A stretch of DNA of 62,876 nucleotides, taken from NCBI RefSeq assembly GCF_004010195.1, contig NC_057718.1, positions 61,420,301 to 61,483,176 on the forward strand, read 5' to 3'. The translations under genes were made by a program, and so were the position numbers. The notes beneath the pieces are model-generated. The model saw only the letters and a program-made list of their open reading frames with translations. It did no database searches and had not been told where the DNA came from. This DNA is from Chiloscyllium plagiosum (taxonomy: Eukaryota). This document shows, in pieces, positions 1-62,876 of this stretch (positions are counted from its first letter, which is position 1; each line of letters opens with the position of its first letter).

Positions 1-315
1 AGTTGATAGCCAGAAACTTTTTCCCAGGGTAGAGATTGTTAACACAAGGGGTCATAGTTTTAAGCTGTTTGGCGGAAAATATAATGAGGATGTTAGAGGC
101 GGGTTCTTTACACAGAGAGTTGAGAGCATGGAATGCGTTGCCAGCAGCAGTTGTGAAGCGAGGTCATTGGGGATATTTAAGAGACTGCTGGACATGCATA
201 TGGTCACAGAAATTTGAGGGATCGTACATTAGGTTTACCTTACATGAGGATCAATGGTCGGCACAACATCATGGGCTGAAGGGCCTGTTCTGTGCTGTAC
301 TGTTCTATGTTCTAT
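1..315 (+). mobile_element. CR1/HER1-type LINE 3' end (ORF2 C-terminus, 3'UTR, tail)
   Basis: FFPRV..TRGH-like coding remnant, then gggctgaagggcctgttctgtgctgtac and a tgttctat repeat tail. Confidence 0.85.
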
Positions 316-1698
316 TATCTTTGGGGGCCTAAGACTGCCATAAAATGGACAGTTCAAAAGAAGAAAAATCACACCCCTTATCCTCCAAAGATGTTATTGA
401 TTCACAGCAATCTGGTCTATCAAGCTGCCATGATCCCTTCTTTAAAGTCAAGACTATGACAGCGTATACAATGCAATTCCTGTTTATTTTACAGTAGCTA
501 TCATATATAGTTTAAAGTTTAAAAGGATTTGAGAGAGTTGTGGCAGTTTTCAGTACTTAGTGAGTACCAAGGCAGCACTTCAGTGAAACAGTATATCGAA
601 TGGATTTATTGACAGGAATAAACAGTGACATTGAGGAAACTTTAAAAATGCAGGTTAGTCCATCTAAGATCATGTTATCCGCAATTTCCTTTTACAGTGA
701 TTTACCTTCATGTGCCATACTGTGATCGGTTATGTCTCTTGCCCTTTCCCCTCATAAAAGCAATTTGATGTTCTGTTTTTATTTTCAGAGGTGGAGGAGG
801 GAAAATATGTCTCATTTATTTCCAAGTTGTCTCAGCCAAAGTTTAATATTAAATCAAAATTTAATTTAAAAAAAATTTGCCTGTACTCAGCTCACTTGTC
901 TAACTTAAATACAGAATAGAATAATTTTGTGAACAGGTCACAGAAGGGTTCTTAAGCAGATAGGGTTAGAGTCTGTTTGTGACCAGCCAGAGCAGTCAGG
1001 CATAGAGGATCTTGCCAAAGGGACTCAAACAAGCATGAAGCTTTCATTAAAACCAACAGGAAGCGTCGGGCCTCAGATTACAAGGATTTGAACTGACCTT
1101 TTGAGCTGGCCGTGACTGGCAGAAGACCCAGACATCTGCACGCAGGACCTGGTAATGGCACAGACAGAGACGTCTTTTCACAGCAGCTTAAAGATTTTCC
1201 ATGAAGGAAAAATAAGCAGACACAGATAACCATAACCTCTCCTTGATCTTTTTTCCTGTTCATTCAAAGGCCTCTGACTGAACCCGATGTTCACCTTAAA
1301 GCTACAATTGTGTGGCCTGGCGTTTGAGTTTCATTTGTGTTTCAGACTATCATTTCTTCTTCTATTATTCTTGCACTGTTTGTGAATTTAAGGAAACAGA
1401 CTGCTAACATTACAAGTTACTTCAGCACTGAGTCCTTGCTGTTGTTTTATTTTTGCTGTGAATCAATTTTGAGATAAGTATGTGCTACCCAATGCTGAAA
1501 TGTTAGCCTTTATGTCATTGTTTAGGCAGTAATCTGCTTAGACTCATCCTGCTTTTAAATTAGCTGTTTGAATTTAAACTCATTGGATTACAAATAAGAG
1601 GGTTTGTTCTTTGTCAGTTCCATATTTTCCTATAGTTTAACAGGAGGGATTGGGTTGGAGTGCAGTTATCCATTGGATCTCTCTATAGCAGGTTGAAG

Positions 1699-1790
1699 GA
1701 TTCCTGATGAAGGGCTTTTTGCGTGAAATGTCGATTCTCCTGCTCCTCGGATGCTGCCTGACCTGCTGTGCCTTTCAGCACCACACACTC
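1699..1790 (+). mobile_element. Solo PLE pLTR fragment with decayed hammerhead motif
   Basis: ctgatga-a-gggc-ttttt-gcgt-gaaatgtc followed by ggatgctgcctgacctgctgtg, as at the end of the GIY-YIG PLE fragment at 5494-5590. Confidence 0.75.
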
Positions 1791-2164
1791 CAAACAGATG
1801 AAGGCTGTTGAACTCTGAATCAAGGTTAGTTTGTGGGCACAGTTTTAAAATCCTCATTTACAAACATGCTAAAATCCTACTTAAACAATTATTCAGAGGG
1901 CAATTTGACCACTCAATTGGTAAATTCAAATCATAGGATGAACGTAAACCCTGGGGAGATGCCAGTTTCGACTCTTGACCAGGGTTGTATTGACTCTGAA
2001 GTAGGTGGCAGTTAGCTTAGCCTTACTGGTCAAGGAGGGCTATAGGCCAGCTCATAATCCCCCTCCTGATAAGAATGAAACTGCTTTCACATGGACATTG
2101 CATCAGAATCATAATCAAATAGTGGTATTTTTCAAGATGACCACTTTCCAGGTACCTTGTGGTG

Positions 2165-2416
2165 TTTATCCCCAGACCCATCCCCACTAACCTTATTCCC
2201 TGTAACCCTGCATATCCCATGACTAATCCACCTAGCCTGCACAATTTAGCACAGCCAATCCACCTAACCTGTACATCTTTGGACTGTGGGAGGAAACCCA
2301 TGCAGACACAGGGAGAACGTGCCCACTCCCTACAGACAGTCATCCAAGATGGAATTAAACCCATGTCGCTGGAGCTGTGAGGCAGCAGTGCTAACCCCTG
2401 AGCTATCTTGCCACCT
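2165..2416 (-). mobile_element. HE1-type tRNA-derived V-SINE (older copy)
   Basis: Clearly similar to the copies at 6271 and 9611 (ctttggactgtgggaggaaacc...ctgtgaggcagcagtgctaac). Confidence 0.85.
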
Positions 2417-4854
2417 CTATGACCATCCCATACTGTTGTGGGATGTGAAACCAGACTTTAAGGCCCAGAATTGGGACACAACTACCGTATTGTTCTTAGA
2501 TGTCAAGAAGGTTTACTTCATGATGGCAATAACTAATTATTTTGATCAGGGATAATCTTTACAAACTTTAAAGAACTGATACAGCTACATCTGCTCCCTC
2601 CAAAAACTAGAAGACAACTTCCTGTCTCCACCTACAGATTGTGGCATCAATAGAATGGGTGTAGCCAATGTAACATGACATTAGCCCTTTCAGAAGCATT
2701 ACATTATACAACAATAGACTGCACATACTTACTAGGTTAGGCTCAAGCATAATATATTGGCTGTTCATTGAGTTGTAAGGTGGAAACTAGTGCCTGAACC
2801 TAGTGGAAGTCAGTGTCTTCAGCAGAGGTTAGAAAAGGGGAAATATTTCTTATGACAAAAACATACTTTGATCTGGAATATGTTTGAATTCCTCCAGTTG
2901 TGTGTCTGCAGGGAACAAGTTCTGATAGTGGTAATAGGGGAGAAATGAATTGTAGTTGGACTTTTGCTAAACTGCTCAAGTATGTTCGCTTCTGTTAGAA
3001 TTGTGTTTGTTAGGAACTCCAGACAGCAAGGGGTTTCAGGTTCAGGATCATGCTCATATGGAGCCAGAATTTGAGAGCAGTACTGCAGAATTTTTTATCA
3101 CAAGGCAGCAGTGATAATGACCTTAACCTTACTTTATTTTCTAATCAACCTGTTCAGAGATATTCCCCTGGTCCACATGTTGGGACATTACCATTACTCC
3201 AAGAGCATTTTTGCAGACACTTATGGTCTGATTTTAACTCTGATCAACTGGTCAGTTACCAAGATATTGAGCAGCTAAAAGAAGGGCAGTATCTTAGTCC
3301 ATTCAAATCCTCTGCCTTCCTGCAGGAACTCATTTTAATTGGCTGGTTTTAACAGGTAAAAGAGATATTTGCTTGAAGGAGTAGACCACTGCTTTAAATA
3401 TGCAGAAATATTCAGCAATATCAGTTGGGCTAAACTGCAATTTTAACAAGGCATTGCATCTTCCTCATTAGGCTATGCTGGTGGCAAGTCAATCCTGGAT
3501 AGTAGAGTTTACAAAATGAAATGTTTCCTCTGGCTAGAAGTGTTCCTTTAGGAAAGAAAGTTGGAGCCTCTTTCGCCTTGATTTGCCTTCTCACTATTGA
3601 CCACAATGTCCTCCCCATCTTTTAGATCATCATGGGACAAACCTATTAAAATTTCCACTCTCTGCGTCCACATGAAATTGCATTGCTATACACTAGGGCG
3701 ACATCGATTTTTCTTACACCCAATGTTGTGGAGATACAATAACAAGGAATCAAATGGATAGTGTATTGTCATTTCTATATGTGTTTTGAGTACTTTTATG
3801 TTTATAGAGAGGCAAGTACTCTGTCTTATCTCAAATAACAGATAATATCCAGGAAGTAGTGCGGCAAAGGAAGAAAGCCAACTAGAACAACTTCCAAAAC
3901 TATTTCCAGCCTAGGACTTCACAAGTTGCACTGAAAAGTCTCTCTAAATTGTTTAGGAGTCACTTCTGAGAATTCAACAGCATCATAAAATCGGACTGCT
4001 TTCCTGTTGAATGGGTGATATCATTGAATGAACTGACTCTCCTGCACAGCACACAAGTTATCTACCTGGCACATTTTGGTTGCTTTGGCCAGAACATTAA
4101 ACATTAAGTTCTAACTCCTCTGCCTGTAAAAATCAGCAGGTCACTGAGTGAAAATTGAGCTGGTCAACCTTTTGCTCAATTCTATTTGCGTCAACATACT
4201 TCCTGGGGCTTTGAGCTAGGTGGCCAAGCTATACCTTGAATCAGGTGCAAATATCAAAGAACCCAAGCAAATCAGTGTCAACCATGAACATTCCATTCAG
4301 TAAAACCTGCCAACAAAAGCAGGAAGGTAAGTGTTGAAATTTTGTTTGAAGGGATAGTAAGTGCAGGTGAGATTGACTTCCCTGCCACCTGATATTGGAC
4401 TGACTGCAAGCCTGTGGGCTATAATAGGGCACCTTTTCAGAACTGGTAACTTACCAGATGCATGTTACTGAGGCCTGGCACTCAGAATGGCCTGGGTTTG
4501 CTACTGTGGCAACGCTGTCGCACATAAATACTTTATGAACACATATGGTACATAGTGAAAGATAAATCAGTAGTGTCAGGAGGAGACGGTAGGAATGTTA
4601 AGCGCCAATAACCAGTGAAAAGCTGTTGAAGAGGAAACAAACCCTTCAAGTGTTTCAGTCATGGTGCAAGGAGATCTCTTGATGTTAAATATTCTTGTGG
4701 CTCTAAAGAATTTTGCACATAATTTTCACTGGTTGCTCTCAGCAGGCTACGCTAATCTCAATGTCAACACAAGAGAACTGTTCATTCAAATAGGTGTCCA
4801 TGATGGCATTATCAGCTGCACTGTTCTTTTACATATCAACTAGACTGTACAGAC

Positions 4855-5590
4855 CCCACCAGAGATATATTTCCCTCCCCATCTCTATCCGCTTTCCCTA
4901 AATACCGTTCCCTCTGCGACTACTTTGTCAGGTCCACGCCACCTAACAATCCACCCTCCCCTCCCGGCACCTTCCCCTGCCACTGCAGGAATTGAAAAAC
5001 CATGCACCCACACCTCCCCCCAAGGCCACAAAGGAGCATTCCACATTCATCAAAGTTTCACCTGCACATCCACCAATGTCATGTACTATATCCATTGCTC
5101 CCGATGCGGTCTCCTCTACATTGGGGAGACAGAACACCTACTTACAGAGCACTTCAGGGAACATCTTCAGAACACCTGCACAATCAATCCCACTACCCCA
5201 TGGCCGAACACTAACTCCCTCTCATTCTGCTGAGGGCATGGGGGTCCTGGACCTCCTCTATCGGCACTCCCTCACCACCTGACGCCTGGAGGAAGAATGC
5301 CTCATCGTCCGCCTTGGGATCCTCCAACCCCATGGCATCAATCTAGATCTTCCTTCCCACCTATCTGCGCCACCCTCCTCTCCGACCTATCACCTTTACC
5401 CCACCTCCATCCACCTATTGCACTCTCGGCTACCTTCACCCCAGACCCACCCCCCTTTCCATTTATCTCTCCAACCCCGAGGCTCCCAGCCTCATTCCTG
5501 ATGAAGGGCTTTTGCCCAAAACGTTGATTTTCCTGCTCCTCGGATGCTGCCTGACCTGCTGTGCCTTTCCAACAACCCACTCTTGACTGT
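4855..5590 (+). mobile_element. 5'-truncated Penelope-like element (GIY-YIG region plus pLTR/HHR)
   Basis: FTCTSTNVMYYIHCSRCGLLYIGET...FREH GIY-YIG motif in ORF 4925-5233; ctgatga-a-gggcttttgccc-aaaacgtt at 5498-5525. Confidence 0.88.
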
Positions 5591-6179
5591 TGATTATTAA
5601 AGCCCATTAATAATTAAGTGATTAAAAATTGATTTAAAAGTTCTCAGATTTTTCAGTTTCTATCAGTTTTTAAAATTTTTGTTGAGAAACTAGGAAGTCT
5701 TGATGTGGCAGCCTACATTGTAGTAAAACTGAATATGTTTATTATGGATTTATTGACCTGGGACTTTGTGACTTAGGCTTCAGTAACAATACTTTTTTTT
5801 CAATGTGGAATAGTAGTCTTTGATGGACTTAGGATGTGTTGGTGTAATTTTACTAAAAGGGACCAGACCAATATCGACTACAACCTGCGTCCAGTTGTAC
5901 TCACAAACACATTTAATCTTACACACATTCTTATAACCACGCGGTATGGTTTTGTCTGAAAATCCTGTTCGTAATTTCACAACTGAACATTGAGCTGAAA
6001 TGTAACTTACACATTGACGATATTTAACGTCCAGTCTTTTTCAATTTTACCAAAAACCTTAATCCTAGTGTTCACAACAACCTGATTTTTGACTGTGTAT
6101 GGACTGACAAGCTCCCCCAAATGTCAGATGAGAAATCATTTCATACGCCTGAAAGAAACATTAACTGTGGAACATAACC

Positions 6180-6615
6180 TAGTGTAGAACTAAAAGTGTG
6201 TTGCATTGTATGAAATGGAGTCCTTCCAATGAGATGTTAATCAGAGACCCTGAGATTTAGGAATAAATCTGTGGCAGCACGGTGGCACAGTGGTTAGCAC
6301 TGCTGCCTTACAGCGCCAATGACCCGGGTTCAATTCCCAACTCAGGCGACTGACTGTGTGGAGTTTGTACATTCTCCCAGTGTCTGCTTGGGTTTCCTCC
6401 GGGTGCTCCGGTTTCCTCCCACAGTCCAAAAATGTGCAGGTTAGGTGAATTGGCCATGCTAAATTGCCCGTAGTGTTAGGTGAAGGGGTAAATGTAGGGG
6501 AATGGATCTGGGTGGGTTGCGCTTCGGCGGGTCGGTGTGGACCTATTGGGCCGAAGGGCCTGTTTCCACACTAAGTAATCTAATCTAAAACCCCTCTGAG
6601 ATGTTGGTAGATGGT
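6180..6615 (+). mobile_element. Ancient Deu-domain-like SINE relic interrupted by the HE1 SINE
   Basis: gtgtgttgcattgt...gagatgttaatcagagaccctg, resuming ccctctgagatg after the HE1; resembles the recalled SacSINE1/AmnSINE Deu domain. Confidence 0.35.
6271..6588 (+). mobile_element. Full-length young HE1-type V-SINE
   Basis: Pol III A box tggcacagtgg, B box ggttcaattccc, V-domain, CR1-like tail gggccgaagggcctgtttcc and (taatc)n end. Confidence 0.92.
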
Positions 6616-6639
6616 CGGAGGAACTTTAAAAATGCAGAA

Positions 6640-7400
6640 GCTTCTTAGCCTCAAAGTTCTTCTCTGCAATCTCTCCCCTTACCAGCAATCTCTCTTCTGA
6701 AACTTCTAAGCCAATGTTCTCTCTTCCCTTGTTGATCTCTCCTTCCCTCAGTCTGTCTCCAGAATTGTTGCTCCTGAAATCTCACTTCCATTCTCTTTCC
6801 TTCACAATGTCTCCACCTCCATATTCGCACCCTCTCACTCTCCAGCAATGATTTCTCCCCTTATTGTATCTCCATCCTGTGCTTTCTAAACTTCAAACTC
6901 TCTCATTACTATCTCTAACCTGCAACCTCTCTGTCACTATTCCTCCCCTTGCTATCTCTTCTCCAATCTCTCACTGCAATCTCTTCCTTCACAACTTCTC
7001 CCCTCACAAGCACTGCCCTGGAATCTCTCCCTCCTCAATCTCTCCCCTTGCAAATTTGTCACCCCCCCCCCCCCCAACAATCCTGCAATCTGTCCTTCTG
7101 CCAGATTTCTCTCCCATGCCAGCACTCTCCCCTGCCAACTCCTAATCCCCTGGCAACTCTTTCCACCTATCTATTCTCTCCCCTTGGCAGAACTCTCTGC
7201 TGGCAGCTCTGTCCCATGTCAGCTCTCTCCCATTGCCTGCTCTCTCTTCTGTCAGTTCTGCCACACCAACTCTCTCCACTGCCAGCTCACCACTTTCGAG
7301 TTCTTGTTCTCCAGTGAACTCTTCCCTAGTAATCTCCACCCCCCCCTCCCCACCATCCACCCCTTCCTCTGACAGGACGGTTCCTGTAATTCCCCTGCCT
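6640..7400. repeat. Pyrimidine-rich degenerate tandem/low-complexity tract
   Basis: Repeated ctgcaatctctcccc-like units, strong C/T strand bias, C15 run near 7060. Confidence 0.7.
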
Positions 7401-7699
7401 CACTCTGAACGTATCCCATGCCCCTGACTCCTGGCGATCTGTGAATTTTTGAAAATTGTTCCCTGCAGTCTCTGGCTGCTGCCTTTTACCTGAGTCTCGT
7501 TCACCTTCCCATTGGCCAATCTGGCACAAACTCAAAAGTTGGTATTTGGTTTCTTAATATAAACCAATGTAAATTGATAGTTGTTTTATAGATCTAACTA
7601 GCTGTTTATTTAATCTCTAACAGGTCAGAGATGCTTTGCAAAATCCTTCAGAAACATCCTATCTTTCCCAGCAAATGTTGATGGTGCATCTGCCATCCT

Positions 7700-7855
7700 C
7701 CTATCATGGAATGATGCAGTGCAGAAAGTGACCATTTGGCTCACTGTGACTACCTTGCATCTTTGGCAGATATCAAATTAGTTGTACACCCTGGCTCTTT
7801 CCCCATGGTTATTTAATTGCTTTCATTTCAAGTATTTATCCAATTTCTTTTCTTC
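7700..7855 (-). mobile_element. Old CR1 3' tail relic
   Basis: tcatggaatgatgcagtgcagaaagtgaccattt...caagtatttatccaatt resembles antisense CR1 tails elsewhere in the window. Confidence 0.5.
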
Positions 7856-8349
7856 CCAACCTCACTCCTTTAGTCACTGGGATCATATTTCAACTGGAAT
7901 TTCAACCTTGTAGCCCTTCAGTTGGGTAATCAACTATAAGGGGAACAGAAACAAGTACAATCCAGTTTTTAACCAATATCCAAACTCACACACGAACATA
8001 TGCCTACACTTAAACCCATAGCTGTGTGCACTTACTGGTTGCAATCACGAAGCTGCAATTCAGAAGCATTGCTCATTGAACAATGAGGTCCATTCTGGAC
8101 CTTTGCATTGCTGAGCTCTGCAAACTGAGCACAGGCATACGGATGGAATCCAAGACTTCCCTGGCCTGAACAACTAAGTACCCTGTTAATAGGTTCCAAC
8201 TTCAGACCAAGACTTGGAATAACATTATGCTTAGTTTTATGTTCCTGTTTTTTTTTGTCTGTAACCCTATAAATTCAAAGTTTGTGCTAAGATTTGTAGC
8301 TCGGGTGCTCGTTGTTGTGGTTCTGTTCGCCGAACTGGAAGTTTTTGTT

Positions 8350-8389
8350 GCAAACGTTTCGTCCCCTGGCTAGGCGACATCATCAGTGC
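8350..8389 (-). ncRNA. Minimal type-I hammerhead ribozyme motif
   Basis: Exact reverse complement of 9049-9088. Confidence 0.8.
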
Positions 8390-9048
8390 TTGGGAGCCTC
8401 CTGCGAAGCGCTTCTTTGATGTTTCCTCCGGTTTTATAGTGGTCTGTCCCTGCCGCTTCCGGTTGTCAGTTTCAGCTGTCCGCTGTAGTGGTTGGTATAT
8501 TGGGTCCAGGTCGATGTGTTTGTTGATGGAGTTTGTGGATGAATGCCATGCCTCTAGGAATTCCCTGGCTGTTCTCTGTCTGGCTTGCCCTATGATAGTA
8601 GTGTTGTCCCAGTCGAATTCATGTTGCTTGTTGTCTGCGTGTGTGGCTACTAAGGATCGCTGTTCGTGTCGTTTCGTGGCTAGTTGATGTTCATGTATGC
8701 GGATTATTAGCTTTCTTCCTGTTTGTCCTATATAGTGTTTGTACTATACACTACTAATGTAGTGTACAAAATACTATGCAAGGACTGCACTAAACACTAT
8801 ATAGGACAGGCAACATGAATTCGACTGGGACAACACTACTATCATAGGGCAAGCCAGACAGAGAACAGCCAAGGAATTCCTAGAGGCATGGCATTCATCC
8901 ACAAACTCCATCAACAAACACATCGACCTGGACCCAATATACCAACCACTACAGCGGACAGCTGAAACTGACAACCGGAAGCGGCAGGGACAGACCACTC
9001 TAAACACTGGAGGAAACATCAAAGAAGCGCTTCGCAGGAGGCTCCCAA

Positions 9049-9088
9049 GCACTGATGATGTCGCCTAGCCAGGGGACGAAACGTTTGC
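9049..9088 (+). ncRNA. Minimal type-I hammerhead ribozyme motif
   Basis: GCA-CUGAUGA-U-GUCgCCU(agcc)AGGgGAC-GAAA-CG-UU-UGC: stem I GCA/UGC, stem II, loopless palindromic stem III (AAACGUUU). Confidence 0.8.
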
Positions 9089-9610
9089 AACAAAAACTTC
9101 CAGCTCGGCGAACAGAACCACAACAACCCTATAAATCTTCATCCTCAAGTAGGTGTCTGCCTCCCTTTAAAGGTAAAATTAGATTGAGCATTCCCGATTC
9201 TGACAGCTCTCTGAATGAAGAACTTTCTCTTCTAGCTCTAACTCTCTGCATCTCTTACAGCTACCATTCTTATAAATGCTGTAGAACCATACAACACAAC
9301 AAGTACTGAAACTATGCTTCCTGAGAATGTGATGATTTTTGTAAGTTGTTTAAAACCAGAAAGACTTGCTGCAATGATGACCAAGAGATGCCATTGTCAG
9401 TTACAAGTCACAAGTTGAGTTTGGATATCAGTTATAACCATTGATGTGCCATCGCAGGGTTTCATGTTAATGAATCTTCTACAACAGCCAATGACTTACC
9501 ACCAAGCTTGATGTCAATTAGTTTTACATTCCTAATGGTACCATGCATTAAGGGGTTGCCATTTGTAACTTCAGCAGAGAATTTGAACTGGCCAATCAGC
9601 CCATTGGTTA

Positions 9611-9924
9611 TTAGATTAGATTACTTACAATGTGGAAACAGGCCCCTCGGCCCAACAAGTCCACACCGCCCCGCCGAAGCGCAACCCACCCATACCCCTA
9701 CATTTACCCCTTACCTAACACTACGGGCAATTTCGCATGGCCAATTCACCTGACCTGCACATCTTTGGACTGTGGGAGGAAACCGGAGCACCCAGAGGAA
9801 ACCCACGCAGACACGGGGAGAACGTGCAAACTCCACACAGTCAATCGCCTAAGGCGGGTATTGAACCCGGGTCTCTGGCGCTGTGAGGCAGCAGTGCTAA
9901 CCACTGTGCCACCGTGCCGCCCAC
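9611..9924 (-). mobile_element. Full-length young HE1-type V-SINE
   Basis: Inverted near-copy of 6271-6588; short TSD ggttat (9606-9611 / 9925-9930). Confidence 0.92.
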
Positions 9925-10129
9925 GGTTATGTCAGCTGATTTCCTTATATATCGTCTTATAATTTGATCCATAAAATTCACGCTGCCAGATTAGTCCTCT
10001 GGGTGTGGAAATTGGAAGTCTACCTCATCCAACGTTAATTGGAAGCCATTTTATCTTGAATTCCTTTATCATTGCTCCCACTGACTTGTCAAATTGCAAG
10101 TAGACATAAAGTCAATGTTGGAATTCTGA

Positions 10130-10222
10130 AATTAAAAAAACAAAAATTGCAGAAATTGCTCAGCAGATCAGACAGCATCAGAAGGGGGAGAAACAGTTAG
10201 CGTTTCCTATCATCAGAACCTG
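10130..10222 (-). mobile_element. Old PLE pLTR/HHR relic
   Basis: Minus strand gttctgatgatag-gaaacgctaac followed by gatgctgtctgatctgctgag. Confidence 0.45.
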
Positions 10223-10289
10223 AAGTTCAAAGTAACTTTCAAAAGGCGAGTTGAAACGTGAAGACTGACAAGCTCACATCACAGATGTG

Positions 10290-11952
10290 ACCAGTATTTT
10301 GCACCTGTGTTTACTGTGGAAAAGGACATGGAAGATATAGAAAGTAGGGAAATAGATGGTGACATCTTGAAATATGTCCATATTACAGAGAAGGAAGTGC
10401 TGGATGTCTTGAAACATAAAAATGGATAAATCCCCAGGACCTGATGAGGTTTACCCGAGAACTCTGAGAAGCAAGGGAAGTGATTGCTGGGCCTCTTATT
10501 GAGATATTTGTATCATCTATAGTCACAGGTGAGATGCCGGAAGACTGGAGGTTGGCTAACGTGGTTCCTTTGTTTAAGAAAGGTGGTAAGGGCAAGCCAG
10601 GGAACCTAAAGTCAGTGGTGGGCAAGTTGTTGGAGGGAATCATAAGGGAAAGGATGTACATGTATTTGGAAAGGCAAGGACTGGTTAGGGATCATCAACA
10701 TGGCTTTGTGTGAGGGAAATCATGTCTCAAACTTGATTGAGTTTGTTGAAGAAGTAACAACGAGGATTGATGAGGGCAGAATGGTAGATGTGATCTTCAG
10801 TAAGGTTCCCCGTGGGAGACTGGTTAGCAAGGTTAGATCTCACAGAATACAGGGAGAACTAGCCATTTGGATACAGAACTGGCTCAAAAGGTCGAAGACA
10901 GAGTGATGGTGGAGGGTTGTTTTTCAGACTGGAGTGACCAATGGAGTGCCACAAGGATTGGTGCTGGGTCCACTACTTTTCATCATTTATATAAATGATT
11001 TGGATATGGGCATAAGAGGTATAGTTAGTAATTTTGCAGATGACACCAAAATTGGAGGTATAGTGGTCAGCGAAGAAGGTTACCTCAGATTACAACCCAA
11101 TCTTGATCAGATGGGCCAATGAGCTGACAAGTGGCAGACAGAGTTTAATTCAGATAAATGCGAGGTGCTGCATTTTAGGAAAACAAATCTTAGCAGGACT
11201 TATACACTTAATAGTAAGGTCCTAGGGAGTGTTGCTGAACAAAGAGACCTTGGCCTGCAGGTTCATAGCTCCTTGAAAGTGGAGTCGCAGGTAGATAGGA
11301 TAGTGAAGGCAGCATTCGTTATGCTTTCCTTTATTGGTCAGAGTATTGAGTACAGAAGTTGGGAGGTCATGTTGCAGTTCTACAGGATATTGGTTAGGCC
11401 ACTGTTGGAATATTGCGTGCAATTCTGGTCTCCTTCCTATTGGAAAGATGTTGTGAAACTTGAAAGGGTTCAGAAAAGATTTACAAGGATGTTGTCAGGG
11501 TTGACGGATTTGAGCTATAGGGAGAGGTTGAATAGGCTGAGGCTGTTTTTCCTCAACAGAAGTCTGAGGGGTGTCCTCAGAGTTTATAAAATCATGAGGG
11601 GCATGGGTAGTATAAATAGACAAAGTCTCTTCCCTGGGATGGGGGAGTCCAGAACTAGAGGACATGGTTTAGAGTGAGTGTGGCAAGATATAAAAGAGAC
11701 CTAAGTGGTAACTTTTTCACACAGAGGATGATATATGTATAGAATGAGCTGCCAGAGGAAGTGGTGGAGGCGAGTACTATTGCAACATTTAAAAGGCATC
11801 TGGATGGGTACATGAATTAGACGGGTTTGAAGGGATATGGGCCGGGTGCTGGCAGGTGGGACTAGATTGGGTTGTGATATCTGGTCGGCTTGGACAAGTT
11901 GGACCGAAGGGTCTGTTTCCATGCTGTACACCTCTATGACTATGACTCTATG
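10290..11952 (+). mobile_element. 5'-truncated CR1/HER1 LINE (RT pseudogene plus tail)
   Basis: [46 protein letters not shown]; frameshifts and stops; (ctatga)n tail. Confidence 0.95.
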
Positions 11953-14096
11953 ACCAGATTCCTCCCTGGGAAAATTGTGTTTACCAACACCATAGCGAGT
12001 GGTTAAAGAATGAAGGTAATGGTTGGTAATCCGCACAAGGTGAATGAATGCCAACTTTTCTGGGGCACTCTCAGGTTAATTCTTTGTATCAGTTCATGAG
12101 AGCTGCTTTTGTTGACAAAATCAGTGAACTAATTTATTAAATGACTATATAGTGAAGTTACATTCAATATAAATGCTACGGAACTGGAATTTTGTTTTCA
12201 CTGAAATGGATAAAAGAAATAATATCTTTAAACAGACAAGAACCAATTGGAAAATGAAAATTGCAGTCAGCTTTAATCAACATCACATTTTAAAAAATGT
12301 AAACCTGAAATAGTCCTAGTTTCCAAAAGCTTTTTTTCGCTATAAAGTTTTCTGTATTAATGTCAGTCCTACACTTCTGGCCTAGATCACAGACAGAGAC
12401 ATCAAGTACCAACCCCAGCTATTAAAACTTTGGTTAGTTGGATATTTCAGTTCTTTCAAGTTGTATCAAGGTATGAGATAGGGAGAGGTTCCATGGTAGA
12501 CACAGAACTCTACCACTTATGTTCTTGATATCTAATGCCCAGATTACATATGTTACCCTGACATACATGACATAAATAGTGGAATAAACTAGTTATTTAA
12601 TTGGCAACTTTAAAAATGCTGGATGCTACATTGGAGAATTATCATTGATAAGTATTTTCTCTGCTGTGTAGGAAACGACTATTCAAATAACATGACAAAC
12701 CTTAAACAAAAGCGAACAGCTTAAACTTTTGTTCACATTGGCTCCTGTCAATCAATGTGTAGTGAGGTGTGATTATTTCAGAAATTGGTCCTGAGTTATC
12801 TGCAGTCTATAACCTCTCGGTTGATTGATTGATTGACAGGTGACTATGTAAGTAATTTTTGGTTATGATTCATGGCAACATCTTAATAAATGACACTACA
12901 AGCTGATGATTTTCAGGTTCTGATTAATTTAAGAATATCTTTTTAATCATTATTTTCCAGTAATTCAGATTTATGATGCCAAACTGTTGAGTTTACTTAC
13001 AGAGTAAGGCTTATGAATTGTACTATGCAGGAAGATCGCATGCAAATTTGGCCTAATTTCTTTCATAATAACATTGGCCTGAATGAGCTTTGCACTGCCA
13101 GACTACCTGAGCACACAACAGGGGGCAGTGTGCAGTGTTTGCTGATAACATATAGTGTAACCAGCCACTCTTAAAGGACTGCCTTTACTGCCTTCCAAAG
13201 GTACACAAAGCCAACACACCGGGACGTCCCATCATGTCGGGCAATGGGACCCTATGTGAGAATCTCTCCGGCTATGTGGAAGGCATCTTGAAACCTCTTG
13301 TACCGGGGATCTCCAGCTTCTGTTGCGACACTACGGATTTCTTACAGAAACTCAGCACCAACGGACCAGTCGAACCGGGAACATTCATCGTCACAATGGA
13401 CGTTTCCTCACTTTACACCAGCATCCCCCATAATGATGGCATCATGGCAACAGCCTCAGTACTCAACACCAACAATTGCCCATCTCCAAACACCATCCTA
13501 CAACTCATCCGCTTTTATCCTTGATCACAACGTCTTCACCTTTGACAACCAGTTCTTCATCCAGACACACGGAACAGCCATGGGGACCAAATTTGCACCC
13601 CAATATGCCAACATTTTTATGCACAGGTTCGAACAAGACTTCTTCTCTATGCAGGATCTCCAACCAACATTGTACATCAGGTACATTGACGATATTTTCT
13701 TCCTCTGGACCCACGGCAAGGAGTCACTGATAAAACTACACAGTGACATCAACAAGTTTCATCCCACCATCAAACGCTTGACTGTCTGTCTCAGTCTTGG
13801 ATACATGCATCTCCATCAAGGATGGACACCTCAGCACCACACTCTACCACAAACAACCTCAATGCTACACTTCTCCAGCTTCCACCCAAAATATATTGAA
13901 ACAGCCATCCCCTATGGACAAGCCCTATGCATACACCGGATCTGCTCAGATGAGGAGGAACGTGACGGACACCTGGAAGTACTCAAGGATGCCCTCACAA
14001 GAACGGGGTACGATGCTCAACTCATCCACTGCCAGTTCCGACGTGCCACAGCAAGGAACCGTAATGACCTCCTCAGGAGACAGACACGGGCTGCAA

Positions 14097-14327
14097 NNNN
14101 NNNNNNNNNNNNNNNNNNNNNNNNNNNNNNNNNNNNNNNNNNNNNNNNNNNNNNNNNNNNNNNNNNNNNNNNNNNNNNNNNNNNNNNNNNNNNNNNNNNN
14201 NNNNNNNNNNNNNNNNNNNNNNNNNNNNNNNNNNNNNNNNNNNNNNNNNNNNNNNNNNNNNNNNNNNNNNNNNNNNNNNNNNNNNNNNNNNNNNNNNNNN
14301 NNNNNNNNNNNNNNNNNNNNNNNNNNN
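14097..14327. other. Assembly gap (231 N) flanked by a ~660 bp direct duplication
   Basis: 13435-14096 is repeated at 14328-14988. Confidence 0.97.
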
Positions 14328-15639
14328 GATGGCATCGCGGCAACAGCCTCAGTACTCAACACCAACAACTGCCAATCTCCAAAACCATCCTACAACTCAT
14401 CCGCTTTTATCCTTGATCACAACGTCTTCACCTTTGACAACCAGTTCTTCATCCAGACACATGGAACAGCCATGGGGACCAAATTTGCACCCCAATATGC
14501 CAACATTTTTATGCACAGGTTCGAACAAGACTTCTTCTCTATGCAGGATCTCCAACCAACATTATACATCAGGTACATTGGCGATATTTTCTTCCTCTGG
14601 ACCCACGGCGAGGAGTCACTGATAAAACTACACAGTGACATCAACAAGTTTCATCCCACCATCAAACTCTTGACTGTCTGTCTCAGTCTTGGACACATGC
14701 GTCTCCATCAAGGATGGACACATCAGCACCACACTCTACCACAAACAACTTCAATGCTACACTTCTCCAGCTTCCACCCAAAACATATTAAAACTGCCAT
14801 TCCCTATGGACAATCCCTATGCATACACCGGATCTGCTCAGATGAGGAGGAACGTGACGGACACCTGGAAGTACTCGAGGATGCCCTCACAAGAACGGGG
14901 TACGATGCTCAACTCATCCACTGCCAGTTCCGACGTGCCACAGCAAGGAACTGTAATGCCCTCCTCAGGAGACAGACATGTGCTGCAACTGACAGGGTAT
15001 CCTTCGTTGTTCAGTACTTCCCAGGAGCTGAAAACTTACGCCATGTTCTTCGTGACCTGCAACACATCAATGAGGATGAGCACCTCACCAAGACCTTCCC
15101 CACACCTCCACTATTTGCCTTTAAACAACCGCCAAACCTCAAACAGATCGTTGCTCATAGCAAGCTGCCCAGCTCTCAGTACAACTCCATACAACCCTGT
15201 CACGGTAGGCACTGCAAGACTTGTTAGAGTATGGACATAGATACCACCATTACACGTGGGGACACCTCCCACCTTGTACATGGCAGGTACTTATGTGACT
15301 CAGCCAACGTTGCCTACCTTATACATTGCAAGCAAGGATGCCCGGAGGCATGGTACATTGGGGAAACCGAGCAAAGGCTACGACTACAGATCACCGCACA
15401 ACAATCAACAGAAGTGTTCCTTCCCAGTTGGGGAACACTTCAGTGGTCCAGGCCATTCAGCCTTGGACCTCCAGGTGACCATCCTCCAAGTGGACTTCGG
15501 GATAGGCAGCAGAGAAAAGTAGCTGAGCAGAGGCTGATAGCTAAGTTCGGTACCCATAGGGAGGGCCTCAATTGGGACCTTGGGTTCATGTCACATTACA
15601 GGTGACCAGGTTATAGTCCAACAGGTTTAATTGGAAGCA

Positions 15640-15674
15640 CACTAGCTTTCGGAGCGACGCTCCTTCATCAGGTG
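15640..15674 (-). ncRNA. Minimal type-I hammerhead ribozyme motif
   Basis: Exact reverse complement of 16030-16064. Confidence 0.85.
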
Positions 15675-16029
15675 ATAGTGGAGGGCTCAATCGTAACACA
15701 GAAGTTATAGCAAAAATTTACAGTGTGATGTAACTGAAATTATACATTGAAAAATTGATCGTCTGTTAAGCCTTTCATCTGTTAGAATACAGTGATCACA
15801 AAACCCTTTTTTTTAAAGTTGCATTCTCAGGATAGCTGTTAACAATGGTGACAACAATGCAACTTTTAAAAAAAGGGTTTTGTGATTTACACATGAAAGA
15901 AGTGAAACTATCACAGTATTCTAACAGATGAAAGACTTAACAGAATCAATTTTTCAATGTATAATTTCAGTTACATCACACTGTAAATTTTTGCTATAAC
16001 TTCTGTGTTACGATTGAGCCCTCCACTAT

Positions 16030-16064
16030 CACCTGATGAAGGAGCGTCGCTCCGAAAGCTAGTG
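16030..16064 (+). ncRNA. Minimal type-I hammerhead ribozyme motif
   Basis: CAC-CUGAUGA-A-GGAGC(guc)GCUCC-GAAA-GC-UA-GUG: stem I CAC/GUG, 5-bp stem II, palindromic AGCU stem III, predicted cleavage after CUA. Confidence 0.85.
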
Positions 16065-16169
16065 TGCTTCCAATTAAACCTGTTGGACTATAACCTGGTG
16101 TTGTGTGATTTTTAACTCTTAAAGGAGACCTTCATTCAGTGGAGACTGACTTCTGTAGGATCTGCATAA

Positions 16170-16600
16170 ATAGAGCACCAGGAAGGAAACTCACACATTC
16201 ATGAAGGAGGTTTTGCATAGGAGGAATTGCAATAGAAAGTCCTTAAGGACTATTCTCAGAAGGAAATGGGACCGGATGGTCAGGGAGGTCAATTCCCAGA
16301 ATCTGACCCTGAGGGATGGTCAGCAATGCTGCACAAACTGTAGTGACTTCACTCAAGTTCACTGAATGTAACCTTTAATGTCCACTGACAAGTACCACAA
16401 CACCAATCTCTTACATTACTCAATGCACCAACCCCCTTTGTCACACAACTGCATATCCTTAGCAATTCAGATGTGACAATCATCACCCAAACATAATGTA
16501 AAACATTCCTGACTTACCCCTTCTCTTTCAGAACAAGGTTGCACACAACAGGAACAGAGAAGTGGTTGGGGGACAAAGACACAAGCATCTCCCAAACCAA
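16170..16600 (+). pseudogene. Harbinger/PIF Myb/SANT-like accessory gene relic with intron
   Basis: WDRMVREVNSQNLTLRDGQQC..CSDF matches the trihelix pattern W..ia..vN....R...qC.kk..D; acceptor ttctctttcag then KVAHNR...GG. Confidence 0.6.
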
Positions 16601-17859
16601 ACAGAGATGATTCTCGACATAGACCATATCAAGTGTCAGTGGGAACATTGAGAATGATGAAACATTCCTGCCTTTTTCTCCTTCTCAGCTTCAAGTTTCC
16701 TCTCACCTTATCAATCAATCCGATGAGCATGCTGCTGGTTCTATCATTTTCACTTTCATTCTTTCAACCCTCCCCAAATCTTTACCCAACCTTCCCCTTC
16801 TGATCTTCTGCTTTCAGCCACCCAGGAACATCTGCCTTCCCAGCCACAATATACCCAGGTGGAGAATATACAAAATAAAGAGCGCTGATGAAAATAACCA
16901 CCACATGATTTGACAGTTATAGCTAAGAACTCAGGCATTGGCACCGCATGTACTTTGGAAGCTGCCATAACAATGGAAACAGCCCATTGTGAGTCGGTGA
17001 GCACTAGTATGCAGCAACTAGAGCGAAGAGAGAGTGTATATATCAGCTCAGTAGACAACAAGGTGACAGAGGTTTTGTTACAGGTGAGGACATTGATTGG
17101 CAGAATACATTAGAATGTCATTGAGGATACACAGAGATGAGCTGGTTGCATTGGTTGGTCCACCAGAAGGATCCTGGATGTGTCCAGGTTGGTTTAAGGC
17201 ATTGTATATAGTTGGTTCTCTCTGCAGTCTCAGTTCCATGTCTGTGCTTTGTTGCTCACTCAGAGTCACTATGACTGAAGGTCCAACCATTCCTTGCAAA
17301 ACCACATACCATAACACTGCACTGCAATAGTCAACATTATTCTAAATGATCTTGCCTGCAATGTAGATATCTGACCCTTGAACTAGCCCATTCTGTTGGC
17401 CCCCTCTTGCGTGACAAGTGAATGCTTTGATCCAAGTTTATAAATTGTACACCAAATCAAATATGGCTGCTGTTATAATAAAAGTAGCAGCTGGAAGGCC
17501 TCCAGGAGACATAAGACACTGCCACAAAGATGTGCTCTTCCCAACATGGAGTGTCACATGGACTATTTTGGACGCAACTGGAGAGATCTCCGACTTCTGT
17601 AACACTATTGCCAGGGATGCCACCTGTTGTCTATGGGTCTGGAAGGGTCTGAAAGGGCTAATATTTGATTAATGTTGCAATAAGGACCGTCCACTGTGGT
17701 GAGGATATTAGAACTTGGGGACAGAATAAAGTAGGATCTCATCGGAGACAGACCGAAGGCTAGAAACTTGCAACAATCTTTGAGTAATGTCATGCCTGTT
17801 ATTATAACCTGCAACCAGCTGTAGAGACGTGATGTTCTGCATATTGTTTACTGTATAAG

Positions 17860-18360
17860 ACTCTTCTCATTCGACATGAATATAGCTACTTAAACCAGGT
17901 TAAACCTTCTAACTTAAACCCCTAAAAAATGACATACTTAGAAGACACAGATAACAGCAAACACAATATGGTGAGCAGTCTGGTATTTGAAGATTTTATT
18001 GAGCAACACCAGTCCTGATGAGCCAAATACAGTGGCATCCCAGACTTTAAAAGAAGCAGATACATCTGTTATCTGAAACAGTGAACCACAAAATCTCTTG
18101 GCAATACTCAACATTGAAGAATACTTAAACAATATTCTTTAATGTTGCATGTTGCTGAAAACATTTCAGACCTGAAAGAAGATGCATTGAAATAAAAGAA
18201 ATGTACAGCTCCAAGACAGATATATAGCCTGCATTGTAAAGTGGTGGTCTATGGAAATGATCCTAATTCTGAGCTCAGCTGATAAGCAACATACAGCAGA
18301 GAATGTGAGTCAAAATTAAATGTTCTTAAACTTTAAACAGGGTGGTAATTCAAGCAGAAA
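17860..18360 (+). pseudogene. Very decayed PLE RT relic (tentative)
   Basis: Colinear weak motifs LFSFDM, ADTSVI..LLAILNI, FKQGG resembling SFDV / DDTFV..LN / NGY. Confidence 0.3.
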
Positions 18361-18399
18361 GAGTGTGAAGTTGTAAAAAGTCCCCTCTCAGATCAGGCA

Positions 18400-19570
18400 A
18401 CATTGCCATAGCACCCTGAAACACATGAGGCCTGGTCAGGAAAGAATGGATCTAACAAAAAGAGAGAAACAACACACAATTGTGAAGCAGACAGCCAGGG
18501 GAATTGCAGACCCACTCACTTAGAGCAGATCAGCATTGGGCCATTTAAAGATATGAGCAATTCTGGTTGAACACAATTTTTTTCTGGAGAATCTAACCTC
18601 AGAACTCAAAATTCTGGAAATGGCACATTTTAACAGAAGACGACAAAACCCAGAGTAATCTATTCATGATGTCATTAATGAGTTCTACAGTTTAGTAAAA
18701 ACATTAAAGTCACCATTGTCCTCCCAGACCATGGGGCTGCTCTCTCATTGGAAAAAGATGATTGTTGGTGGTTTAACTTGAAGTCTCCGCACCTTAGGCA
18801 AGGGGACAGACTAAGAAGGAGAGTTCTTCACCGTCTCCTCAGCCAATATAGGAATTGAACCCCTACAATTGACAGCACTGAATTGCAAACAATTATCCAA
18901 GCTAATCGGCCTCCACACTAGTAGAGAAATGTGATTATGTTGACTTAAGGTCAGAATTCACAAGAAACAAATTGTTGCAGGCATTACTGATGAGTCTTTG
19001 TCAGATTTATTATAGTCCATAGAAGACCTAACTCAAAAAAAACCATTCAAATTATGAGTGAACACCATGTAAGTAACAGGTGAAATCCTAAGGGGAAAAG
19101 ATTAAACTCAGTAAAGAACATCTTCTGAATCCATTCTATTCTTAAGATATAGAATGTTGAAGGAGGAAGCCAATACAGTGGAAAGGTCAGACACAAAAAC
19201 TAAACTTCTTTGCCAATGCTGTGAAGAAAAGAAATCTCACAGGTATTCACAATGCCAGCTATTAAAATAAAATTCCTTTATTGGAAAACAATTCTGTCAC
19301 TTTGAGAAAATTTATGAAAACAGGACATAGCTACAGAAAAGCAAAAGATCAAAGAACTCCCACATAAAGATAAATGAGGTAGAACCATCTCCAGAAGAAG
19401 TCAATCCCAAAGATATCCGAGGGAAAATCGATAACCCAAAATAAACATACTGGCCTGTAGATATTTACAACATTGAGCAGCTCATGAATCCCTCACATTA
19501 GAAACAGGAGAAAGGGCCCCAATATTGTCAGTCTTGGTTGACAAAACATTCCATTGCCTGTGCTATTGTC
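18400..19570 (+). mobile_element. Gypsy LTR retrotransposon gag-protease relic
   Basis: ILEMAHFNRRRQNPE*SI..EKCDY..IVAGITDESLSDLL..EDLT gag motif, double zinc-knuckle remnant near 19230, LETG protease-like motif near 19500. Confidence 0.7.
18705..18905 (-). mobile_element. tRNA-derived SINE nested in the Gypsy gag
   Basis: Homologous to 34068-34266; minus-strand B box gggttcaattcc. Confidence 0.7.
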
Positions 19571-20271
19571 ACCAGGCTTGATGGGAAAGAACAGTAAGAT
19601 CTCACGGGAGATAGACCAAAGGCTAGGTCATCCCAATAGGTTTTGGCACAATGTGGATCACGTTCTTAAAATCTGAAAATAATTGTAGAGGCACAATAAA
19701 TGATATATTATTTACTCTCCAAGGCCAAAAGGTGGTTAACCTTGCACACATCAAAGCGCATAAGCCCCAAAAGAACCCACACACAAAGATATGGATGGAA
19801 GCACACACAACATTATGAATTTGAACTTTAAGCCCATAGGAATTGGGAAGAACCAAAGGGCCAAGGCCTAACAAGTTTGCTTTTGAGCATTTGAGTCACA
19901 TGCCATAACAATAGTGAAGCTGTTGACTAATATGGGAGTCAATATTTTGAGTCAAGTAATCTACAGAAAAATGTAGCAGCAGTGTGTTGAGGAAAACAGC
20001 CTTTTGCTTCTCTGAGCAGATTTAATGGTTTGTTTGAGGCTATGAAGTCTATTAAAAATTTGTTCAACTAATTTTTCATTTTGGAAGCCATTCAGAAGTG
20101 CACTTATACTTAAGGAATGCTTTATACAGTCTCTACAAGAAAGGGAGCCATAAAGGATGCATTGTAAAATCTAGGACCAAGGTCTCTAAAGGACAAGAGA
20201 GTGTGATCATTCCAATCTGTGTTTTATCTTTCCACTGTTAAAAACAAGGCAGGAATATATTGGAACATGCA

Positions 20272-21692
20272 ATAGAGTCATAGAGTCAGAGTCCTACAGC
20301 TTGGAGACAGGCCCTTTGGCCCAAACTAGTCCATGCCGATCAAAATGTCTATCCATGCTAAGCCCATTTTCCTGCTCTTGTCCCATATCCTTCTAATTCT
20401 TTCCTAGCCATATATTTATCCAAATGCTTTTTAATTGTTGTTACTGTACCTGCCTTAATAACTTTTGCTGGTAGCTTATTCCATATGCGAACCACTTTCT
20501 GCATAAAATAATTGTCATTTTATTCTTTCTCCTCTAACCTTAAACTGATCCCCTCTAATCATCGATTCTCCAAACCTGGGAAAAACACTGAGTGCATTGA
20601 CCCTATCCATGCCTCTCATGATCTCATACACTTCTATAAGACCTCCCCTCAGTCTCTTATGCTCTAAAGAAAACGATCTGAGCTTGCCCAACCTTTTCCT
20701 GTAACTCAGACCATTGAGTCCCAGCAACATCCTTGGAAATTTCTTCCGCACTCTTTCCAGTTTAATAACATTCTTGCTGTAGCAGGTTGACCGAACTGAA
20801 CACAATATTCCAAGTGCAGCCTCACCAGTATCCTGTACAACTGCAACATAACTTCCCAACATCTATATTCAATGCCCGGATTATTGAAGGCCAATGTGCC
20901 AACAGTCTTTTTCACTGCCCTGTCTACCTGTGGCTCCACTTTCAGAGAACCCTGCACCTGAACTCCAACATCCCTCTGTTCCACTCCACTTGTTAAGGGG
21001 CCCTACCATTCACCATGAACCTCCTACCTTGATTTGACTTTCCAAAATGCAAGGCCTTACACTTATTTACATTAAATTCCATTTGCCATTTATTGGCCCA
21101 CTTCCCCAGCTGATCAAGGTTCTGCTGCAATTTCTGATAACCTTCCTCACTGTTCATGATACCTCCTATTTTAGTTTCATCTGCAAATTTACTATCAGGC
21201 CTTGTACATTCTCTTACAATTTAGTGATATAGATAATAAGCAGCAATGGTCCCAGCTCCGACCCTGAGGCACTCTACTAGTCACAGGCCACCAGTCCAAC
21301 AAGCCTCCCTCCACTATTACCCTCTGCTTCCTACCATCAAGCCAATTGTGTACCCAATTTGCCAGCTCACCCTGGATTCTATGTGATCTAACCTTCCAGA
21401 GCAGCCTATCATGTGAAATATTTTCATTGGCCTGACTGAAATCCATATAGATCACATCTACTACCCTTGTTAACCTTCCTGGTCACTTCATCAAAGAACT
21501 CTAACAAATTTGTGAGGCATGATCTCCCAAGTACAAAGCGACATTGACTACTCCTAATCAAACCCTGGTTTTTCCAAATGCATGTATATATGATCTCAGC
21601 ATCTTAAGTAACTTACCTACCACAGATGTTAGGCTTATTGACCTATAATGCCTAGATTTTTATTTGCAGCCCTTCTTGAATAAGGGCACAAT
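20272..21692 (-). mobile_element. 5'-truncated CR1 LINE
   Basis: IYMDFSQA, VTSRVPQG, LEYCVQF, LRGGLIEVYEIMRG; (tagagtca)n tail at left. Confidence 0.93.
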
Positions 21693-22561
21693 AAGCATGA
21701 AAAAAAAATTAAATTGAATGTTTTGTAAACTGTTGGGTATAGTAATGGGATGAGGCCACAAATTTATTTTGTAGTCACATGCTCAAAACTTAGAATCAAT
21801 GTTGGGATTTTCAAGATGATTCAGCAGGGATGGTGTTTATGGTTTGAGATCTATGATACTTTACGACACACTTGCAAAATAATCTCCTTTCCCCAGGAGA
21901 TTTGCCACAGCAAGTGAGCCTCACACCAAAGCCCTGAATCATTCCATTGATACTGAGGACTGTGGTTATTCATACACCATTGAATGTTTGTGGTTATCAG
22001 CCAAGTGGGTGTTGGGTTTAGTAAACCATAATATTAGTCAGTTGTAACCTCATAATTAGGCAATCATCAAGATTTGTTTTTCCTGGGGTTTGGACGTTCT
22101 ATCAGTAAAATCCTAGCTGCTTTTCATTCCAATATTCTGGTAGCCCATACTATACTGCAGCTGACACTCAAGTGGAACTATTTTACTCACCTTGGTGGAA
22201 AGATTAAATTAACTGGATCAATGTCAGATTATCAGATTTATTATCTTATAGAGTCCTATGTAGAATACATATCAGTTAAGGGTCACTAAAATTAAGAATT
22301 CTATTTACAGGGCATATTTATTCAGATAAAAGTTCAATTTCTACACAGGCTGTTTATTGAGAGTGATTAGATGTAGCTAATTTTATTCACAGTGGTAGTG
22401 CCCTGAATGTTTCTGCTTTAATCTTCAAGAGCAATGAATAGACGTATTAAACATAGCTGAAATAGAAGCATTTGTTTTTGATACATCATATTGCTGTGCT
22501 CTCTAATGAAAAATATTCCATGCTGACTGAAAGCATTAGACAACACCTTCCAAATATACAA

Positions 22562-23125
22562 ACATAGAAAATAGGTGGAAGAGTAGCCATTTGGCCTTTC
22601 AAGCCTGCTATGCCATTCAGTATCATCATGGCTAATCATCCAACTCAGTACCCTGTCCCTGCTTTCTCCCCATACATTTTGATCCCTTTAACCTTAAAAC
22701 CTTTATCAAACTCAATACAAATAAAACAAATACAAGGCACTCCAATCTTTTTATTCTTACATTTTTTATCATGTCCCTTCTTTTCCTCCAGATCATAAAT
22801 GCAGTGCCTATTTCCATAAGTATGGATGCCAGCCCTTGATTTTCTATTCTGCAGTGCCCTCTGAATGAGCAATGCACCTCTTGCAATCCTCCCTCCTTTT
22901 CCCCACAATCTTGAACTTGCATCCTTTTCAATTCCATCTTGAATGTTTCGATTTAGTCTGCCCCCACCATAGTGTCAAGCAGCATATTCTGGAGCCAAAC
23001 TACTCGCGGCTTGAAAAAATCTTTCCTGGTGGTATTGTTTCTTTTGCCAATTGCATTAAACTTGTCTACTTCATCCTCAATCATTCCACCAAGAGGAACA
23101 ACTCTTTCTTATCTACTCTGTTCAG
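22562..23125 (-). mobile_element. CR1 3'-end fragments (two old pieces)
   Basis: KGIKMYGEKAGTGY plus a 3'UTR matching the 41 kb CR1 end; second decayed piece at 22905-23125. Confidence 0.7.
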
Positions 23126-23459
23126 TCAATTAAATGAGTGCATTTTAGCAAAAATAAAGAGGTGCTTCTGATGAATAATTACTATAGAAAAGCCTACAAA
23201 GTGTTCCAAACCAAAGCAATGAAACTGCAAATGTACTTCCTGAATATCAGCAACTGTATCACCTACTTCTCTTATCTGCATACATTTCAATGCATCAGTC
23301 ATTGTATTTGGAAGTGGCTCAAGCCAAGACCAATGGAAAGAATAATTAGTTAAGCCCAGATGAAATATAACCACATGAAATGACTTCCTACGTTCTGAGG
23401 GTTATTACTGATCATAAATGGAACAGAAACAACTATAGATATAGAAGCTACAAAAGCAA

Positions 23460-23925
23460 GTCAGAGGCTGGGGGTTTTGCAGTGGCTAACTTACATCTTG
23501 TCTCCCCAAAGCCTGTACCCCATCTGCAAGGTACAAGTCAGGAGTATGTGGGACTGCTCGGTATTTGCCTGGATGCAGCTCCAACAATAGTCAAGAGGCT
23601 TGATGCTATCCAATATAAAGCAACCCACTTGATTGACACCATATCAACCATCTTGAACATTCACAGGGCAAAGACAGCAGATATATGAGAAGGCCTACAG
23701 GTTACCCAGCAAGCCACACACTATCTTGACATGGAAACATGTCACTGTTCCTTCACTGTCACGGAGATCAAAATCCTGGAACTCCCTAACAGCTCTATGT
23801 GTGCAACTATACCATACTGACAGCAATGGTTCAAGAAGCCAGTTCAACGCCATCATCTCAACAGGCGATTAATAGATGCTAGCTAGTCATGAGCACCAAC
23901 ACTATGTGAATGAATAGATAAATAA
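23460..23925 (+). mobile_element. 3' end of a CR1/L2-superfamily LINE
   Basis: Post-RT C-terminal motif (KVQVRS..., AAPTIVKRLDAIQYKATHLI) and gtgaatgaata tail. Confidence 0.75.
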
Positions 23926-25904
23926 AGGAAACTGATTTTATATTTCATCTTTCTCTGATAGTAGCAAATATATATGAGCAGACTTTAACTTCCATCTGTT
24001 TCTTATACCTAAGAACTTACATGGACTAAAAGGGTTGTCATGGTTACCTGACTACAGATTGAGGCAAATCCAGGAGACATATGTAAAATAAGCAAAGCCA
24101 TCTGTATTGACACTGAAACCAGGTAACTGAGTCAGCATTAAGAAATTCACAACTCCTGTTTTAATTCACACTTGTATGATAATTTCACATATTGGACAAG
24201 AAATATTGCATGTGGTTTGTCAAACATGAAGTGACAATGAAGCTGGATTTGAAAATTCTCACATGAGCCCTATTTCAGCAGCTGCATTTGAGTAACAGCT
24301 GAGAGAAGGAATATATCTTGGAATACAGTACCTGGTAAAAAGAAAATTAACTAAGAACTCAAAGATATCAACAAACTCCACCAATCCTAAGTTTGCTAGT
24401 TAGTAATTCAACAACTGTGGCCTCAGGTTAAAACTCTAATACCTCAAGGACCTGAAAGATTGTGTAGCTTTTATTCTACTTATCCACACTAGGCACTTTC
24501 CCCTTTAACAATTTCCACTTGAGTGTGTTTGTTGTCCCTGTTCTTTTTTTGCTCAGGGTTAATAGGGTATTTTTTAATTCAAGGAGACCTTGTAAATAGC
24601 TTCTTCATTTTTATCTAGTTAACTACATTTTTTAATTTACATGTGATTTGGCTGCATGTTAACTAAAGGAGATATTTATTATGACTGACTGAGAGGAATT
24701 TACGCAAAAAGGAAATCAAATCACCTTCTCTCATCTGGTCGTAACACATTTGGGGTCTTGATCACAATATTCCCCAAGCGAAGATGCTGCAAATAGCACA
24801 AAGTCACACGGGTTGGAGCACAATCTTGTAATGCATCATGCCTGATAATCTTTCATTAATTAAATGGAGAATATTCCAACATATGCCTTTACAGATACGC
24901 TTTCTGAGCCACCTTTCTGATATCTACTGTGCCCAGTCGATCCAGTAAGTCTGACACAGGTTTGTAAAATTTTCTTCCTGTATGTTTATGACACCAGGTA
25001 AAATGAGGAAACAGAGGTAAAAGTTCACAATATGTGGGAACAGGAGAAGACAGTGGGTAATGTGGGAACATTTAAATTTTCAATTTGTTAATGTTACAGT
25101 GATGTCATATAAATAGCCTAACATTCACACTGTCAAGATCCTGGATGATTATCCCGAAATCCCCCACTGACTCAACCCAATTTAATGGGAAGGAGTTAAA
25201 TCAACATCATTAGCCACCGTGTTTTGAACGACTGCTAAGTGAACAGGCAATCTATTTTCAAGTCATGCTGGCTGTCAGGTTTCTAAAAAATTGTAAATGA
25301 AGGTGAAAATTAAATGGTGCCTCCAGCCTTAGCAGGTCATTGCGTTGAAGGTATGGCACGCCTTTGTTGGAATGGTTTGACAGACTGATACTGTGTGATA
25401 AAAGAGATTACCTTCCTACAGGCTTGATTAAAGTGTACAGAATTCAAAAGGTAAAACTGTAAACCTCATTTGTATATTAGAAACTTGCCATCAAATGAAA
25501 TTCTAGCTAAAGCAAGGTGATTTTTCATTTCTACAAGAAGAAAATATTCCACTTGCTGGAAACACAAAATAGGAACAGAAAGCATTGAAAATTCACAGCA
25601 GGGCTGGTTCTAGAGACTGAAATAAAAGTTAACATTCAGGTCTGTGACCTTTCAATAGAATTTATTCTGATATTAACTTGCAATCCTTTTTAGACATTTT
25701 TCTCAAACACTTTATTGTCCTATTTCTCTCATTTTAACTAATTCCCCCCAAGTTCTGAAAGAAACAAGTATCTTTAAATTAAAGTTTCATGTTATAATAT
25801 ATACAATGTGTTCACAGTGTGGAGAAATAACACATATATTGGGATTATTTGAAAGTAATTTAGTTAAACTGTACAGCAAACTAAAACTTACATGATAATT
25901 GGTG

Positions 25905-27003
25905 TTGAGGTCAAACTGAGATTAGCCATGACTGTATTAAATGGCTGAGCAGGCTTGAAGGGCCGAGTTTCTCACTCCTGCTCTTAATTCTTCTGTTCTT
26001 ATGATTAAACAAAATGCATATGACACAGTGGCGATGCTAGGACAAAAGTTGAATACTCATCAATTGTTTCAACAGCGGATTAGGTATATTAAACTGAAAC
26101 TACAAGCAGCAAGACATGGTAGGATAACAAACTATCCTTGCATCTCTGCAATCTGCTTTCCAATCTATTATAGTCAGATAGAATAAAAATCCCTTTTCTC
26201 TGCTAGCTGTAAGAGTTCTATATGAAATCAGTTTGGACAGGCAAAAAGCCAGTTTTTTGCTAGGCATGTGCCCACAGCATGACATTTTGACTATTTTGGC
26301 TCTAATTGGACCGAAACACAATTTCACCCAGTGAGGCCACAAAGATGTGCAATGGATGTTTTCATTCAGAACTGTGGTTAAGGAACATTGTTATAGAGTA
26401 CAGAGAGCTCCATTTTGCACTTAAAGTTTGTCCTATCTGACTCAGGGTGATTATTACTGACTCTAGGTACCAAAGTATCCTGATACTGATTCATATTCTG
26501 TACTACAGAAGGGATTGCTCTTAATATATAATATGCAGTGAGTAAGAACAACCAAAGCATTCAGTTATATAACCCTTAAATGCATCATCACTCGGCCAAC
26601 TCCCAATTAACTATAAAATGGAATCCATCTCTCCCCACAAGATTTTAACAGAAATTGATTATATTCTCATTGTGACATTACTCATTCTCTTTCGGAGTGC
26701 CCACTCTTTAGAGGGGCAGGAACCTAAGGCTTGAGAGTTGATGAGTTGGAAACATTGATATAAAAAAGAAAGTCAATAGAACATTATTTATTGTAAGGAG
26801 AACTGAATACAAAAAATAGGGAGTCTATGCTTCAGTCATTCAGGGATGGTAGACAAATTCTTAAATAAACAATGGTTTGAAAATTTATGAGGGGTAGATG
26901 GGAAGGTGGAGAAATCAGATTAGTTGTGATGTTAGTGAATGATGGTGTATGCTCAAGGGACTGTCTAATTTCCTCCTGCTCCACTTCATATGTTCCTATG
27001 TTC
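25905..27003 (+). mobile_element. Old CR1 tail fragments (25905-26005 and 26755-27003)
   Basis: gattagccatgactgtattaaatggctgagcaggcttgaagggc...ctcctgctc tail motif occurs twice. Confidence 0.6.
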
Positions 27004-27373
27004 CAGCAACAGACCCAGGGGAACTGGATTGGGAAAGAGTCTGGTTAAGCATTTTTTTGTGGGTTCTTTGGGTACTGGTACAAACGCAGGCCAGATAGTT
27101 TAGCAACTATTAATATATAGCCATAATTACACTGTACATGATGGTAAGGCTGCAGAGCAGTAGGCATCACACTGTACAGAATCTGATCTCTTACTGGACT
27201 TCTGACACACAACCACTGAGATCACAGTAACATCACTGCCTATCTCAGAAGTCTGTTATATTATCATTAAACCCTATCACTATGGTGTAGCCATTAATTT
27301 AGCAAGAACAAATCCAATTTAAAGCAAATGAATGTTTAACTATCCTAAACAAGATACTGCAAACAGCACGTTT

Positions 27374-30300
27374 TGTAAAAGACAATTTTCAGAAATTGGC
27401 CAAATATTGCTTCACAGTGTTTGATTACCTCCACACAGGCCAATATCCTTTCATCGTTTAGATACATATGGAAAGTCCTTGACACTAATCAGGCTTCCTC
27501 AGAGTGAGCAGAACTCCTGATACTCCTGTTTATATCTGACAGCCAGGACCCCCTGATTGGGACAGACTAACAGCCCCAATCAGGGAAATCATGTTCTATG
27601 TGGTCCACCTGGCTGACTTCGTTACAATCTAAGGCCAAGGATATAGGCTGGTTCTTTTCTTTGTAGCTTCTCCTGGGTTGTTTTCACACTGTGTCAGGTT
27701 TCCCAATTCTGCCTCTGATACAGGAAGTGAGTAACGCACAGTAGCTTACTTCATGCACCCGGTGTGTTTTGGGAGAAATTCATTCTCTTCTTCAGGCAGC
27801 AAAGGCATTGAGTCAATCGACAACCATCATGTCCATCTCAGATTTCAAAATATCTTCACAAATACCTTCCAAATATCTTGATGGAGGGGGAGAACCCATG
27901 GGTTCCACAGCAGTTCTAAAGGCAGTTGAGAAGCCACGCACATTTTGCTACTGCACTGTTTGCAAGTTTTCAGCTTTGTCAGGACTGTTGCACCTTCTCA
28001 AACTTAGTGCCTCACTGGGCCTGACCTCACACCGAACCTCTTACCCATGCAGGACCATTTCCATGGTTTCTACACCAAATTTTGTACCTTGAAGTAAACT
28101 GTCTTGTGTTAAATTGCCCATAGTCTTAGGTGCATCAGTCAGGGGTAAATATGGGGAATGGGTCTGGGTGGGTTGCTTTTCAGAGGTCGGTGTGGACTTG
28201 ATGGGCTGGAGGGCCTGTTTCCACACTGTGGGGAATCTAACCTAATCTAATCTAATTTCTCGCTTAGTAAAGTCTTATGTCTGGCACTGGCATTCCTGAT
28301 GCAATTTCACTCTCTCCCCAGGACCATGAAGATCAGATTTAAGCTAGTGAGGAGTCTGCTCTCCATTAACAACTCTGCTGGAGCTATCATTGTAGTTTCA
28401 TGAGGGCTGCTCCGATAATTAAATTGGAACCGGGACAGTTTGGTATCTTGAAGCTGTAGGCTTTTTTTTTAAGCCTGCCTTCAAGGTTTGGATGCTATTT
28501 CTGCCAGGACATTGGATGATAGATGGTATGGAGCTGTCCTTATCTGACCAATACCATTCAACTTTAGGAAATGCTCAAATCCCCTGCTTGTAAACAATGG
28601 CCCATTATCTGTGAACAACTCTCCATTTATTGTACAAAATGCGTGCAGTTTTTCTATTGTTGTGTTTGGCAAATAAACTCTACACACATTCAGCCACATT
28701 TAGTGGACATCCACAATGACTAAGAACATTGAGCCCATGAAAGAACCTGCATAGTCAACCTGTAACTGAGTCCATTACTTTACCCAGCCATTCCCACAAA
28801 TTCAGGGGAGCAGCTGGTGGTAATTTTGTCCATGTTGACAATCTGGGCAAGCCCCACAAACGCAATTATGTCTGTGTCCAATCCTGGCCACCAGACATAA
28901 CCTTTCACCAACCTCTTCAATTTGGAAACCCTTAGATGATCCTGGTGGAATTCAGCCAATATCTGGTGGTGACCTTGGCTTGTGATAATCACCCTTGCTC
29001 CCATAATAATATGCCATCCTCTACTGTTATCTGGTCTCTCCAGGTCCAAAATGGTTTCATATTTGGTTGTGACGACCCTTTGGTTTCTACCATCACCATC
29101 AGCTGTATGAAATTTGCCAGGACCTGATCTTTCTGCATCCAAAGTCTGATAATGTCAGCTGTGACTGGGGATGTGTCCAGAAAATTAAAAACCAGTACAG
29201 ACTCTACCAATGACAGTACCACGGGTGGTGTACCTGCCAGCAGGAGGCAGCTCAATGCATCCATATTTGTTACTTGGTGCCCTGGATGGTGTTCCAACTT
29301 GCACTTAGTATTCGAGCCCACTCATGAATTCAACATGAGCAGCATTACCTTGTCCTCTCCAAGCAGACTTAGCAAGGGTTTGTGGTCAATTAATATTAAA
29401 ACTTTGTATCCATAAAGATATTGGTAGAATTTCCTGACTCCAAGTATGACCACCAATCCTTCCTTTTCTATCTGGATTTATTTATGCTTTGCATTAGCCA
29501 AGTCCTAGATGCATATGCTATTGGGTGTTTCTCTCCTCTACGTATAAGTTAATACTACCCTGAAGCTGTATGAGGAGACATTGCATGTCAATGCCAGATC
29601 ACTCTTAGGATCATTGTGTGCCAACACTTTACAGGATGATAGCTGCTTCTTTACTTCTTTGAAAGCTATGGCTTGGTTACACAACCATTTCCATAGCTGA
29701 CCCTTTCTAACAGTTGATGCAAACGTATCAGGATGGGGGCCAGGTTATGTTGAAATTTCTGAGGAAAGACCTAAGCTCCAGTACAGATATGGGAGCCAGG
29801 GCACCATTGATTGCCCTCACTTTACCTTCCAATGCGTGTAATCCAGTCTTGTCGACTCTGTGGCCCAAATAGGTCACTTGGGGTGCCTAGAACACACATT
29901 TTTCCCTTCTAAGGCATACACCCACTTGGGAGAAATGTCAAAGGACTATGCCCAAGTTCTCTAAATGCCCCTTATTGGTCTTCACTGTTATTAGCACATC
30001 ATAAATGGCAACCTACAGGTACACCCTGTAAAATGTTCTCCATTGTCCAGTGAAAAACTGCACAGGCTGACAAGACCCCAAATGGCAGTGTTGCTCTACT
30101 GGTGCAAACCCTTATTGGTATTAATTGCAGCATACTCCTGGGAATCCTCAGCTAACCACAATTGCAAGTACACATGGCTCACATCCAGTTTCATGAAGGA
30201 CAGACCCTGCCAGATTTGCGTATAAATCCTCTGTGTGAATAAGTATGTATTTATTCAGCAGTGAAAAGTGGTTCACCATTTGTTTGAAACCCCCACAAAG

Positions 30301-30990
30301 GTGAACCGACCCATCGGGCTTCGCAATCAGCTCTAATGGTGCTGCCAATTTCCTAAACTGGACTGGTTAGATGATTCCTTCACTTTCCAACCTTCTGATT
30401 TCTGCCTCCACTTTTATCTGTAAGACAAATGGCACTGGGCAGCTTAGGGACCTGTAGCTTTTCATTTATTCGGAGCCTAACTTACTCTGAGATGCCAAAT
30501 GCTAAAATCTTTCAAGAGTTGCCAGATATTGTTCAGGAACATTACAACTTCAAGCCTCCTCTAATACTAAGAAGCTATTGGTTTTGCTCAACAATTTGAG
30601 AACCGGGGATTTCATATCAGGATTTTTGACCAGGTTAAGATGACTGGCAGAGGCATGTGACTTTAGTTTAACCCTTAATTAGATGCTGAGAGACTGTTTG
30701 GTATGTGGGATTAATGTGCAACCATACAAAAGTGTCTACTAGCTGAAGCCCAACTAGACATCAAACCGGCTTCATCATTGGAAAATGTGGCAAGTAAAGC
30801 TTGTAGGTTGTAGAGTATTCCAATGGAAGTTAACACACTTGCCACTCCAACTGAGCTTGGGGAACACCACTTGACTAAAGGCAAATGCATAACCTAACTC
30901 AGGACATATCTTGAACAGAGGGACTCTGGGTCAGGTCACACACTGTCCACCTGCATCCACACTTTTGATCATTGTTTGCTCATGTTGTTG
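27374..30990 (-). mobile_element. Decayed Gypsy LTR retrotransposon (pol relic plus probable 3' LTR at 27374-27626)
   Basis: RT KPDGSVHLCG.FK; integrase zinc finger H..H...YVWWPGLD; core TDNGPLFTS..F..FLK.NGI...TAPYH.SSN.LAE; LTR begins TGTAAC on minus at 27626. Confidence 0.9.
28103..28256 (+). mobile_element. 3' half of an HE1-type SINE nested in the Gypsy
   Basis: Matches 6455-6588; (ctaat)n tail. Confidence 0.85.
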
Positions 30991-33373
30991 ATTTGTATTT
31001 ATGTTGGTACCTAGAGTAAATACATTTATCTGCTTTTACTATCCAAAGATAAAAGGCAAATAAGTATATGGAGCTTTGATTTTGAGGAACCCATTTCTAA
31101 ACTGTATGTACATAAACAAAATTAAACTTGAGCATTCTTAACAAATATTTTAATTTGTAAGGTGTCAATTGGCAGTGATTTAGGAGGTTATCTTCTGATA
31201 GAAACCTGGAAAGCATAACATTTTGCGAAATGATCAGTTACAGGGCACACTTTATGGTAATATCCTTCATCACGTGTATCTCTTATAAATACCTGAGACT
31301 ATGAAAATATCTGCGATTGTGATCATATAACGTACAGGAAGAATTTACATATTGAAATCTCTGCATTAGCATTGCTCAATAGGCATGAAGATAACTTAAG
31401 ATTTTAGTGTATGCTTATGTCCTTCGGTGTGTATCTGCAATTACTGGAGGGGAGAGTTATGTCTCATAGCAATATGCTGACATTGTGGTAAGAAATGGTT
31501 TGTTTTCAGTGAGTGGGACCCAGTATATGATCGATTGTGGAGAAGAACTTGCTGAGTTCAACATTGATCACGCACTCAACCCCATGAGTTTAAGTAAGAC
31601 AAGTTTATACTGCAACACCAGCACAATGCTTTATCCTTTTGACTTATTTGATTGGTTAGCTGTGCCATTTCTGACATGGCAGGGAGTTGTTGACACCCAT
31701 GAAGAGCAAAATAATGATGGCAATAATCAGTGATTGTAACCATGCTGGTCTTCATAGGTGTTCTTTCTATAATTCTATCAAGTAACTACTTCAGTGTGAG
31801 AGATAAGACACACAAATTATTTTCCCATTGTAAGCTCTGAACAACACGCTCATGCTCGCAGTTATCCAGCAAAATGCATTGACATTCTCAGTAAAACTTG
31901 GGTTTGGATATATAAATTGCTTTACCAATGTGCCAGAGTAAAGCTGCTGTTTTATTCTTCAGTGCAGGGTTAGAAAACAATTGCTAAGTAAACAGACAGT
32001 CTAGAGCAATAGGCCTACTTGATGAAGCTCAAACTTCAAGCATTCTCTGTTTTGATGTTTGCCAAGTGAAAAACTAATGCAACTCCAAAATTCAATATTA
32101 GAATTAATTTAACAGACTATTGCTTACATGTCTAAAATACTTGGGAATGGAGTCTGAGACACACCAGTGTACATTGCTAGCCTAAGTAGACAGTGAAGAG
32201 GCAACCAATACCCTAACTCTATTGCTTACAGAGCGAGAAAACATAAAATGAGTATCCACTATGTAACATTTCAATAGAACAATCAGCAAACAGAAGAAAA
32301 CTAACCCGAAACAATATATGGGACTTTGGTATCAGAATGATAATATCTAGTATGCTCTCAATTTTATCCCCAGCAGCAATTCAGCGAGGACATTGATATG
32401 AAATTTCTATAGTTGAAAAGGCAGAAAATTAGAAAGGGCAAAGATTTATTGCACAGTTTGATATGTTGGCAGACATATAAAATAAGTGAAGTTAAAATGA
32501 GATCCACAAATTATCAGCAGGAGAACATTGACTTACATAACATTTCTTTTTTTCCATTCCATTCTCTCTTCATCAGGTTTGTTGCCTTCAGTCCATGTGG
32601 AAAGGAATAGGTATAAAGAAAGGAGTTTGGCTCATCCAGGTCACATGTTATTCTACGACTGCTGTCGATTTCATTCCAAGTATTACTGTATGTTCCAGTT
32701 CCAACTGAAACAACCTCATTCTGGTCACAAAATGCTGGAGCTTAACTGAGTATGTTTTTTGCAGCACTTAATGTAGCTTTTAAACTGAGACTGTTTTTTA
32801 CTCAACACATGACTGCAAAGGGATGGGAAAATGTGACAGCCCAGATGAATGTTCTAATATCTGTTAGTTTCTAATTCTTTACAAATGATGTTTCAATGTT
32901 ATACCGTGATTGGCTGAAGGGGGCTGGACTTTGTCACAATGACAGAGAAATCCAAAAATACTTATGGACATATTGAGCTTTTAATTACAACTTTTTGATT
33001 TGAAAAACATGTACCTACAGCCAGACATGATAGTGAATGTTAATTTAGTAGTTGTCTGGAGCGAGATTCTGGAATGCCACACCTGATGAAGGTCAACGAA
33101 TCTTCAAAGGGATTGACTTACAAAAAAGAAAATTGCAATATAAACTGAATTGTTAGCAACTGAAAATTATCTCAGACTGTGAACATGGTGAGAGAATAGC
33201 TGACAGTTTTGTCTCTTCCCCTTTAATGAATAGCAATAACAGGGGTTAGAAGCAATTTCAACCCTTATCTGTGTGTGTGCTTGTGCAGCATGTGCTAGTG
33301 AGGTTAAGTGTTCATGTGTACCAGTTGGCTGCAGTACTTGTGTAGAAACCTAAGCCTGATTGCTAATGTGAAT

Positions 33374-33478
33374 ATTCCTGATGAAGGGCTTATGCCTGAA
33401 ACATCGAGTCTCCCCCTCCTTGGATACTGCCTGACCTGCTGTGCTTTTCCAGTGCCACACTTTTTGACATGTGTGAAT
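33374..33478 (+). mobile_element. Solo PLE pLTR module with HHR motif
   Basis: ctgatga-a-gggc-ttat-gcct-gaaacatc; flanked by the direct repeat atgtgaatat / gtgtgaatat. Confidence 0.78.
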
Positions 33479-34067
33479 ATCTACCATCTTTTCCAAGCTA
33501 CTATCATCTCTGAAGAAGAATCTCTAGATTCAAAGTATTAACTTTGTCTTTCTCTCCACAGACACCTGCTGTATTTCTCAGCAGTTTCTGTTTCTGCTGC
33601 TGATTTCAAACATCCATGGTTTTCTCATTTTATCTTATTGTGCTGTGAGGATCACATCAAGATCCACCCACGAATCAAACTCCATTGCACATGAAGTATC
33701 CTCTCACTCTCAGCGTGAGAAGCCAATCACCATCAAAGGGGAGCATGACAACTGGATTTCAGCTAACCTGCAAATCCAAGAATCCTGAAGTCAACTTTCA
33801 ACAATCAATGTTCCACCATCTACTCGTTACAGATAACCCATACAGACGGATCCATATGTCTTTTAACTTTTATATTTTTCGATTCCCTTCTCATTTTAAC
33901 CTGTTTATGTGTTGTTTCAATACTATTCCTTCTCTCATTTGACTAATCAACTCACTCTTCTGTTAACTCAAGAAAGCATGGTTAAATTGGCTCCTGTTAA
34001 TACATATATGCATTAGGTCTGGGAGAATGGTACTCACAAGGGAATAATGACTCCTTTGTAAATTAAG

Positions 34068-34266
34068 CTAAAATAACCATCATCCCAGAGGACCTTATGG
34101 TTGCGCTCTCATTACAGTGAGACAATTGGTGGTGGTTTAACTTGTGGGCCACCATGCCTCAGACAAAGGGTAATGTTGGGAAGGTGGAAACTTTATGATG
34201 ACCTCTGCTTGTACGGGAATTGAATCCATGCTGTTGGCATCACTATTCATCATAAACCAGCCATCT
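34068..34266 (-). mobile_element. tRNA-derived SINE
   Basis: Homologous to 18705-18905; B box ggattcaattccc on minus. Confidence 0.7.
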
Positions 34267-36396
34267 CTTTGGAAATGAACCTTGTTGAAATCAATTGAAG
34301 GGGCACATCATTGTGGGCCAAAGGGTCTGTTCCTGTGCTGTACCATTCTACATTCTTTGTTGAAAGCAGGGGGAAGGTTGATTGCTCCTCACCAACTTAG
34401 AAATTTGTGATTTCCTATCTGGAATCATTAAACTCAAGGAACTTCACCCAGGATTTGCTTGTAACAAATTTGGGACTCAACTGGGATCTGGTCATAAAGA
34501 GATAAATTGAACAGTATTTTTTCTGCAACTAATGTTATCATCAAGTCTTTCAATGCAGGAGAAAACCGAAGGAAGTAAAGTGGTGAGCTGTTTGGTAAAA
34601 CTGACAGTGTCAGTCAGATACTCAGATGGCTATTGCTTCACATCAACAAGACTGAGGATACATCCATTAAACCTCAGTGCAAAGGGATTGCAACTTTGCC
34701 TTTGGTGGTTGTGTGAAATAATCACCACCAATCTATTTACACCTTTCCCCACTTTCACTTTCATTGCAGGTAATGAAAATTAAAACAGAGAGAGGATGGG
34801 TCAATTTTGTTTTTAAAAAATACTAAAGCAGGTGGCCATTACGTAAAATCAACAAAAAGAAATGAAAATTGAGAGAATGTATAGCCAACATTTCTCAACA
34901 TCACCAAACATTACCCTGTAAATTTTGTTAGAATATATTTCACCATGTAACACAGGATAGTTTGCTCACCATGACATTTGATTGAATTTTTTTAAATTTT
35001 TCTAACAGTTGTCTGAATCAATCAATTTATTCAGTCAAACTTATGTTCATATACATGTCTATTCATATGTACTCTTGCATTTATCGATATCTTAGATTAA
35101 AGTAGCTCTTTCATTGTGAAACAATTGCTGTATAAATGGACCTTATGAGGCTGCACTGCTGCACGATGTAGCTCTAATTTAAAGCATCTACTGTTTTGTG
35201 GTTTGTCTATTACATTTCTTTTCAAGATGGAAAAACTGTTTAAAATCTAAATTGTCAGTGTAGTTACCCTCAAGCAAGTATTACCATCCTTTTTAACAGA
35301 CTAGCCATTATATGCCTAAACCACACTGTGATGCAGTGTTGCTGTTTACGACTCCTGAAACTCCCACTCCATATATCACCTGCCATAAAACACATCAAAC
35401 AGCTGCTAGTAAATGCTACACAGCAGTTTAACCAACAGACAGACGAATCATGTTAGACCATGCTGTGGTTAATGAGAATGAAAATGTTAGGCTTTTTATT
35501 CCCTCAATGTTTATTTGCAAGGCTATTGTTGCAAGATGGTGGTGTAATATTCTTAGTCAGAAGTACGAGACAATGCATTGTTTACTAAATGCATTGTGCA
35601 ATGAAGCACTTTGCATTAGAGACAAGTTTGCAGTCATTTCTCATCGATGTGAAAATAGTGATTAAATAAAACAAAGAAAATCACTGAAATCTCAGGCAGA
35701 CCCAAGTGCCTTTATTATTTGGTATCAGAATGCCCCAATCTGTTGGGCTTTTTGCCTTTGAGATGTGAGATAAGCAATAATATTTCAAATGTGGTGCATG
35801 TTTTTGAAAATAAATGAGGAAGTTTTTTGGAAAAAACATACAAGAAGCTAAATTATATTTTAATAACCCTGAACCTCTTTTATATGGGAAAGGAACATAT
35901 GAGAACTGTGCAAGAAAATTAGTGTTTCCAACTCCACATCATATCTTTGATGAGATGTTATCCTATCTGAGACCTCTACCAGGCCTGCAGAAGGCTGTGG
36001 TCTAGGTCAACCCACTTGATTTGATCTCTGCTATACTAACATAACTACTACTCAGTTTTCCCACAGAAGGCGTTCCCACTGAGTTTATAACTTGCTATTT
36101 GCTAACCCGGAGTGCAACCAATTGTAAGTTATTTTATTTTCCTTCCCATTTTCTATGTTTATTTCTACAGTTGGTGAATGTTTGCTTTATTTACGAATTG
36201 AAGAATGCTAGGAAATCAAATACTTCTCCATTGTTCATTCTCAATGCCAGTAGTGAATGTATCCCAGGCAAGAAAGGTATGAACAAAACTTTCTATTTGC
36301 AATGGTCAGTGTAGCATTTATTATAGCTGAATTAATTAAAACGAGATCTAATCCATTAAGTAAATCATATTCCATAGTTCAACTTCCATAGTTCAG

Positions 36397-36510
36397 CTCT
36401 TGTGGCGCAGTGGTAGTGCCCTTCCTCAATGCTGTGAAGCACGGGTTCAAGTCCCATTTGCTCTGATAGTATGGCATAAATCCCTGAACAGCTTAATCAG
36501 AAAATATCAA
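36397..36510 (+). mobile_element. Short tRNA-derived SINE head
   Basis: A box tggcgcagtgg, B box ggttcaagtccc; no full tRNA cloverleaf. Confidence 0.7.
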
Positions 36511-37547
36511 TTTGATGGTTCAGTCAACTGATATAGTCACTTATTACCTGATGAATATTACTTGAAGATAACATTTTTCTTATGATGCTGCCTTTCCTCT
36601 TTAAGTAAAATCTAATCAAGAAAAAGCACCCTCATTAATTTATTTGTTTAGCTTCCAATTTACAACCTAACTTTCCAAATGACATTGCCTGAATTTGAAC
36701 TCCAAGTATTGCTTCTTCTTTTCTAATATCCACATTTTACCTTGGGATCTGCATTCTGATTGTTAAGAGTCCAAACATTCACTTGCATTTGCACAGATTA
36801 CATTGAAAATTAATATCACCAAAAAAAGATATTTGCCTTCTTATTGCCATTCAAATGTTAACTTTAATTTTATTAGTTTTAAAAGATCTAAAATAAATAG
36901 CTTTTTCTCTGAGATATATATTCAAAAACACCCAAAAAACAGATCCAATCAGTCATGTGAATATACCTAGGATGTGAGATATCAATTTACATGTTCATCT
37001 TCCAATTTCTTTTTCAAAATGTGGTCTCATTTGCATGGGAAAGCTAAACATGCTTCAATGTGATATCTCATAATCATAATATTTCATGTATTTAACAGAT
37101 TTTGATTGTTCTATTATGCAAGTCACTCAACTCATTAACTTCTTATCTATGATTAGAGAATCTATTAGCTTTCATTCACCATTTCTATTTTCTTTCTTTT
37201 CCCTTCCAGCATTCAAAAAGCTCTAATTTGTCACACTATTTGACCAATATTCAATATTAGAGGAGCAGAAATTTCCTCTAAATGCTGGCAAATCTGAAGA
37301 CATTTTCTTCCAAACGCACCACAGTTTCAGTCCCTGAATACCAGAAGAGAGCAGAAGAGAGCAGACGATGAGGAAGGCAGAGAGGAGACAGGTGCAAGAG
37401 ACGCCAGGGGAAGTACCTGTCAGGAACAAGTTGAATCTTTTGGAAACAGTAGAGAAAGATGACACTGTCAGTCCGTGAGGTGGCCAGGTCTGTCAATCAA
37501 AAGTTGGCGTTGAGGCAGAGTGGAAGAATCGGACATCGCGCAGAGGC

Positions 37548-38051
37548 GTGGTAATAGGGGACTCCATAGTGAGAGGAACTGACCGGGGATTTTGTGGCAG
37601 CAGGCGAGACTTAAGGATGGTGTGTTGCCTTCCTGGTGCCAGGATTAAAGACACCACAGACAGAATGCAGGAAATCCTCAAGGAAGAAGGTGAAGAGCCA
37701 GAGGTGGTGGTACATGTCGGCACAAATGATGTCGGGAAGAAGAGGAAGAACATATAACAGCGGGACTTCGGAGAACTAGGAAGAAGGCTGAAAAGCAAGA
37801 TGTCCAGGGTGGTTATATCCGGTTTGCTTCCAGTTCCTCGGGCTGGAGAGGCCAGAAACAGGGAGATAATGGACTTGAACGTGTGGCTGGGGAACTGGTG
37901 CAGGAAGCAAGGATTTAAATTCTTGGATCACTGGGGTATGTTTTGTGGTAAACATAAATTCTACAAGAGAGGCGGTTTGCACCTTAATAGGTTAGGGACC
38001 AGCATTCTGGCAGGCAGGTTTGCTACTGCAACACAGCTACATTTAAACTAA
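37548..38051 (+). pseudogene. CR1 ORF1 SGNH/GDSL esterase domain (one in-frame stop at 37755)
   Basis: VIGDS, PGA, VHVGTND, GLH blocks; ORFs 37548 and 37800 are in the same frame. Confidence 0.92.
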
Positions 38052-38076
38052 GTAGCGGGGGGAGGAGACAAACTGG

Positions 38077-41009
38077 ATGTTTAAGAAGGAAATTGAAGGG
38101 AAAGTTAGAACAAGGGAAGTCAAGAAAGACAACTGTATCAATGAGGCAGAAATCTCAGAAAGGGATCATGCCGTAAGGTTGAGTGAAATAGGAGTTGATG
38201 GGAAGGGTGAGGGCAGTAACAAATTAAAAATACTATACATGAATGCACGAAGCATTAGAAATAAGATGGATGAGCTTGAGGCTCTTTTGGAAATTAGCAG
38301 ATATGATATTGTGGGAATAACTGAGACGTGGCTTCAAGTGGACAGGGCCTGGGAAATGAATATTCAAGGCTACACGTGCTTTCGTAAGGACAGACTGACG
38401 GGCAGAGGGGGTGGGGTGGCCAAGTTGGTAAGGGATGATATTCAGTCCCTTGCGCGAGGGGACCTAGAATCAGGGGATGTAGAGTCAGTATGGATATAGC
38501 TGAGAAATTCTAAGGTAAATAGACCCTCTTGGGAGTTATCTACAGGCCCCCAAACAGTAGTCTGGATGTTGGATGTAAGTTGAATCAGGAGCTGAAATTG
38601 GCCTGTCGCAAAGATGTTACTACAGTTGTTATGGGGGATTTCAACATGCAGGTAAACTGGGACAATCAGGATGGTATTGGACCTCAAGAAAGAGACTTTG
38701 TGGAGTGCCTCTGAGATGGATTCTTTGAACAGCTGGTGCTGGAGCCTACCAGGGAGAAGGCAATTCTGGATCTGGTATTGTGCAACGAACCAGAATTGAT
38801 CAGGGACCTCGAAGTGAAGGAGCCATTGGGAAGTAGTGACCATAAAACAATAAGCTTCAATCTGCAATTTGAGAGGGAGAGGGTACAATCGGAAGTGACA
38901 ATATTTCTGTTGAATAAAGGGAACTATGGAGCTATGAGGGAGGAGCTGGCCAAAGTTCAATGGTGCAATACCTTAGCAGGGATGACAGTGGAGGAACAAT
39001 GGCAGATATTTCTGTGTGTAATGCAGAAGATGCAGGATCAGTTCATTCCAAAAAGGAAAAAAGATCCTACGAGGAGGCATGGGATGCCGTGGCTGACGAG
39101 GGAAGTAAAGAAAAATATAAAGTTAAAAGAGAAAAAGTATAACATAGCAAAGATAAGTGGGAAAACGGAGGACTGGGAAGCTTTTAAAGAACAATAGAGG
39201 ACTACTAAGAAGGAAATACGCAGAGAAAAAATGAGGTACGAAGGTAAACTGGCCAAAAATATAAAGGAGGATAGTAAAAGCTTTTTTAGGTATGTGAAAG
39301 GCAAAAAAATGGTTAAGACTAAAATTGGGCCCTTGAAGACAGAAACAGGGGAATATATTACGGGGAACAAAGAAATGGCAGAAGAATTGAATTGGTACTT
39401 CAGATCTGTGTTCACTGGGGAAGACACAAGCAATCTCCCTGAGCTAACAGTGGCTGAAGGACCTGAACTTAAGGAAATTTATATTTGCCAGGAATTGGTG
39501 TTGGAGAGACTGTTAGGTCTGAAAGTTGATAAGTCCCCGGGGCCTGATGGTCTACATCCCAGGGTACTGAAGGAGGTAGCTCAAGAAATCGTGGATGTGT
39601 TGGTGATTATTTTCCAGAGTTCGATAGTTTCGGGATCAGTTCCTGTGGATTGGAGGGTGGCTAATGTTGTACCACTTTTTAAGAAAGGTGGGAGAGAGAA
39701 AGCAGGAAATTATAGACCAGTTAGTCTGACCTCAGTGATGGGAAAGATGCTGGAGTCTATTATAAAGGATGAAATCACGACACATCTGGATAGTAGTAAC
39801 AGGATAGGTCAGAGTCAGCATGGATTTATGAAGGGGAAGTCATGCTTGACTAACCTTCTGCAATTTTTTGAGGATGTGACTCTGAAGATGGGCGAGGGAG
39901 ATCCAGTTGATGTAGTGTACCTGGACTTTCAGAAAGCTTTTGATAAAGTCCCACATAGGAGGTTAGTGAGCAAATTTGGGCACATGGTATTGTGGGCAAA
40001 GTACTAACTTGGATTGAAAGTTGGTTGGCTGATAGGAAATAAAGAGTAGTGATAAATGGCTCCATTTTGGAATGGCGGGCAGTGACCAGTGGGGTACCGC
40101 AGTGATCAGTGCTGGGACCGCAGCTTTTTATAATATATATTAATGATATAGAAGATGGTATTAGTAATAACATTAGCAAATTTGCTGATGATACAAAGCT
40201 GCGTGGCAGGGTGAAATGTGAGGAGGATGTTAGGAGATTACAGGGTGACCTGGACAGGTTTGGTGAGTGGTCAGATGCAGTTTAATGTGGATAAATGTAT
40301 GGTTATCCACTTTGGTGGCAAGCACAGGAAGGTGGATTACTACCTAAATGGAATCAATTTAGGTAAAGGGGCAGTACAAAAAGATCTGGATGTTCTTGTA
40401 CACCAGTCAATGAAGGTAAGCATGCAGGTACAGCAGGTAGTGAAGAAGGCTAATACTATGCTAGCCTTCATAACAAGAGGGATTGAGTATAGAAGCGAAG
40501 AGGTTCTTCTGCAGCTGTACAGGGCCCTGGTGAGACCACACCTGGAGTACTGTGTGCAGTTCTGGTCTCCAAATTTGAGGAAAGACATTCTGGCTACTGA
40601 GGGAGTGCAGCATAGGTTCACAAGGTCAATTCCTGGAATGGCGGGACTACCTTACGCTGAAAGACTGGAGCGACTGGGCTTGTATACCCTTGAGTTTAGA
40701 AGACTGAGAGGGGATCTGATTGAGACATATAAGATTATTAAGGGGTTGGACACTCTGGAGGCAGGAAACATGTTTCCGCTGATGGGTGAGTGCCGAACCA
40801 GAGGACACAGCTTAAAAATACGGGGTAGACCATTTAGGACAGAGACGAGGAGAGATTTCTGCACCTGGAGAGTGGTGGCTGTATGGAATGTTCTGCCCCA
40901 GAGGGCAGTGGAGGCCCAGTCTCTGGATTCATTTAAGAAAGAGTTGGATAGAGCTCTCAAGGATTGTGGAATCAAGGGTTATGGAGATAAGGCAGGAACA
41001 GGATACTGA
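38077..41009 (+). pseudogene. CR1 ORF2 (APE endonuclease plus RT) with several stops and frameshifts
   Basis: YMNARS, ITETW, GDFN, SDH; KSPGPDG, NYRPVSLTS, YLDFQKAFD, KFADDTK. Confidence 0.96.
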
Positions 41010-41239
41010 TTAAGGATGATCAGCCATGATCATATTGAATGGTGGTGCAGGCTCAAAAGGCAGAATGGCCTACTCCTGCACCTATTGTCTATTGTCTATT
41101 GGCAGTCAGCCCCATCTTTCTATATGGCTATTGTCTGAGAATGAACCAGACCCATTTGAAACCTTAGTGTCCTAATTTAACCTGAAGTGAGTTTTTGATT
41201 CCATATCCTTATCGTCATCACCACTACCAACCATGATCT

Positions 41240-41845
41240 CCACAACATCAGCCATCTTCTCCATTCCTCACACAATCTGCTGCTCAGAGTCTCATCTATT
41301 CTACTTCCAATGCTTCCCTAGCCAGCCTCCATCTATACCTCCTTCTTAAACTTGAGTGTATCTAAAACTCTGCTGGCCTCATCCTGACTCATAATAAATC
41401 CCATTCGTCCACCAATAAATCAAACTCAAAAATGAAATCAAATGACTGTTTGTTGACCTACGTTGCTGTAAAGCAATGCCTTGATTTAAAATTCTCATTC
41501 TTCTTTTCAAATTCCAGGATGGGCTCACCTTTCCATAAATTTGAACTAGCCCACCCCTGTACTCCTCTGAAAAGGTTGCACTCTCTTACTCTGTTGTCTT
41601 CTGTAATCCTGGTCTTCATCGTTCTGCCATTGTTGGCCATGCATTGAGTTGCCTCGGCTCTAAACTCTGGAATTCTCTCCCTAAACCTCTCAGCTAGTCT
41701 ACCTCTCCCCACGCCTTTAATAATCCTTTGACAAAGGTTTTGTTCACCTTCATGTGACTTGGTGTCAGATTCCTTGTAATACCATTTCTGTGAAATACCT
41801 TGAGACTGTTTATTATATTAAAGACGAATATAAATGGAACTTGGT
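41240..41845 (+). mobile_element. Old L2-like LINE 3' end
   Basis: FKIL..FK and ctctggaattctctccct (LWNSLP) remnants; tail ctgtgaaataccttgagac..attaaag..atataaat. Confidence 0.65.
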
Positions 41846-43060
41846 GATATTGTTGGTTATTTTATAGTTTTCCGATCTGAAGAATAGTTTCACACCCAAT
41901 TATTAACCTATATTTCCTCTTTACAGATACTGATAGACCTGTGTACCTAGACAGTTTCTATTTTTGTTTCAGCTTCCTAGCAGTTTTTTTTGTCTTTGTA
42001 TTTTAGAATACTGTGGGGGATTTGCTGAAACACCAGGCCAATGCACTACAGTTCCAACTCTTAACAAGATGGCTTTCAATCCAACTGAAATGAAAGTCGC
42101 ATCACTCTCATGGCTGATTAACGTCCGATGAGAAACGTTTGGACAACTCAACGCAGTCCCTCATGGAAGCAAAACCACAGATTATATGCAAAACATTTGC
42201 TCTTTAATTAAATAATTTCATTCTGAAAATACAGATGTAGAAATTGGGAAGTAAATTAGTGTACCTGGAAATCTCTTTTTGAATTTAAGAAGTAAGATAT
42301 ATGGCTGAAGCAGAACAGAAATTACTTCATTTGCATTCTTTACTTGAACTGTTTAGTTCTCAAATGCCTAATTTTTAGACACTAATTGGTCTTATAATGG
42401 GATCTGAGATTCACATTCATACTTTCAATGAGAAATACATTGGAGACCGTGGTGGTGAAAGATTTGCACTTGAATACTTAACTGTCACCAACAGCAAACA
42501 GAGTAAGATGTCAGCCAGCATGCAATGCCAATTTGATGGTAGTGCCACTTTTTACAAAAGCCACATGTCGACCAGCTGAAGTCCTGTATTAACCTCAGCT
42601 AAACATGATGTTAAAAAGCAGTGCTATTTAAAGGAATCATGAATGGCTCGCTGCTTAGTTCCTGAATTACTTCTGCAAAGTTTTGGTGCATCTCCATGCT
42701 TGTCTTAAATTTCAATAGTCTCCAGGAAATAATCTGGCGCATGTTGAAACACTTTATTGAGTTCAAACTGTGTGCTGAAATAACTTGTTTCTAGATATGA
42801 ATGGACTAATAGACCTTCATCGTGAAATTGAGGATGACTAGGAGAATGAGGAAAGGTCACATGGAGCAGGACAAGCTGCTGAGACAGGGAAGAGGAGGAG
42901 AGAGATTCTCAGTATGAAGTATTGAAGATGCAACCCTCTTATTTCAACTACGTGACGATCCAATGTCTCCGATATGGTTTGTTCAAGTGATGTTTGATTG
43001 AAGTCCACCAATTGTTGCATCTACAGCTACAAGCAAGCTGTGCAGGTGATCATGGCTCTT

Positions 43061-43503
43061 AACCCAATCTAGTCTCACCTGCCAGCACCCAGCCCATATC
43101 CCTCCAAACCCTTCCTATTCATATACCCATGCAAAAGCCTCTTAAATGTTGCAATTGTACCAGCCTCCACCACATTCTCTGGTAGCTCATTCCATACACG
43201 TACCATCCTCTGCATGAAAATGTTGCCCCTTAGGTCTCTTTTATATCTTTCCCCTCTCACCCTAAACCTATGTCCTCTAGTTCTGGACTCCCCAACCCCA
43301 GGGAAAAGACTTTGCCTATTTATCCTATCCATGCCCCTCATAATTTGGTAAACCTCTATAAGGTCACCCCTCAGCCTCCGACTCTCCAGGGAAAACAGCC
43401 CCAGCATGTTAGGCCTCTCCCTACAGCTCAAATCCTCCAACCCTTGGCTTGGAATGAAGGGTCTGTTTCCATGCTGTACATCTCTATGACTTTATGACTC
43501 TAT
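43061..43503. mobile_element. CR1 3' end with 5' inversion
   Basis: 43061-43444 is antisense CR1 body; 43445-43503 is the sense tail; same family as 10290-11952. Confidence 0.88.
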
Positions 43504-43850
43504 TTGGATCTTTCCAGACTGCTTCCAGAGATATAACTGACGTGTTGCAGTTTGCTATATTTTATCAAATAGAGTAGGTTGTTAAGCCTCTGTAGAGACA
43601 AAAAGACAGCTTCAGCTGTTTATCTTGCCTGAGACAAGTAGTTGGAGCAAGCATGAGGATTTGCTAAAATTACAGCCTTGTCTGGATGCAGGATGTCATT
43701 GACTGCATGCATTCTACTTTACCTGCACATTGCTATTCCAATGAATGGAAATGAGTCCCATTCCCTGGGTATTCAGCAGTTGGACAATCATAAGGAGTTG
43801 CAAACCCATGATCCTAGCAGTAGTTACAAAACCTTCCGTTTATCACAGTG

Positions 43851-46745
43851 TCATAAAATCGTAGAGTTATAGAGTCAAACAGCACAGAAAAGGCCATATG
43901 ACCCATCATGTCTGCAACAATATAACTATCACTGAAATTGTGCTACTCCCAATTTCCTGCACTTGACCCATATCCTTGAATGCTACAATATTTCAAGTGT
44001 TCATCCAAATATTTTTAAAGGTTGTAAGATTTCCGGCCTCTGCTATCTTCCCAGGCAGTGCATTCCAAATTCCCACGGCCTGCTAAGTAAAAAAGTTTTT
44101 TTCTCAAATCCCTTCTGAATCTCCTGCTCCTTACCCTAAAACTATGCCCTTTTTTCGATGACCGCTGAACCAAGGGGAGCAGCTGTTCTCTACTCACCCT
44201 ATCCGTACTGCTTGTAATCTTATACACCTCAATCATGTCTTCCCTCAATCTTCCCTGCTCAAAAGAAAACAATCCATGCCTATCTAGTCTCTCCTCATAG
44301 CTCAATGTCTCCATCCCAGGCAACATCCTGATGAATCTCCTCTGTACCCCCTCCCATGCTGTCAAATTCTTCCTGTCGTGAGATGGCCAGAACTGCACAT
44401 AGTACTCCCGTATGGCCTGACCAACACTCTGTACAACTTCAACGTTACCTCCTTGCTCTTATACCCTATGCCACGATTGATGAACGTAAGTTCCCATTTG
44501 CCTGCTGAACTATTCTATTCATGTACTCTGCCGAATTTAGGGATTTGTGAATAATTACACCAAGGTTCTTCTGTTTCTTTAAGCTACCCAGTGTCCTGCC
44601 ATTCATTCTCTCATCATGTTGTTTCTTCCAAAGTACATCACCTTGCATTTATCAGGGTTAAATGCCATCTGTCACTGCTCAGTCCATCTGACCGATCCAT
44701 CTACTGTATATCTTCTTGCAACCTACAACCATCTGCTTTGCTATTAACCACTATACCAATATTGGTGTCATGGACAAATTGCTTATTATGCCCCCCAACA
44801 TTTTCATCCATTTCGTTTATGTATATAGCAAACAATAAGGATCACAGTACTGATCCTTGTGGTATTCCATTAGACATCGGTCTCTATCACTCACACAGCT
44901 TTTTACCACTGCCCTTTGTGTCCAATTACTAAGTTTCTTGAAAACCTGAACTACATCAGCCATCCTCCAGTCCTCTGGCATTTCTACTTTGATCAGAGAG
45001 GAATTAAAAATTTGTGTCAGAATGTGTGCAATTTCATTCCCCACTTCCGACAGCAGCCTGGGATGTAATTTATCGGGGTCAGGAGATTTGTCTGTTTGAA
45101 GTCTGGCAGAGCCTCCAATACCTCCCAATTTCCTATGTCAAATTGTGCAAATTCTTCACAATGGGGACCCCCTTTTCCTGAATTCTGTGTCTACGTTCCC
45201 CTATTCCAGAGTGAAGACCAAACAGAAGTGTTCATTTAACATCCTTCCAATATCCTGCGGCTTCATACACAGGTTGCCACCTTGGTCCCTAATTGGGCTT
45301 TACTCTGTCCTTGGTTAACATCTTCCCTTTAATATATCTATAAAAAATGTCAGATTCTCCTAATCATGCACAAAAGTTCTTTTTTATGCTGCCTTTTTGT
45401 TCTTCAAAGTACTTTCTTAAGTTCCCTCTTGCACTTCCTACGTTCCTCTAGGGCTGCAGATGAATTGTTCCTTTTGGACTTTCTAAAAGTCTTTCTTTTA
45501 TTCCTCACCCAGTCCTGATTTGTCACAGAATCATAGAGTCACACAGTCCAACCAGTCCATGCCAACCATAATCCCTAACTAAACTACTCCCACCTTCCTG
45601 CACTTGACTCATATCTCTCCAAACATTTCTCATTCATGTATTTACCTAAATGTCTTTTAAACGTTGTAACTGTACCTGCATCTATCACTTCCTCTGGAAG
45701 TTTATTCCACATACAAACTCCACTCTGTGTAAACAAATTATCTCTTTTTTCAAATCTTTCTCTCCCCACCTTAAATTATGCCCCGTGGTCCTGAAATCCC
45801 CTCTCTATACCCCTCGTGATTTTATAAACAGATGTAAGGTCAACTTTCTACGCCCTAGTGGAAAAAGAAATTGTCCTAGATATACAGGGTTCCCTGAGTG
45901 TATTGCTGCCACATTTACCCCTAAAGGATACAAGTTGGATCTGTACTGTCCCCAGCTCCTTTTGGAAGGACCCCCATTACTCCACTGTAGAGAGTCATGC
46001 AGACAGCTGCTCCCAGTCAACTTTGGCCAGATCCTGCTTTATTTTAATAAAATCTGCCTTGCTCCAAACTAAAGCCATCTCTTGCAGGCCATCTTTTTCC
46101 TTGTTCATAACATATTTGAACTATACTGTCTTGCAATTGCCATCATTAAAATATTCCTCTACTGCCGCATCAAACACTTATCTGCTTCTTTCCCCAGAAT
46201 CACATCCCTGTTGGGTATTCTATATATTGTTACAGAAAAAAAATCCATTGGATACATTTCAAGAACTCTGCCCCCTTTAAACTCTTGACACTATGACTAT
46301 CTCAAATGATGTTCAGAAAGTTGAAATCCCCTCGTATAATTACCTGATTATCACTCTTATCGACCTCTGTGAACTGTCTACATATTTGCTCCTCCATTTC
46401 CCACTGGCTGTTTGGCAGCCTATAATTCCCCCCGCATCAAGTGACTGCCCCCTTAACTTTCTTGCCATCAAAGCCTTGTTTGAGGACTCCTCCAAGATAT
46501 CATCTCTCCTTATTGCATTAATTGACTCCTTAATTCATAGTACAATAATACTACCGATTTTATACCCTCTTCTGTCTCACCTACAGATCCTATAGCCCAG
46601 AATGTTAAGTTTCCACTCCAGCCCTTCCCTCAACCATGTTTCAATGATGGCAAGAACATTGCACTTCCATGTGTCAATCCATGCCTTTAACTCATCAGTC
46701 TTACCTATTAGACCAGCATTAAAGATTATCGAGCTTTGCCTTACT
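43851..46745 (-). mobile_element. Old CR1 LINE (EN to tail, internal deletions) with a nested CR1 3' end at ~45523-45875
   Basis: IIETWL, DKSPDPDKLHPRLL, PEDWRMADV, QFWPS..EGVQRRF. Confidence 0.88.
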
Positions 46746-46957
46746 CTTTTGACACTCAGTATAATTGAACTCATTCTGAAGTGCTCTTTGCCAGCTGAAT
46801 TTGAACCACATAACAAGATAAAGGTATGTTACAGAGCAATGAGGGTTACCCAATTATGACAGGGGCTGTGACTCTGAATGGCCCAGGAAAGGAGTGCAGT
46901 CAATGCCAATCAGCAAGTTTTGTGTCTTGGGGTGGAGTGGAGCCTGGGCTCGTTTAC

Positions 46958-47195
46958 CAAGTAACCATGAATGTTGGAAATTTTGGAAACACATAACCAA
47001 CATGACAACTCAAATCCAAAAGGCAGGCCATCAGATCTTTGGGGTTTGCTGTATTTAAGTTCCTCAAGCTTCTCCAACAGCTTCGTCTTTGCTGATGTGA
47101 ATTTCCTTAAAGCTGTGTGAAAAAGTGAATCAGATGTCTCCATAATTATTCTAGCTTGCTGCATCTTGATACAATGTTGAAAATACAAATACATC
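46958..47195 (-). CDS. Candidate coding exon of an unidentified host gene
   Basis: Strong acceptor ttttcttcaacttcattagcttcag, 94-codon open frame in non-repeat DNA (helical, YFQHCIKMQQARII...KLLEKLEELK), possible donor gtaaac. Confidence 0.3.
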
Positions 47196-48486
47196 CTGAA
47201 GCTAATGAAGTTGAAGAAAATGAGCCATTATCTCACTGCTGGAGGAGGTTAACTGCTTGAGAGACGAGGTCGAGCAAAGTATTTACCAAAATGAAGACTT
47301 AGCATCCTTTCGTAAATCCTTTCAATCAAAGGAATTTTTGTGGAGAAATAAAATTTCTTCTTTCATCATTTTCTCTTTTTGCGTACTCCCCCACCACCCG
47401 CAAATTATCCCACCTCCTATGGTATGTCAATTCTCTTTTACTGTCCATTGTGATCCTTTGTTTTTGCCTTCCAATCTGAGTCACTTCCTCAGCACGAACC
47501 TTGTCCATATCAACATATAAATTCATCCAAGTATGAAGAACCAAACAGCTGAATAAAATTTTCCCTGTCTTGCAGGCATTACACTGTTTGCAAGGTTATA
47601 GATTACTGTCCTGAATTATGCTAATCATGAAAGAATGCAAGTTTTTTTTTACAATGCAATAATGAAGTATATTGATCTTGATAAAAATGATTTACTGTGA
47701 GATCCTGGTAAGGCAATACTTCAAAAGTGAGTAATATATGTGGAAGTACAATTACTTGATAGTTGTTGATTACACAGAGTGTTGTTATGGTTTTCTCTTT
47801 GCAAGGGTTTCAGTTCCTTTAATCAGGAGAATTAGCATGAAACGTAACATGTTTACTACGGGCGCAGGTTGAATATTTGTACCAAGGAACACTCTAATGT
47901 CTTTTGATGTAGTCAGACAGTGAATAGCAATTATTCTGTAGTTTTGGAGGATAATTGTTGTGAGTTCTTTTTTGTAAATGTTTCTACTCTGCCAACTTTG
48001 TCAAAATTTAGTTATTTTGGTATGGACAACAGCCTAAGTTGAACAGCATGAAAGGTGATTTTTTTGTTTTGAAGTTGTGGTTCAAACTTTAAAATATTAA
48101 TGATATTCTGTAATAAATAAAACAAAAATGAATATGCCTACATAGACATAACTGGATCTCAGCCAAATGCTAAAACGTGTGTCAGAGTGAAGCCCAAACT
48201 ATTAAAAATACTCAATCCAAATGGTTATATTTTATTGTTAAGCCTCCCAATGGATCATCGAGAAAGTAAACTAACTGCTGTTCTATGAAGTTGTAAAGGC
48301 CATGAAGTTGATGGGATGAATGCTGTAAATATCAGAGTTAGCCAATCTGAGCCAAGGTGACTAGAACTCTACACAGTACTCCAAAAGTAGCCTCATCAAC
48401 ATCCTGTATAACCTCAACTTGACGTCCCAACTCCTATACTTCTGAGAATGAAAGCAAGCATGCTAAATGCCTTCTTGACCTCCCTG

Positions 48487-48941
48487 CCTCCATTGCCAAA
48501 CCCTAAACACCTGACCCCTTAAGGAAGAATGCCTCATTTTCTGCCTCGGCACCCTGCAACCACACAGGATTAATATGGATTTCACCAGTTTCCTCATTTC
48601 CCCTCCCTCCACCTTATCCCAGTCCCAAGCCTCCAACTTGGCATTGCCCTCTTGCCCTCTTATACATTGTCTTCCCCATCTATCCGCTCCACCATCCCTC
48701 TCCGACCTATCGCCTTCTCTCCCACCTTCATCTACCTATTGCATTCTCAGCTGCCTTTCCCCTAGCCAAACACCCCTCCTATTTATCTCTCAGCGTCCTG
48801 GCCCACAAGCCTCATTTCTGATGAAGGGCGTATGCCCGAAACATCGATTCTCCTGCTCCTCAGATGCTGCCTGACCTGCTGTGTATTTTCCAGCATCACA
48901 CTCTCAACTCTGATCTCCAGAATCTGCAGTCCTCGCTTTCT
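48487..48941 (+). mobile_element. PLE 3' end with HHR inserted into a CR1 fragment (48363-49014, minus)
   Basis: ctgatga-a-gggc-gtat-gccc-gaaacatc at 48818-48845; the CR1 resumes across the insertion at ccctg|tctac. Confidence 0.85.
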
Positions 48942-49679
48942 CCTGTCTACATGTGACACAAACGTCATAGAATTATGCACCTTGAACCCCTAGGTCTCTC
49001 TGTTTATAATACTCATGGTGCTATATGTAAGCCACATCTGTCTCGTTACAAAAATAGTAATCATTGGGGTAACCCTTGAGAATAGTATTGCAATCAATCA
49101 TGTCAAATTGCAGAAGGTGAGTTACAGCAGAAAGACTGCAAAGTTATCACTGCTTTTGGAGTATAAGATCACAGTCAAAATTATAATTTCATTGATTCTA
49201 ATTAGCAGCTATGATGGAGAACTGATTATAGATGTGCTTTTACTTGAGCAACCAGAGCAGAATACTCAGTGGATGAGATCTCAGCTGAGACTGCTTCTGA
49301 GCAACCTCATTGGATGTCACTGGAGTCTGAAGCTTTACATTGCTGGGTGTGCCAAAATAATCTTACACGCAAATTCAGCTTTTGAGTCAAGTGTCCAGCC
49401 AAAGGACTTCAGATTGGAAAAATAAAGTTGCTTTATTTCCTATTTGGCATCAATTTACCACTGAAGTCACACAGAAGTTACAAACACTTGAGAAAGGTTA
49501 TGAACATTTCAGTCATAGTGATGGGCAGTTTTGCATTTTGAGTTTAATGCATAGTGATTACATTATATGAGCACTACTGATGACATGTCAAAATAAAAAT
49601 TTCCTTGCTAATTTTGTTTGAAAGAATTAAAATAATCCAAAGTGGTAATGTTTCTTAAAAAAATACCAGGAAAATTAAA

Positions 49680-50880
49680 ACACACAGGATGAAGGAGTGG
49701 TAACAGCATGGATACAAAATTGGCTTAGAGAAAGGAAGCGGAGATCAGTGGTGAATGGCTGTGTTTCAGACTGAAGTAAATAGTGATGTCACTGAAAATC
49801 AATATTAGGACCACTGTTGTCTTGACATATATAAATTCCGAGTAATTGGAATATGTAAGCCATAAGGTGGCACAAAACTCAGAACTGTCATATAAGGAGA
49901 ATAATAGACTTCAGGAGGACAAAGACAGCCTTGAGAAATTAGGTCATATATGGCAAAAGAACTGCATTGCAAAGAAGTGTGAAACAATGCAATTTGAAAG
50001 GAAGAATGAAGAGACGCAACACTATTGAAATTATCCAACTTTAAAAGGGTTCAGACAAAGAGAGACCCAGAGTTCATATCTGCAAATATTTGAATGTAAT
50101 TTTAGTATGGCGAGATAAACAGTAATTGAGATCTTAGACTTTATAAGAGCTAGCATGGAGTACACAAAGGAAGTTATTCTAAATCTTTCAGGTTAACTGG
50201 CTGGACTTTAGCTGAATTAGTGTGTCCAATTTGAACAACCAACTTTTAGAAGGATTCCAAGGCTTTGCAAAATGTTTACATTGGATTTCAATTGGATAAA
50301 TGGCAGAGAAACAGGCCATTCACCACATCTGATCCATTCTTTATTAGTGGCCCACTCAAAATTTCTTCCATTTTTTTCTAATCTAAATCTGTCATCTATT
50401 CCCAACTTTCTTGTAAAAATCTGTTAGTTTCCTTTTAATCGTATGCATTTTATTTGCCCCAAGCACTCTTTGTGGTAGCAAATTCTCATTACTCTTTTGG
50501 TAAAGAAGTTTCTTCTGAATTCTTTACTGGATTTCTTGATGACTATGTGGACCTTTAGTTCTGCTTTAGTCCACAAGAGGAAATATTCTGCTGTATTCAC
50601 GCTATCAAAATCTTCCATAATTTTTAAAATCTCTATGAAGTCAGCTGTCAGCCTTTTTAAACTCTATCGACCCTTTTCTGCCTATCTACATATATATTAT
50701 TCTTGTAAATATTATCTATATCCGCTGGAGTGCTGTTTTATAATAGTGAAAAGAACTGCACATAGTTCTCTGAACTATGGTATAACCAAGGTTTAATATA
50801 AGGTTTAGCGGTGTTTTCTTATTTTTCAATTCTATCCCTCTGGAAATAAAATCTAGTGGTTAATTTATTATGGCTTTACT
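49680..50880. mobile_element. Two highly decayed CR1 fragments, tail to tail (+ 49680-50290, - 50290-50880)
   Basis: WIQNWL, RLQED.D, KCE.M.F remnants on plus; EFRRNFFT.RV on minus. Confidence 0.7.
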
Positions 50881-51417
50881 TATTAGAATGGTAGGAATCA
50901 TCAGAGATTTCAGTTAAAAATTTAGGTCTGATGTTTGTTGCTCACAGTTATATAAACATTTTACTGTCATGTTGAATCAACAAGCCTTATACCCATTTGC
51001 ATGACAACATAATGTTGTCATTATGAGTCTAAAAATTATACACTCTCCTAAACTGGACCAGCTGGTTATATATTCATATATTGTGGTTCAGATCTGAGTG
51101 TGTGGTGGAGGCACATTCAACCAAGGCATTTAAGAGGAAGTCAGTTACTATCTGAAAAGGAAGAATACACAGGGTTATAAGACACAGGTGCAGCACTATG
51201 TAAACTGCTACTTCAGAAAACCAGCTCAGTCATAATATGCTGAATGGCCACTTTCAGTTTTCCGAACATTCTGTCATTCTCAAACTATATCTTTGCATAT
51301 AATCTTTCCACCAGAATGATATCACTTTATTCAAATAATACAACTTATCTTCACAAAATAATTCTAATAAAGTACAGACACATGTTCCTGCAAACATCAA
51401 CCATCTTGCTTGATTTA

Positions 51418-52557
51418 AGATAGAACATAGAACAGTACAGCATAGGTAAGGGTTCTTTGGCCCACAATATTGTGCTGAATATGACTCCAAATTAAACTAA
51501 TCTCTTCTGCCTACCCTTATTCCATATCCCTCCATTCCTTGCATAATAATGTGCTTATCTCTAAGCCCTTTAAATGTCCCTATCATATCTGCCTTCGTCA
51601 CTACCAGTGGCAGTACATTCCAGGCACTTGCCACTTACTGCTTTAAAAAAAACTTGTCCCTCAGATCTGCTTTGAACTTTCACCCTCTCACCTTAAATGC
51701 ATGCCCCCGAATATTAAACACTTCAACTCTGGGAAAAAGATTTTGACTGTCAACCTCATCTATGCATCTTATAATTTTATAGACTTCTACCAAGTCTCCC
51801 CTCAGCTTCCACTGCTCCAGAGGAAATAAGCCTGTTTTTCCTATCCTCTCCTTATAGTTCAAACCCTCTAATCTTGGCAGCATCCCAATAAACCTCTTCT
51901 GCACCTTCTCCAATGCCTCCACACCCTTCCTGTAATGTGGCAACCAGAATTTAATGCAATATTGTAGGTGCAGCCTAACCAAAGTCTTATAAAGCTGCAA
52001 CATGACTAGTGTACTCCATTCTCCAACCAAAAAAGGGAAGCATGCCATACACGTCCTTTACCACCCTATCTACTTGTGTGGCCACTTTCAGGGAGCAATG
52101 GATTTGAACCATAAGGTCCCTCTGTATATCAATGCTGTTCAGGGTCTTGCCATTAACTATTTACTTTTCTGTAATATTTGATATCCCAAAGTGCAGCACA
52201 TCATACTTGTGTAGATTAATCTCCATCTCCTATTTCTCCACCCATATCTGCAACTGATCTGTATCTTACTGTATCCTTTGACAACCTTTTATACTATCCA
52301 CAACTCCACCAATCTTTGTATTATCTGTAAAATTACTAACCCCATCCAGCAACATTTTCATCCAAGTCATTTATATGTATCAGAAACAGCAGAGGTCCCA
52401 GTGGAACGCCACTAAACATGGACCTCCCTTTGCCATCTCTGGGCCAGCCAATTCTGAATCCACAGTGAAAGTCACCATGGATCCCATGCATCTTAATCTT
52501 CTGGATGAACTTACCATGAGGGACCTTGGCGAAAGCCTTACTCAAATCCATGTAGAC
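51418..52557 (-). mobile_element. 5'-truncated CR1 LINE
   Basis: MDLSKAFAKVPHG, LQLYKTLVR..YCIKFW; (tagaaca)n tail. Confidence 0.92.
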
Positions 52558-53267
52558 CTGGATAGGGGTCCGGTTTCACATCTTTTCCGGTTTCAGGGGA
52601 AGCTACTTGCAACCAGAAAAGATGCGAAACCTGCTGGTACTCCACCCACCTCCATCCAGGGCCCCAAACAGTCCTTCCAGGTGAGACAGAGTTCACCTGC
52701 CTCTCTTCCAACTGAGTTTACTGCATCAGGTGCTCCCAATGTAGTTTTGTCTACATCGGGGAGACCAAATGTAAACTTAGGGAATGGTTCACCGAGCATC
52801 TTAGCTAGGCCTGCAGGGGCCGACCGGACCTCCCTGTAACCACCCATTTTAATTCCTTTCCCCATCCCTTTCTGACATTACTATCCTTGGTCTTCTCCAT
52901 TGCCACAATGAACCAAACCACGAATTGGAGGAACACACCTCATCTTCCATCTGGGCCACCTACATTGAGTTCTCAATTTCAAATAACGTCCCTTCCCATC
53001 CTCTGACTCCCTTTCCAGCCCCTTCACCTCCCTTCCACTCCTTTCTGCCACCAACCGGATTCATTCCTCCCATTGACCAACCAGGTTATACCCTCTACCT
53101 GTCTTCACCTATCCCTACTTCACTACCCTACCCCCACCACTCCCTTTATCTGCACCTCCCCTTACATCCATCCCCAGTCCTGAAGAAGGGTTACACCCAA
53201 AACATTGACTTCTCCACCTCCTGATGCTGCCAGACTTGCTGTGTTCTTCCAGCCTCCTGCTTGTCAA
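52558..53267 (+). mobile_element. PLE 3' fragment (GIY-YIG plus HHR) with TSD
   Basis: VYCIRCSQC.FVYIGETK..L...F.EH; agtc-ctgaaga-a-gggt-tac-accc-aaaacatt-gact at 53176-53210; TSD ccatgtagac at 52548-52557 and 53268-53277. Confidence 0.88.
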
Positions 53268-53632
53268 CCATGTAGACATGGGAGGAATGATTGGGAAATT
53301 TGCATCAATACAAACATTGCCTGGATGGTTAATAGCAAAGAAATGACTGTCAACTAGAGGAAGAAAGGACATGAATAGGTTGACATGAAGAGGTTTCTTA
53401 CAGGAAGAGAGTTGGTTGAGTTGGCAGAAAAATAGCAAAAAGAAGTTGATCTGGAGGATGTGAGAGTGTGCTTTGCAGAGGGCAACCAAAATAATAAACA
53501 GGGGTTGAGAGGGGTTCAGGACTATTCTCCTTCAGAAGATGAATCTAAAGTAGAGAGACCAACTGGGTACTTCCCCAAAAACTAAACAAACATCAGTGAT
53601 GGTACTTACAGTACTGCAAGAAACACTTTGTC

Positions 53633-53973
53633 TTAATTTGTTCATGGGATGTGGTCATCACTGGCCAGGCCAATATTGATTGTCCATCCTTAATTCCAAG
53701 AGGGCAGTTGAGAGTCAACCACATTGCTGTGGAGTTGGAGTCACATTTAGGCCAGACCAGGTAAGGATGGCAATTTTTCTTCCCTAAAGGACATTACTGA
53801 ACCAAGTGGGTTTTTCCCAACAATTGGCAACAGCAAAGGTCATTTTTCGATTCCTAATTCCAAATTTTTATTGAATTCAAATTCCACCATCTATTGGGTT
53901 CCCAGGTCCCCAGGCCAATACCTAGGTCTCTGAGCTGACAGTCCAGTGATAATACCACTGGGCCATGCCTCCC
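53633..53973 (-). mobile_element. tRNA-derived SINE (~340 bp)
   Basis: Minus head gggaggcatggcccagtggta (A box); tail cacatcccatgaacaaattaa resembles the LINE tail at ~23900. Confidence 0.78.
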
Positions 53974-54376
53974 TTTGGTTTATTATTGGCTCTCAAACAC
54001 TTTGGGTTGAATATTATATTATTTTGGTGAAGTGCAAGTCACATTGAGTTGTATGGAGTTATTGTCATTGCAAGGCCCAGTGAGTTTCCTGACTGTATTT
54101 TAGCAAACTCACCTCATTAACCACCTATCACATCCCTATGGTATCTCTCACATCTGATTACCACCTAATCTTGCCATATGCCATTCCCAAAACAACTTGC
54201 CATTGAGCAGATATCCCAGAATTCATCTCCTTTGATATCTTTAAAAGGTATCAAAAGCTGCACTTGACCTACTTGGCCAGGAACACCTCAGTGAAAGCTA
54301 TCCCTCTTGCCTTGACTGAGGCCTGCTGACAACCATGACAAAGGCAAGACAGCGGTAATATAAGCCTGGTATCTCT

Positions 54377-55204
54377 TAGAACATGGAACATTACAGCGCA
54401 GTACAGGCCCTTCTGCCCTCAATTTTATGCCAACTTGTGGAACCAATCTGAAGCCTCTCTATCCTACACTATTCCATTTTCATCCACATGTTTATCCAAT
54501 GACCATATAAATGCCCTGAAACTTGTTGAGTCTACTATTCTTGCAAGCAGTGCGTTCTATGTCCCTACTACTTTCTGAGTAAAGAAACTATCTCTGATAT
54601 TTGTCCTATATCTACCACCCCTCAATTTATAGCTGTGTACCCTCATGATAGCCATCACCATCCAAGGAAAAAGGCACTCACTGTCCGACCTATCTAAACA
54701 TCTGATTATCTTGTATGTCTCAATTAAGTCACATCTCAACCTTCTTCTCTCTAACGAAAACAGCCTCAAATCCCTCAGCCTTTCCTCATAACACCTTCCC
54801 TGCATACCAGGCAACATCCTCGTAAATCTCCTCTGAATCTTTTCCAAAGCTTCCACATCCTTCCTATAATGCCATGACCAGAACTGTATGCAATACTCCG
54901 AGTGCAGCTGCACCAGAGTTTTGTATAGCTGCAGCATGACACCATGGTTCCGAAACTCAATCCCTCTACCAATAAAACCTAACACACTATATGCCTTCTT
55001 AACAACCCTATCAACTCAGGTGGCAACTTTCAGGGATCTATGTTCATGAACACCAAGATCTCTCTGCTCTTCTGCACCACCAAGAATCCTACCATTAGCT
55101 CAGTACTCTTTATTCCCCTTACTCCTTCCAAACTGAATCATCTCACACTTTTCTGCATTAAACTCCATTTGCCACCTCTCAGACCAGCTTTGCAACTTAT
55201 TTAT
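54377..55204 (-). mobile_element. 5'-truncated CR1 LINE
   Basis: WQMEFNAEKCE, LQLYKTLV, RRRLRCDLIETYKII. Confidence 0.93.
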
Positions 55205-55440
55205 TTTGTGGAAAAAGTGCTGCTGCAGCCAAAAATGGCTGTGGATATAAATTAGGAGGATGTCTGGAGACAAAGACCCACAGAATGTCACATGTATGGA
55301 TATGAAGGAATCTTCAATCAACAAGGTAAATCCAAACAGCCTGGACTATGGTCTCTTGTGATTACAGAGACAATGTGGACCTACAGCCCCCTGTTCAACA
55401 ACAAATCACTTCTTTTGTTCAACAATAGTTTTGGGCTATA

Positions 55441-55626
55441 ACCAGGTTATAGTCCAACAGCATTATTTGGAAGCAATAGCTTTTGGAACACTGCTCCTTC
55501 ATCAGGTAGTTGGTTGTCCGGTGCTCCGAAAGCTAGTGCTTCCAAATAATCCTGTTGGACTATAACCTGGTGCAGTATGATTTTTAACTTTGTACACTCC
55601 AGTCCAACATCGGCATCTCCAAATCA
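55441..55626. mobile_element. Mini palindromic PLE pLTR element with HHR remnants
   Basis: Inverted arms accaggttatagtccaacag / ctgttggactataacctggt, minus-strand HHR, 3' half of a plus-strand HHR (gctccgaaagctagtg), full tail; same family as 15606-16117. Confidence 0.88.
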
Positions 55627-56179
55627 CCACTTCCTTTGGATTGTGCCTCATACTGAAGTTAACGTGCCTGTGTAGGTCACAGTCGAATAACCATTCTTTA
55701 CTTACCTCATGTTGCAGGCAAAGACCCTCTTTCAAACGGAGTACTGGCAGCTAGTCAAGAGTAAACAGGACAACCAAATGACTCTCTCTCACCCTAATTG
55801 CTGAAATTCAATCTTGGTCAAAAGGAATCGGAACTATAGAATCTCAATCAATCTGTAAAACTAAGGATCGTGAAACTGACTATTCAGTTATGATGTCTGG
55901 TCTGCTGGTGACCAGCACTGCAACAGCCACAACATTCAACTATCCTCACTTCATTAACTATTTAGAGACTGATTTGATTACCTGTGTAACTTTTACTCTT
56001 TAGAACTCACTTCTTTTTTCTAAGCTGTGCATATATTAGCTGTGTTACTAATTTTTCTCATGTTTGAGGAATTAGTGAACTGCATTATTAATTATCCACA
56101 ATGGATGGGATTTATTTTTAAACTCACCTTATTGTAACCAAGTGAAGGGACAGGTGAGTAAAGAAGGAGAGTCAGATCA

Positions 56180-56277
56180 TAAACAAGAACAGAAATTTCT
56201 GGAAAAGCTCAGCAGGCCTGGCAGTATCTGTGGTGAGAAATTAGAGTTCACGTTTTGGGTTCAGTGGCCCTTCTTCA
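56180..56277 (-). mobile_element. ~100 bp ORF-less pLTR/HHR module with TSD
   Basis: Minus ctgaaga-a-gggcc-actg-aaccc-aaaacgtg; TSD gaaggagagt(c/t)agatca at 56163-56179 and 56278-56294. Confidence 0.78.
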
Positions 56278-56369
56278 GAAGGAGAGTTAGATCAGCCCTT
56301 CGCAGCCAGTAATTTCATCGTTTGGGGTATCTCGTTCAGAATTGAAATTATTTGGGGAATCTCATCAAG

Positions 56370-56720
56370 AAACAACATTCAGCTGATGTCCAACCAAGAG
56401 GGTTGTTGTAACAACCCAGAACTGTCAGGTTCATACAGGTCTAAGCCAGATTCTCTGTGAGCAGCCACAATGCTTTCATACTGCAGAAATACAACATCTC
56501 AAGTTTGTCACTCTGGAACCAGTTTTCAGGTCTGGCTGTTGGAGAACACTGCATAATCCCCTCAAATGTAATTGTTTGCACTTCAGAGCATCCTCACCAT
56601 TGTGCAACAGGCAGACAACAATATGAATCATATGGCAACCAGATGCGTCACTGATCATGCTCAAGGTGCCTGGATAGGCCTGGCGGTTTCCTTCAGTACT
56701 CCAATATCTCCAGGATATGC
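56370..56720 (+). pseudogene. Harbinger/PIF (HARBI1-like) DDE transposase relic
   Basis: NIQL, ARF..SSHNAFIL, WLL, N.NH.ATRCV, CLDRPGGFLQYS, colinear with the HARBI1-family C-terminus. Confidence 0.72.
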
Positions 56721-59049
56721 CCCAACACAGCAATGAGAACCAGAGGTACAGGAGGCTCAAAACGCTCATGCCTCTTCATCTAATGAGGATTTCAAAGACA
56801 AGGAAAAGGTAAGAAAGACGGGAAGATGGAGCCCCTAATTTCAGATAACTGATAATATTGCTGCTTATGGCTGTGCCCCTCAGGTATCCCAAATGTTTAG
56901 CTAGTCGTTCACATTGAATCAAAGGTAATTATCACAACTCCCACCTCGTCTTTCGTCACCATGACACAAAACAGTCCTGTCGCCAATCATCCACTAATCA
57001 CATGTATATCATCTGGCCTCAGTTAGTTCATGCCTTCACATTTATCATCAAGTAACTAAAAACCCAAGTTGGCACTCTGTGTGTAAAATCGCAGGGAAAG
57101 TGATGCAAATTAATATGTTATATGTGAATAGAGAAATTAAATAAACAAACACAATGTTATCATAAACACCCATGTGCCCCTGTAATCTGCTGCAGGCCAC
57201 TATATCCTGCAGTAAGTGCCAGATCCCTAACCACTAATGCAGAAGCTCCTAATCACAGGCATTTTCAATGCTGGAAGGTTGCCTACAATATGTCAATGAA
57301 ATAGATCCTGGAAATAAGTGGGAATAAACATACTAAAGATTGAGTGAAAGATTTTTCTGCATTGCCTGACCTTGTAGTCTAGCAGAAAACCTAGACAATT
57401 CAATGCTTTGAAGTATTTCTACCCTTTTATAAACAAAAACAGAAGTTAGCTGATGTAGATCCGGCCAGAGAACAATAACACAGTAGTAAGGAATGACCAG
57501 CTGTTCCACTGCATATGATGAGATTTATAAATTGTTTCAAGGTTTGTGTGTAAAGCATGATTTCTTCACATAAAACAAAGTTCTAACAGGACCTCCTTCT
57601 CAATTCTACATATCCATGAATAGTAGAGAAAAGAAGCTGGGAAACTCCACTTACTACACAATTAGGAGAAACATCCAAGTGGACCTGCTGGCTGGAATCT
57701 TTTGCCCTCCCTAATAGTATAGTTGGGAGTGATGATACAGGGAGCACAACGAGCAAATCCATACAGAGTTGCTTCAGGGTTCTCGGGCAGGAAAGGGGGT
57801 GAGGTCACAGGGGGAGACTTGATTGGGGAAGGTCTGGGAAATCACTCCCCATCCCTTGGTTCTGACCATCTTCCCCTGCAACACTGGCCCCATGGTCATC
57901 TCCCATCATCCCTCAGCTCTGGACCGGCTGGGCTCTAGTGACAACCCGAGACCTCAGGTGACCATTAACCTCCCCAGTGACCTTACCTTTCCAATGAGAT
58001 GCCAACGTCAGATTAGCCAGCAGCTCTCAGTGGGTGAAATTGTCCATCCTCAGAGTCCATGGCCTGATGGGAAGGCACTGTCAAATGCCTGAATGGAACA
58101 TAATGCAACAGGCTGACCCTAAAAGAGGCAACTCACGGCTTCCTACTGACTGTGGATCCAACTGCATAGACCCTGATCACCTTCACAGTTTTCCAGCTGT
58201 CCAGTATTAGTCTTTGGCTATTGCACTACAGCAAAGCACATGCTAGATGTCATCTCAAACCGAACACATAATATTAGCTGATTGAAAAGTATCTCCCTTT
58301 CCCATTGCTAACCATTGCGATATAATCCTAGGAATGTTTCCTCAGTCATTGATGGCATCTCTTCTTAAAGTTCGCCTTTTTGGATGTCTTGTTGTCTGAC
58401 ATAATTGAATAGCCAAATAATGTAACTGATGTTAATTGTATATTGAGTGACCTATACTTGTACTTTGACGGGAGGTGATATTTCCAAAAAATTAATGCTT
58501 GAAGAAAAGATAATGTAGTTTTATTAGCTACTGCTATGTTTGAAACTAATTGTTTTCTGTTCGTTATTTCAGCACAGAACCAGTCTTATAATCCTCTGGG
58601 ACTATGATTGCTTTACCTTTACCTTATAAAGCACTAGAGATATAGTTTTGGACCAGTTGCAGAGGTAATTCCAGTGCCCAAATCCATTTCATAACTGATC
58701 TGACTCTTATAAGAACGTTGACAATTGAAGAAACAATAGTTTTCAAGATGTCTTAATCTCAAGCAATTTATTTTGCACTTTGCAGTGAATTTTAAATGCA
58801 TCAGCCCATGAATCTGGGTGAGGGCAGAGATTAAATCTAGCAAAATTGTGTACTCCTTGGGAAATATCGCTCCCAATACTGCCTTCCAGATTTTACAGAT
58901 ACAGACAAAGGTTGGACAGTCAATCTCATCTCAGGAGGGAGTTTGATATTTTAAATACATTATTGAAGCTGACAGTCTCTGGTTTAAACCATTTTATAGG
59001 TTTTACAAAGACTGATCCCAGACCTCAGGAAACCTATATGAACTTACAC

Positions 59050-60300
59050 ACGTACAAATTAGGGGCAGCAATAGGCAATTCTGTTCTTCAAGTCTGTTCA
59101 ACCATTCAATGAGAACATGACGGATCTGTGTTTCAAATTCCACATTCCCATCAGAACACTATACATTGCAAATTTCACATTGCCCTTGACAACCTTTGAT
59201 TCCCTTATCTAGCAGGAATCCACCTCTGCCTTAAAAATATTTTGTGATCCCTACTTCCATTTCCTTATAGGGGAGATCCCCTCACTCCTGTCCTGCTTGG
59301 CTGACCAGTTCTAGACTGACCCACAAGAGGAAACATTTTTTCCAAGCCCCCCCTAGTCAAGCTTATTCAGGATCTTATACATTGCCATAGGTTCAACCTC
59401 TCACTCTTCTAAACTCCACTTTAAATAAAAAGCTCAACCTGCCCACTCTTTCCTCTTAACACAGTCTACACATTCTACATTTCAGTCTAGTAAACTGCTT
59501 CTGAGTTACCTCTAATGCATCCTTCCTTAAGGAGACCAAAACTGCATGGAATATTTGAGATGTGACTCACTCATGTCTGTATAAGTGAACCATAACGAAC
59601 TCACATTTATGTTCAATGCATTATATTCAGCATTTCAAGATGGTGCAAGAGCATGCCGACACTTTGAGTATAACACACAAAAAACACTTTTCACTGTATT
59701 TTTATATACATGTGACAATAAATATAAAACAAAATTCCTCTCATAATAAGGGATAACATTCTAATAACCTTTTTAATGACTTGTTGTGCCTGCACATCAA
59801 CTAATTGTGTGTCATTCATCAGAACACCAAGATCCCTCTGCACCTGAGATTCTAGCAGTCATTCTCCATTAGATATGGTCTTTGTTTTAATTCTTCCTGC
59901 CACTATGAACAATTTTACATTTTCAGACATTGCACTCTACTCACCACATTTGTGCCCACTGACTCAACCTCGTCCTTGATATGTCATCTTCACAACCTGT
60001 CCTATGTATCTTTGTGTTATTTGCAAATCTAGACACCGTGTCTTCAATACCCCATATAAGTCATTGGTATCAATCATAAAATGTTGAGGGAGCAAGCTAA
60101 CATCTTGATTCTAGATAACTCTTCATCAGAGCCGACTCAGCTCTGACGAAGTTGTCTGGACTTAAAAGGTTAGATTGTTCTCTCTCTGTGGATGCTTTCT
60201 AACCTGCTGTGATCTCCAGCAGTTGTTGTTTTCAGTATCGATTCCAGCATCTGCAGTAATTTGCACCTCCATAAAATGTTGAGGGCCTACACAGATCTCA
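59050..60300 (-). mobile_element. Old CR1 LINE fragment (interrupted)
   Basis: Antisense tail at 59060-59120, ggagaccaaaactgca (QFWSP), tttgcaaatct (FA). Confidence 0.75.
60091..60269. mobile_element. 179-bp ORF-less element with two back-to-back HHR motifs and a perfect 16-bp TSD
   Basis: TSD cataaaatgttgaggg at 60075-60090 and 60270-60285; minus gct-ctgatga..ttagc, plus gct-ctgacga..ttaga, then pLTR tail gattccagcatctgcagt. Confidence 0.82.
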
Positions 60301-60866
60301 GTAAGAATCCAGCAGCTAAAAATAATGCAAAGACAGTGTTGTGGAGAAAATGGATGCCTCTACAGTACTACTTATAGATCAGATGCATGGGTGTTTCCCC
60401 TATTCTCAAAGCTCCTTTGTTAAGACCCTCCAACCTCATGTCGTTTTGCAGTATAGTGGATTAGCACCGCCATTCCATATCAATTCCCCATCTCCTTAGG
60501 GTCAGACATTGAACCTAGGATCAGGCCTATCTGTATTTAATCACTGTACCAGGGCCTAAAATGGTAGATTGAAGCCCAAACCCATTCCTGAATCTGCATC
60601 AAGAAAGACCCTGTTGAAGTCAGAAATCAGAACACCCAGGATCAAGCTCCATGTGTTTGGACTTGCCCTAGGATAGGTACTTGGCTTTCAACCTAATTTA
60701 GGAATGGAAACCAACTCTTAGGAATAAACACCTCTTGCTCCCTGTGATTGGACCAACCATCAAATGCTTCTTGCTTCAGTGCTGCATTTGAGACAGGGGG
60801 ATTAACAAGGCTGAAAGATGCATGATATGGAGCACAGAAGGAAACCTAGACTTACTCAGTCAGTAA

Positions 60867-61221
60867 TTAGAATCATAGAAACTCTACAGTGCAGAAAGAG
60901 GTCATTCAGCCCATTTAGTCTGCACCAATCCATAGAAGAGAATCCCACACAGAAATAAACCCCACATTATCCCTGTAATTCCACATTTTCCATGGCTAAC
61001 CCATCTAACCTGCACACCCCTGGATACTACAGGGCAATTTAGCATAACCAATCCACCTAACCAACAGATCTTTGGACTGTGAAATGAAACTGGTGCACCC
61101 AGTGGAAATCCACAGAGATTTGGGGCGAATGTGTAAGCTCCACTCAGACAGCCACCCAAGGCTGGACTAGAATCCAGGTCACTGGTACTGTGAGGTAGCA
61201 GTGTTAACTACTGAGCCACCC
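60867..61221 (-). mobile_element. HE1-type V-SINE
   Basis: Head ggtggctcagtagttaacactgctacctcacag, V-domain, tail ending ctatgattcta. Confidence 0.85.
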
Positions 61222-61254
61222 AATAATACTAGCATGCCCAAATACATTTAAACT

Positions 61255-62843
61255 GCTATCATTAATGTTTCAAAAGTAACAATGAGAAGGATTTGAGGAA
61301 CTGGTATTAAATCGACATGGTACAGTTAGGGCAATTGAGAGTTACAAGTCAGCCAGGAAAGACCTAAAGAGAGATCTAAGACGAGCAAGGAGGGGACATG
61401 TTGGCAGATAGGATCAGAGAAAACCCTGATAGGTTATAAGTGATAAAAGAATGATGAGAGTAAGATTAGGGTCGAGAGTGTGATGCTGGAAAAGCACAGC
61501 AGGTCAGGCAGCATTCGAGGAGAATCGATGTTTCAGGCAAAAGCCCGTCATCGTGATAGGAATAATTTGATTAGGGACAGTCAACATCATTTTGTGAAGG
61601 GCAAGTCGTGCCTCATAAACCTGATTGAGTTCTTTGAGAAGGTGGCCAAACAGGTGGATGAGAGTCAAGATGTTGACGTGGTATACATGGATTTCATTAA
61701 GGCGTTTGATAAAACTCCCCATGGTAGGCTACTGCACAACATACGGAGGCATGGGATTGAGAGTGCTTTCGCAGTTTGGATCAGAAATTGGCTAGCCGAA
61801 AGAAGACGGGGGTGGTGGTTAATGGGAAATGCTCATCCTGGAGTTCAGTTACTAGTGGTGTAACTAGTGGTGAACTGTTTTGGGTCCAATACTGTTTGGC
61901 ATTTTTATAAATGATCTGAATGAGGGCGTAGAAGGATGGTTTAGTAAATTTGCGGACGATACTAAGATTGGTACAGTTGTGGACAGTGCTGAAGGATGTT
62001 GTAGGTTACAGAGGGACATACATAAGCTGCAGAGCTGAGCTGAGAGGTGGTAAATGGAATTTAATGCAGAGAAATGTGAGGTGATTCACTTTGGAAGGAC
62101 TAACAGGAATACAGAGTACTGGGTGAATGGTAAGATTCCTGGTAGTGTGGATGCGCAGAGAGATCTCTGTGTCCACGTACATAGTTCCCTCAAAGGTGCC
62201 ATCCATGTTAATCGGGTTGTTAAGAAGGCATATGGTGTGTTAGCTTTTATTGGTAAAAGGATTGAGTTTCGGAGCCACAAGGTCATGCTATAGCTGTACA
62301 AAACTCTAGTACAGCCACACTTGAAGTATTGCATAAAGTTCTGGTCATGGCATTGTAGGAAGGATGTGGAGATTTTGGAAGGGTTCAGAGGAGATTTACG
62401 AGGATGTTGCCTGGTATGGAGGGAAGGTGTTATGAGGAAAGGCTGAGGGATTTGAGGCTGTTTTTGTTAGAGAGAAGAAGGTTGAGACGTGACTTAATTG
62501 AGACATACAAGATAATCAGACGTTTAGATAGGTCGGACAGTGAGTGCCTTTTTCCTTGGATGGTGATGGCTATCATGAGGGTACACAGCTATAAATTGAG
62601 GGGTGGTAGATATAGGACAAATATCAGAGATAGTTTCTTTACTCAGAAAGTAGTAGGGACATAGAACGCACTGCTTGCAAGAATAGTAGACTCACCAAGT
62701 TTCATGGTATTTAAATGGTCATTGGATAAACATGTGGATGAAAATGGAATAGTGTAGGATAGAGAGGCTTCAGATTGGTTCCACAAGTTGGCATAAAATT
62801 GAGGGCAGAAGGGCCTGTACTGCGCTGTAATGTTCCATGTTCT
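61255..62843 (+). mobile_element. 5'-truncated CR1 LINE containing a minus-strand pLTR/HHR module at ~61472-61552
   Basis: SQHHFVKGKSCLINLIEFF, YMDFIKAFDK, KFADDTK, tail tgttccatgttcta. Confidence 0.93.
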
Positions 62844-62876
62844 AAGAGATACCAGGCTTATATTACCACTGTCTTG
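62384..62876 (+). repeat. Inverted ~98% duplicate of 54345-54837 including non-LINE flank
   Basis: 9 mismatches counted over ~490 bp; shared flank agagataccaggcttatattacc(a/g)ctgtcttg beyond the CR1 tail. Confidence 0.93.

Follow-up and report, generated by a model that had tools for sequence, protein, structure and literature searches.

Minimal hammerhead motifs and their relics in Penelope-like element insertions of a shark genomic window

Introduction

The locus examined here, a window of 62,876 nucleotides (the whole stretch of DNA that was analysed), was described in a first-pass annotation as a dense, covarying repertoire of minimal hammerhead ribozymes (HHRs) from at least four Penelope-like element (PLE) families; it raises the question of whether these motifs are working ribozymes or the residue of insertions. 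Hammerheads of this class in the pLTRs of metazoan PLEs were described in 2014 (Cervera & de la Pena, PMC4209133). The evidence makes it very probable that the window holds minimal type-I hammerheads of the PLE 3' end or pLTR (Neptune-like and Poseidon-like), left in about 15 mostly 5'-truncated insertions (Table 1), and that they are inert passengers at these loci.

Results and Discussion

Hammerhead motifs and their state of preservation

The positions listed in the first-pass annotation were right, its minus-strand numbers being the low ends of the motifs, and all 14 sites are hammerhead-derived. A window scan found the CUGANGA core exact at 13 of them (plus strand: 1704, 5498, 9052, 16033, 33378, 48818, 53180 and 60143; minus strand: 8386, 15671, 55505, 56278 and 60129), the first core being broken at about 61552 (minus). 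CUGANGA and GAAA are both exact at seven of the 14; the other seven are decayed copies from the same families or from related ones. Four sites (8386 minus, 9052 plus, 15671 minus, 16033 plus) passed a strict test for minimal hammerheads, defined as CUGANGA and GAAA, a stem II of at least 3 bp, a Watson-Crick palindrome at 15.2/16.2, H17 other than G, and a stem I of at least 3 bp. This strict tier gave four matches in the window and one in total over 300 dinucleotide shuffles; a relaxed tier that allowed G12>A gave 10 matches against a shuffle mean of 0.09.

The proposed minimal type-I architecture is borne out: helix III is without a loop and palindromic at 15.2/16.2 (ACGU in family B, at 5498 and at 56278; AGCU in family C), and in all 13 listed sites tabulated an extra A or U follows A9 and the G10.1-C11.1 pair is G-C or a CpG-derived G-U. 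All of the stems initially named were found, both for stem II (GGGC/GCCC, GUC.CCU/AGG.GAC, GGAGC/GCUCC, GGGU/ACCC) and for stem I (GCA/UGC, CAC/GUG, AGUC/GACU, GCU/AGC). The available text of PMC4209133 describes the same type-I motifs with no helix III loop, an extra nucleotide after A9, G10.1-C11.1 and a palindromic 15.2/16.2, as well as genomes with several families that differ by compensatory changes, copies from truncated PLEs that mostly stand alone, and opposite-strand pairs 100-700 bp apart; compared with the motifs in that text, the stems of the window are short (stem II 4-6 bp, stem I 3-4 bp).

The word "repertoire" finds no support here: in 10 of the 14 listed copies a core or stem is broken, in large part by CpG decay. 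The catalytic G12 is lost (G12>A) at six sites (5498, 53180, 55505, 56278, 60129, 60143), the palindrome is decayed to ACAU, AUGU or AGGU at seven of the 14 (to ACAU at 33378, 48818, 53180 and 61552), stem II is broken at 1704 and 60143, and H17 is G at 56278. Five further copies were absent from the earlier list: two decayed ones at 10216 (minus) and 33510 (plus; HMM E of about 2e-6 and 6e-6), a half copy at about 55519 (plus) that begins inside stem II, and weak copies at about 25572-25664 (minus, E 0.02) and 41877 (plus, E 0.03). The density, first given as one motif per 5 kb, is therefore 17-19 relics (one per about 3.5 kb) but no more than four intact motifs (one per about 16 kb), stemming from two insertion events. 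A covariance-model match at 18009 (E 0.066) was taken as chance, its second core being absent; a covariance model built without family C scored the intact C copies at E 0.07 only, level with this probable chance match.

Table 1. Element parts and hammerhead-derived copies along the window.
Feature	Positions	Strand	Remarks
Family A 93-nt insert, decayed minimal HHR (C3 1704, stem II broken) and 3' end	1700..1792	+	flanking duplication imperfect only
Family A 5'-truncated PLE: GIY-YIG remnant 4825-5317, pyrimidine-rich 3' region, decayed HHR (C3 5498, G12>A)	4825..5590	+	
Family B (Poseidon-like) head-to-head inverted insertion	8275..9124	.	12-bp TSD at 8263/9125; tail of about 37 nt, minus copy only
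Family B intact minimal HHR (C3 8386, predicted cut after 8353)	8350..8389	-	directly past GIY-YIG frame 8740-8435
Family B intact minimal HHR (C3 9052, predicted cut after 9085)	9049..9088	+	ATG starts at A9, stem II head
D-type copy, decayed, stem II deleted	10132..10222	-	HMM
Neptune-like RT/GIY-YIG frame, 5'-truncated, frameshifted	13179..15605	+	assembly gap 14097-14327
Family C intact minimal HHR (C3 15671) in inverted 3' end (about 15605-15851)	15640..15674	-	
Family C intact minimal HHR (C3 16033, predicted cut after 16061)	16030..16064	+	
Family C poly(A) signal: ATTAAA 16073-16078 (AATAAA in other copies)	16073..16113	+	GU/U-rich element below
D-type copy, weak, heavily decayed	25572..25664	-	E 0.02 HMM; E 0.7 covariance model
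Family A 96-nt insert, starts 2 nt above C3 (33378), palindrome broken	33376..33471	+	9-bp TSD
D-type copy, decayed	33504..33604	+	HMM
D-type copy, weak, heavily decayed	41877..41944	+	E 0.034
Family A copy with 3' region and long tail; HHR C3 48818, palindrome broken	48487..48945	+	
Family E 5'-truncated PLE: endonuclease remnant 52587-52934, decayed HHR (C3 53180, G12>A)	52558..53267	+	10-bp TSD
Family C-type 187-nt inverted mini-insert, long tail: minus HHR (C3 55505, G12>A), plus half-HHR starting in stem II	55441..55627	.	
Family D1 104-nt insert; G12>A, H17=G	56173..56276	-	11-bp TSD overlaps first core bases
Family D2 179-nt head-to-head mini-insert, two decayed HHRs (C3 60129 minus, 60143 plus)	60091..60269	.	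16-bp TSD
Family A 97-nt insert adjoining LINE-like sequence; first core interrupted, palindrome broken	61472..61568	-	8-bp flanking duplication

Penelope-like origin of the insertions

The suggested origin from PLE pLTRs or 3' ends is confirmed by RT and GIY-YIG remnants, TSDs, inverted pairs and one-sided tails, and the "at least four" families became five or six. In tblastn searches, PLE protein remnants lay directly upstream of the HHRs at 5498, 8386, 9052 and 53180, and also within the TSD-bounded insertion holding 15671 and 16033; a 12-bp TSD at 13167/16115 joins the RT/GIY-YIG frame and the family C pair into one insertion. For families A, B, C and E, tblastn and TSDs place the HHR at the 3' end of an element with RT and GIY-YIG, with Pfam scores of both domains under the cut-off (E 0.074 for the GIY-YIG remnant at 4825-5317). 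Beside the D-type and short family A inserts the searches turned up no PLE coding remnant; shared 3' sequence, together with TSDs, assigns them to PLEs, and such sequence is all that places the D-type inserts at the 3' end of an element with RT and GIY-YIG. Of the 14 intervals tested, 7 are flanked by exact duplications of 8-16 bp; duplications of at least 11 bp occur in 0.1% of 19,697 random pairs. The window holds four inverted pairs with a tail on one arm only, a PLE signature described in the available text of PMC8557442 and PMC11167929. RT relatives in other sharks are 65-69% identical, and the PLE endonuclease is 86-87% identical to proteins labelled Chiloscyllium punctatum and Hemiscyllium ocellatum; this identity supports a carpet-shark-like host.

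Family C appears Neptune-like by its motifs and best matches: C-x4-CxxC stands at the end of its frame 13782-15227 and also in P0001, P0003 and P0004, comparable to the Zn-finger-like linker motif between RT and GIY-YIG in the Neptune clade, for which the available text likewise describes inverted 5'-truncated copies with a one-sided tail (Craig et al., 2021, PMC8557442). Family B, whose RT is absent from the window, is probably Poseidon-like, as a relative without the linker motif (P0057) and an ATG position like that of the Anolis Poseidon element PAc suggest. According to the portions of the PAc study available (Frangieh et al., 2024, PMC11167929), in both the ATG sits at the stem II head and the cut lies about 28 nt downstream in family B and 26 nt in PAc, and both have two alternative 3' ends (about 37 nt apart, the tail, in family B) and inserts that derive from uncut RNA; in contrast to PAc, a full-length family B element is absent from the window.

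In keeping with a clustering of 5' ends at the HHR edge in this window, the start of six short A and D motifs (1704, 33378, 56278, 60129, 60143, 61552) lies no further than about 10-15 nt from C3, in contrast to three long copies, and none of the 11 tail-HMM matches at E<0.05 lacked HHR-derived sequence upstream. The inserts of about 100 nt that start at the hammerhead 5' edge may mark the template RNA's 5' end, either its start or a splice junction; clustering of 5' ends at this edge was not confirmed in family C, where depth shows a steady climb and the presence of subfamilies confounds the picture. Metagenome contigs yielded three distant fragments (29-31% identity) for a shark PLE protein, with the hammerhead pattern absent, and a family-A-like pattern in viral contigs (28 loci), on inspection mostly without stems, added nothing.

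Covariation among families and decay after insertion

The claim of covariation between families was upheld by permutation and shuffle tests on stems I and II. Within six family representatives, 33 of 36 pairs form, against a mean of 22.7 across families (720 permutations, P=0.006, an optimistic value since the representatives are partly related). In an alignment of eight copies, both family C rows having been left out of 10, 85.9% of stem cells pair and nine cells are changed on both sides, values that none of 500 shuffles reached; slid-register controls pair at 46% or less, and for the measure "pairs with a change on both sides" separation was only at the level of 35 in 500 shuffles. The constraint that this covariation reflects acted on the ancestral elements when they were active and not on the present copies.

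Within families, decay after insertion was CpG-driven. Among family A copies 11 of 40 CpG bases are changed, compared with 26 of 402 others (P=1e-4, one doubtful CA/TG column pair being counted as non-CpG). In family C, G12>A has a frequency of 12.3% in one DNA run, compared with 9.5-13.8% at four other CpG positions, these being the best-supported rows of a variant table with 61 others; G12 is being lost much as the CpGs around it are, so there is no sign of selection once a copy has inserted.

Folding context, cleavage and the family C poly(A) site

The four intact motifs belong to two inverted insertions and lie head-to-head on opposite strands; therefore, none of them has a family member on the same strand within the window, and the palindromes of the two families (ACGU and AGCU) differ and cannot pair with each other. 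RNA folding of the inverted pairs left the HHR completely base-paired with its own antisense copy, as each motif would be in read-through RNA of these insertions.

The high abundance anticipated for these motifs was also found: for family C, 61,910 contigs aligned on 375 nt. Its RNA is sense-strand, polyadenylated and abundant, with 450+542 poly(A) loose ends among 3,439 reads; these ends place a poly(A) site in use about 30 nt below the cut site, poly(A) being added behind 16090-16093. Depth is flat across the predicted cut, with no pile of ends, in one poly(A) RNA run whose organism label differs from the best DNA sources and whose library cannot hold 5' cleavage products, so that partial cleavage is possible. 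No direct report of PLE polyadenylation was found in a literature search covering few subscription journals. It is a long shot, yet conceivable, that the family C end forms a two-part RNA cassette in very many copies, a hammerhead lying about 30 nt upstream of a poly(A) site in actual use, in which dimer pairing or the element protein would switch on the ribozyme, with loss of the poly(A) tail by element RNAs as well as by host RNAs adopting the site, a genome-wide conditional decay switch.

Alternative explanations

A chance pattern or repeat by-product without hammerhead ancestry has a vanishingly small probability. CTGANGA alone occurs 52 times in the window, an Rfam search returned no hammerhead family at E<=10 (six chance-level matches; the curated closed-stem-III model was unmatched), and most copies fail the full descriptor; against this, strict matches stand far above shuffles, the stems covary across unrelated families, and the PLE 3'-end position is the published one, so that shuffle, permutation and alignment covariation tests refute the chance reading. 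It is also very improbable that the motifs are non-LTR retrozymes, which are defined by tandem units each with an HHR, or a separate short non-autonomous element, instead of truncated PLEs. Several inserts measure just 93-187 nt and start no more than a few bases from C3, and the accessible part of a recent preprint reports retrozymes from one chondrichthyan genome, with type-I HHRs akin to those of PLE pLTRs (bioRxiv 10.64898/2026.07.22.740005); unlike such retrozymes, the window has no HHR-holding tandem array (TRF), the short family A inserts have matching longer copies in the window, one of them with an endonuclease remnant, and tails and inversions are PLE signatures.

It is distinctly unlikely that the intact copies work as ribozymes in shark cells and cleave RNA of the element or the host as trans-dimers or with protein help (a family C cut would remove the poly(A) tail added about 30 nt downstream). 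Four motifs are perfect, the sheer size of family C raises the chance of trans pairing, its polyadenylated sense RNA is plentiful, and a Poseidon HHR was protein-assisted in vitro (PMC11167929, available text). On the other side, the 4-bp palindrome duplex is predicted to be weak (-1.7 and -2.5 kcal/mol), with two-copy folds favouring other pairings; family C reads span the cut without a pile of ends; G12 decays like a neutral CpG; PMC11167929 found no reads that end at its HHR site; and just one of nine Xenopus dimers cleaved, according to the accessible part of bioRxiv 10.64898/2026.07.22.740005. The reading as PLE-derived passengers is preferred: in active ancestral elements, the motif would have cut element RNA only when two same-family copies paired through the 4-nt palindrome, or with the element protein, and the RNA copied into the present insertions was probably uncut, because every insert spans the cut site. 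The copies at these loci are most likely inert because 10 of 14 are broken and the four intact ones sit in inverted pairs whose read-through RNA would form a long hairpin.

Significance

No direct report of shark PLE hammerheads was found in a search covering few subscription journals, and sharks are unnamed in the main text and searchable supplement file of PMC4209133. The class being known since 2014, the value of these observations is incremental; they extend PLE hammerheads to sharks. The genome-wide motif counts in the available text of that study are about 4,000 for coelacanth and 9,000 for Xenopus, in contrast to four strict motifs in this 63-kb window alone, and copy numbers may far exceed the published frog and coelacanth counts. 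Families of such great size make it possible to ask cleanly whether the ribozyme makes a difference once a copy has inserted, and a first look here indicates that it does not; the used poly(A) site beside the family C motif suggests that such elements may supply transcript ends in sharks.

Motif Inventory and Families

A pattern search of the window located an exact CUGANGA at 13 of the 14 hammerhead ribozyme (HHR) sites listed in the first-pass annotation (numbered here by the position of C3); near 61552(-) the first core is interrupted. Both cores are exact at seven sites, and four (8386-, 9052+, 15671-, and 16033+) passed a strict descriptor of the minimal type-I hammerhead of Penelope-like elements (PLEs; stem II of ≥3 bp, palindromic A-N-N-U, H17 not G, stem I of ≥3 bp), which found one match summed over 300 dinucleotide-preserving shuffles. 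A relaxed tier gave 10 matches in the window versus a shuffle mean of 0.09. Further copies came from profile searches: two decayed ones (10216- and 33510+), a half copy (~55519+), and two weak ones (~25640- and 41877+). On the reversed window, used as a control, these searches returned nothing below E 0.2, and no Rfam hammerhead model matches the window. The dense population initially proposed is real as relics, approximately one per 3.5 kb, but intact motifs occur just once per 16 kb. A CUGAUGA at 18009-18048 (+) with a short hairpin behind it (model E 0.066) lacks a second core and was taken as chance.

Features identified in the window
Feature	Position	Strand	Basis or remark
Family A	1704, 5498, 33378, 48818, 61552		self-comparison, stem table
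Family B	8386, 9052		self-comparison, stem table
Family C	15671, 16033, 55505		self-comparison, stem table
Family D1	56278		self-comparison, stem table
Family D2	60129/60143		self-comparison, stem table
Family E	53180		self-comparison, stem table
Family C used poly(A) site region	16073-16113	+	X19 poly(A) loose ends
Pyrimidine-rich tract (70-80%)	5460-5497, 48780-48817, 53140-53179		AG 2-8 nt above first core
LINE-like RT elements, near-full or partial	38056-41092 (+); 10654-11951, 20272-21589, 43061-43503, 51494-52375		
SINE-like family, dispersed, ~320 bp	2242-2415, 6273-6592(-), 9606-9921, 61026-61228		copies 69-90% alike
LTR retrotransposon remnant	28780-29154	-	integrase zinc-binding domain PF17921, E 2e-7

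Judged by their similar 3' segments, families A, D, and E are related. The stem sequences quoted in the annotation are present in the window, and the covariation it proposed between families is borne out: of 36 stem I/II pairs, 33 form when both strands come from one family, versus 22.7 with strands swapped between families (six family representatives, 720 permutations, P = 0.006). In an eight-row alignment of A, B, D, and E (two C rows, shifted by MAFFT, were left out), 85.9% of cells pair and nine are altered on both sides, values that none of 500 shuffles equalled; slid-structure controls reached ≤46% pairing. For "pairs with a change on both sides", 35 of the 500 shuffles equalled the observed value. 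The covariance model of these rows is mostly sequence-driven, since it scores the intact C copies at just E 0.07.

Penelope-Like Context

Mapping 72 protein matches back to the window placed PLE coding remnants at 4825-5317, 8273-8740(-), 8732-9131, 13159-15602, and 52587-52934, each directly upstream of an HHR or sharing one insertion with it; these frames are broken, and Pfam scores them below cut-off. Other sharks have RT/GIY-YIG-type proteins that are 65-69% identical to the frame at 14328-15224, and the frame at 8270-8743(-) is 86-87% identical to proteins carrying the labels Chiloscyllium punctatum and Hemiscyllium ocellatum, consistent with a carpet shark host. Exact flanking duplications of 8-16 bp occur at seven of 14 intervals tested (chance level for random pairs, 0.1% at ≥11 bp and ~5% at ≥8 bp). 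One 12-bp duplication brackets an insertion (13179-16114) that includes the family C inverted pair together with the Neptune-like frame, and thus ties this motif to a coding element; a second brackets the family B inverted pair (8275-9124). In each of these pairs just one arm has a tail and the other stops earlier, matching the one-sided tail that is a PLE signature in the accessible text of PMC8557442 and PMC11167929. HHR retrozymes are reported from one chondrichthyan genome in the available part of a 2026 preprint (bioRxiv 10.64898/2026.07.22.740005); since no tandem array holding a motif was found in the window, the present elements are not retrozymes.

Every defining feature of PLE minimal hammerheads that was examined is present, with self-cleavage putative. 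Covarying families within a genome, solo copies, and opposite-strand pairs were already known from the 2014 study of these motifs (PMC4209133, accessible portions); its main text and searchable supplement file do not name sharks, and a literature search for shark PLE hammerheads found no paper.

The inverted 3' end at 15605 abuts the Neptune-like frame exactly at its stop codon, inside the single TSD-bounded insertion, and the two family C copies on the minus strand (15605, 55441) stop at nearly the same place, 5-8 nt below the poly(A) site. An RT segment appears twice (13435-14096 and 14328-14988; 96%, 638/662) around a 231-N gap; these are probably two haplotypes left overlapping in the assembly and not a tandem. 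Shark isoforms of EPN2, MAP3K7, NT5DC1, and CUEDC2 as modelled by NCBI (labelled P0026, P0059, P0062, and P0066) have PLE-derived ends, possibly through exonisation or annotation artefact. Among other repeats, an RVT_1 match (E 2e-13) lies at 39198-40004, and a LINE-like 860-bp inverted duplication (54345-55204 and 62018-62876, ~7 kb apart) is 91% identical, with 507 bp at 97%.

Decay After Insertion

G12, the catalytic core base, is changed to A in six of the 14 listed copies, the palindrome is broken to ACAU in four, and stem II is lost at 1704. The family A motif contains three CpGs (11.1/12, 15.2/16.2, and 17/1.1); over five copies, 11 of 40 CpG bases have changed versus 26 of 402 other bases (P = 1e-4). 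On the family C plus copy, 61,910 contigs of the DNA run X15 were placed; their summed depth of 4.5-7 million over the motif versus 32 over unique flank is not a copy number, and shows that family C is very large. A single contig spans the right junction of the insertion (5 differences in 117), so the DNA-run organism shares it. Among the best-supported variants listed for X15, G12>A reaches 12.3%, compared to 9.5-13.8% at four other CpG positions; the catalytic base of family C is therefore unprotected after insertion.

RNA Ends and Predicted Cleavage

In the RNA run X19, poly(A) follows 16090 in 450 reads and 16093 in 542 (992 loose ends), and depth drops from 1647 to 634. The window has ATTAAA at 16073-16078, 29% of X19 reads have AATAAA, and the site has no genomic A-run and a GU/U-rich stretch downstream; these features suggest genuine polyadenylation ~30 nt downstream of the predicted hammerhead cut, at the family level and in one sample. 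Hexamers of this type were not found in the element sequence of other families, and a literature search for PLE polyadenylation of this kind found no paper. RNA ending here would lack the tail and so could not template copies ending at or beyond 16114.

At the other end, six short A/D motifs begin within ~10-15 nt of C3, none below the cut, and such inserts may mark the 5' end of the RNA; the family C depth profile gave no confirmation of 5' ends at the HHR edge. In long A and E copies, a pyrimidine-rich tract and an AG lie shortly above the core, resembling a splice acceptor at helix I. Drosophila Penelope has a 75-nt intron 46 nt below its start site (PMC2377424), and the end of this intron maps to helix I (PMC4209133; accessible text of both).

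According to the accessible parts of PMC4209133 and the review PMC6765202, PLE minimal hammerheads lack helix III, need a second copy to pair via the palindrome, and have low in vitro activity; one Poseidon motif required the protein of its element to cleave, and was dispensable for insertion (PMC11167929, in part). The 4-bp palindrome duplex contributes -1.7 (ACGU) or -2.5 (AGCU) kcal/mol, and two-copy folds favour other pairings. The intact motifs are divergently oriented on opposite strands, the folded read-through RNA pairs each base for base with its own antisense copy, and the B and C palindromes cannot pair mutually. Every insert spans the cut site, which suggests that the template RNA was uncut. 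X19 depth is flat over the predicted cut 16061/16062 (1504 to 1590, main strand), and no pile of read ends there was reported among 3,439 reads placed from ~2% of this poly(A) single-cell run, whose organism label differs from that of the best DNA holders of family C; partial cutting is compatible with these data, since 5' cleavage products are absent from a poly(A) library. On the best reading, the motifs would work, or would once have worked, as ribozymes in active elements, and the copies at these loci would be inert.

Follow-up and report, generated by a model that had tools for sequence, protein, structure and literature searches.

EN+ Penelope-like elements (PLEs) provide the closest comparison for the insertion described in this article. 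In rotifer PLEs, as treated in the available parts of Arkhipova et al. 2013 (PMC3846280), an inverted pLTR is found inside a single target-site duplication (TSD) of 8–10 bp, a tail is optional, and self-priming occurs. A CX2-5CxxC linker between RT and EN, combined with a C-terminal GIY-YIG, characterizes the Neptune/Nematis type (Craig et al. 2021, PMC8557442, available parts). Metazoan PLEs carry minimal hammerheads, which in Schistosoma form opposite-strand pairs 100–700 bp apart (Cervera and De la Pena 2014, PMC4209133, available parts). With Anolis Poseidon PAc in vitro, both DNA strands are nicked and extended and there are two internal start sites; PLE integration steps past first-strand priming lack experimental demonstration so far, according to the accessible portion of the same study (Frangieh et al. 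2024, PMC11167929).

The canonical EN+ PLE unit, as far as the accessible portions of PMC3846280 and PMC8557442 describe it, has much in common with our locus: 5' truncation, a head-to-head inverted pLTR, one short TSD, a tail missing from an end, microhomology joins, and partial duplications of the kind that break assemblies. The TSD is 8–10 bp in the rotifer elements versus 12 bp here. The main difference lies in the order of the parts. The inverted arm of the canonical unit is located at its 5' end, whereas here it follows the ORF stop and precedes the direct arm, in the place of the spacer, and both arms are tail-less. The literature searched yielded no account of an inverted pLTR that takes the spacer's place 3' of the ORF, although its coverage was partial and its figures or supplements may contain one; the available parts of PMC8969392 and bioRxiv 10.64898/2026.07.22.740005 contain nothing on an inverted pLTR between ORF and sense pLTR. 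The non-LTR retrozymes of the latter source, judged from those parts, also have a type-I hammerhead in pLTR-derived sequence, but they are head-to-tail tandem repeats while the unit described here is head to head, attached to an ORF, and has its motifs on opposite strands. Head-to-tail tandem units with a hammerhead in each are not found at this locus.

The analysed stretch of DNA, referred to as the window, comprises 62,876 nt of Chiloscyllium plagiosum (GCF_004010195.1, NC_057718.1 positions 61,420,301–61,483,176, forward strand). The locus is a real insertion of a decayed, 5'-truncated PLE, composed of known parts in a variant order. Its features are as follows (window coordinates, strand, description).

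13167..13178, plus strand: left TSD copy, 12 bp, ACTCTTAAAGGA; junction inside independent contig 12782–13213
13183..14096, plus strand: PLE coding segment 1, 5'-truncated (RT core and thumb); residues 118–429 of shark relative P0001; three frame-changing lesions
14097..14327, no strand: assembly gap, 231 N; conceals the join of the duplication
14328..15605, plus strand: PLE coding segment 2; P0001 residues 202–642 and stop TGA 15603–15605
15198..15224, plus strand: Cx4Cx2C linker, CHGRHCKTC, by motif inspection
15318..15362, plus strand: GIY-YIG-type motif with two Cys, by motif inspection
15605..15608, plus strand: ACCA microhomology between ORF end and inverted arm; (CA)n-rich family spacer missing here
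15605..15851, minus strand: inverted pLTR/3' arm, 247 nt; ends at ACCWGGT mini-palindrome
15640..15674, minus strand: minimal type-I hammerhead motif, mirror copy, by motif scan
15852..15855, plus strand: head-to-head centre linker, 4 nt; AACAATG twice (15841, 15853)
15856..16117, plus strand: sense pLTR/3' arm, 262 nt, tail-less; last 3 nt ACT common to the TSD
16030..16064, plus strand: minimal type-I hammerhead motif, by motif scan
16115..16126, plus strand: right TSD copy, 12 bp, ACTCTTAAAGGA; junction inside independent contig 16092–16542

Insertion boundaries and target site

The sequence ACTCTTAAAGGA occurs at 13167–13178 and 16115–16126 and nowhere else on either strand of the 62,876-nt window. 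On the left side, homology begins at 13183, where the protein homology starts, and the left TSD copy lies within ~5 nt of that boundary; on the right side, the match to the pLTR family ends at 16117, i.e., 3 nt (ACT) into the right TSD copy. The original prediction had placed this 12-mer at both ends of the element, and the match withstood a check for coincidence: none of 39,329 random position pairs, compared with the same positional tolerance, had a repeat of at least 12 nt, and the longest repeat, found once, was 11 nt. The heptamer CTGCCTT is repeated at the 5' join (13179–13185 and 13188–13194).

Both ends of the element are real outside the assembly because independent contigs of sequencing run X15 cover each of them. 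One such contig extends over the whole of 12782–13213, reaching 35 letters beyond the left TSD, and another over the whole of 16092–16542, including 26 element letters up to 16117. Over ~1,370 letters of flank and junction, 4 substitutions (~0.3%) separate run X15 from the window. In organisms B and C, the alignment of the right-flank contigs starts at 16205, with 186 and 38 earlier letters, respectively, lying beyond it. The flanks of the two related species are ~3% diverged. The join expected of an empty site is absent among the 15 joins listed in the comparison with reads and contigs, and none of the listed pieces crosses the 231-N gap, the ACCA join or the palindrome centre.

Coding region and element family

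The coding region had been predicted as one PLE ORF, a description that does not hold: it is interrupted by the 231-N gap, a 662-bp duplication (96.4% identity), several frameshifts and one stop. The first 661 nt of segment 2 (14328–14988) repeat 13435–14096 at 96.4%, and the 24 differences in 662 columns include 16 transitions, with 8 in CpG context. An in-frame stop is present at 15225–15227 in addition to repeated frame changes, and the second RT copy has YIGD instead of YIDD, i.e., one catalytic Asp is gone. As its reading frame stands, the copy at 13183–15605 cannot encode a working protein. The two ORF copies come from a common, already damaged source because they share private lesions, namely the same deletions and a C (13714/14606) that is missing from 186 of 197 and 238 of 248 family reads (94–96%). 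Allelic overlap can be dismissed as the cause of the duplication, given the 3.6% difference versus 4 substitutions in ~1,370 letters for X15, and so can a canonical partial tandem, for which a gap of 231 N is too small to hold the ORF end, spacer and pLTR. We infer that the duplication on either side of the gap, like the lesions, represents decay that occurred either later or in the source. Since the gap lies inside the element, the two TSD copies are on different contigs of a scaffold.

In a protein search restricted to longer proteins, the four best of 105 relatives were shark proteins with 64–69% identity, and tblastn with shark relative P0001 covered residues 118–642. A Pfam search of this piece of the window gave an RVT_1 match with E 1.9e-6, below the curated cut-off; it gave no GIY-YIG match in the same piece, while relative P0014 does match. 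The N-terminal ~40% of the protein is gone, with homology starting at residue 356 of an 881-aa relative. A PLE-type RT followed by a C-terminal GIY-YIG in one ORF, the arrangement of EN+ PLEs, is recognizable in this copy despite the broken frame. The order of RT, Cx4Cx2C linker and GIY-YIG-type motif matches the Neptune/Nematis type as defined in the available parts of PMC8557442; Neptune/Nematis proteins have the same domain order, whereas the copy here is broken and lacks the N-terminal ~40%, and the likeness is one of motifs, not of a tree.

Copy number was estimated from depth in the raw reads of run X21 (~4% of reads). The flank had a mean depth of ~0.3 over 8 bins (a noisy value), values in the ORF bins lay between 97 and 940, and the pLTR bin stood at 15,720, so that ORF copies number on the order of 10^3 and pLTR copies 10^4 or more. 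Depth climbs from 5' to 3' across the element. Other copies run on past 15608 into (CA)n-rich sequence, as seen in 55 contigs of run X11. The family match of the inverted arm reaches 15851, with loose ends behind that point in 43 contigs of X15. The loose ends behind 15608 and 15851 indicate that the ORF end and the inverted arm each lead into a spacer that this copy lacks. One contig joins 15828 to 15430, as expected of an inverted arm preceding a truncated ORF, the kind of join not being given. ORF, spacer and pLTR are likely parts of one family, which argues for spacer loss plus an inverted copy and against the fusion of separate ORF and pLTR elements implied by the original prediction. The oddity at 13167–16126 is the loss of the spacer, since in related genomes the ORF runs into the (CA)n-rich spacer. 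A scan of public metagenomes with an ORF-end pattern returned 0 matches. A pLTR pattern matched one metagenome and one prokaryote genome, with 0 viral matches; we regard these as chance matches, the alignment covering only the 20–21-nt pattern.

The pLTR palindrome and its joins

The predicted join of the ORF stop to an inverted pLTR at ACCA is present as described: the stop TGA occupies 15603–15605, and ACCA is compatible with the ORF end as well as with the inverted arm, the chance of a microhomology of at least 4 nt at this join being 0.015. The predicted order of inverted followed by sense pLTR was likewise recovered, with 15605–15759 complementary to 15945–16099 at 155 of 155 positions, as was the position of the inverted pLTR (15605–15851) 3' of the ORF instead of at the 5' truncation point. 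No spacer remnant is present between the ORF stop and the arm. The inverted arm reaches 15851, and the two arms differ by 6 events, all in the inner 91 of 246 columns (P ~0.003, with the boundary chosen after seeing the data). The inverted arm ends 18 nt short of the other arm's end and lacks a 25-nt segment of the sense arm. At the centre, AATG is able to pair with CATT at 15822; microhomology is therefore found at three joins, namely ACT at the target, AATG/CATT at the centre and ACCA at the stop. Both arms carry a letter (15704/16000) that is missing from 1,998 of 2,072 and 4,105 of 4,222 family reads (96–97%). A search for a TSD belonging to the palindrome itself found none, and the best candidate, of only 4 nt, leads us to reject a separate TSD of the sort that an independent nested insertion would leave.

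The tail reported missing from this copy is indeed absent at 16117 and present in the 55.6-kb copy. At 16117, 22,055 reads carry the tail as a loose end (agreement 0.65). The match of 8,096 reads stops at 16113–16116 (agreement 0.38–0.48), which fits many copies ending at or just past 16117. The optional 30–40-nt tail of EN+ PLEs is accordingly absent here and present elsewhere. The related copy used for comparison in the original prediction, near 55570–55626, does continue into the tail, but that copy (55441–55626) is itself a palindrome of the same family, with 4 differences in 51 columns; its inverted arm begins at the same base as the inverted arm here, with a 7-nt fold-back following. A palindrome of another family at 8263–9136 has its own 12-bp TSD, 6 differences in 322 columns, and extra sequence, read as tail, on the left arm only, and its inverted arm abuts the left TSD. 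The inverted copy next to the unit's 5' end that marks the canonical unit is therefore found at 8263–9136 and not in the element under study. Among the 15 joins listed, at least 10 are same-strand skips from left arm to right arm with varied pivots, distributed over four runs, with 60 reads in X21. Head-to-head pLTRs are routine in the element's family, and only the place of the inverted arm is unusual.

Each arm contains a minimal hammerhead motif, as the pLTR of EN+ PLEs does at its 3' end (2 matches versus 0.01 expected). The plus-strand motif (16030–16064) consists of a 3-bp helix I, CUGAUGA, a bulged A, a 5-bp helix II closed by G-C, GAAA, a palindromic AGCU replacing helix III, and a CUA triplet. 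The motifs had been called textbook hammerheads, which is too generous: helix III is missing, helix I has 3 bp, Rfam gave 0 hits in the window at the gathering threshold, and the fold is no better than that of shuffled sequences (z -1.24). The three helices and 6-bp helix I of a canonical type-I hammerhead are not present. The motifs resemble the hammerheads in the available parts of PMC4209133 in the short helix I, the bulged base before helix II, G10.1-C11.1, and the palindromic 15.2-16.2 that replaces helix III; helices I/II of the predicted motif measure 3/5 bp here, versus 4–5/7–8 bp in the Schistosoma families. A relaxed hammerhead scan missed the motif of the 8.3-kb family, and its results are hence not a census. 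In a read-through RNA, pairing of the core with the mirror arm has a predicted probability of 0.9996, and each predicted ribozyme would be locked in a 155-bp duplex. Minimal PLE hammerheads would be expected to cleave themselves as dimers or with the help of a protein; a cis dimer of the two ribozymes was considered and discarded because the motifs are on opposite strands.

Discussion

We regard one insertion with two microhomology-guided template switches as the best reading of this locus and give it about an even chance of being correct. The endonuclease would nick both strands 12 nt apart. Via the 3-nt match, the right nick would prime synthesis at the tail-less start site of the pLTR, giving a cDNA of 262 nt. 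A second cDNA would be made from a sibling RNA, as in the ordinary palindromes of the family, and AATG/CATT would link the two cDNAs head to head, leaving a short slipped insert. At ACCWGGT, the strand templated by the second cDNA would exit it, and its 3' TGGT would pair on the RNA with the ACCA of the ORF stop; reverse transcription of the ORF would then proceed until the 5' truncation at ~13183, where the product would join the left target end. The top strand following the left TSD is the sense ORF, and a single event consequently needs the bottom strand to copy three templates, which would be, in turn, RNA for 262 nt, the second cDNA for 247 nt and, once more, RNA for the ORF.

Several observations count in favour of one event: an exact TSD encloses everything, the palindrome is without a TSD of its own, all joins have microhomology, head-to-head pLTRs are routine in the family, the arms share a rare letter, and the inverted arm of the 55441 copy starts at the same base. 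Two-strand nicking and extension (PMC11167929) and an inverted pLTR inside one TSD (PMC3846280), as reported in the available parts of these papers, count in the same direction. The two-strand nicking and extension and two start sites of PAc explain palindromes and the optional tail; PAc initiates at RNA sites non-homologous to the cut DNA, according to those parts, whereas a 3-nt match is found here and at the 8.3-kb control. A switch from cDNA back to the ORF is not described there. Against one event counts the need for one switch more than in the canonical unit, whose inverted arm is at the left TSD. Of the single-event template switch proposed in the original prediction, the one TSD and the inner microhomologies stand, but a later local rearrangement also fits the contrast between 3.6% ORF divergence and 0 of 155 arm differences.

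That contrast makes the timing of the parts an issue. At the rate of the ORF duplicates, 0 differences in 155 outer-arm columns would have P = 0.003, or 0.023 without CpG sites, and with 24 of 662 versus 0 of 155 the arms seem to be of later date than the ORF duplication; otherwise, gene conversion or the assembler must have made them uniform. It is thus conceivable, if somewhat unlikely, that a plain TSD-ORF-spacer-pLTR-TSD insertion was later rearranged at the DNA level by a template switch in replication or repair, in which the top strand, on leaving at ACCA, used 247 nt of the local pLTR as template in the reverse direction before coming back at AATG, with deletion of the (CA)n-rich spacer. 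Such a history suits the identity of the arms over 155 nt and their rare shared letter in an otherwise heavily decayed element, the asymmetric 26-nt extension of the inverted arm is what a four-point switch could leave, and the locus is known to have undergone another internal duplication, whose ORF copies share lesions and differ by 3.6% versus ~0.3% for the X15 flanks. However, the family forms such palindromes at many loci without an adjoining ORF, the end of the inverted arm coincides, to the base, with that in the independent 55441 copy, and the 6 inner arm differences are still unaccounted for. Errors of assembly bear on the same identity. The ends may be real and the inside mis-assembled, either because the contig on the right-hand side of the gap was led through near-identical pLTR sequence of another locus, the true locus being a plain truncated copy, or because the assembler homogenised the arms; the 231-N gap flanked by a 662-bp overlap, the lack of listed pieces spanning the inside, the trouble that such structures cause in short-read assemblies (PMC8557442, available parts), and arms identical at 155 of 155 positions versus 6/322 and 4/51 differences in the control palindromes all point that way. 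We nevertheless consider this quite improbable, as the ORF copies share lesions present in ~5% or fewer of the family reads (13714/14606), which makes a random mis-join of sister copies unlikely, and a 4-nt join with a slipped insert at the centre would seem unlike the product of a k-mer overlap.

The inverted arm could also have arrived in a nested second event, with a nick after the stop, a new pLTR cDNA annealing via ACCA and replacement of the spacer, or the composite could have been retrotransposed as a whole. A PLE protein is able in vitro to cleave the junction between its own ORF and pLTR (PMC11167929) and pLTRs can bring unrelated sequence into a new TSD (PMC3846280), as the accessible portions of these sources state, and with 10^4 or more pLTR copies nesting is likely to occur somewhere. 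Yet there is no second TSD and no spacer remnant, identical arms with a shared rare letter are hard to obtain from two independent events, and a copied composite predicts sister copies, of which none is among those listed; we hold this possibility to be improbable. The mechanisms cannot be separated from one gapped example. As an extension of the single-insertion reading, we suggest tentatively, and consider rather unlikely, that the ACCWGGT mini-palindrome close to the end of the pLTR serves repeatedly as a point of strand switching, where, during a two-ended insertion, the strand engaged on the second cDNA can exit and go back to reverse-transcribing RNA.

Conclusions

The palindrome, tail and ribozyme are known features, and the locus is a single decayed, gapped variant of a known structure. 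If it arose in one event, a strand is able to change its template from RNA to a second cDNA and then to RNA once more, all inside one target site. If the ACCWGGT reading is true, one TSD holds the segments of both primed strands together with a third, RNA-templated segment, and the locus would be a fossil of a missing PLE integration step and reveal one way in which pLTRs pick up upstream sequence. These genomes contain thousands of copies, among which such switches could be counted.

Related palindromic insertions

The segment at 8263-9136 is a canonical palindromic insertion of a Penelope-like element (PLE) family that differs from the one at 13167-16126, the decayed main insertion.

8263-8274 and 9125-9136: 12-bp TSD of this insertion
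55402/55620: candidate 8-bp TSD of a small palindrome

Each arm of the insertion at 8263-9136 carries an ORF end and a hammerhead-like core, and the arms differ from one another at 6 of 322 aligned columns. The left arm alone has about 36 extra nt, which we read as the tail, an optional extension beyond the pLTR end.

A small palindrome of the pLTR family found in the main insertion was also observed at 55441-55626. Its inverted arm shares its first base with the one that begins at 15605 in the main insertion and has a 7-nt fold-back in front of it, and its right arm retains the tail. With the candidate TSD, about 30 bases ahead of the arm are unaccounted for.

Other PLE remnants and reading frames

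Remnants of additional PLE families occur in the window at 5042-5590, around 33373 and at 52608-53270. The ORF 3' pieces at 5.0 kb and 52.6 kb (35-41 bits) are each followed by a spacer and then a worn hammerhead-like end.

around 33373: minimal hammerhead motif
11123-11677: stop-to-stop frame, 184 aa
38442-41009: stop-to-stop frames, 176-269 aa

Coding duplication and flanks of the main insertion

13435-14096 and 14328-14988: duplicated PLE coding segments
12735-12849: inverted repeat of 22 nt (86%) accompanied by TTGA-type repeats, located 300-400 nt upstream of the main insertion

The duplicated segments have private lesions in common, yet they differ by 3.6%, approximately the flank divergence between the window and two related species (organisms B and C); the join between them is concealed within the assembly gap. 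In both species the alignment of the right-flank contigs begins precisely at 16205, so a difference in length may lie just ahead of this position.

Follow-up and report, generated by a model that had tools for sequence, protein, structure and literature searches.

The 179-bp element enclosed by a 16-bp direct repeat at 60075-60285 is very probably the outcome of a single old integration event of an endonuclease-bearing Penelope-like element (PLE), belonging to the known type of insertion in which an inverted copy is joined to a copy carrying a tail. It consists of the 3' pseudo-LTR (pLTR) end of an abundant hammerhead-bearing family, in two copies placed head to head. Its junction is not common to its family, its AT-rich 16-bp target is duplicated, and the palindrome at its centre is best read as having been made at integration. 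Positions are those of the window, i.e. the whole stretch of DNA analysed (62,876 nt), in which the locus comprises the following features.

59763-60303, minus strand: decayed LINE reverse-transcriptase region interrupted by the element, colinear with other copies once the insert and one copy of the target-site duplication (TSD) are removed
60075-60090, no strand: left TSD, 16 bp, exact repeat, with the arm alignment extending 5 nt into it
60091-60135, minus strand: 5'-truncated pLTR end in inverted orientation, carrying a minimal hammerhead that has decayed (arm alignment, motif scan)
60136, no strand: head-to-head junction centre, 1 nt, crossed by orthologous contigs of three species
60137-60179, plus strand: sense arm with a decayed minimal hammerhead (arm alignment, motif scan)
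60180-60269, plus strand: tail, 90 nt, remainder of the family 3' end, on one arm only (contig depth)
60270-60285, no strand: right TSD, 16 bp, same as the left (exact repeat)

Architecture of the insertion and its target site

The exact 16-bp direct repeat (60075-60090 and 60270-60285) encloses 179 bp, as an earlier note on this DNA had claimed, and these divide into an inverted arm of 45 nt, a centre of 1 nt, a sense arm of 43 nt and a tail of 90 nt, not the ~95 nt given before. Nor does the ~7-nt spacer of that description hold, as the homologous arms lie 1 nt apart and the boxes of the two hammerheads 13 nt apart, a 7-nt loop appearing only in the RNAfold structure. No other exact repeat of 16 nt or more is found at 50-1000 nt spacing in the window, leaving aside a duplicated block at 13.4-15.0 kb, and the probability of such a repeat by chance is about 2e-7 (10 nt of slack allowed per end). 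The arms, 60091-60135 inverted against 60137-60179, align with a local score of 47, the top of 2000 shuffles being 31, and the element thus has an inverted 5'-truncated pLTR copy head to head with a sense end. Four of the last five letters of the left TSD match the continuation of the family, which gives the inverted arm a microhomology at its outer edge and explains why other family copies align leftward to 60086, and the first three letters of the right TSD are the 3'-terminal letters of the family; microhomology is therefore present at both junctions.

The element interrupts a LINE that we take, from its motif, to be of CR1 type, and five further copies of this reverse-transcriptase region lie within the window. 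When one TSD copy is kept and the insert removed, the LINE realigns through the junction with the other copies. In an 18-nt junction test, which excludes a sixth region that has no alignment at the junction, the empty site scores better in four of five LINE copies, clearly so in three (10.5/5.5, 9.5/5.5 and 8.5/3.5) and marginally in one, the last being a tie; whole-alignment scores under lenient scoring gave no discrimination between empty and filled site. Because the LINE is colinear and the 18-nt test favours the empty site, the 16-bp repeat is a true target-site duplication. A pair of LINE-like reverse-transcriptase regions, 54345-55204 and 62018-62876, lies in inverted orientation ~7 kb apart and brackets the element; their identity is 97% across 507 nt and drops to 83% in the 363 nt that follow.

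An abundant family whose copies do not share the centre

Contigs from three related species (A, B and C) were aligned to 59900-60499 at 80% likeness, with 64-84% of each DNA run sampled, and 3505, 4295 and 2805 contigs aligned in the three runs. Summed depth, which is not a copy number, is close to 10,000 over the left arm and reaches 125,000 over the tail, and the family of the element is very abundant. Across the bins of 60180-60259 tail depth is 30,000-125,000, the lowest bin having 15,800, and family contigs exit at 60263-60268 (loose ends at 60264 and 60268), from which it follows that the tail extends to the family 3' end. This end resembles that of a sister family at 48805-48945 (similarity score 64, shuffle maximum 41), upstream of which there are GIY-YIG-like remnants; among the three PLE-like fragments submitted to Pfam, one protein gave PF01541 at E 0.073, below the Pfam cut-off, and two gave nothing. 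The element is putatively assigned to the PLEs on its motif, its layout and this sister family with its weak GIY-YIG match, no ORF of its own family having been seen. A 24-nt motif from the tail has 0 exact matches in the metagenome contigs searched. One RNA run aligned to 59900-60499 as well, a poly(A) single-cell library of which about 2% was sampled, gave 44 reads among 12,955,460 records, in both directions, with no common start or end and none at least 95% alike; as these reads derive from paralogues and such a library loses small or circular RNA, they have no bearing on expression.

The same alignments bear on a quite different explanation, raised in the earlier note, that the element is a non-autonomous, retrozyme-like replicating unit that has a ribozyme in either polarity and is copied between loci, its centre staying fixed, by PLE proteins. 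Depth at 60140-60159 is 239, 219 and 155, whereas the left arm has 11,933, 9,388 and 8,058 (ratios of 2.0, 2.3 and 1.9%), a comparison in which the right side is lowered because the sense arm is more diverged and paralogues therefore prefer the left arm. At 60145-60148 depth falls to ~7, 3 and 8 contigs, a count that takes in the locus itself and a number of ordinary sense copies that begin at 60137. At 60132, 131, 139 and 126 contigs run into other sequence, with low agreement (0.40-0.44). Of 75 joints in total 15 were listed, and nine of these 15 connect the inverted arm with the tail, at nine different pairs of places with 1-4 contigs per run and with short sides of 21-39 nt; joints on opposite strands were set aside as ordinary copies split across two arms. 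The intervening strings (48 in total) differ in all 12 cases listed. These distinct joints and differing strings indicate that other arm-plus-tail copies exist, with other junctions. As joints of this kind skip up to 108 nt of the element, the earlier description of it as the smallest of its type is true within the window but not beyond it.

A whole unit, centre included, shared by many copies was not found in the contig tables of the three DNA runs. The question of whether the centre is shared or unique is thus largely answered in favour of unique centres, given the ~2% centre depth and the varied junctions in three species. A few contigs beyond the locus do cover 60134-60148, which a replicating unit would predict, and trans mobilisation of PLE ends is described as possible in the part of PMC3846280 available. 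However, almost no contig beyond the locus covers the centre, other copies join elsewhere, and the non-LTR retrozymes are described as tandem arrays in which every unit has its own hammerhead. We regard a replicating unit as extremely unlikely. Abortive, stereotyped products of PLE integration, the other possibility that had been raised, are supported by these data and have a layout that is published as typical of PLE insertions.

Age of the insertion and lack of constraint

Single contigs cross the left flank, the TSD, both arms and the centre in all three species, and the right junction is seen in contigs of A and B, not C. A and B differ at 13 of 597 letters (2.2%) and A and C at 9 of 329 (2.7%), against ~14-20% between paralogues (about 15-23 letters per 100-130). 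As the centre and left flank are common to three species that are 2-3% apart, the insertion is old; it long predates the species split, and nothing in it suggests constraint. Occupation of the same site in three species would also be expected of a functional RNA hairpin or ribozyme kept by the host. Yet the GAAA box is missing from both motifs, species B and C have A at 60148 (G8), which breaks the sense CUGANGA box in two of the three species, and between species the copy has changed at the same rate as the sequence around it. We find such a retained function barely conceivable.

The two TSD copies match at 16 of 16 positions, but between the arms there are 10 mismatches in 43 columns and one indel (Fisher p 0.05, or 0.09 when two clear CpG sites are left out), a contrast cleaner than an origin at the same age predicts and one that counts against the single-event reading. 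It would be accommodated if the insert were a secondary copy, i.e. an already decayed fold-back stub brought from another locus through read-through RNA in trans or by templated repair. The contrast is borderline, however, and may reflect selection, since the earlier note picked out the element for its perfect TSD. Contigs at least 99% alike number only 8 of 3505, 14 of 4295 and 5 of 2805, even with flank contigs included, and both ends of the element lie at family-typical or microhomologous points without captured flank. A secondary copy is in our view very unlikely, and we retain a single integration followed by decay.

Decayed hammerhead motifs

Hammerheads were called by pattern scan and by comparison with Cervera and De la Pena (2014). 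CUGANGA boxes are found at 60129 on the minus strand and 60143 on the plus strand, with no GAAA within 30 nt of either. The minus arm has CUGAUGA at 60129-60123, AAGA in place of GAAA at 60106-60103 and GUU at 60101-60099, and the plus arm has CUGACGA at 60143-60149, a 2-nt deletion in helix II and AAAA in place of GAAA at 60164-60167; each arm stops 6 nt upstream of its own CUGA box. The CUGANGA boxes and helix I are thus kept and the GAAA is decayed. Since neither CUGANGA box is followed by GAAA, the earlier view that both minimal-hammerhead cores are decayed is correct, and, judged by sequence, an intact self-cleaving core is lacking. An Rfam search of the whole window at E up to 1 gave no hammerhead match and one unrelated weak match.

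There is one hammerhead per strand, without tandem units, and in the predicted fold each strand's hammerhead is paired with its own antisense copy (-56.3 and -49.7 kcal/mol, RNAfold). This arrangement also argues against a replicating unit, and on these models the ribozymes would be passengers of the insertion. Identity as a retrozyme was considered and rejected on the single hammerhead per strand, the lack of tandem units and the lost GAAA.

Other fold-backs and hammerhead stubs in the window

The element had been placed in a size series with structures at 8275, 15606 and 55441. The inverted arms of these three are real (98%, 100% and 92% alike) and the first is indeed 850 bp, but 55441 does not qualify as a double ribozyme, because the sense arm there begins inside helix II and has no CUGANGA. 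The structure at 8275 (8263-9136) is a Poseidon-like, young insert of 850 bp with an exact 12-bp TSD, intact hammerhead boxes, the tail on the left and the end of a GIY-YIG-like ORF within its arms, and its centre contains a further small inversion (8724-8740 and 8792-8808). At 15605-16117 the arms are alike throughout 155 nt and further inverted segments are nested; this structure and that at 55441 belong to the same family as each other, with a common outer arm end and different centres, and neither has an exact TSD over 6 nt in the nearby ranges searched. That three families in the window have the same layout is a point in favour of a replicating unit.

The structure at 15605-16117 is immediately preceded by the 3' end of the GIY-YIG-like ORF of another PLE (~15000-15600). 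Nearby, 13435-14090 and 14328-14980 form a near-identical direct duplication with an offset of 892-893 nt, flanking a gap of 231 N at 14097-14327, and either an overlap in the assembly or a PLE copied in tandem may account for it. Hammerhead stubs of different families lie in the same orientation 132 nt apart at 33378 and 33510. Among members of the sister PLE family those at 1697, 33370 and 61552 (minus strand) start at most 4 nt from CUGA, and those at 5487 and 48807 keep the upstream region.

An analogous family in metagenome contigs

Metagenome contigs were searched for two divergent hammerhead boxes 1-30 nt apart, a pattern that selects short centres and is uninformative on their frequency. 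It is present at no fewer than 119 loci, most of them repeats of many different hammerhead families and some of them chance matches. Of the 119 loci listed, 52 belong to one unrelated but analogous family, with 50 distinct sites and 45 distinct centres; a few have a second arm of only 9 nt. Four centres recur at two or three sites, as a replicating unit would require. They are, however, short near-palindromes whose arm lengths differ (for example 45 against 87 nt and 37 against 91 nt), which fits convergence. Separately, three of the listed loci (L005, L043 and L044) have an identical 12-nt palindromic centre in two different hammerhead families, as expected if a self-complementary 4-mer in helix I is a point at which joining converges.

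Where the tail is on one arm, an adjacent exact repeat of 9-16 bp is found in 16 of the 30 loci listed, and in these the short arm ends 80-95 nt from the box in 11 and 23-45 nt from it in 4; the short arm of the 179-bp element ends 39 nt from its box, within the latter group. Short-arm microhomology in the listed loci is mixed, at 0-11 nt. In the 31 of 50 listed loci in which both arms are at least 70 nt, an arm differs less from its own partner than from other arms (7.5 against 11.4, p 0.002), and in 19 of those 31, the 12 more diverged being dropped, 29 of 47 non-majority letters occur on both arms, where 2.5 would be expected. Such shared private letters point either to a single template from which both arms were made or to conversion at a later time.

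Arm ends at helix I

A stronger claim, which we advance only tentatively and hold to be rather unlikely, is that the twin-hammerhead stub is a defined product, in which cDNA synthesis ends at the 5' edge of helix I, at an RNA 5' end or a structural stop, and the molecule is then copied back into the inverted arm. Three observations point this way: both arms of the 179-bp element end 6 nt upstream of CUGA, three of the five members of the 5498 family start at most 4 nt from the CUGA box, and the listed loci of the analogous family have arms that share non-majority letters far beyond expectation (29 of 47 against 2.5). Ordinary length-skewed truncation could take the place of a defined 5' stop, and gene conversion between arms that of one shared template. 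An HMM scan of the window gave 13 ends at E below 0.02, eight of them seeds (best E 0.41 in the reversed-window control), and by eye three of the 13 clearly keep a long upstream region, in a small sample in which tail-only copies are harder to detect. A crowding of 5' ends at helix I, i.e. a hotspot, is possible and, like the private variants common to paired arms, has a bearing on the way these elements integrate. Were the defined-product reading true, the length of the insert, SINE-like and moved in trans but not propagating, would be dictated by the hammerhead, in several families and across animals that are not related to one another.

The family's upstream sequence near 60133-60136 has, on the sense strand, a pyrimidine-rich run ending in CAG before helix I that resembles a splice acceptor, and both arms of the 179-bp element retain 4 nt past the CAG point. 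In the part of PMC4209133 available, the intron end of the Penelope element of D. virilis is mapped just before helix I.

Proposed assembly of the insert

Under the preferred reading, of one PLE integration, a GIY-YIG/RT protein acting in cis or in trans would make staggered nicks 16 nt apart, and the bottom-strand nick would prime at the family 3' end, through the 3-nt match, to give a cDNA of 133 nt that stops 6 nt past the hammerhead. The inverted 45-nt arm would be a second copy of the same template segment, made by fold-back of the cDNA or, alternatively, with the top-strand nick serving as primer at an internal site through the 4-of-5 microhomology, and fold-back and two-nick priming are indistinguishable at this locus. 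The two halves would then be joined at the centre, and the product, without promoter region or ORF, would have decayed neutrally.

The 179-bp locus itself, a single dead copy from a very abundant family, matters little. Of more value is the class, as thousands of stubs with TSD, centre and arm ends constitute a natural record that could separate fold-back from two-nick priming. An amplified centre would have meant a new kind of retrozyme, which the data do not support.

Relation to known systems

Our search of the literature, which covered main texts and few subscription journals, found no paper on such stubs in cartilaginous fish, and the supplements of PMC4209133 and PMC11167929 may show such short copies. 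Among known systems the non-LTR retrozymes (Cervera and De la Pena 2020; Li et al. 2026; PMC7229834 and 10.64898/2026.07.22.740005) are, in the portions of these accounts available, non-coding like the 179-bp element, with a type I hammerhead derived from a PLE pLTR. They are, however, head-to-tail tandem repeats with a hammerhead in each unit, of the same polarity, active and forming circular RNA, whereas the element is single, head-to-head and dead. The minimal hammerheads of metazoan PLEs, as presented in the available text of Cervera and De la Pena (2014, PMC4209133), are of type I with a short helix I and no real helix III, as here, and close pairs on opposite strands are described; those dual motifs are ~100-700 bp apart, in contrast to the 13 nt between the present boxes, both of which are without GAAA.

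A mechanism is offered by PAc, the Poseidon protein of Anolis, for which the accessible part of Frangieh et al. (2024, PMC11167929) reports nicking and extension of both strands and a preference for AT-rich targets, with two internal start sites that define the tail and with hammerhead cleavage dispensable. It belongs to a different family, and inverted products are not reconstructed in that part of the paper. In Arkhipova et al. (2013, PMC3846280), again as far as the text is available, inverted pLTRs with TSDs of 8-10 bp are reported, junction palindromes are read as self-priming and trans mobilisation is described. Craig et al. (2021, PMC8557442), in the section accessible, give an adjacent inverted 5'-truncated copy with a tail of 30-40 bp as typical of PLEs and call the way in which such insertions are built undefined.

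Compared with the insertions of EN+ PLEs as they appear in these partial accounts, the 179-bp element differs in having no ORF, a TSD of 16 bp where the rotifer cases have 8-10 bp (9-16 bp in the analogous family) and a tail of 90 nt, longer than the 30-40 bp of PMC8557442, which counts against the reading as a single PLE event. It agrees with them in its head-to-head inverted 5'-truncated copy, its junction palindrome, the extension of one arm, the short TSD and the hammerhead in the pLTR.
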